From: a virus
Lineage: Duplodnaviria; Caudoviricetes
Reading direction: 5' to 3' (one strand)
IMG/VR virus record: IMGVR_UViG_3300043414_000270
Coordinates: 1-24,295 of that record
DNA: 24,295 bases
The notes beneath the pieces were generated by a model, which searched no databases, was not told where the DNA came from, and saw only the letters and a program-made list of their open reading frames with translations. Position 1 is the stretch's first letter. Each line of letters opens with the position of its first letter. This document shows positions 1 through 24,295 of the stretch, piece by piece. The position numbers and the translations under genes are program-made.

Positions 1-61
1 ATGAATCAAACAAAGTAGGCAAAGCCTACGATGCAAACACTAATAGTTTTAAGGGGTAAAC

Positions 62-760
62 ATGACTGCCATCGTAGGTATTCAGGGAAAAGGCTGGGCA
101 GTAATAGCAGCAGATTCCATGACTACTTATGATGACAAACCGTACTATGCCAAAGGTATGGACAAAGCAATACGCAAGGGTGACTATGTGTTTGCCTTTG
201 CAGGAGATGCCATTGCTGGCAACATAGCAGAGTTTCTATGGACTCCGCCAAAGATTATTAAGACTATGCAACTTGATGCTTTTATGCAGGTCAAAGTGCT
301 TCCATCATTGCGAGATGCAATGAAAGAACATGGTTACGAGCCAGATGTAATTAAAGACCCCAACTCTGGCTTTGATGCGCTTATGTGTTTAAACGGCGTT
401 ATTTATGAAATTGACGAGGAGTACATGTGGTCACGAGATGACCGTGGACTTTACTCAGTAGGCAGTGGTGGGCAGTTAGCACTAGGTGCACTAGCCACTG
501 GCTTTAGTAAAAACTCAACAAAGGCAGCAGAGTTTGCTGCTCGTAGGGCAATCAAGATTTCCGCTGATTACTGTATTGGTGTTGGCGGAGATATAAAAGT
601 AATCACACAAAGGGGAAACACAATGGCTGCAAAGAAAAAGATTTCACCAGCAATGAAAAAGAAGGCTTATGCAATGGCTGAAAAGGCTGAACCAAAAAGT
701 GCAAAGGCTAAAGAAATGAAGGCTGGCATGGCAATGATGATGAAGAAAAAGGGTAAGTAA
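62..760 (+). CDS. HslV/proteasome beta-subunit-like Ntn-hydrolase (Thr protease) with in-frame basic C-terminal tail
   Basis: Starts M-T-AIVG...IAADS with Thr exposed after Met removal; has AGDA and GSGG..ALGAL motifs typical of proteasome-beta/HslV; RBS AAGGGG upstream. Confidence 0.8.
   Translation: MTAIVGIQGKGWAVIAADSMTTYDDKPYYAKGMDKAIRKGDYVFAFAGDAIAGNIAEFLWTPPKIIKTMQLDAFMQVKVLPSLRDAMKEHGYEPDVIKDPNSGFDALMCLNGVIYEIDEEYMWSRDDRGLYSVGSGGQLALGALATGFSKNSTKAAEFAARRAIKISADYCIGVGGDIKVITQRGNTMAAKKKISPAMKKKAYAMAEKAEPKSAKAKEMKAGMAMMMKKKGK
623..760 (+). CDS. Small Lys/Ala/Met-rich protein nested in-frame in the 3' end of the protease ORF (45 aa)
   Basis: AAGGGGAAACACA-ATG at 610-625; composition switches abruptly to MAAKKKISPAMKKK...KKKGK. 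Confidence 0.5.
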   Translation: MAAKKKISPAMKKKAYAMAEKAEPKSAKAKEMKAGMAMMMKKKGK

Positions 761-762
761 TC

Positions 763-888
763 ATGTGTACAACATGTGGATGCGGAAGTGCAGTTGTTAA
801 TCAAGACGACAACTATGGAACAATTAACCCTTATGGCATCGGCGGGCGTGATGTTAATACTCCGCCAGTCACTCTTGGCGACAAGTAA
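763..888 (+). CDS. 41-aa Cys-motif peptide (MCTTCGCGSAVVNQDDNYGTINPYGIGGRDVNTPPVTLGDK)
   Basis: Manual translation; fills the gap between flanking genes (starts 2 nt after the upstream stop, ends 9 nt before the next start); CxxCGC motif. Confidence 0.7.
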   Translation: MCTTCGCGSAVVNQDDNYGTINPYGIGGRDVNTPPVTLGDK

Positions 889-897
889 GGAAAACAA

Positions 898-1155
898 ATG
901 TCAGACCCTAGACTAAAACGAGCAGGAGTGTCGGGCTTTAATAAGCCTAAGCGCACACCAAGTCATCCAACAAAGTCACATGTAGTTGTGGCTAAGTCTG
1001 GTGAGCAGGTTAAAACTATTCGTTTTGGTCAGCAGGGTGTAAGTGGAGATAAAACTCCAACAGCAAGACAAAAATCATTTAAGGCTCGCCACGCAACAAA
1101 CATTGCTAAAGGCAAAATGAGCGCAGCATATTGGGCAGATAAGGTGAAATGGTAA
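898..1155 (+). CDS. Small basic phage protein (hypothetical)
   Basis: 85 aa, K/R-rich; RBS AAGGA; ends SAAYWADKVKW. Confidence 0.8.
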   Translation: MSDPRLKRAGVSGFNKPKRTPSHPTKSHVVVAKSGEQVKTIRFGQQGVSGDKTPTARQKSFKARHATNIAKGKMSAAYWADKVKW

Positions 1156-1316
1156 TGGCTAAAAAAGAAGTATGGGATAGACCAAACCCTAAGAAAAAAT
1201 CTACACCACTTTCACCCGCTGCTAAAGCATCAGCCAAGGCTGCTGCAAAAAAGGCTGGTAGAAAATATCCTAATCTTGTGGATAACATGAGAGCAGCACA
1301 GAAGAAAGGCAAGTAA
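1155..1316 (+). CDS. Small basic protein, 53 aa (MAKKEVWDRPNPKKKSTPLSPAAKASAKAAAKKAGRKYPNLVDNMRAAQKKGK)
   Basis: Manual translation; TAATG stop/start overlap with the upstream gene. Confidence 0.75.
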   Translation: MAKKEVWDRPNPKKKSTPLSPAAKASAKAAAKKAGRKYPNLVDNMRAAQKKGK

Positions 1317-1318
1317 CT

Positions 1319-1594
1319 ATGGCTACAGGTTATGAAGGTTCAACACTCGTTGCTGAATTAAATCGGCTTGCCAATGCTGGCACATATCCAGCACGCACTC
1401 TTTTTCTTGAGGCACAAGGAGCAGCAAATAAATATGCTGGCACCACAGGTCTAGGCATTTTGGCTGCTCTTAATTACAAGGTTAGTTCAACTCGTACACG
1501 AGATAAATACAAAGATTTAAATGCCGTATGCAATGAACTTGCTGGAACCACGGGCAAGTCAGCCGTATCAGCCTTAAGGAGCATTAACCTGTGA
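1319..1594 (+). CDS. Hypothetical virion-associated protein
   Basis: 91-aa ORF tightly packed in the structural operon; GTGA overlap with the next gene. Confidence 0.7.
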   Translation: MATGYEGSTLVAELNRLANAGTYPARTLFLEAQGAANKYAGTTGLGILAALNYKVSSTRTRDKYKDLNAVCNELAGTTGKSAVSALRSINL

Positions 1595-2508
1595 GCACCC
1601 TTGAACAAATTACTGACCGTGTGGATACACTCCTTCACGGCTACAGCCTTAACATGGAATCAACTACATGGTTAACTGGTGCTGTAACAACTACAACCCA
1701 GACAACCATTTCTGTAAATGATGCCAATGTTGTAAGCCGTGGCTTTATTCAAATTGAAGATGAGATTATGTATGTTAACTCTACTAGCAACATTGACAAT
1801 ACTCTTACCCTTGCACCATGGGGTCGTGGACAGCGTGGCACTATTGCAGCAACACACACAAACTCATCTAAAATTATTGTAGCCCCACTATTTCCACGCT
1901 ATGAAATTAAGCGTGCTATTAACGACACACTCAATGCAATGTACCCAAGCGTATTTGCTATTGGTCAATACCAGTTTTCATACATTGCTGCTCGTACAAC
2001 TTATGATATTCCAGATGCAGTACAAAATGTATTGGCTGTAAGCCATCAAGTAATTGGTCCATCTAAAGAGTGGCTACCAGTTCGCGCTTGGCAACTAGAC
2101 CGTACAGCAAACCCAACAGCCTTTGGCGATGGCACAAACTTTGGACACTCACTTGGTATCTACTCACCAGTAGTACCTGGTCGTACTGTCAATGTGGCTT
2201 ACTCAAAGCGCCCAACCATATTTGATTTAACTACAGCAACAAGTCAAGAATACTCAACAATAACTGGCATGCCTGACTACTCAGAAGATGTAGTGGTTTA
2301 TGGCGCAGCCTTTCGTATGATTTCTTTCCTAGACCCATCACGCCTTGGTGCGCTCTCTGCAGAAGCAGATGTGCTTGATAACCAGCGTGGAGCACGAAGT
2401 GGTGAAAACGCAGCACGCTTCTTGTTCAATGTTTACAACACTCGTTTAAACGAAGTGGCGGAGAACCAACGCCGTCAATTCCCAATTCGTTCACACTACC
2501 AGAGATAA
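1591..2508 (+). CDS. Putative head-tail adaptor / tail tubular protein
   Basis: 305-aa ORF with GTG start immediately upstream of the tail fibre; function inferred from position and size only. Confidence 0.5.
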   Translation: MSTLEQITDRVDTLLHGYSLNMESTTWLTGAVTTTTQTTISVNDANVVSRGFIQIEDEIMYVNSTSNIDNTLTLAPWGRGQRGTIAATHTNSSKIIVAPLFPRYEIKRAINDTLNAMYPSVFAIGQYQFSYIAARTTYDIPDAVQNVLAVSHQVIGPSKEWLPVRAWQLDRTANPTAFGDGTNFGHSLGIYSPVVPGRTVNVAYSKRPTIFDLTTATSQEYSTITGMPDYSEDVVVYGAAFRMISFLDPSRLGALSAEADVLDNQRGARSGENAARFLFNVYNTRLNEVAENQRRQFPIRSHYQR

Positions 2509-2517
2509 GGCACCCCC

Positions 2518-4713
2518 ATGGCAGCAGGCGACCCAGGTACACTCAAGCGGAACTTCTCCGCTACCGCAATAGAAACAACGCTAGTCAATGCAATGACATC
2601 GGCAGCAACTGGCGATACAACCCCAAGCGTTTCTGTTGTATCCGTCAGCGGTTTTCCATCAACCGTTCCTTACACACTTATTCTTGGACCAGATACTAAT
2701 AAAGAAGAAGTAGTTACAGTAACCGCTGCATCATCTACTACTCTTACTATTACTCGTGGACAAGACAACACACAGGCTGTTGCCCACGCTGCTGGTACAT
2801 CTGTACGCCATGGTGTTTCTGCTCGTGATTTTAAAGAAGAACAAACTCATCAAGCAGCCCGTGGCTATGATGCTGATACCGCTATTCTTTCTAATGCTGG
2901 TCTAACACATGTTCACGGACTTGTATCAGGCGATGGTTCAGTAGTTGGTGCAGACCAATCAGTTACACTTACTCGCAAGACTCTTACAACTCCAACCATT
3001 AACGGTGCTACCCTTACAGGTACAGTAACCTCAACAGCATCTATTGTTGTTAGCGGTGCTGGAACAATTACTGGTCTTTCATCTGCTGGTATGGTTGCCT
3101 CATCTGCAGCACCTAAGAATTATGTAGATTCAATCCTTGGCTCAGCAACCTCTGCTGGTATCTCGGCAGCCTCTGCTGCAGTAAGCGCTACATCTGCAGC
3201 CACATCAGCCTCTAGTGCTTTGACAAGCCAAACTGCTGCTGCAACAAGCGCAACCAGTGCTGCAACTAGCGCATCTTCTGCTTTAACATCACAGACTGCT
3301 GCTGCAACTAGCGCTACCAGCGCTGCTGCTTCGGCAACGGCTGCTGCTACCAGCGCAACAAGTGCTGCTGCTAGTGCTACCGCTGCTGCTACTTCGGCTA
3401 CATCCGCTGCTGCCAGTGCAACTACTGCTGCTGCATCTGTTGCAACTATTGCAGGTTATTCAACATCTGCTGCTAACTCAGCATCTGCTGCTGCAACATC
3501 AGCCACAAGTGCTGCTGCATCAGCAACCGCTGCTGCAACATCTGCAACTTCTGCTGCTGCCTCTGCTACTACAGCATCTAACTCTGCTGGTACAGCAACT
3601 ACACAGGCTGGCAATGCATCTGCTTCTGCTACTGCTGCAGCAACCTCAGCAACTAGTGCTGCTGCTTCTGCTACCGCAGCAGCAACTTCTGCTACAAGCG
3701 CTGCTACCTCTGCTTCATCTGCTCTTACAAGCCAGACTGCAGCAGCAACAAGTGCTACATCGGCTGCAACTAGTGCATCAGATGCTGCTACAACTTATGA
3801 CAACTTTGATGACCGCTACCTTGGTAGCAAGGCATCTGCGCCCGCATCAGATAACGATGGCAATGCACTTCTTGTAGGTGCTATTTATTGGAACTCAACA
3901 CTTAACAATATGTATGTGTGGTCAGGTACTGCATGGGTACAGATTGCAAGTTCAAGCGTTTACTCAGCACCTACCCTTGGTAGCCAGGTTATTGCATCTG
4001 GAACTACATACACAAATATAGATGGCTTAACTCTTAACTCAACTACTATTCCAAATAGCAAAACTTTGGCTGATACCAACTCAACTCAGACTTTATCTAA
4101 TAAAACATTAGATGCAGCCCTTACTTTGGCAGACCCAACAGTTGCATTAGGTGTTGCTACCAAACAATATGTAGATGCAGTAGTTGGAAACACTAATTAC
4201 CATGCACCAGTTGTTGCAGCAACATTTGTTAACATTAGTTCTACATACAATAATGGTACATCTGGTGTTGGAGCAACGCTTACTGCTACATCAAATGGAG
4301 TAATTGGAACTGTTGATGGTGTGACATTATCTGTCACTAATAGAATTCTTGTTAAAGCACAAACTACTCAAACACAAAATGGTATTTATACCGTCACAAG
4401 CGTGGGTAGTGCTGGCACACCATGGGTAATAACTCGTGCTACAGATGCAGACAATAACCCTGCTGGTGAAATGGCTAATGGCGATGTTGTATTTTGCCTT
4501 GGTGGAACCACACAGGCTGGCAAAACATTTATTAACGCAAGTACAAATCCAATTACTATTGGAACCACCAACATTGTTTACAGCGAATACACAACAGCAT
4601 TGCCATCACAAACTGGCAACTCAGGTAAATACCTGACAACCGATGGAACAACTCCTTCTTGGGGTGCTGCATCTGGTGAAACCTTCAATCCACTTCTACT
4701 GATGGGAGCCTAA
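2518..4713 (+). CDS. Tail fibre protein with long Ala/Ser/Thr repeat stalk
   Basis: 731 aa; SATSAAA repeats, ATKQYVD motif, RILVKAQTTQTQNGIY domain and LPSQTGNSGKYLTTDGT motif, all typical of tail fibres. Confidence 0.8.
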   Translation: MAAGDPGTLKRNFSATAIETTLVNAMTSAATGDTTPSVSVVSVSGFPSTVPYTLILGPDTNKEEVVTVTAASSTTLTITRGQDNTQAVAHAAGTSVRHGVSARDFKEEQTHQAARGYDADTAILSNAGLTHVHGLVSGDGSVVGADQSVTLTRKTLTTPTINGATLTGTVTSTASIVVSGAGTITGLSSAGMVASSAAPKNYVDSILGSATSAGISAASAAVSATSAATSASSALTSQTAAATSATSAATSASSALTSQTAAATSATSAAASATAAATSATSAAASATAAATSATSAAASATTAAASVATIAGYSTSAANSASAAATSATSAAASATAAATSATSAAASATTASNSAGTATTQAGNASASATAAATSATSAAASATAAATSATSAATSASSALTSQTAAATSATSAATSASDAATTYDNFDDRYLGSKASAPASDNDGNALLVGAIYWNSTLNNMYVWSGTAWVQIASSSVYSAPTLGSQVIASGTTYTNIDGLTLNSTTIPNSKTLADTNSTQTLSNKTLDAALTLADPTVALGVATKQYVDAVVGNTNYHAPVVAATFVNISSTYNNGTSGVGATLTATSNGVIGTVDGVTLSVTNRILVKAQTTQTQNGIYTVTSVGSAGTPWVITRATDADNNPAGEMANGDVVFCLGGTTQAGKTFINASTNPITIGTTNIVYSEYTTALPSQTGNSGKYLTTDGTTPSWGAASGETFNPLLLMGA
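3140..3790 (+). repeat. Coding tandem repeat with 7/14-aa period (AAATSATSAAASAT)
   Basis: Protein-level repeat with synonymously diverged codons (GCT/GCA/ACT/TCT-rich); boundaries approximate. Confidence 0.85.
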
Positions 4714-4714
4714 C

Positions 4715-5044
4715 TTGGCTACAACTTACAAGGTGCTAGGTCAAGTAGTTCCTAGCGCTAACACACTGACAACAGCATACACAGTACCTTCGGCAACGCA
4801 GACTGTTGTATCAACTATTACTGTTTGTAATCTTGGTGGTGCTCCAACAACTTACAAGATTGCTATTCGCCCAAGCGGAGCAGCCATTGATAATAAGCAT
4901 TACATTGCTTTTAGCGCTGGAGTAGCACCGCAAGACACAATTACCCTAACGCTAGGAGTTACTCTTGCCACAACAGATGTTGTGACAGTGGAATCAGTTA
5001 CTGGACTCGTAGCATTTAATCTATTCGGAAGCGAGATTGCATAA
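4715..5044 (+). CDS. Small tail-fibre-associated beta-rich protein
   Basis: TTG start after GGGAG; YTVP..T.TVVSTITVCN pattern resembles 6664..6966. Confidence 0.7.
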   Translation: MATTYKVLGQVVPSANTLTTAYTVPSATQTVVSTITVCNLGGAPTTYKIAIRPSGAAIDNKHYIAFSAGVAPQDTITLTLGVTLATTDVVTVESVTGLVAFNLFGSEIA

Positions 5045-5045
5045 C

Positions 5046-5939
5046 ATGGCATCAGGTAATATCAACTCAAGCAAAAGAAACTACGCACTGCCAACGCCTC
5101 CTACGGCTTCAACAGTAACTACAAGCGCAGTAACAGTAGCCACTACAGTTTCAGTTACGCCATCAACAATAGGTCCATTGGCAACTGGTTATATTTTTAC
5201 CTCTGCAACTACTGGCGCTGGAGTAACATCTACTATTACAACTACTGCAGCCTCATCTCCAATTACAACTGCAGTATTTACTAATTTAAGTTCAAGTCAA
5301 CCATACACATTTGTTGTTAGACCAGTTGACGAAACTGGTCAAGGTCCAACTACATACACAACAGCATCTACAGTTTCACCTAATTTGTATACAGCATCTA
5401 CAAGTTATACAGCAGCATCAACTACTACTGTAACTATTCCACAATTTGCTACTCTTATGTCAGCAATTGTTGTTGGCGGCGGTGGCGCAGGTGCTGCTGG
5501 CGCAGGCGCTGCTGGTGGTAAAGGTGGTGGTGCTACTATATTTAAAGATTATGCAGTAACTGGTGGGTCAACTTGTCAAGTAGTTGTTGGCGCTGCTAGC
5601 GCACTTAGCAAAATTACTGTTGGTGCAACCATTATTGCCCAAGCAAATGGTGGTACTACAAATGTGTATGGTAGTGGTACATCCAATGTTGCTGGTGCAA
5701 CAAACTCTAATACTGGTGCTCAATTAGTTCCATATTCATTAACAAATGTAAGCATTACGCAAAGTCACAGCGGTGCTGGTGGTACTGGTGGAGATACTTA
5801 CGCAGGTTATGTTGCTAATACTGGCGCTGCTTTTGGTTTTGGCGGAGGCGGTCAAGGATTTAACAGTGACAACGGTGGACCTGCAGAAGGTGGCATAGGT
5901 GCTGGTGGTACTGGTGGAGTCGCACTATTCTTTAGATAA
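5046..5939 (+). CDS. Tail/receptor-binding protein with FN3-like region and Gly-rich domain
   Basis: ATG at 5046; FTNLSSSQPYTFVVRPV is FN3-like; IVVGGGGAG Gly-rich repeats. Confidence 0.65.
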   Translation: MASGNINSSKRNYALPTPPTASTVTTSAVTVATTVSVTPSTIGPLATGYIFTSATTGAGVTSTITTTAASSPITTAVFTNLSSSQPYTFVVRPVDETGQGPTTYTTASTVSPNLYTASTSYTAASTTTVTIPQFATLMSAIVVGGGGAGAAGAGAAGGKGGGATIFKDYAVTGGSTCQVVVGAASALSKITVGATIIAQANGGTTNVYGSGTSNVAGATNSNTGAQLVPYSLTNVSITQSHSGAGGTGGDTYAGYVANTGAAFGFGGGGQGFNSDNGGPAEGGIGAGGTGGVALFFR

Positions 5940-5977
5940 ATAAATGGTAATATGTTGCTCAAATTAAGGGGTGATAT

Positions 5978-6664
5978 ATGAAAGAGATAACATTTACAAA
6001 TAGGTATGGTTTTGATTTTTTCTCTCCGCAACCAGCGGTAAAGGTAATACCAGAGTGGTATAAAAAACAAAGCGAATATACCACTGGTGAAAAAAAAGTA
6101 TCGTTAGATAATTCAACACCTGCTACTGTAAAAAAATGTATGCCAGTATTTGATGCACTTACATCTGGCTATATTTTATTCACACCAGTAGATGTGTATG
6201 TATCCCAAAAAGATGGCATGCCTTATTACCAATGGTCATCTCAAGATGCTATTTCTTTTCATCCAGTTGCACAAGCAGATAATCACCCTGCTAAAAATGG
6301 GTTTCCTTATCCCAAATGGATGAACCCATGGGCAATTAAAACATCAAAAGGTTATTCAACTTTATTTATTTCACCTATGCACAATCCAAACAATATGTTT
6401 ACTGTGCTTGAAGGTGTAGTAGATACTGACACATACACCGAAATAGTTAATTTTCCATTTGTTCTTAAAGACCCGTTGTGGGAAGGCATGATTCCAGCGG
6501 GTACGCCAATGGTCCAAGTCATACCGTTTAAACGGGAAGCATGGAAAATGAAAATTGGTGGAGAAAAAGAACTAAAAGAAAACGCAAAAGTAGGAGCAAA
6601 GTTACACACTTTGTTTTTTAATAAATATAAAACATACTTCTGGTCCAGAAAGGAATACAAATAA
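5978..6664 (+). CDS. Hypothetical protein (possible beta-barrel/cupin-like, AT-rich accessory gene)
   Basis: 228 aa; RBS AAGGGG; TVKKCMPVFDA...GVVDTD...GTPMVQVIPFKRE; lower GC than neighbours. Confidence 0.7.
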   Translation: MKEITFTNRYGFDFFSPQPAVKVIPEWYKKQSEYTTGEKKVSLDNSTPATVKKCMPVFDALTSGYILFTPVDVYVSQKDGMPYYQWSSQDAISFHPVAQADNHPAKNGFPYPKWMNPWAIKTSKGYSTLFISPMHNPNNMFTVLEGVVDTDTYTEIVNFPFVLKDPLWEGMIPAGTPMVQVIPFKREAWKMKIGGEKELKENAKVGAKLHTLFFNKYKTYFWSRKEYK

Positions 6665-6966
6665 TGGCTGATGCCACGTTTACACTATACAGAGGAGCAC
6701 CAGGAACCTCTAGCATAAACCTTTACACATCCCCAGTGGGCATGTCAACAAAGGTTTCTAACATTGCTATCACAAATACAGCAGGTACTGCTGGTACTGC
6801 GACAATAGCATTAGGTGGAATTAACTTATGCAGTGCTCTTTCTATTGCAGCAAACAGCACAACATATCTTGTGCCTGAGCAAATCGTTTACAACGGAGAA
6901 GCAATAACTGGCTTAGGTTCTACAGGGTCAATTAACTTCCACATCGCTGGAGTAGAAATTTACTAA
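6664..6966 (+). CDS. Small tail-associated protein, paralogue-like of 4715..5044
   Basis: LYTSP..MSTKVSNIAITN; C-terminal FHIAGVEI compared with FNLFGSEI. Confidence 0.7.
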   Translation: MADATFTLYRGAPGTSSINLYTSPVGMSTKVSNIAITNTAGTAGTATIALGGINLCSALSIAANSTTYLVPEQIVYNGEAITGLGSTGSINFHIAGVEIY

Positions 6967-6983
6967 TACAGTAAATATATTTT

Positions 6984-7012
6984 TACCCCTTGAGCATGGG
7001 TATAAACTGCTC
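6984..7012 (+). ncRNA. Putative intergenic H-type RNA pseudoknot
   Basis: TACCC(6984-88)/GGGTA(6998-7002) interleaved with GAGCA(6992-96)/TGCTC(7008-12), followed by a T-rich tract. Confidence 0.35.
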
Positions 7013-7045
7013 CTATTTTTATGTCTTAATACTTAAGGAGATACA

Positions 7046-9076
7046 GTGGCTAGTCGTTCACCAGATATATCCGAGCGCACGATAATTGATTTATCTGGTC
7101 GCCTATCTACATACTACGATTTAAACGGTAACGCATTTGATGTGGCTATTGGTGGCTTGCCATTTATCATGGCGGTAACAGACAACACACCATACAAACG
7201 ACAGACTGCAGAGTTTCGTGCTCAGCGTGTAGACCAGATGCGTGACCCAGGTGAACACACACTTGCTGGTTCAGGTTACTGGACACGCAGCCAATCTTCT
7301 TGGCACTATGGTGAGGGTGTTCAATTCACTGAGCCTATGGAAGGCAACGACAACGAAGTTCGCTTTCGCTTCCGTGACTCCTACGGTGTAGATGTATGGA
7401 CTCCAGGACAAATTAACTTACTTAAAAAGACCACACTTGTTCAGGCTTTTAGCGGTGCTTGCAAGATAGATACAGGCGCTGATACCTCTGGTGTTGCCTT
7501 CCTTGTTGCAACAGATATGGCACCACGCGTTGCGCAAACCAATGCAATCTATAAAATTACAAGCGCTGGTACATCTACCGCCCTTGTCACCTTTGCTTCT
7601 ATTAGCAATGAAACAATCCTTGGCACTACATCTGATGGTACATACTTGTATGTGGCTACCACTGCTGGTATCTACGATGTTAAATTATCTGATGGAACAA
7701 TACATAAACATTATGCTTACAATGCTTTAACAGCAGACCATGTAGTTCTTAAGTATGTTAAAAGCCGTATTGTTGCTGCATTTAAATTTACCGATGGAAC
7801 ATACGCAGCCTATCAACTTACATTTTTAAATAAAGGTGCTGGTGCTGTAGTTGATATAAAATCAACAATGAACGCTGCCAGTGGAACTATTATTAACGGC
7901 TCAACAATCATGCCAACACTATGGACATGGACTGCAATAACCGAAGGTTCTAATGCTATCTACTTAGGTGGCTATGCTGGTGAGCACTCTAGTATTTTTA
8001 AATTAGCAGTAGATAATACTGGCGCTTTAGGAACTATTGTTACTGCTGCCGTAATGCCACGCGGTGAAATAGTATTATCTCTTTACACATACCTTGGCAC
8101 ATACCTTATGCTTGGCACAAGCAAGGGTGCACGCATTGCAACACTAGACCAAAACGGTGACATGAACTATGGACCATTGGTGTTTCACAATGAGAACGGT
8201 GTCTATGATTTTGAAGGGCGCGACTCATACATCTGGGCTGGCAATACCAACGGAGTAAATACCAGTTCAGGTACTACACGCATTAACCTTGGTCAACCAC
8301 TTACCCTCATTGGCTATGCTCAACCTATATCTACGGGTGTATATGCCCGTGCAACAGATGTCTTTGCAGATGGTATTACTGGCGCAGTAAAAGCAATTCG
8401 TATTCTTGGTGCTGGTAACCAAGTTGCTTTTGCAATCTCTGGCTCTGGCATTTGGTTACAACATGCAACAGACTTAGTTACATCAGGACAAATCCGCACT
8501 GGTCGTATTCGTTATGACACCATGGAAAACAAAGCATGGAAGCGTATCCGTATCCGTACCACTGATGACTTAGCAGGCGGAGATATTGAAGTCTATAAGA
8601 TTGGTCCGACATCGGACACCGTTGTGACTACACTTTATGAAGGCACTAGCACCACTGCTGATATTGATTTAAATGATGCTTACCCAGAAGCAGGACCTGA
8701 TGCATCGTTTAAACTTACCCTTACTCGTAACACTACTGATGCAACCACTGGTCCTGTAGTAGTGGGCATTGCTGTTAAGGCTTTGCCAACGCCTACTCGT
8801 GCACGCATCTTGCAAATCCCACTCTTTTGTTTTGACAAAGAAACAGACAAAACAGGACAAATCATTGGCTATGAAGGTTACTCAAAGGAACGCCTTAGTG
8901 CACTAGAAACTATTGAAGCCATGGGAGAAACAGTTATTCTCCAAGATTTCAACGCTGGTGGTGACCCATTTGAAGTTATCATTGACCAAGTTACTTTCAC
9001 TCGTTCCACTCCATCAAACCGTAACTACACAGGCTTTGGTGGCATCATACAAATCATAGCAAGAACGGTTGTTTAA
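7046..9076 (+). CDS. Large tail protein (beta-propeller-like, possible nozzle/tubular protein B)
   Basis: 676 aa, beta-rich; RBS AAGGAG and GTG start; function inferred from position. Confidence 0.55.
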   Translation: MASRSPDISERTIIDLSGRLSTYYDLNGNAFDVAIGGLPFIMAVTDNTPYKRQTAEFRAQRVDQMRDPGEHTLAGSGYWTRSQSSWHYGEGVQFTEPMEGNDNEVRFRFRDSYGVDVWTPGQINLLKKTTLVQAFSGACKIDTGADTSGVAFLVATDMAPRVAQTNAIYKITSAGTSTALVTFASISNETILGTTSDGTYLYVATTAGIYDVKLSDGTIHKHYAYNALTADHVVLKYVKSRIVAAFKFTDGTYAAYQLTFLNKGAGAVVDIKSTMNAASGTIINGSTIMPTLWTWTAITEGSNAIYLGGYAGEHSSIFKLAVDNTGALGTIVTAAVMPRGEIVLSLYTYLGTYLMLGTSKGARIATLDQNGDMNYGPLVFHNENGVYDFEGRDSYIWAGNTNGVNTSSGTTRINLGQPLTLIGYAQPISTGVYARATDVFADGITGAVKAIRILGAGNQVAFAISGSGIWLQHATDLVTSGQIRTGRIRYDTMENKAWKRIRIRTTDDLAGGDIEVYKIGPTSDTVVTTLYEGTSTTADIDLNDAYPEAGPDASFKLTLTRNTTDATTGPVVVGIAVKALPTPTRARILQIPLFCFDKETDKTGQIIGYEGYSKERLSALETIEAMGETVILQDFNAGGDPFEVIIDQVTFTRSTPSNRNYTGFGGIIQIIARTVV

Positions 9077-9078
9077 AC

Positions 9079-9273
9079 ATGACACCATCCGATTGGGCTG
9101 CATTAGCAGTTTCCATTTTTACTATTGTCGCTGGCTTTACAGCAGCAGTGCGCTGGCTTGTTAAGCATTACCTTAGCGAACTCCGCCCCAATTCTGGCTC
9201 AAGCCTCCGTGACTCCGTTGACAGACTAGAGGAGCGCGTAGACCGCATCTACGAAATGTTATTAAATAAATAA
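9079..9273 (+). CDS. Small membrane protein (holin/antiholin-like)
   Basis: One N-terminal TM helix followed by coiled-coil SSLRDSVDRLEERVD; first gene of the lysis region. Confidence 0.6.
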   Translation: MTPSDWAALAVSIFTIVAGFTAAVRWLVKHYLSELRPNSGSSLRDSVDRLEERVDRIYEMLLNK

Positions 9274-9286
9274 TTGAAAGGTTAAA

Positions 9287-10507
9287 GTGAAACTTCCCCC
9301 AAAGTTCCGCAACAGTTTAACAGTATTTTTTATTCTCTTTAACTCTATGTTCTTGTTCCCCATGATGGCAAGGGCAGAAGATGTACCAACGGTTACTACT
9401 ATTGTTACCGCAGGTGGAGATGATGTATCGTACAGAGTTCCACTACCAGTAGCAGTTGTATTTGATGGCGTTACTTATCAAGATGTATATGCCACAACCA
9501 ACTCAGTCATTACATTTGGTAGACCTGATGGTACCTACTGGGATTATCCAGTTACCCCATCTATCTCTATTCAATCCCGTGACTGGTGGGTTTTGCCTAC
9601 TCGCATGCCTGATACACATTTCATTATCAATGTAAGTGATGGTGGCTTTCAAGTAGACGGTGCATACCGTCCTTATGGAACCTATGCTGGCGATGTAACT
9701 GCCATTGTTATTACTGCACAGATTCAAACAGATGGCACCGTTGCATATACATACAATGTAGAAGGACCCTTGCTGGGTAATGAGCGCACAGGTGCGCGAT
9801 TAACAGATGGAACTATAGTAACTCTTGAGCAAGCAGATGTAATTCAGGTTGAGGTTGTTCCTGTTTTGGAACCCGAACCAGTACCACCTGCCCCTGTTCC
9901 AGAACCGCCTGTCGTAATCCCAGACCCAGTGCCAAATCCAGAACCTCAGCCTCAACCTGTGCCAGGACCCCGCCCAATGCCCGAATACGAGCCTCCAGTC
10001 CAGCCATCAGAACCCGAACCGATGCCAGAGATTCCTCCAGAGGAACCTCCTGCAGAAGAACCTCCTGCTCCTGTAACTCCTGAACCTGAGCCTGAACTTC
10101 CACCTATAGAACCAGACCCAGCACCAGAGCCAGAGCCAGAAGCACCTGCTGTAGATGAGCCAGTAGAAGAATCCACTCCATTAGAACCTCCAGTTGTAAG
10201 TGTTGAAGATGTTAACCTTGAAAGTTTAGCACCTGATACACCAGTAGAACTGGCAAACGGTGTAGTGGTTACAGCGCAAGTCGCAATGGCTGTAGAAATG
10301 TTACAAAACCCAGCAGAATTTGTACAAAATTTACTTACCGACCCAATCGCAGCATTGACTGCTCTTGGTTCAGTAGGTGCTGACCTTCCCCCAGAGGTCC
10401 GTGAAGAAGCCGAGAAGGTGGTTATTGCAGCCATCATCGCAGGCAATATCGCAACCCAAGCAGCAGCAACCGCTGCAGCATCAGCAGTGTATAGGAGAAA
10501 ACTATGA
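9287..10507 (+). CDS. Secreted/surface protein with Pro-Glu-rich linker and hydrophobic C-terminus
   Basis: Signal-peptide-like N-terminus ending ARA|ED; beta domain; about 110-aa PE-rich tract; Ala-rich hydrophobic end followed by RRKL. Confidence 0.7.
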   Translation: MKLPPKFRNSLTVFFILFNSMFLFPMMARAEDVPTVTTIVTAGGDDVSYRVPLPVAVVFDGVTYQDVYATTNSVITFGRPDGTYWDYPVTPSISIQSRDWWVLPTRMPDTHFIINVSDGGFQVDGAYRPYGTYAGDVTAIVITAQIQTDGTVAYTYNVEGPLLGNERTGARLTDGTIVTLEQADVIQVEVVPVLEPEPVPPAPVPEPPVVIPDPVPNPEPQPQPVPGPRPMPEYEPPVQPSEPEPMPEIPPEEPPAEEPPAPVTPEPEPELPPIEPDPAPEPEPEAPAVDEPVEESTPLEPPVVSVEDVNLESLAPDTPVELANGVVVTAQVAMAVEMLQNPAEFVQNLLTDPIAALTALGSVGADLPPEVREEAEKVVIAAIIAGNIATQAAATAAASAVYRRKL

Positions 10508-10671
10508 AGAACTTTCTATCTGATATTGCCAATCAACTGTGGACTCTCCTCGGCATGTTTATTGCTTGGGTAGTTCTTACTGGCTCAGCCAAGACAGTGG
10601 TTGGTTATTCAATTGTGTTAGCCATGATTGTATGGACTATCACTTTCAAACTACGCAACCCAAAGGAATAA
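10504..10671 (+). CDS. 55-aa two-TM membrane protein (MKNFLSDIANQLWTLLGMFIAWVVLTGSAKTVVGYSIVLAMIVWTITFKLRNPKE)
   Basis: Manual translation; AGGAG RBS; ATGA overlap with the upstream stop. Confidence 0.75.
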   Translation: MKNFLSDIANQLWTLLGMFIAWVVLTGSAKTVVGYSIVLAMIVWTITFKLRNPKE

Positions 10672-10674
10672 GTT

Positions 10675-11133
10675 ATGGAAAAAAGTGCCAATGGTTGGAC
10701 TGCTTCTAAAGACAAAGAAGAAATTGATATTAAACATTTCCCTGTAGAGGGCACAAAGATTAGATTGCAATGCAATGCAATTGCAGGACCAGTCTTAGCA
10801 GCCTTTGCTGCAGAGTTTCACATCAATGTTGAACCACTAGAAGAAGGTGAGTTTGATGATTGGTCATACGCATACCGTGCTATTAGAGGAGAAACTACTG
10901 GTCTTTCCAATCATAGTTCTGGTACAGCCATTGACCTTAACGCAGCCAAGCATCCGCTTGGAAAAGAAAATACTTTCACTGCAGAACAACGCAAAACACT
11001 AGATATTCTTTGCAAGAAATATGGGCTTCGCGGAGGCTATACATATAAAACTCGCAAAGATGATATGCATTTTGAAATCGTGGAAACACCTGAACAGGTA
11101 AAAGCACGAGTTATTAAAATGAAACTAAAGTAA
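10675..11133 (+). CDS. Endolysin, M15-family Zn peptidase
   Basis: R..SNHSSGTAIDLN and DDMHFE metal-binding motifs; adjacent to holin. Confidence 0.85.
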   Translation: MEKSANGWTASKDKEEIDIKHFPVEGTKIRLQCNAIAGPVLAAFAAEFHINVEPLEEGEFDDWSYAYRAIRGETTGLSNHSSGTAIDLNAAKHPLGKENTFTAEQRKTLDILCKKYGLRGGYTYKTRKDDMHFEIVETPEQVKARVIKMKLK

Positions 11134-11143
11134 AGGAACCCCA

Positions 11144-11335
11144 ATGGACAAAGAAAAAATCAAGCAGATTGCTCTAACATACCTACGCTCTGCAGCAGCA
11201 GTAGCAGCAGGATTGTATATGACTGGCGTACATGACCCAAAGACATTGGCATCAGCCTTTGTTGCAGGTCTAGTAGGACCAGCACTCAAAGCACTTGACC
11301 CATCAGCAAAAGAGTTTGGTATTACAAAGAAGTAA
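11144..11335 (+). CDS. Holin-like membrane protein
   Basis: 63 aa with two hydrophobic segments, directly after the endolysin. Confidence 0.65.
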   Translation: MDKEKIKQIALTYLRSAAAVAAGLYMTGVHDPKTLASAFVAGLVGPALKALDPSAKEFGITKK

Positions 11336-11347
11336 GTTTAAACAGAG

Positions 11348-11380
11348 AAGCCCCTCGCTTAATTGCGGGGGGCTTTTTTG
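11348..11380 (+). terminator. Intrinsic terminator between convergent genes
   Basis: AAGCCCCTCGC-TTAATT-GCGGGGGGCTT hairpin followed by a T run. Confidence 0.85.
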
Positions 11381-11382
11381 CT

Positions 11383-11883
11383 TTACTTGCCACCCTCTTT
11401 AATGTAATTCATATTTAAAAGAACTCTAATTTTTTCATTGGTATGACTGGTGCCTGAGTGTTTGTAATGAGATTCAAACTCAACTAAACGATTAGCCTTG
11501 CAATCTATTTTTGTGCCATCTTCAAAGACAGTATAACCATCAGTATCATTAAGATAAAAAATTGCAGTTGTGCAGGGAAAATTAAAATCAGTATGCCAAC
11601 CTTGCTCAACAACTTTATCCTGTCGTGTCTTAAGATTAGCCTTAATTCTTATCCATGCCTTAGGGTTAATTTTGTTAATCAATGGTTGAATAACTGCACC
11701 ATTGCTTTGCCACTGCCAAAAATTATAGAAGGTGTGCGTAAATTGAAAATGTTGATTATCTAAATCTGTTGTAATAATTTGTGGATTGTAATACCATGGA
11801 AACTCTCCACCACTTAACATAACTTCTTGTATTTTTTTTAAATCTTCTTCTGGTAAAAAATTATCTATAAGATTATATTCCAT
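11383..11883 (-). CDS. 2OG-Fe(II) oxygenase
   Basis: HxD (WHTD), TAIFYLN..DGYT.F, distal H (KHSG) and R (IRVLLN); N-terminal IDNFL. Confidence 0.85.
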   Translation of the reverse strand: MEYNLIDNFLPEEDLKKIQEVMLSGGEFPWYYNPQIITTDLDNQHFQFTHTFYNFWQWQSNGAVIQPLINKINPKAWIRIKANLKTRQDKVVEQGWHTDFNFPCTTAIFYLNDTDGYTVFEDGTKIDCKANRLVEFESHYKHSGTSHTNEKIRVLLNMNYIKEGGK

Positions 11884-12184
11884 CTCTTTGTTCCCAATCT
11901 CTATTGGCTTGAGTCTTTAATCTGTGGCAGTTAGCACACAGTGTTTGTAAGTTTATTATATCATTGTTTAAATGGTTGCCATCTATGTGGTCAACATCTA
12001 ATTGAGTGCGGTGCTTGGCAACAAACCCACACTCCTCACAATAATCCTTTTTATTCTTGTATTGACTGGAACGATATAAGTTATATTTATTTCTACAAGA
12101 CCAACCGTATTGTTTCTTCTTTAATCTTGCGGGTCCACAAACTGCACAGATACCCCATCGTTTGGCTGGGTTCTTGAGCAGCAT
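11873..12184 (-). CDS. HNH endonuclease
   Basis: CEECG...LDVDHIDGNHLNN...NLQTLCANCH; start uncertain (12184 or 12232). Confidence 0.85.
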   Translation of the reverse strand: MLLKNPAKRWGICAVCGPARLKKKQYGWSCRNKYNLYRSSQYKNKKDYCEECGFVAKHRTQLDVDHIDGNHLNNDIINLQTLCANCHRLKTQANRDWEQRDGI

Positions 12185-12200
12185 CTTGTGCTGCTGAGGC

Positions 12201-12374
12201 TTATCCGCCCGTGGAGTAGAAGCCTGTGGCATTAAACTTTACTGGGGGCGCAGTCCATACACGCTCCATCTGTGTGTGGCAGGTACACATAGGTGCATCA
12301 GACTCTGCATGTATTGAACGCTCTACTGTGTAGACAATCCCACATTGTGGACATCGGTAGTCATAACTACTCAC
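12201..12374 (-). CDS. FmdB-like Zn-ribbon protein, 57 aa (MSSYDYRCPQCG...CTCHTQMERVWTAPPVKFNATGFYSTGG)
   Basis: Manual translation, GTG start; YDYRC..C / C.C...M.R and F...GFYST motifs. Confidence 0.8.
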   Translation of the reverse strand: MSSYDYRCPQCGIVYTVERSIHAESDAPMCTCHTQMERVWTAPPVKFNATGFYSTGG

Positions 12375-12507
12375 GAGTATTAAGTAACCTACGTAATGCG
12401 TTTAAACGGGTCAAGCGGTCTATCTGTTCTGACTTCTTGCCATAATGATAAAAAAATCTTGCAATGGGAAACCAAGTAATAATCATTAAGACTATAACTG
12501 CAATCAT

Positions 12508-12732
12508 TTAAACCCTATCTAGGGGAGTAGGTGCTGTAACTAAGGCTCCACACTCAGAGCAATTGGCATCTAATGTATAAAGAGAAATTTCATAATCTTC
12601 AAAGCATGCAAGTATGTTGAATACTTTTTGCCCACAAGGGCATGCATGAGTAGGCACGCCACGGTAATCTGTTACACTGCTGGCTTGCTCCGCTCGGCTT
12701 AGCAGCCTCGCTATTACACCCTTGCTTCGCAC
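12508..12732 (-). CDS. Small Zn-finger protein
   Basis: CPCG and CSECG pairs; transcribed away from the replication module. Confidence 0.65.
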   Translation of the reverse strand: MRSKGVIARLLSRAEQASSVTDYRGVPTHACPCGQKVFNILACFEDYEISLYTLDANCSECGALVTAPTPLDRV

Positions 12733-12751
12733 GAACAGCAGTCTAATAACT

Positions 12752-12838
12752 GTTTAAACAAATTACAAGTTTGTAATTCCTTGGGCGTGTCGCCAGATAG
12801 AGCAGACATTGTGTAGTAATCTCCTCTATTGAAGGAGA
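12752..12838. promoter_or_regulatory. Divergent promoter region with operator-like inverted repeat
   Basis: GTTTAAAC 12752-59; AATTACAA-GT-TTGTAATT 12761-78; GGCGTGTCG 12784-92; candidate -10 TAATCT 12817-22; RBS AAGGAG. Confidence 0.5.
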
Positions 12839-12841
12839 AAT

Positions 12842-13696
12842 ATGACACTTGAATCAGTAACAGGTAAGAATTATGTTAGCCACTCTGCCCTAAATACATG
12901 GCTCAGTTGTGGTTGGCAATTTTACTTATCACGGATAAAGCATGTTCCCGAAGCACCATCATATTGGTTTGCAGGTGGTAGTGCAGTGCATGAAAGCACT
13001 GAACTCTATGACCGTTTGTACTTTGGTACAGATAAAGAACCAACTTTTTCATCTACCGATGCTTTTGTTGAAGCGTGGGACCGTAACTTTAAGGCTGCAG
13101 ATAATGGCATGCCATGGAGAGCAGGCGGAAAACAAAGCAAGGCATATCCAAACAAAGAAGATGCTGCTTGGTGGATGGAAAAAGGTCCAAAGATGGTTGA
13201 CTTTTGGATGCAGTTTCGTCAAGACAGTGGTTGGTCGTTATGGAAAACACCTGCTGGTGAACTAGCCATTGAAACAGAACTTAATCAGGAAGTTGGGGGC
13301 GTACCTATTCGTGCGTTTCTTGACCGACTAATGGTTGCACCCACTGGTGAGTTAGTAATCGTGGATATAAAGACAGGTTCTAAAGAACCAGCCTCGCTTA
13401 CTCAACTTGGTATCTATGCAATTCTTGTAGAGAAAACTTTTGGTGTTCGTCCTACCCTTGGTTCATACTTTATGACACGTACAGGTGAATTAAGTATGCC
13501 TCAAAATCTTGACCGTTATACCGAGGCTCGCCTTGGTTCATGGGCTAAAGGTTTTGAATTAGCCATTGAAAATAAAATCTTTATCCCAGCACCAGGATTT
13601 ATGTGTGGCACATGTTCTGTTAACAGTTCATGCTACGCTGTTGGCGGTAAAGACTCTCACCTCTACCCTGAAATAACAATAGGAGAAAATAAATGA
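12842..13696 (+). CDS. PD-(D/E)XK RecB/Cas4-like exonuclease
   Basis: SHSAL..W..C, GSAVH, E..., FLDRL, IVDIKTG, QLGIYA and C-terminal C..C.....C. Confidence 0.85.
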   Translation: MTLESVTGKNYVSHSALNTWLSCGWQFYLSRIKHVPEAPSYWFAGGSAVHESTELYDRLYFGTDKEPTFSSTDAFVEAWDRNFKAADNGMPWRAGGKQSKAYPNKEDAAWWMEKGPKMVDFWMQFRQDSGWSLWKTPAGELAIETELNQEVGGVPIRAFLDRLMVAPTGELVIVDIKTGSKEPASLTQLGIYAILVEKTFGVRPTLGSYFMTRTGELSMPQNLDRYTEARLGSWAKGFELAIENKIFIPAPGFMCGTCSVNSSCYAVGGKDSHLYPEITIGENK

Positions 13697-14091
13697 GCAC
13701 AACGGAAGCAGCATTTCAAATTAACTTCAAGACAAAAAGAGATGGCATGTTAATTAACCTTCGTGCCAACGATGCTCTTGAACTTGATGGTTTGTTAGAT
13801 GCAATTACACAACGTATATCTACATTGATTGACCTTGAACAAACAGTTGAATCAATGGCTACACCTACACAATCAGCAGCAGTTGCTGCAGTTACTGCTG
13901 CGTTTCCACACGCAACACCAGTGGCAGGTTACAAGCCAGCAGGTGGACCAGCACCTGAGTGTGCATGCGGTGGTGGAACAATGCGTTTGGTGCCAGCAGG
14001 TATTGCAAAGGCAACTGGTCGTCCGTATAAGGGCTTCTATGCTTGCCCTAAGCCACAGGGACAGGCTTGCAATAACAAGGTACCTGCATAA
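13693..14091 (+). CDS. Hypothetical protein with C-terminal Zn finger
   Basis: CAC.GG.M...G.PYKGFYACP....C; ATGA overlap with the upstream gene. Confidence 0.7.
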   Translation: MSTTEAAFQINFKTKRDGMLINLRANDALELDGLLDAITQRISTLIDLEQTVESMATPTQSAAVAAVTAAFPHATPVAGYKPAGGPAPECACGGGTMRLVPAGIAKATGRPYKGFYACPKPQGQACNNKVPA

Positions 14092-14094
14092 AAC

Positions 14095-14892
14095 ATGCAT
14101 CTACTTAGCCGTGCTATTAAAACAGCATCACAAGGGGGTGCCACGCTTCCTGTTGTGTGGCACTCACTTGCTGCACAACAAATAGCAATCCGTTACGGCG
14201 AAGTAAGCATGATTGCTGGACCGCCAGGGGCAGGCAAGTCAACGCTTGCTCTGTCTTTGGCGGTTAAAGCAAAGGTGCCTACTCTTTATATCTCTGCGGA
14301 TACTCACTCTCATACCATGAGTTTACGTTTGCTTGCTCTGCTTACTGGCAGACATCAATCAGATGTTGAACCACTTATGGAATCAGATAGGGATTGGGCA
14401 GCACAAATGCTTAAACCTGCTGACCACATTATGTGGGAGTTTGATTCATCACCATCGCTAAAAGATATTGAAGATGCCGTACTTGCAGCACGTGAACGCT
14501 TGGGTGAAGATGTGCGTTTAGTTGTATTAGACAACGCAGTTGATGTATCTATGGATTCACAAGATGAGTGGGGTGGGTTGCGCACGCTTATGAAAGAACT
14601 TAAATGGTGGGCTAGAGAAACTGGAGCAGCAGTAGTTGTGTGTCACCACACCAGCGAAGGCGTTCCTGGAAATCCATGTCCTCCACAAAAGGCACTGCAT
14701 GGAAAGGTAGCGCAGACCCCTTCGTTAATCCTTACTGTTCACAATCAAATTTCTACAATGGGTGTGTGTGCAGTAAAAAACCGTTATGGTCCAGCCGATG
14801 CTACTGGTGGTACACCAGTGTGGTTGTCTTACGAGCCAGCATCAATGCAAGTATTAGATGTTGTTTCTTACGAAGCAACACAGTTATTTTAA
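14095..14892 (+). CDS. DnaB/RecA-fold helicase-like ATPase
   Basis: Walker A GPPGAGKS, Walker B LVVLD, VVVCHH and KNRYGP motifs. Confidence 0.85.
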   Translation: MHLLSRAIKTASQGGATLPVVWHSLAAQQIAIRYGEVSMIAGPPGAGKSTLALSLAVKAKVPTLYISADTHSHTMSLRLLALLTGRHQSDVEPLMESDRDWAAQMLKPADHIMWEFDSSPSLKDIEDAVLAARERLGEDVRLVVLDNAVDVSMDSQDEWGGLRTLMKELKWWARETGAAVVVCHHTSEGVPGNPCPPQKALHGKVAQTPSLILTVHNQISTMGVCAVKNRYGPADATGGTPVWLSYEPASMQVLDVVSYEATQLF

Positions 14893-15002
14893 TACGTACA
14901 CCTTTGATTGGAGGAAACTTGTTTGGAAGAATAAAGAAACTAATTGGTTCAAAGATATTACGGATGAGAAATACGCAAACTACTTCGCATACGGATATGT
15001 TT

Positions 15003-15335
15003 ATGGACAAGCACGAGATGGAAAAGATATTAGTAAAGTTGAATTTACCTCAGGAACTACGGGAAACAATACTGACCGAACTCCCTCCTCTCTTTGAGAG
15101 GTTGGATGATATGGCTAAGAAAGCATACGACCCTACGCAAGTATGGTTAGAGTCAATACAATTTGCTGATTATGTAACACAAATAGGTGAACACATACAA
15201 TCGTGTGATTCAGAAATTTGCATAGATGAAGTATCTGAACAACTGATTAACATGTCTAACTCGTTTAAACAAATGGGTGAGAACGCACTTACACTGCTTG
15301 ATGAAATGGAAAAGGAATCAGATGGCGAACAGTAA
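15003..15335 (+). CDS. Hypothetical acidic helical protein
   Basis: 3' part of ORF 14640..15335; start 15003 or 15018 uncertain; overlaps the next start. Confidence 0.6.
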   Translation: MDKHEMEKILVKLNLPQELRETILTELPPLFERLDDMAKKAYDPTQVWLESIQFADYVTQIGEHIQSCDSEICIDEVSEQLINMSNSFKQMGENALTLLDEMEKESDGEQ

Positions 15336-16053
15336 TCAAGAAACTTTATCTATTGGCTGGTGTGATAATGGCATGGTAGATGGCAAGTTTGCCGAAGGTC
15401 TTATGTATACAACGGTGACTGCACCTACTCACAAGATGGCGGTTAACAATGCCTTGCGTGTTCAAGGTAATCAGATAGGAAGGCAACGCCAAGCGCTGCT
15501 TGATATGTGGTACGACAAAGTAAAGACAGACTGGTTGTTATGGGTTGACTCTGACATTGTGCTTACCACCGAGGTGCTTGCCATGCTATGGAAAATAGCC
15601 GATAAAAATACCAAGCCAGTTGTATGTGGTACTTACTTTATCTCCAAGCAAATGGAGTCATCGCTGATGCAACCTATGCCTGCTTTGTTTACCGAGGTGA
15701 GTGAGTTTGAAATCAAATATCTACACCCACTACCTAAGGATGAAGTAGTCAAGGTTGATTGCGCTGGCTTAGGTCTTACTCTTATGCACCGCAGCGTTGT
15801 TCCTAAGTTGCGTGCCATCTCGCCTGACTACTCGGTCTTTGCTGAGAAGGAAGGGCTAGGAGATAAATATATTGGCGAGGACATTGTGTTCTTTCGTAAC
15901 CTAAAGAAGGCAGGTGTTGATGTGTATGCACACACAGGTGCCATTGTTAAACACATGAAACGCTTTTCTTATGATGAGAATTATTATGCATTGTATTGGC
16001 AAGCAGCAGCAGTAGCAGAAAGGCAGACAAATGGTGACACAACAAAAGAGTAA
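15322..16053 (+). CDS. GT-A fold glycosyltransferase-like protein
   Basis: WLLWVDSDIV (DxD), GLGLTLMHRSV, GEDIVFF and H.K motifs; RBS AAGGA. Confidence 0.75.
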   Translation: MANSNQETLSIGWCDNGMVDGKFAEGLMYTTVTAPTHKMAVNNALRVQGNQIGRQRQALLDMWYDKVKTDWLLWVDSDIVLTTEVLAMLWKIADKNTKPVVCGTYFISKQMESSLMQPMPALFTEVSEFEIKYLHPLPKDEVVKVDCAGLGLTLMHRSVVPKLRAISPDYSVFAEKEGLGDKYIGEDIVFFRNLKKAGVDVYAHTGAIVKHMKRFSYDENYYALYWQAAAVAERQTNGDTTKE

Positions 16054-16396
16054 CAAGCGTAGAGGCGCAGCCTTTGAGATTGACTTGGCTGATTGGTTTG
16101 TTGAGGGTGAACATGATGCTCAACGCTTACCTCGTGCTGGTCGCAACGACATAGGTGATGTCTTTCTTAGAACAGTCAACGATTTGTATGTGATTGAGGC
16201 TAAGGCACCACGGCGCGATGGCAAGATAGATTTATCAGGTTGGATTCGTGAGGCTCAACTTGAAGCAGAGAACTATCGCATCGCTAAAAAGTTAAAGATA
16301 GCACCAACTGCTTTGGTTATTATCAAAGCATCTAACAAGGGTATTGAGGAGGCTTACGTAGTTCAAAGGCTGAGTGATGCTCTTGCAAAACTCTAA
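16031..16396 (+). CDS. Holliday junction resolvase (PD-(D/E)XK type)
   Basis: KRRGAAFE, D.GD and VIEAK motifs. Confidence 0.75.
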   Translation: MVTQQKSNKRRGAAFEIDLADWFVEGEHDAQRLPRAGRNDIGDVFLRTVNDLYVIEAKAPRRDGKIDLSGWIREAQLEAENYRIAKKLKIAPTALVIIKASNKGIEEAYVVQRLSDALAKL

Positions 16397-16754
16397 ACAT
16401 GACTTGGGAAAAGTATTAGAACACTATGGTTTTACTATCCCTACTACTAGCACCACTTGGCTTACTGTTCGTTGTGCTTTTCACGGCGATAAAGTTAAAT
16501 CTGCTCGTGTAAATTTAAACAATGGTGGCTTTCGTTGCTTTGGTTGCGACATGGCTGGCGATGTTTATTCAATTATTATGAAAAAGGAAGGTGTTGGTTT
16601 CAATGAGGCTAAGCAAATCGCAGAGAGAATTACTGGAGAAAGCAACGGAGAATTACGCAACAAATCTAACAGAAATTCTTCCGTATCTAACGAGCAGAGG
16701 TATCACAGAACAGACAGCACGTACGTTTCGCCTCGGCTACGTAAGAGAGCCTGA
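16377..16754 (+). CDS. DNA primase zinc-binding (CHC2) domain protein
   Basis: CAFHGD...SA.V......FRCFGC...GD. Confidence 0.8.
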   Translation: MLLQNSKHDLGKVLEHYGFTIPTTSTTWLTVRCAFHGDKVKSARVNLNNGGFRCFGCDMAGDVYSIIMKKEGVGFNEAKQIAERITGESNGELRNKSNRNSSVSNEQRYHRTDSTYVSPRLRKRA

Positions 16755-17220
16755 GATTGGACACGAACCTTACCTTGGCAAGTTAGCAATCCCATACCTC
16801 ACACCATCGGGTGTGATTGATATTCGTTTTCGTAGTTTAAACAACGATGCGGGTCCAAAATATCTAAGCAGACCAGGTGCTAACACTCACATCTTTAATG
16901 TTCAAGCGCTCAATAATGATTCTGATTTTCTTGCAATATGTGAAGGTGAATTAGATACCATTGTTGCAACACAGGCTGGCTTTAATGCAGTCGGTTTGCC
17001 TGGTGCTAACAACTGGAAATCTTTTTATGGGCGTGTGCTTGCTGATTGGGCAAAGGTAATACTGTTATGCGATGGCGATAATGCTGGTCGTGAAATGGCT
17101 AAGAATCTAAGTAGAGAAATAGACAATGTGTTTCCCGTGTTCATGCCTGAGGGTCAGGATGTAAATGATGTCTACCTATCCGAAGGGGCAGAGGGTCTGC
17201 GCAAACGCGCAGGTGTTTAA
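16603..17220 (+). CDS. DNA primase catalytic (Toprim) subunit
   Basis: YL.SRGI, PKYL, ICEGELD, DGDNAG and DVND motifs; AAGGAAGG upstream of ATG 16603. Confidence 0.85.
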   Translation: MRLSKSQRELLEKATENYATNLTEILPYLTSRGITEQTARTFRLGYVREPEIGHEPYLGKLAIPYLTPSGVIDIRFRSLNNDAGPKYLSRPGANTHIFNVQALNNDSDFLAICEGELDTIVATQAGFNAVGLPGANNWKSFYGRVLADWAKVILLCDGDNAGREMAKNLSREIDNVFPVFMPEGQDVNDVYLSEGAEGLRKRAGV

Positions 17221-17224
17221 ACAC

Positions 17225-17611
17225 ATGATGGTAAACAAATCTTCGTTTGATTTGGATTTTGGATATGGCAGGAAAGGTGAGCAGTTAGTTGAGGAACTGC
17301 TAACTGGTGGTAAGACAGTTGAAGTAAAGCGTGACCGTAAGTGGATAATAACTAACAACCTGTATGTTGAAACTGAGTGCTTCTTTAAAAAAAGAAATGC
17401 AGTAGCACCGTCAGGTTTGTCTGTAACTGAGGCTGCTTACTGGGCGTTCGTGCTTGAAGGCAGTACCCTTATCGTACCAACGGATGCACTGCGCTATGCA
17501 GTTGCTAACTTTGGCAGAGAAATTACTTGCGAGATACCACCCAACACAAGCAAGGGTTATCTCATAACAGTAGATGATTTAATGACGGCGACAAGGAAGT
17601 ATAACAAGTGA
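17225..17611 (+). CDS. Hypothetical PD-(D/E)XK-like protein
   Basis: FDLD..YG..GE, TVEVKRD, NLYVE; start at ATG 17225 or 17228. Confidence 0.6.
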   Translation: MMVNKSSFDLDFGYGRKGEQLVEELLTGGKTVEVKRDRKWIITNNLYVETECFFKKRNAVAPSGLSVTEAAYWAFVLEGSTLIVPTDALRYAVANFGREITCEIPPNTSKGYLITVDDLMTATRKYNK

Positions 17612-18258
17612 TAAACAAAGAAGAACTATGGGAGCAAGTGTATAAAGTTGCTCGCCAATCTGCTTCCCGTTGCGCTCGCATCCATCGTAACTTGGTTTCA
17701 TCTGATGATGTATACCAACACCTTAACCTATGGGCAGTAGAACACTGGCATAAGATTGAGGAGTGGGAAGGGCAAGAGTCTTTAGTGTTTAAACTTAAGC
17801 GCACGTTTCACAACGAGGCGCAGAAGTTTGCTGCTAAAGAACGTGCATATAAATCTAAATCAAAACCTAATGATTCTTTTTATTACACGCATGAAATCTT
17901 GCAAGAGTTACTTAAAGATGTATGGAATTATGAACAGTGGGTGCAGTCAGGTTCACATGCTGATGCTGAGTTTATTCAAAACACAAGCAAACCAAGCGAG
18001 GGTATGAATCGTGAGGCTATGTTGTCTGATGTTTCGTTTGCACTTGAACGTTTAAACGAACAGGATAGGTTGCTCTTGCGGCGTAGGTTTGAGGGAGGCG
18101 GCTTGGATTTTGATGCGCTTGCCATTGAATACTCTGCAAGCGAGGAGGCACTGCGCAAAAGGGTGAGTCGTGCTCTTACTAAACTACAAGACAGGTTAGG
18201 TGGCGAGCAACCTCAATGGAACAACCGCCGATACAAGAAACAAGAGAAGGAACAGTAA
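17608..18258 (+). CDS. RNA polymerase sigma-70-like factor
   Basis: DDVYQHL region-2-like segment; region-4 HTH L.E.DR.LL..RF......ALA..Y..SEEALRKRVSRAL.KL. Confidence 0.75.
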   Translation: MINKEELWEQVYKVARQSASRCARIHRNLVSSDDVYQHLNLWAVEHWHKIEEWEGQESLVFKLKRTFHNEAQKFAAKERAYKSKSKPNDSFYYTHEILQELLKDVWNYEQWVQSGSHADAEFIQNTSKPSEGMNREAMLSDVSFALERLNEQDRLLLRRRFEGGGLDFDALAIEYSASEEALRKRVSRALTKLQDRLGGEQPQWNNRRYKKQEKEQ

Positions 18259-18371
18259 TGGAAAAGACACTGGCAATACATCTTACTGAGCAGCGCGAGC
18301 AGATAGCAAGAGAGATTGAAAATAAAATTGGTTGCGAAGATGCAGCAGAAATAGCGAGAGGTGTTAAATGA
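18258..18371 (+). CDS. 37-aa hypothetical protein (MEKTLAIHLTEQREQIAREIENKIGCEDAAEIARGVK)
   Basis: TAATG and ATGA overlaps at both ends; RBS AAGGA. Confidence 0.65.
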   Translation: MEKTLAIHLTEQREQIAREIENKIGCEDAAEIARGVK

Positions 18372-18919
18372 TTATTGGTTTAAGTGGATACGCACAGTCA
18401 GGCAAAGATACAGTTGCTGAGTTGTTGTGTTTAAACTATGGGTTTAAACGCATCTCGTTTGCACTACCTATGCGTGATGCAATCTATACGCTTAACCCAT
18501 ACATTATTAACGAAGGTTTAAATGAGGGTCAATGGCGTGTGGCTGATGAGATTGACGAGCATGGGTGGGAGATTGCTAAGCAGCACCCCGAAGTGCGTAG
18601 GTTAATGCAAGTATTTGGCACCGAGGTTGGGCGCAATATGTTTGGTGAAAACTTTTGGATTGACCAAGCGTTTAAACGGGCAGAAGAATACGAACGAGTT
18701 GTGTTCTCTGATGTGCGCTTTCCTAATGAAGCAAAGGCTATTCAGAATAAAGGTGGTGATGTGTGGCGTATCAACAGACACAATCATGCACCAGTTAATA
18801 CACATGCATCTGAAAGTGCTATGAATAACTTTATGTTTAAACATGTTATCTACAATGATGGCACGCTTGATGATTTATCTGATGAAGTATTTATGTTGGC
18901 TAAACAAATAAGTTTGTAA
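18368..18919 (+). CDS. Deoxynucleoside monophosphate kinase
   Basis: IIGLSGYAQSGKDT, R..MQ.FGTEVGR, SDVRFPNE and H.SE motifs. Confidence 0.9.
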   Translation: MIIGLSGYAQSGKDTVAELLCLNYGFKRISFALPMRDAIYTLNPYIINEGLNEGQWRVADEIDEHGWEIAKQHPEVRRLMQVFGTEVGRNMFGENFWIDQAFKRAEEYERVVFSDVRFPNEAKAIQNKGGDVWRINRHNHAPVNTHASESAMNNFMFKHVIYNDGTLDDLSDEVFMLAKQISL

Positions 18920-18923
18920 AATG

Positions 18924-18965
18924 CAGAAGCCTCGCAAAGGACTGGAATACTCTGCGAGGCTTTTG
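18924..18965. terminator. Hairpin / probable bidirectional terminator between convergent arms
   Basis: CAGAAGCCTCGCA...TGCGAGGCTTTTG stem; a second imperfect hairpin (GGGCA..TGCCC) follows at about 18969-19009. Confidence 0.7.
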
Positions 18966-19019
18966 TATGGGCACCTTCTCTACGCTTCCCCTACATAAAG
19001 GAGATGCCCTACATAAAAA

Positions 19020-19382
19020 CTATACCATATTGAGTGGCTCAGTAATAACCCACCCTCTACGTTTTCTCTCTACTTGCCTACGATATGGCGTGCTTCCACC
19101 CCAAATTCCGTAGCGTTCATGGGCTAAGCCCCACTCTAAACATGTGAGCATGACTGGACACTCAACACACATGCGGGCAAAGACTTGCTCCTCCTCAGGT
19201 CGGAAGATTTCTTTATCGGGAAAGAATAATTCTGTGTCTATCCCTCTGCATATCCCTTGCTCTGCAAGTTTCCTGTTCCACCGTAGTTTAAACGCAGTGC
19301 CAGTCTTACCCCGATTAGTTTTTTCTTCTTGCGCTATAACTTTGTGGTGCTCAGGTCTAATAAGTTTTGTATGGGCTGGCAT
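19020..19382 (-). CDS. whiB: WhiB-family Fe-S transcription factor
   Basis: C(RG)...LFFP...CVECPV...CLEW...GIWGG four-Cys and G-turn motifs; start 19382 or 19394. Confidence 0.9.
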   Translation of the reverse strand: MPAHTKLIRPEHHKVIAQEEKTNRGKTGTAFKLRWNRKLAEQGICRGIDTELFFPDKEIFRPEEEQVFARMCVECPVMLTCLEWGLAHERYGIWGGSTPYRRQVERKRRGWVITEPLNMV

Positions 19383-19545
19383 ATCCTGCTCCAATCATAT
19401 AATCAAGCAGGTTAGTTAGTAGTAAGTCGGCTTTCATTGGGCGTATCACTACTGGGTCAAGTGCATCCTCGGCATTGAACGTCAAGCCTTGGTCAACGAG
19501 GTGTTGTTTAAGTTCCATTACGAGTGCTTGATACATCAGTACCAC
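19357..19545 (-). CDS. Hypothetical protein
   Basis: 62-aa ORF overlapping both neighbours in the operon. Confidence 0.6.
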   Translation of the reverse strand: MVLMYQALVMELKQHLVDQGLTFNAEDALDPVVIRPMKADLLLTNLLDYMIGAGYASPYKTY

Positions 19546-19979
19546 CCCATTGCCAAGTGATGAGCGTATGCTTTACATATCCCACCTGTCTTTCCGTAGT
19601 GTCGGTCAATATAAATAAGTCCAGCATCCACCTGTTTAAACCCATCCCATGTTGGTTTAACTTTAATGTTTACCCATGTTTGTGGTTTAAGTTGTGCAAT
19701 ACCCGATGCCCCACCGCGCTTGTTTAATGCAGCAGGTCGCCAGTTGCTTTCCTTCATCCACAATTCATAGAGGCATGGATACTGTTCAAGTTTGTTTTGT
19801 TCTGTTAAACGTTGAATAGCATGGTGTTGGTACTCGTTGGTGTAGTAAGCAACCACCTCACCCTTGGGTGGGTGTGAAACTATCTGTACTCGTGGGTTAA
19901 GCACGAGAAAGATTCCGAGTACCACCACCGTTACAATCCATATCCGCGCATGCGGGTGTACGTGTTTAAACAAGTTCAC
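19536..19979 (-). CDS. Membrane-anchored lytic transglycosylase (SLT/Rpf-like)
   Basis: N-terminal TM helix; CL..LW.KESNW...A.N...A.GI.Q; YI..HYG...C.A..H....GWY. Confidence 0.85.
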   Translation of the reverse strand: MNLFKHVHPHARIWIVTVVVLGIFLVLNPRVQIVSHPPKGEVVAYYTNEYQHHAIQRLTEQNKLEQYPCLYELWMKESNWRPAALNKRGGASGIAQLKPQTWVNIKVKPTWDGFKQVDAGLIYIDRHYGKTGGICKAYAHHLAMGWY

Positions 19980-20343
19980 TTGCTATCTCCTTATGCTCAG
20001 GCAATACACGCTTGATGAAGTCAAGTAACCCATCGTCAATGTTTGTATCGTACCCATCGCCATCGTCAACACCAAGAACAATCATGTTGCCCATAAGCAG
20101 TGGGTTATTACCTAGCATGAAGGAGAGTGCACCACCGAAGCCGTTCATTGGTAGTCCTAGCATGATGCCCTCCTCGTTTACGTAAGCAGTGGCAAAGTCG
20201 TTACCGAAAGCATCGTAAAGTTTTACGATTTCAATTAGCCCACCCACTGCATCTTGATAGTCGGAGAGTTGTTTAAACACTCTCTCCTCGTATGTTCCGT
20301 CCGTGTGTAGTACCACGCCTTTGATTTCAGGATGTTTACTCAT
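19966..20343 (-). CDS. DUF3846-like hypothetical protein
   Basis: LSDYQDAVGGLIE...YVNEEG...GLP.N motif. Confidence 0.7.
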   Translation of the reverse strand: MSKHPEIKGVVLHTDGTYEERVFKQLSDYQDAVGGLIEIVKLYDAFGNDFATAYVNEEGIMLGLPMNGFGGALSFMLGNNPLLMGNMIVLGVDDGDGYDTNIDDGLLDFIKRVLPEHKEIASELV

Positions 20344-20536
20344 GGTTTTCTCCTCTCAAATTAGCAATCGTTTGTTCAAGCATGGCTATGCGTTCAGCCT
20401 TGTTTAAACGAGGTGTGATTCCGTATCTTAACTTGGCTGTCTTTAGCATTGCTTCGTATTCGGTGGTGTGATTAGAGATTAGTTCCTCTACCGCCTCGTA
20501 CTTTGCCCTTGCGTACATGTTGCTTGAAATACTCAT
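20336..20536 (-). CDS. Hypothetical protein
   Basis: 66 aa; GGAGG RBS; tightly packed. Confidence 0.7.
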   Translation of the reverse strand: MSISSNMYARAKYEAVEELISNHTTEYEAMLKTAKLRYGITPRLNKAERIAMLEQTIANLRGENHE

Positions 20537-20538
20537 TG

Positions 20539-20721
20539 TTATACCTCCACATCTATTCGTTCAGGTTCAGTACCGCATGGATATTTTGCTGCTGCATGCC
20601 ATTGCTTGGATGAGCAGTCTGCACATCGTACCTCATGGTCTAAGTCCATCATCCATAAGTGCGTTGCGTAGTTTTGTTTTGCTTGTTCAGGTGTACCATC
20701 AAATGGTTTTGGTATGTTCAT
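20539..20721 (-). CDS. Small Cys/His (possible Zn-binding) protein
   Basis: 60 aa; H-W...C..C.......PC. Confidence 0.65.
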   Translation of the reverse strand: MNIPKPFDGTPEQAKQNYATHLWMMDLDHEVRCADCSSKQWHAAAKYPCGTEPERIDVEV

Positions 20722-20723
20722 GT

Positions 20724-20891
20724 TTAAACACGCTCTTTAAGATTTACTTGTTGACGATACGCGTTAACGATACGGCGCAAGTTAGTGTTATCTTTTGCGA
20801 GGCGTGCGTTCTGTTTCATTGCCATGCCAAGCACGATTAACACGCTAAGCAAAGCAATCATTACTGCAATCATATCTCCAGTTGTAAGCAT
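20724..20891 (-). CDS. Small single-TM protein with coiled-coil
   Basis: MLTTGDMIAVMIALLSVLIVLGM...; ATG 20891 preceded by GATTGGA and by the promoter below. Confidence 0.7.
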   Translation of the reverse strand: MLTTGDMIAVMIALLSVLIVLGMAMKQNARLAKDNTNLRRIVNAYRQQVNLKERV

Positions 20892-20937
20892 TATGTTTTC
20901 CAATCTGTTTGTTTTAGTAGCGTTCGCTACATAAGAA

Positions 20938-21009
20938 ATACTCCTCCTTAATGAATAAAATGTCAAGGATTTCGTACATATTTTTTTTAATTTTGTACAA
21001 ATTTATTTT
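20938..21009 (-). promoter_or_regulatory. Sigma-70-type promoter with AT-rich UP element
   Basis: On the - strand: TTGACA (20966-20961), N17, GAGTAT (20943-20938), preceded by A-tracts. Confidence 0.65.
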
Positions 21010-21197
21010 GTTTAAACGCTTGACTTTAAGAAAGTTCCAGGTATATTGCTGTTGTCATAGTGTTTAAACAGTGCGTTTAAACAATGAACTCCAGACTTCC
21101 AGGTACACTAGCAATCTTGGTTGTTTAAACAGTTGTCTATCCCAGGCAACACTCGTTGTGCAGATGTGGTCATCGTTTAAACACCATGAAGATGGCA

Positions 21198-21226
21198 TAA
21201 AAATAACCCCGCCGAAGCGGGGCTAT
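21198..21226 (-). terminator. Intrinsic terminator after GATase
   Basis: On the - strand: CCCCGC-TTCG-GCGGGG then TTATTTTT (cUUCGg tetraloop). Confidence 0.85.
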
Positions 21227-21236
21227 CTTTATTTAC

Positions 21237-22043
21237 TTATGCGGTGTATGAATCCTCATCATCCCACCAGTGGTACTGCTCCTTGGCACGTGGCGAGTAA
21301 TCCCTCCACGTGTATGGGTCAACGGCTTTGTATGGTGTGAAGGTCTGATGCTCCACAATCTTTCCGTCCTTGACCTTGAAATACTCACCCTCTTTGGCTG
21401 AGTATTCCCACACTAGGTCTGAATCCAGCATGATGCTTGCATTGAATATGGTTTCCGCAGTGGAGCCATATACAAGGGAGCCTGATTTAGTCTGACCAAT
21501 CCACAACGGCGATGAGTTGAGGCGTGCTAGATGTAGCGTTCGTGCATCGTTGTTGCCAATCCACGCAAGGGCTGCGGTGCCTTGCACCTGAGGCAGCACG
21601 CTAGTTGGATGCGCAGTACCAGCGAAGGCAAGCAGCGCAGCCACTGCCTCCGAATCCACCTGACCACGGCGCTTGACGTTGAGTTGTTTAAACAACGCGA
21701 TGTCGTTGCTGATATGTCCGTTGTGAGTGAGCACGATATTGCCACGGGGAATTGGGTGGTTGTTATCGGTGTTGCTTGGGTTACCTTGCGTAGCCCAGCG
21801 AGTGTGAAGGATTGCAGTTGCAGCGTTTAAACACAAGCGTGCACCTACCTTGGGTAGATATTGGCTCGCTGCAATTGGTGCCTTACTGATAACGCGATTG
21901 CCTGAGGTTGAGTTAATCCATGCTGCACCCGTGGCGTGTTGTCCACGGTGTTCAATGTCCAGCAGCATCTGACCTGCAAGGCTAGTCGTGTTCGTTGATT
22001 GGTGGTCTTTAGGATTGAGGCAATAGCCTGCTATTCCGCACAT
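21237..22043 (-). CDS. Class II (Ntn) glutamine amidotransferase
   Basis: MCGIAG, HRG..ATG, HTRWATQG, NNHP, HNGHI.N and VDSE motifs. Confidence 0.9.
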   Translation of the reverse strand: MCGIAGYCLNPKDHQSTNTTSLAGQMLLDIEHRGQHATGAAWINSTSGNRVISKAPIAASQYLPKVGARLCLNAATAILHTRWATQGNPSNTDNNHPIPRGNIVLTHNGHISNDIALFKQLNVKRRGQVDSEAVAALLAFAGTAHPTSVLPQVQGTAALAWIGNNDARTLHLARLNSSPLWIGQTKSGSLVYGSTAETIFNASIMLDSDLVWEYSAKEGEYFKVKDGKIVEHQTFTPYKAVDPYTWRDYSPRAKEQYHWWDDEDSYTA

Positions 22044-22222
22044 ATATTCTCCAGTCCGTTCGTTGGTTGATAAGTGAATTGTATCACCGCGTGGGTGTCG
22101 CGGTCAATGACCCTGTTTAAACGCGAGATGGTCGCCAGATAGCGAGCATCCTGCTCGGTGTATAGCCCACTGAACCTGCGCCCAGTGGGGTCAACACCTC
22201 TCACGATGTATAATTTACTCAT
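22031..22222 (-). CDS. Hypothetical protein (MSKLYIVRGVDPTGRRF...)
   Basis: ATG 22222 overlaps the end of the upstream peptide gene. Confidence 0.5.
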   Translation of the reverse strand: MSKLYIVRGVDPTGRRFSGLYTEQDARYLATISRLNRVIDRDTHAVIQFTYQPTNGLENICAE

Positions 22223-22304
22223 CGCTCGCGAGCATGTAATAAGTGAAGGCTGCGAGCGTGATAATAATAAACGCTCGTCCATCGGTGAAGAATAGGGGCA
22301 GCAT
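22215..22304 (-). CDS. 29-aa hydrophobic peptide (MLPLFFTDGRAFIIITLAAFTYYMLASDE)
   Basis: Manual translation; starts 2 nt after the upstream stop; single TM-like segment. Confidence 0.5.
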   Translation of the reverse strand: MLPLFFTDGRAFIIITLAAFTYYMLASDE

Positions 22305-22306
22305 GT

Positions 22307-22462
22307 TTAAACACCTGCCTTTATGTTCATCACTAGCGCAGTGAATTTAACCTCGCCAGTATTAAGCGCAGCGATAGCCTCGTCAATCTCTTTCATGCTT
22401 GATGCGTGCAGGTTTACACCTACGCAACGGCTACCTTGAAAGATTGCATATTCTATATTCAT
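22307..22462 (-). CDS. 51-aa hypothetical protein (MNIEYAIFQGSRCVGVNLHASSMKEIDEAIAALNTGEVKFTALVMNIKAGV)
   Basis: Manual translation; GGAG RBS; stop lies inside GTTTAAAC. Confidence 0.7.
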   Translation of the reverse strand: MNIEYAIFQGSRCVGVNLHASSMKEIDEAIAALNTGEVKFTALVMNIKAGV

Positions 22463-22483
22463 GATTTCTCCAGTCTGTTTAAA

Positions 22484-22576
22484 CACGACTCACCCTCTGT
22501 GGGTCGTGCTCGTAGGATTGCTCCTACTAGTGCCCGCAGAGGGGATTGCACCCTCACGCACCCACTAGGGGCGGGC
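22484..22576 (-). ncRNA. Structured intergenic RNA with tRNA-like mini-domain
   Basis: GCCCGC/GCGGGC stem enclosing CCC-TAGT-GGG and GAGGG-TGCAATC-CCCTC, then GTAGGA-GCAA-TCCTAC and CACGAC/GTCGTG hairpins. Confidence 0.5.
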
Positions 22577-22586
22577 TGCCTATTGC

Positions 22587-23342
22587 TTAGGCTTGACCTT
22601 GCAAGTCTGCTGCTCGGCGCTTTAGGTAATCGGCAGTGGTTGGATTGAGATTGCCCGCATTGGTGATTGCGTTGATGAGTAACTCGCAGTTGTTTAAACG
22701 TTGCGCGGTGCCTTGGTAGACATCGGCGAGCAGGTTGCTCGCAGAATAATCTATGAGTGAGGCGATGAACTCTGCCCACGCCACTGCCTTGCGACCATTG
22801 AGCGTGCCTTGGTGCAGGCGCACCTCCAACGTACCGTGGCGCTCAAAAGACATGAGGTTGAGCGATTGGTAACGGTCACCGTGCACGTCCGAGATATTGC
22901 CACCTCGTACGCGCTCGGCGTTGCGCTCTGCCTGCGCGATTGTGAGAGTTTTGGTGTATTGGTTGTTTAAACGAGATGATGCAACGAGCGCTCCGATTGC
23001 ATCGTGCGCGGTGTACCAATTCATAATGAAATTGGCGATTGCATCGTGCGACAATGAGCGGGCACCGATATGCACGTGATAACCCGTGCTGCGGTCAACC
23101 TTGCCACCTGCACCGAGGAGGGCGCGGGTAACTGCCTGCGCATCGTTTAAACGCTCGGCGGTAAGGATTGGAGATACAACCTCCGCACCGTTGACGGAGC
23201 CATCCATAACTGCGCTCCATGACGTGTGCAGCCCGTGAGGGCGAGCCTCCACGCACTCAACGCCTGCAGCGTTTAGCACGCGAGATGCCTGCGCAACCGA
23301 GATACCTGCGACCTCTAGTTCCAACCCGAAAGTGTGGCTCAT
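22587..23342 (-). CDS. Putative amidoligase (COOH-NH2 ligase, GCS/GS-like fold)
   Basis: TFGLELEV, DGSV, EVVSP, STGYHVH, RY..LN and TLEVRLHQGTLN motifs. Confidence 0.85.
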   Translation of the reverse strand: MSHTFGLELEVAGISVAQASRVLNAAGVECVEARPHGLHTSWSAVMDGSVNGAEVVSPILTAERLNDAQAVTRALLGAGGKVDRSTGYHVHIGARSLSHDAIANFIMNWYTAHDAIGALVASSRLNNQYTKTLTIAQAERNAERVRGGNISDVHGDRYQSLNLMSFERHGTLEVRLHQGTLNGRKAVAWAEFIASLIDYSASNLLADVYQGTAQRLNNCELLINAITNAGNLNPTTADYLKRRAADLQGQA

Positions 23343-23863
23343 GAGTTCACCTGCATTGTGTTTAAACACGCAGGGCAGATTGGAGCGCCGAGGCGGTCAA
23401 GCGTTGCACGAGATACGCGCACGATATATGAGTCGCGCTCGCATGCTGCGCGGATGAGGCGGGTGGATTGTTTAGGTGCAGCCTCAACCTCCAACCGAGC
23501 GTGAGGATAAGCGCCGAGCATTGCGAGTGTGCCATAAACCCATGAGGGCAGGCTCACCAATTCGGGAGCAACCTGCGGAGCAGCGTTGCGCCATTGTGAG
23601 CCATGAGCCATTGCGAGCAGTGGCAGTACGAGGCGAGCAACACGCTGCGCATCGTCAACGGTTGGTGAGATGAAAATCTCGGCGGTAAAATCCTCCGAGG
23701 CGGTTGGAGGCACGATTGCAGCATCTGCAACGGTGCGACCTGTACGAGGTGGGAATCCGCAGGAGAGGCGAATCGCTGCCTCCTCGGCGTTGTTTAAACG
23801 CCCTGCGATGTGTGGGCGTGCAGCAATTGCAAGTGCTGCGAGCCATTGTTCACGGTTGTGCAT
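23339..23863 (-). CDS. SprT-like protein lacking HExxH
   Basis: REQWL, IRLSCGFP, EIFISP, LG.YPHA.L, KQSTRL and G.PICP.C resemble phage SprT-like proteins as I recall them; no HExxH present. Confidence 0.55.
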   Translation of the reverse strand: MHNREQWLAALAIAARPHIAGRLNNAEEAAIRLSCGFPPRTGRTVADAAIVPPTASEDFTAEIFISPTVDDAQRVARLVLPLLAMAHGSQWRNAAPQVAPELVSLPSWVYGTLAMLGAYPHARLEVEAAPKQSTRLIRAACERDSYIVRVSRATLDRLGAPICPACLNTMQVNS

Positions 23864-23918
23864 GTTGGTTTCCAATCGGTTTAAACGCTGCCCAATTGCA
23901 GCGTGCTGCGCACAGTCA

Positions 23919-23971
23919 ATCTTATGAAGATGAACAGAAGGTGAACGCAAGGTGAACGGCAGATGAACTCT
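23919..23971 (-). promoter_or_regulatory. Four 11-bp direct repeats (GTTCAYCT-N3, PHO-box-like) plus candidate -10
   Basis: TGAAC at 23931, 23942, 23953 and 23964 on the + strand; TAAGAT on the - strand at 23924-23919; 55-110 bp upstream of ATG 23863. Confidence 0.65.
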
Positions 23972-24173
23972 TTTGTTCCACATTGTGAGACGGTAAGCAC
24001 GCCTGCTGCGATTGCTGCGGGGCGCGGGGCGATTGAGGAGCGGGAGCAGAGTTGTCGCAGCCTGCACCGATAGCGCTGCTCCTTGCCTAGCCCTGCCTGC
24101 TCACTGCTGCTGCCTGCTTGCATTGCTTGCTAGTAGGGCAGAGATTGCGGGGTCAGCGACCCCAGGGTTTTAA

Positions 24174-24205
24174 ATATGCATGTATGTATGTGTATGTGTA
24201 TGCAC
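24174..24205. repeat. Alternating purine-pyrimidine tract
   Basis: ATATGCATGTATGTATGTGTATGTGTATGCAC, 32 nt of strict RY alternation. Confidence 0.8.
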
Positions 24206-24295
24206 CCACATAACTTTGATAGGTGTCGTCATGTGTGCGCTGACCAGCACTTTTACCGTAGGCTATGCCGTAGGTAAAAGAAATAAAAATACTTT

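Follow-up and report, generated by a model that had tools for sequence, protein, structure and literature searches.

A palindromic word iterated across an uncultured phage genome, and a protease-dead SprT-like protein as its candidate reader

Stoperators, described in mycobacteriophage L5, are the closest known parallel to the array of short DNA words reported here, and the repression and roadblock step that we propose for this array is borrowed from them by analogy only. A literature search found no paper describing a word array with a SprT-like reader. The window, a stretch of 24,295 nucleotides from an uncultured virus (Caudoviricetes), represents about 60% of a ~40-kb phage genome, which has WhiB and sigma factor genes and a GC content of 44%; within the window, GC is 0.49-0.57 at 21-24 kb versus about 0.42-0.46 elsewhere. 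An initial annotation, made from the sequence alone, described an iterated palindrome with its counts and distribution, and that observation as a whole was confirmed. Its interpretation fared unevenly: selection at the DNA level, protein-binding sites, and a likeness to stoperators were supported, while the absence of a cognate protein, a gradient directed at a genome end, a host protein as reader, and a HIP1-like role were not.

Copy number and placement of the word

Exactly 39 copies of GTTTAAAC were found in the window, at all 39 of the coordinates reported earlier. Fewer than one had been predicted by chance, and dinucleotide-preserving shuffles (n = 100) averaged 0.52 copies with a maximum of 3, and 0/100 reached 39. 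One-mismatch variants number only 11 beside the 39 exact copies. As counted from the printed contexts, the extension to YGTTTAAACR is present in 30 of the 39 copies, including 19/19 from 19964 to 23792; the nine copies without it are those at 8707, 11336, 16835, 17787, 18429, 18442, 19286, 19634, and 23879. The 10-mer taken as the predicted target of the candidate reader is TGTTTAAACA.

The skewed placement was also reproduced, with 8 copies below 15 kb and 30 between 16835 and 23886. By module, the reverse arm is densest, with 22 sites (4.12 per kb), ahead of the 3' half of the replication block with 8 (3.25 per kb); the structural and lysis module holds 6 (0.53 per kb; 0.26 expected), and 1 (0.27 per kb) lies in the 5' half of the replication block. 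The initial annotation read this as a gradient toward a putative early arm. The gradient does not run to a physical genome end: complete relatives assembled as circles have their dense zone in the interior, as a block of ~9 kb that joins a ~5-kb reverse-strand arm and, from the converging replication operon, its 3' half. Conserved sites are present within late genes too, where a simple early shut-off does not explain them.

Genic sites fall on both strands and in all three frames, as claimed, and most copies lie deep within genes in any frame; five sites (9071, 17215, 19964, 20722, and 22305) supply a gene with its stop codon through the TAA of the word. Certain spacings, of 13 bp and of about 48-52 bp, occur repeatedly. 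Codon-preserving shuffles, the refutation test proposed with the initial annotation, gave a mean of 16.2 copies (maximum, 20) in 200 runs within genes and 15.3 (maximum, 21) in 200 runs within arms, versus the 39 present. Because ten sites fall beyond the codons that were shuffled and are fixed by construction, the coding comparison is about 29 observed versus about 6; the null is itself inflated because word-spelling codons are reused. This result and the conservation described below bear out the view that the DNA word, and not the encoded proteins, is under selection.

Conservation in relatives and a different word in the sister clade

A sigma-factor search yielded 150 confirmed relatives, 80 of which were kept for word counts. 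Forty of the 80 (the a group) carry GTTTAAAC at more than 1 per kb, and in 35 (the b group) it is replaced by TGTCTTAA/TTAAGACA. Relatives retain the window sites at corresponding positions much more frequently than they do other 8-mers: in seven relatives, 21/27, 18/25, 19/23, 19/26, 9/18, 9/13, and 5/9 of the aligned sites are exact, against 22.9, 20.8, 23.0, 19.2, 14.8, 11.9, and 7.2% of control 8-mers in the same genomes. Below, each line gives a copy of GTTTAAAC or a cluster of copies, with its setting and the fraction of aligned relatives in which it is exact.

387..394, in HslV-like peptidase gene; 5/5
2444..2451; 3/5
6526..6533; no aligned relatives
8707..8714; 5/5
9071..9078, gene junction GTT-TAA-AC-ATG; 0/3
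11336..11343, directly past a stop codon; 5/5
12400..12407, intergenic; 3/3
12752..12759, divergent intergenic region ahead of replication block; 2/5
15263..15270, directly upstream of glycosyltransferase start; 4/6
16835..16842, primase gene; 6/7 (MAFFT, 5/5 a-group genomes)
17215..17222, primase stop, ahead of next ATG; blastn 3/7 (MAFFT, a group 5/5)
17787..17794, sigma-factor gene; 7/7
18050..18057, sigma-factor gene; 6/6
18429..18436, dNMP kinase gene, first of a 13-bp-spaced pair; 6/7
18442..18449, second of the 13-bp pair; 0/7
18670..18677; 4/7
18835..18842; 4/7
19286..19293, WhiB gene; 5/5
19634..19641; 3/6
19964..19971, supplies a minus-strand stop codon; 5/5
20271..20278; 5/5
20402..20409; 1/1
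20722..20729, minus-strand junction GTT-TAA-AC-ATG
20967..21236, non-coding region with 5 copies (21010, 21062, 21075, 21123, and 21175)
21686..21693, amidotransferase gene; 6/7
21825..21832, amidotransferase gene; 3/5
22115..22122; 1/1
22305..22312, minus-strand junction GTT-TAA-AC-ATG
22477..22484, followed by GGAG and ATG on the minus strand
22692..22699, amidoligase gene; 1/1
22965..22972, amidoligase gene; 4/4
23145..23152, amidoligase gene; 3/3
23360..23367, near the 3' end of the candidate reader gene, about 20 nt before amidoligase start; 0/3
23792..23799, inside the candidate reader gene; 0/3
23879..23886, putative autoregulatory operator, first base 23 nt upstream of the candidate reader ATG

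The non-coding region is flanked on one side by a terminator hairpin (21207-21222), which follows the amidotransferase gene, and on the other by a conserved TTGAC(A/T) -35-like box (20962-20967), a putative internal minus-strand promoter. Two relatives, G002 and G004, share this layout with 4-5 copies, and a third, G003, shares its terminator-proximal part.

In the sister clade the entire GTTTAAAC array has been swapped for a different word, CTTAAGACA, and in the primase-sigma region b genomes bear their own word at 2/5 of the conserved columns where a genomes bear GTTTAAAC. The initial annotation had suggested that relatives be checked for an equivalent motif and a co-varying gene, and both came to light, the gene as a SprT-like tail type that varies with the word. 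The b word favors the sense strand (125 sense versus 45 antisense copies across five genomes) and frequently stands immediately 5' of a Shine-Dalgarno sequence, features that could indicate a role at the RNA level or one coupled to transcription.

A SprT-like gene as candidate reader

The initial annotation saw no cognate repressor in the window. We find a strong candidate there:

23339..23863, minus strand, candidate reader gene, SprT-like, 174 aa, first gene of the reverse arm

The gene lies in a long open reading frame (23339-24067), at residue 69 of which the orthologues begin. In the N-terminal part of the protein HExxH is lost: H81, E82, and H85, the catalytic residues of the family (81 members), are replaced by P81, L82, and M85. 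The C-terminal tail is zinc-ribbon-like (K131 Q132 S T134 R135 ... C141 ... C163-P-A-C166; motif KQSTR), with only three of the usual four cysteines; Q132, T134, R135, C141, R149, and C163, which are 91-100% conserved across the 81 family members, are retained. A tblastn search with this protein matched 122 phage records, and the matches listed are annotated as SprT-like protease.

An AF2 model of the candidate reader has a mean pLDDT of 93.3. VIA-align related residues 1-117 to the folds of zincin peptidases (Z 4.2-5.4), and for the tail it returned Zn-ribbon modules (Z 3.5-3.8), both with middling scores; Foldseek returned no match for the model at E <= 0.001. A homodimer model scored 0.67 versus 0.33 for the best of three controls, a mark reached by 20/30 proteins solved as one-chain pairs and 1/23 solved as single chains, counts that hold only roughly here because our own alignment was supplied. 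At least 91% of contacts are common to the homodimer runs, and the partner pLDDT is at least 79. The model favors, rather than shows, self-pairing, and the dimeric binding protein postulated earlier is plausible as a symmetric dimer. GTGTAAAC, found in other phages, and CTTAAGACA are non-palindromic and fit a symmetric dimer poorly.

Tail type and word occur together. At a-word loci that include the gene, 23/23 SprT-like proteins have a KQ[ST]T tail and lack HExxH; at b-word loci that include it, 16/16 have a KGR/KSR tail with HExxH present. A KQxTR-type tail and enriched GTTTAAAC or GTGTAAAC are found together in 12 genomes of at least 7 phage lineages; about 7 of these count as independent, the link between gene and word being co-inherited within each lineage; the cultured phages among them are of Methylophilales, Arthrobacter, Streptomyces, Microbacterium, Enterobacter, E. 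coli, Pseudomonas, and Achromobacter. Every genome compared that has a SprT-like KQ[STG]TR tail also bears the word, as in the following:

G011, 19 GTTTAAAC
Venkman, 34 word copies versus 1.4 expected
Mano, 4 word copies versus 0.14 expected
Arya, 7 word copies versus 0.44 expected
ECO1230-10, 5 word copies versus 0.46 expected
Persinger, 4 word copies versus 0.17 expected
Tweety19, 27 GTGTAAAC versus 0.4 expected
Microdon, 43 word copies versus 0.4 expected
Gretchen, 14 GTGTAAAC and 2 GTTTAAAC

SprT-like genes with other tails are accompanied by 0 copies in Eden, 0 in Psa21, and 1 in FP1, so the association is that of a single tail subtype, defined after the fact. Curtobacterium phage Donkey, with a sigma-like protein and no SprT-like gene, has 0 word copies. 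Of the window and G002 proteins, only the SprT-like one was matched by tblastn in Venkman as well as in Tweety19; the copy in G011 was detected by Pfam and alignment only. When viral loci were sought by nothing but the paired word, 25 turned up, of which the SprT-like profile matched only the dense, unrelated G011 and L101; against 120 loci of cellular genomes it gave 0 matches. In 13/14 GT[TG]TAAAC genomes a word copy starts 11-85 nt upstream of the SprT-like gene's ATG, even in phages with just 4-7 copies in total, and in ECO1230-10 this copy begins 8 nt past a TATAAT box. The array behaves like the set of protein-binding sites proposed in the initial annotation, its word co-varying with a gene.

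Competing explanations and a regulatory model

These correlations in sequence give, in our estimate, about an even chance that the GTTTAAAC array is a set of regulatory binding sites for a protein that the phage itself encodes, the protease-dead SprT-like zinc-ribbon protein; by analogy, an operator- or stoperator-like regulatory array would be its most likely function. The copies might instead tether a DNA-dependent SprT-type protease, here an inactive shell, along early DNA as a shield rather than a gene regulator, clearing or excluding DNA-bound host proteins, for example restriction enzymes or nucleoid silencers. HExxH is retained in 144 of the best 150 family representatives, the N-terminal domain weakly resembles Spartan, Wss1, and abylysin folds (6mdx: Z 4.8, rmsd 4.6, 88 aligned), site density peaks on a block of small, presumably early genes, and one homologue is named "antirestriction protein" in the database listing. 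However, all 23 a-group proteins seen, the window's included, lack the catalytic residues yet accompany the densest arrays, so proteolysis cannot be the array's purpose here; moreover, 4-7 copies per phage are insufficient to coat DNA, a copy located at the promoter of the gene itself is a typical regulator trait, and we consider a shield unlikely. We think it less probable again that the word acts in the messenger, as a site for a translational repressor or endoribonuclease near ribosome-binding sites or start codons. The sister-clade TTAAGACA is on the sense strand in 125/170 cases, often directly ahead of GGAG-N5-7-ATG, and window copies at 9071, 20722, and 22305 abut start codons as GTTTAAACATG, a junction type also seen in Venkman. 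Yet in the window the word is strictly palindromic and 30/39 copies have symmetric Y/R flanks, a symmetry that RNA recognition would not need, and it sits mostly inside genes irrespective of frame, while the copies in 20967-21236 lie between a terminator and a promoter-like box and the junctions are explicable as the cheapest place for a TAA-containing word.

Glycosyltransferases, dNMP kinases, and amidoligase/amidotransferase-type enzymes occur in base-hypermodification pathways, and the phage encodes a glycosyltransferase, a dNMP kinase, and an Amidoligase_2 and class-II amidotransferase pair, the last two present in 5/5 complete a-word genomes and absent from 3 complete b-word genomes. On these grounds the word could, like HIP1, be the mark of a sequence-specific modification of the DNA or of an interplay between restriction and modification, and have been multiplied by enzyme-tied biased repair or selection. 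The amidoligase, amidotransferase, and glycosyltransferase, however, have no tblastn match in the word-bearing Venkman, Tweety19, and G011, and no DNA methyltransferase was found in the complete relative G002 (21 ORFs against PHROGs, 42 against Pfam, plus window homologues), which argues against the HIP1-like methylation raised earlier and leaves this explanation quite improbable. Very improbable, too, is a role in replication or segregation, with the five-copy cluster as an origin with iterons or the array as a centromere-like loading zone: the cluster adjoins an A/T run, the spacings recur, and primase and helicase genes adjoin the dense block, but most copies are scattered within genes across 7 kb, the cluster is missing from phages with 4-7 copies, and profile scans of window and G002 ORFs revealed no initiator or ParB-like gene. 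Least probable of all is that a host protein reads the sites or that they mirror a host genome signature, for which we found nothing in favor. The carriers infect Actinobacteria and Beta- and Gammaproteobacteria, a span that tells against the host nucleoid or partition protein first envisaged. A scan of one genome per prokaryote species gave about 260 stretches with the paired word, close to the roughly 140 expected by hand estimate (16 fixed bases in 596 Gb), and 120 such cellular loci held no array (96 with the pair only; largest count, 6).

Were the protease-dead SprT-like protein to regulate through the array, its tail would read the word and the protein would bind the copies, probably as a dimer. 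The bound upstream copy would act as an operator, repressing the gene's own promoter, and the other bound copies would serve as roadblocks that stop transcription, or set its timing, along the reverse arm and at the end of the replication operon, so that early and middle expression may be set, via the dense block, by the ratio of protein to site number. If true, this would make a gene regulator, of a kind for which we found no description, out of a protease-dead relative of DNA-repair proteases.

The word array in the window and its relatives

The window is a whole IMG/VR entry (24,295 bp, linear, with an estimated completeness of about 60%), and megablast against cultured phages returned only a single 258-bp match. 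PHROGs and Pfam scans gave the following layout.

62-11335, plus strand: structural and lysis block (HslV-like peptidase, tail fibre, endolysin)
11383-12732, minus strand: short block (endonuclease V, HNH nuclease)
12842-18919, plus strand: replication block (exonuclease, DnaB-like helicase, family-2 glycosyltransferase, RusA, primase, sigma factor, dNMP kinase)
17608-18258, plus strand: sigma factor
19020-23863, minus strand: converging (reverse) arm (WhiB, SLT-like protein, small ORFs, amidotransferase, amidoligase)
21237-22043, minus strand: class-II amidotransferase
about 22587-23338, minus strand: Amidoligase_2 protein

Complete relatives are ~40 kb long, with terminal repeats of 69-123 bp in the assemblies, and in them the position of the arm is internal to the genome, its start diverging from a late operon that encodes terminase, portal, a 2209-aa protein, and the major head protein. 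The gene for the 2209-aa protein falls in the part of the genome that is absent from the window; in the complete relative G002 (L111:9872-16501, plus strand), residues 844-980 of its product match PF03496, an ADP-ribosyltransferase exoenzyme-type domain (E 7e-9), and this large product is likely to be part of the virion or to be ejected. In complete relatives, the HslV/proteasome-like peptidase gene of the structural block (62-760, plus strand) lies directly 3' of the gene for the major head protein. The primase occupies two plus-strand ORFs in different frames that overlap by 164 nt, a zinc-finger part (16374-16754) and a TOPRIM part (16591-17220), an arrangement that recurs in relatives (e.g., 17108-17518 and 17358-17984 in G002) and reflects a programmed frameshift or else a gene split in two. 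Near the start region of the arm, a G+C-rich hairpin with a T run behind it (24150-24210) has the form of a plus-strand terminator. It is succeeded by an imperfect tract of ATGT/GTAT repeats, just upstream of that start region.

The 39 copies of the word GTTTAAAC claimed by the initial annotation are all exact at their coordinates, whereas shuffled sequence has 0.52 on average and never more than 3, and 30 of the 39, as it had also stated, extend to YGTTTAAACR when counted from the printed site contexts. One-mismatch variants number only 11 beside these exact copies. The steep gradient was likewise borne out: the structural and lysis block and the 5' half of the replication block have 0.27-0.53 copies per kb, the final 2.5 kb of the replication operon 3.25, and the reverse arm 4.12. 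Since the structural block alone holds 6 copies where 0.26 are expected, the excess is genome-wide, with a steep local peak in addition. The annotation had held that selection appears to act on the DNA, unless the enrichment should vanish under a codon-preserving shuffle; when codons were shuffled with every protein and each gene's codon set kept (n=200; 10 non-coding or overlap sites fixed by construction), the mean was 16.2 and the maximum 20, so that the enrichment outlasts the shuffle.

Several features of site arrangement recur. Word pairs exactly 13 bp apart, start to start, occur in the window (18429-18449 and 21062-21082), in the unrelated contig G011 (three pairs), and in G012 and G013; spacings of 15-31 bp were not seen, and those of 44-52 bp are common, 52 bp occurring six times, partly in related genomes. 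The recurrence hints at a preferred geometry of neighboring sites. Within the arm, five copies fall in the non-coding stretch 20967-21236, bounded on one side by the terminator of the amidotransferase gene and on the other by a conserved TTGAC(A/T) box that precedes the next genes. The layout is common to the relatives G002 and G004 and, in its terminator-proximal part, to G003, and suggests that read-through or an internal promoter is controlled here. The promoter-like TTGACT-16-TATATT at 21020-21047 (plus strand) was discarded as a candidate, being conserved in neither G002 nor G004, and the scan found no excess of promoter-like sites over shuffles (6 versus a mean of 6.9). A search for RNA datasets covering 16500-24295 listed none.

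A sigma-factor search of viral contigs yielded relatives, of which 80 were kept from 150 confirmed. Half of these (40 of 80) carry GTTTAAAC at above 1 per kb; another 35, the sister clade, have almost none and carry in its place TGTCTTAA/TTAAGACA, whose core is CTTAAG, with 29-45 copies in each complete genome; the remaining 5 belong to neither group. We refer to the first two groups as a-word and b-word genomes. Complete relatives hold 28-58 copies, compared with 39 in the 24.3 kb of the window, and the peak of every complete genome falls on one and the same block, made up of the reverse arm and the terminal part of the replication operon. The possibility raised by the annotation that relatives might lack any equivalent motif or gradient therefore does not hold: both are present, in the same block, with the same or a different word. 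At aligned positions, the sites of the window are exact in 21/27, 18/25, 19/23, 19/26, 9/18, 9/13, and 5/9 cases in seven a-word relatives, and other 8-mers in the same alignments are exact at 7-23%. This site mapping is conservative, as the site at 17215 was scored as lost in four relatives by blastn, yet is conserved in all five a-word genomes aligned with MAFFT. In two of five conserved MAFFT columns, b-word genomes read GTCTTAA or CTTAAG where a-word genomes read GTTTAAAC. Site positions persist, and the word changes between the groups.

A candidate reader at the head of the arm

No cognate repressor had been evident to the initial annotation, but a candidate reader gene is present at 23339-23863 (minus strand). 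When the proteins of the window were compared with eight complete genomes (five a-word and three b-word) and two b-word fragments, the neighboring genes found in the a-word group only were those for the amidotransferase, the amidoligase, and the ORF 23339-24067. Because orthologues begin at residue 69 of this ORF, the gene is taken as 23339-23863, encoding 174 aa. In b-word genomes the same place, that of the first arm gene, is held by a Pfam SprT-like protein with the motif HEVAH; a six-frame search with PF10263 matched all four b-word genomes (three over the cut-off) and none of six a-word records, and the protein of the window matched no Pfam family at E <= 1. The two proteins are nonetheless homologous in their C-terminal tails (pairwise E 3e-5). 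A tblastn search with the protein of the window gave matches in 122 cultured-phage records, and in 113 the match extended over 80% or more of the query. Of the 40 matches listed, chiefly from Arthrobacter and Microbacterium phages, almost every one is annotated as a SprT-like protease, and the homology to these phage proteins spans 93-100% of the length of the query. A family profile retrieved 3338 representatives (50% identity) at E <= 0.001.

In an alignment of 81 sequences, the protein of the window keeps the N-terminal R-E-x-W-L, the P-H pair, K131, Q132, T134, R135, C141, R149, and C163, and has P81, L82, and M85 in place of the catalytic H, E, and H found in 90% of members. The HExxH positions read P, L, and M/L in four a-word rows, and the motif is absent from all 23 a-word proteins found. 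On its residues, then, this is a protease-dead SprT-like protein. The tail retains C141, C163, and C166, the first two invariant in the 81 sequences, and its first cysteine pair is incomplete, the second residue being absent. Tail type follows the word, with KQ[ST]T at 23/23 a-word loci and KGR/KSR at 16/16 b-word loci, these loci being phylogenetically linked.

An AF2 model built from the 81 sequences reached a mean pLDDT of 93.3. Searched with VIA-align against 48,161 chains, residues 1-117 aligned with zincin-type peptidases (Z 4.2-5.4, which the tool rates as middling), among them abylysin (4jiu, Z 5.0), Spartan (6mdx, Z 4.8, rmsd 4.6 over 88 aligned residues), and Wss1 (5xbn, Z 4.2), and residues 131-174 aligned with small zinc-ribbon modules (Z 3.5-3.8, also middling). 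Foldseek of the model against the PDB gave no match at E <= 0.001, and the ESM Atlas no usable match; by sequence, the best PDB entry was Spartan (E 0.11), the match being confined to the HExxH region of the family profile. Modeled as two copies, the protein scored 0.67, compared with 0.33 for the best control, with contact agreement of at least 91% and pLDDT of at least 79 across runs; that mark is met by 20 of 30 proteins solved as one-chain pairs and 1 of 23 solved as single chains, counts that hold only roughly here, as our own alignment was used as input. The modeling supports pairing of the protein with itself. A symmetric dimer of this predicted kind would suit a palindrome and would be less suited to the non-palindromic GTGTAAAC and CTTAAGACA.

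The word and the tail in unrelated phages

We examined 17 genomes outside the family of the window, further cultured phages being chosen from the tblastn matches. The SprT-like protein is the only protein of the window or G002 with tblastn matches in both Venkman and Tweety19, two phages that are rich in the word or its variant.

Word copies in cultured phages, and start of the upstream copy relative to the start codon of the SprT-like gene (nt)
Phage; copies; expected; upstream copy
Venkman (Methylophilales host, 34% GC); 34 GTTTAAAC; 1.4; exception, see text
Arthrobacter phage Tweety19 (Cluster AZ, 66% GC); 27 GTGTAAAC; 0.4; -44 and -85
Streptomyces phage Microdon; 43 GTGTAAAC; 0.4; -79
Microbacterium phage Gretchen; 14 GTGTAAAC and 2 GTTTAAAC; reversed-word control 0; about -53
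Enterobacter phage Arya; 7 GTTTAAAC; 0.44; -28
E. coli phage ECO1230-10; 5 GTTTAAAC; 0.46; -27
Pseudomonas phage Persinger; 4 GTTTAAAC; 0.17; -26
Achromobacter phage Mano; 4 GTTTAAAC; 0.14; -25

The contig G011, an unrelated viral sequence of 30% GC recovered solely by way of the paired word, carries the word 19 times and has an active-type SprT-like gene. All of the tabulated phages, the window, and G011 share the tail K-Q-[S/T/G]-T-R followed by a cysteine-bearing, ribbon-like segment. Eden, FP1, and Psa21 encode SprT-like proteins with other tails (KSRSGKS in Eden; QPKGWFLV, with no cysteines, in FP1 and Psa21) and have 0-1 copies of the word, and Curtobacterium phage Donkey, which has no copies, lacks the SprT-like gene and has the sigma-like protein that accompanies that gene in Cluster AZ. 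Of the 25 viral loci that the paired word had retrieved, only G011 and L101 (6 copies in 4.3 kb, tail KQTTRM) were matched by the SprT-like family profile; two other dense loci are fragments of the window's own family that end before the gene. None of 120 cellular-genome loci with the paired word matched the profile, and 96 of them have nothing beyond the word pair itself. About seven independent lineages stand behind this link between gene and word, the KQxTR tail subtype having been defined after the data were seen.

Of 14 genomes with GTTTAAAC or GTGTAAAC, 13 have a copy that starts 11-85 nt upstream of the start codon of the SprT-like gene: at -23 in the window, at -53, -66, -11, and -31 in the a-word relatives G002, G003, G004, and G005, respectively, at -81 in G011, and as tabulated in the cultured phages. 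The exception is Venkman, in which the gene is last in its operon and a copy falls within its first 25 nt. Four of these phages have just 4-7 copies in 42-44 kb, so the upstream placement is no by-product of density. The copy in ECO1230-10 begins 8 nt after a TATAAT box, and that in Arya at the same distance after TAAAAT, a placement expected of a repressor operator.

In Tweety19, 19 of 27 copies read GTTTACAC on the strand that bears all genes but one, the orientation being taken from the record annotation; our own ORF calls, unreliable in the high-GC genomes of Tweety19, Microdon, and Gretchen, were not used. The sparse-copy phages of Proteobacteria have matching sites with similar flanks in large late genes (Mano 2413, Arya 2386, and Persinger 758; Mano 8168 and Arya 8138), so that in phages with 4-7 copies even sparse in-gene copies are conserved. 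Repeats of another kind were seen in Eden (NC_048017.1), in which a conserved motif of ~25 bp, TGTTCATA(t/c)(c/t)tctat..tagc, occurs in 7 copies in both orientations (including 31447 and 31705), two of them within 400 bp upstream of its SprT-like gene; it looks like a phage promoter family. The top word of FP1, TACTTCTTC (12 copies), similarly resembles a promoter-type repeat.

Other proteins were considered as the reader. The amidoligase, amidotransferase, and glycosyltransferase, specific to the a-word group within this family, were rejected because Venkman, Tweety19, and G011 contain no match to them. The sigma factor was rejected as well: it is found in both word groups at 77-90% identity, has a relative in Donkey, which is without the word, and gave no tblastn match in Venkman or G011. 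As an observation in its own right, the Amidoligase_2 and class-II amidotransferase pair (21237-23338, minus strand) occurs in each of the five complete a-word relatives and in none of three complete b-word ones; with a nearby family-2 glycosyltransferase (15277-16053, plus strand) and dNMP kinase (18368-18919, plus strand), it could form a module for DNA or cell-wall modification, and the amidoligase, amidotransferase, and glycosyltransferase set does not travel with the word outside the family. A 148-aa protein (17165-17611, plus strand; phrog_13596, no known family), whose likely true start at 17225 comes right after a word copy, looks by eye like a PD-(D/E)xK nuclease, and its only match outside the family is in G011 (33% identity, E 2e-4).

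Possible function of the array and comparison with known systems

The array most invites comparison with the stoperators of Cluster A mycobacteriophages, dozens of short dispersed sites for the immunity repressor of L5 and Bxb1, some in promoters and most not (PMC6550527). The two have in common dozens of short sites, a minority of them in promoters, and a word that differs among relatives and covaries with the phage's own reader, here a candidate. The b word is biased to one orientation relative to transcription, and the palindrome of the window has no orientation. They differ in that the word of the window is an 8-bp palindrome, 29 of whose 39 copies overlap codons, unlike the short intergenic gaps of stoperators, and in that it is concentrated in a block of ~7-9 kb. 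The reader of Cluster A is a helix-turn-helix immunity repressor, and the candidate here is a relative of SprT-like metallopeptidases with a putative zinc-ribbon tail; the scanned ORFs of the window and of the complete relative G002 include no helix-turn-helix repressor or integrase, and no other sign of lysogeny was seen in G002.

HIP1 of cyanobacteria is likewise an 8-bp palindrome that occurs far beyond chance inside and outside genes; it is chromosome-wide in cellular genomes and linked to methyltransferases. The word of the window belongs instead to phages of many hosts and tracks the gene for a candidate DNA-binding protein, and the HIP1-like methylation proposed by the initial annotation found no counterpart, with no methyltransferase family match in the window or the scanned ORFs of G002; Venkman has an annotated methyltransferase. 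The start-associated sequences of Cluster K mycobacteriophages are conserved short motifs directly upstream of many start codons. The sister clade has a similar TTAAGACAGGAG-N-ATG arrangement at gene starts, but most copies in the window lie away from gene starts, and its word is a palindrome. Compared with SPRTN/Spartan and Wss1, the candidate shows a weak match to the zincin-like fold and a putative small C-terminal zinc-binding module, but has lost HExxH; SPRTN and Wss1 are not known to recognize a specific DNA sequence. We class the array with dispersed operator arrays, its candidate reader coming from a family not known for sequence recognition. In Cluster AZ Arthrobacter phages the SprT-like protein has been called a conserved DNA-binding protein, possibly tied to lysogeny control (10.1101/2025.05.26.655371), and the parts of that preprint seen do not mention the iterated word, though the AZ phage Tweety19 carries 27 copies of GTGTAAAC. 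Nor did searches of openly available full-text literature, including the Cluster AZ preprint and the Venkman paper, find the word or its link to SprT-like proteins described.

The comparisons establish selection on the word, its conservation, its switch between the groups, its link with the gene, and its placement at the promoter; that the candidate tail reads the word we infer. If it works as the stoperators of Cluster A do, the protein would repress its own promoter and hinder RNA polymerase at the many internal copies, and would thereby shut down or time the reverse arm together with the distal genes of the replication operon, that for the sigma factor among them. Proteolysis is not what the array serves in the phage of the window, because the a-word protein lacks catalytic residues, yet accompanies the densest arrays. 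Less probably, the word acts at the level of RNA, a reading suggested by the b word, which is strand-biased (125 of 170 copies in sense orientation, 45 antisense) and often stands directly 5' of Shine-Dalgarno sequences. A reading of the array as the target of a regulator, in turn, leaves the conserved copies inside late genes unaccounted for.

The broadest form of the regulator reading, which we offer tentatively and regard as rather doubtful, is that SprT/Spartan-type proteases have given rise to a widespread, undescribed class of regulators, in which a zinc-ribbon tail with KQxTR reads GTTTAAAC/GTGTAAAC. Each such regulator would control its own promoter, and in some lineages the word would have been multiplied to arrays of 30-60 copies written through coding DNA. 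An array of this kind might act as a copy-number-sensitive timer: early in infection a little protein would silence early and middle genes, including that for the sigma factor, and as genome replication created more sites the protein would be soaked up and late expression released. The phage of the window would have discarded the protease part and kept the reader alone.

A direct test is feasible in cultured carriers, including ECO1230-10, Arya, and phages of Arthrobacter, Streptomyces, and Microbacterium, and the pairing of word and gene could serve in annotating regulators and their regulons in uncultured phages. If the tail does read the word, a protease family known for sequence-independent cleavage of proteins off DNA would also contain sequence-specific DNA readers, used by phages of Actinobacteria and Proteobacteria within a family of 3338 representatives at 50% identity. 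Such a result would explain an odd genome signature that recurs in lake and soil phages and would provide a second, independent case of a genome-wide operator array beside the mycobacteriophage stoperators, in this instance running mostly through coding sequence.
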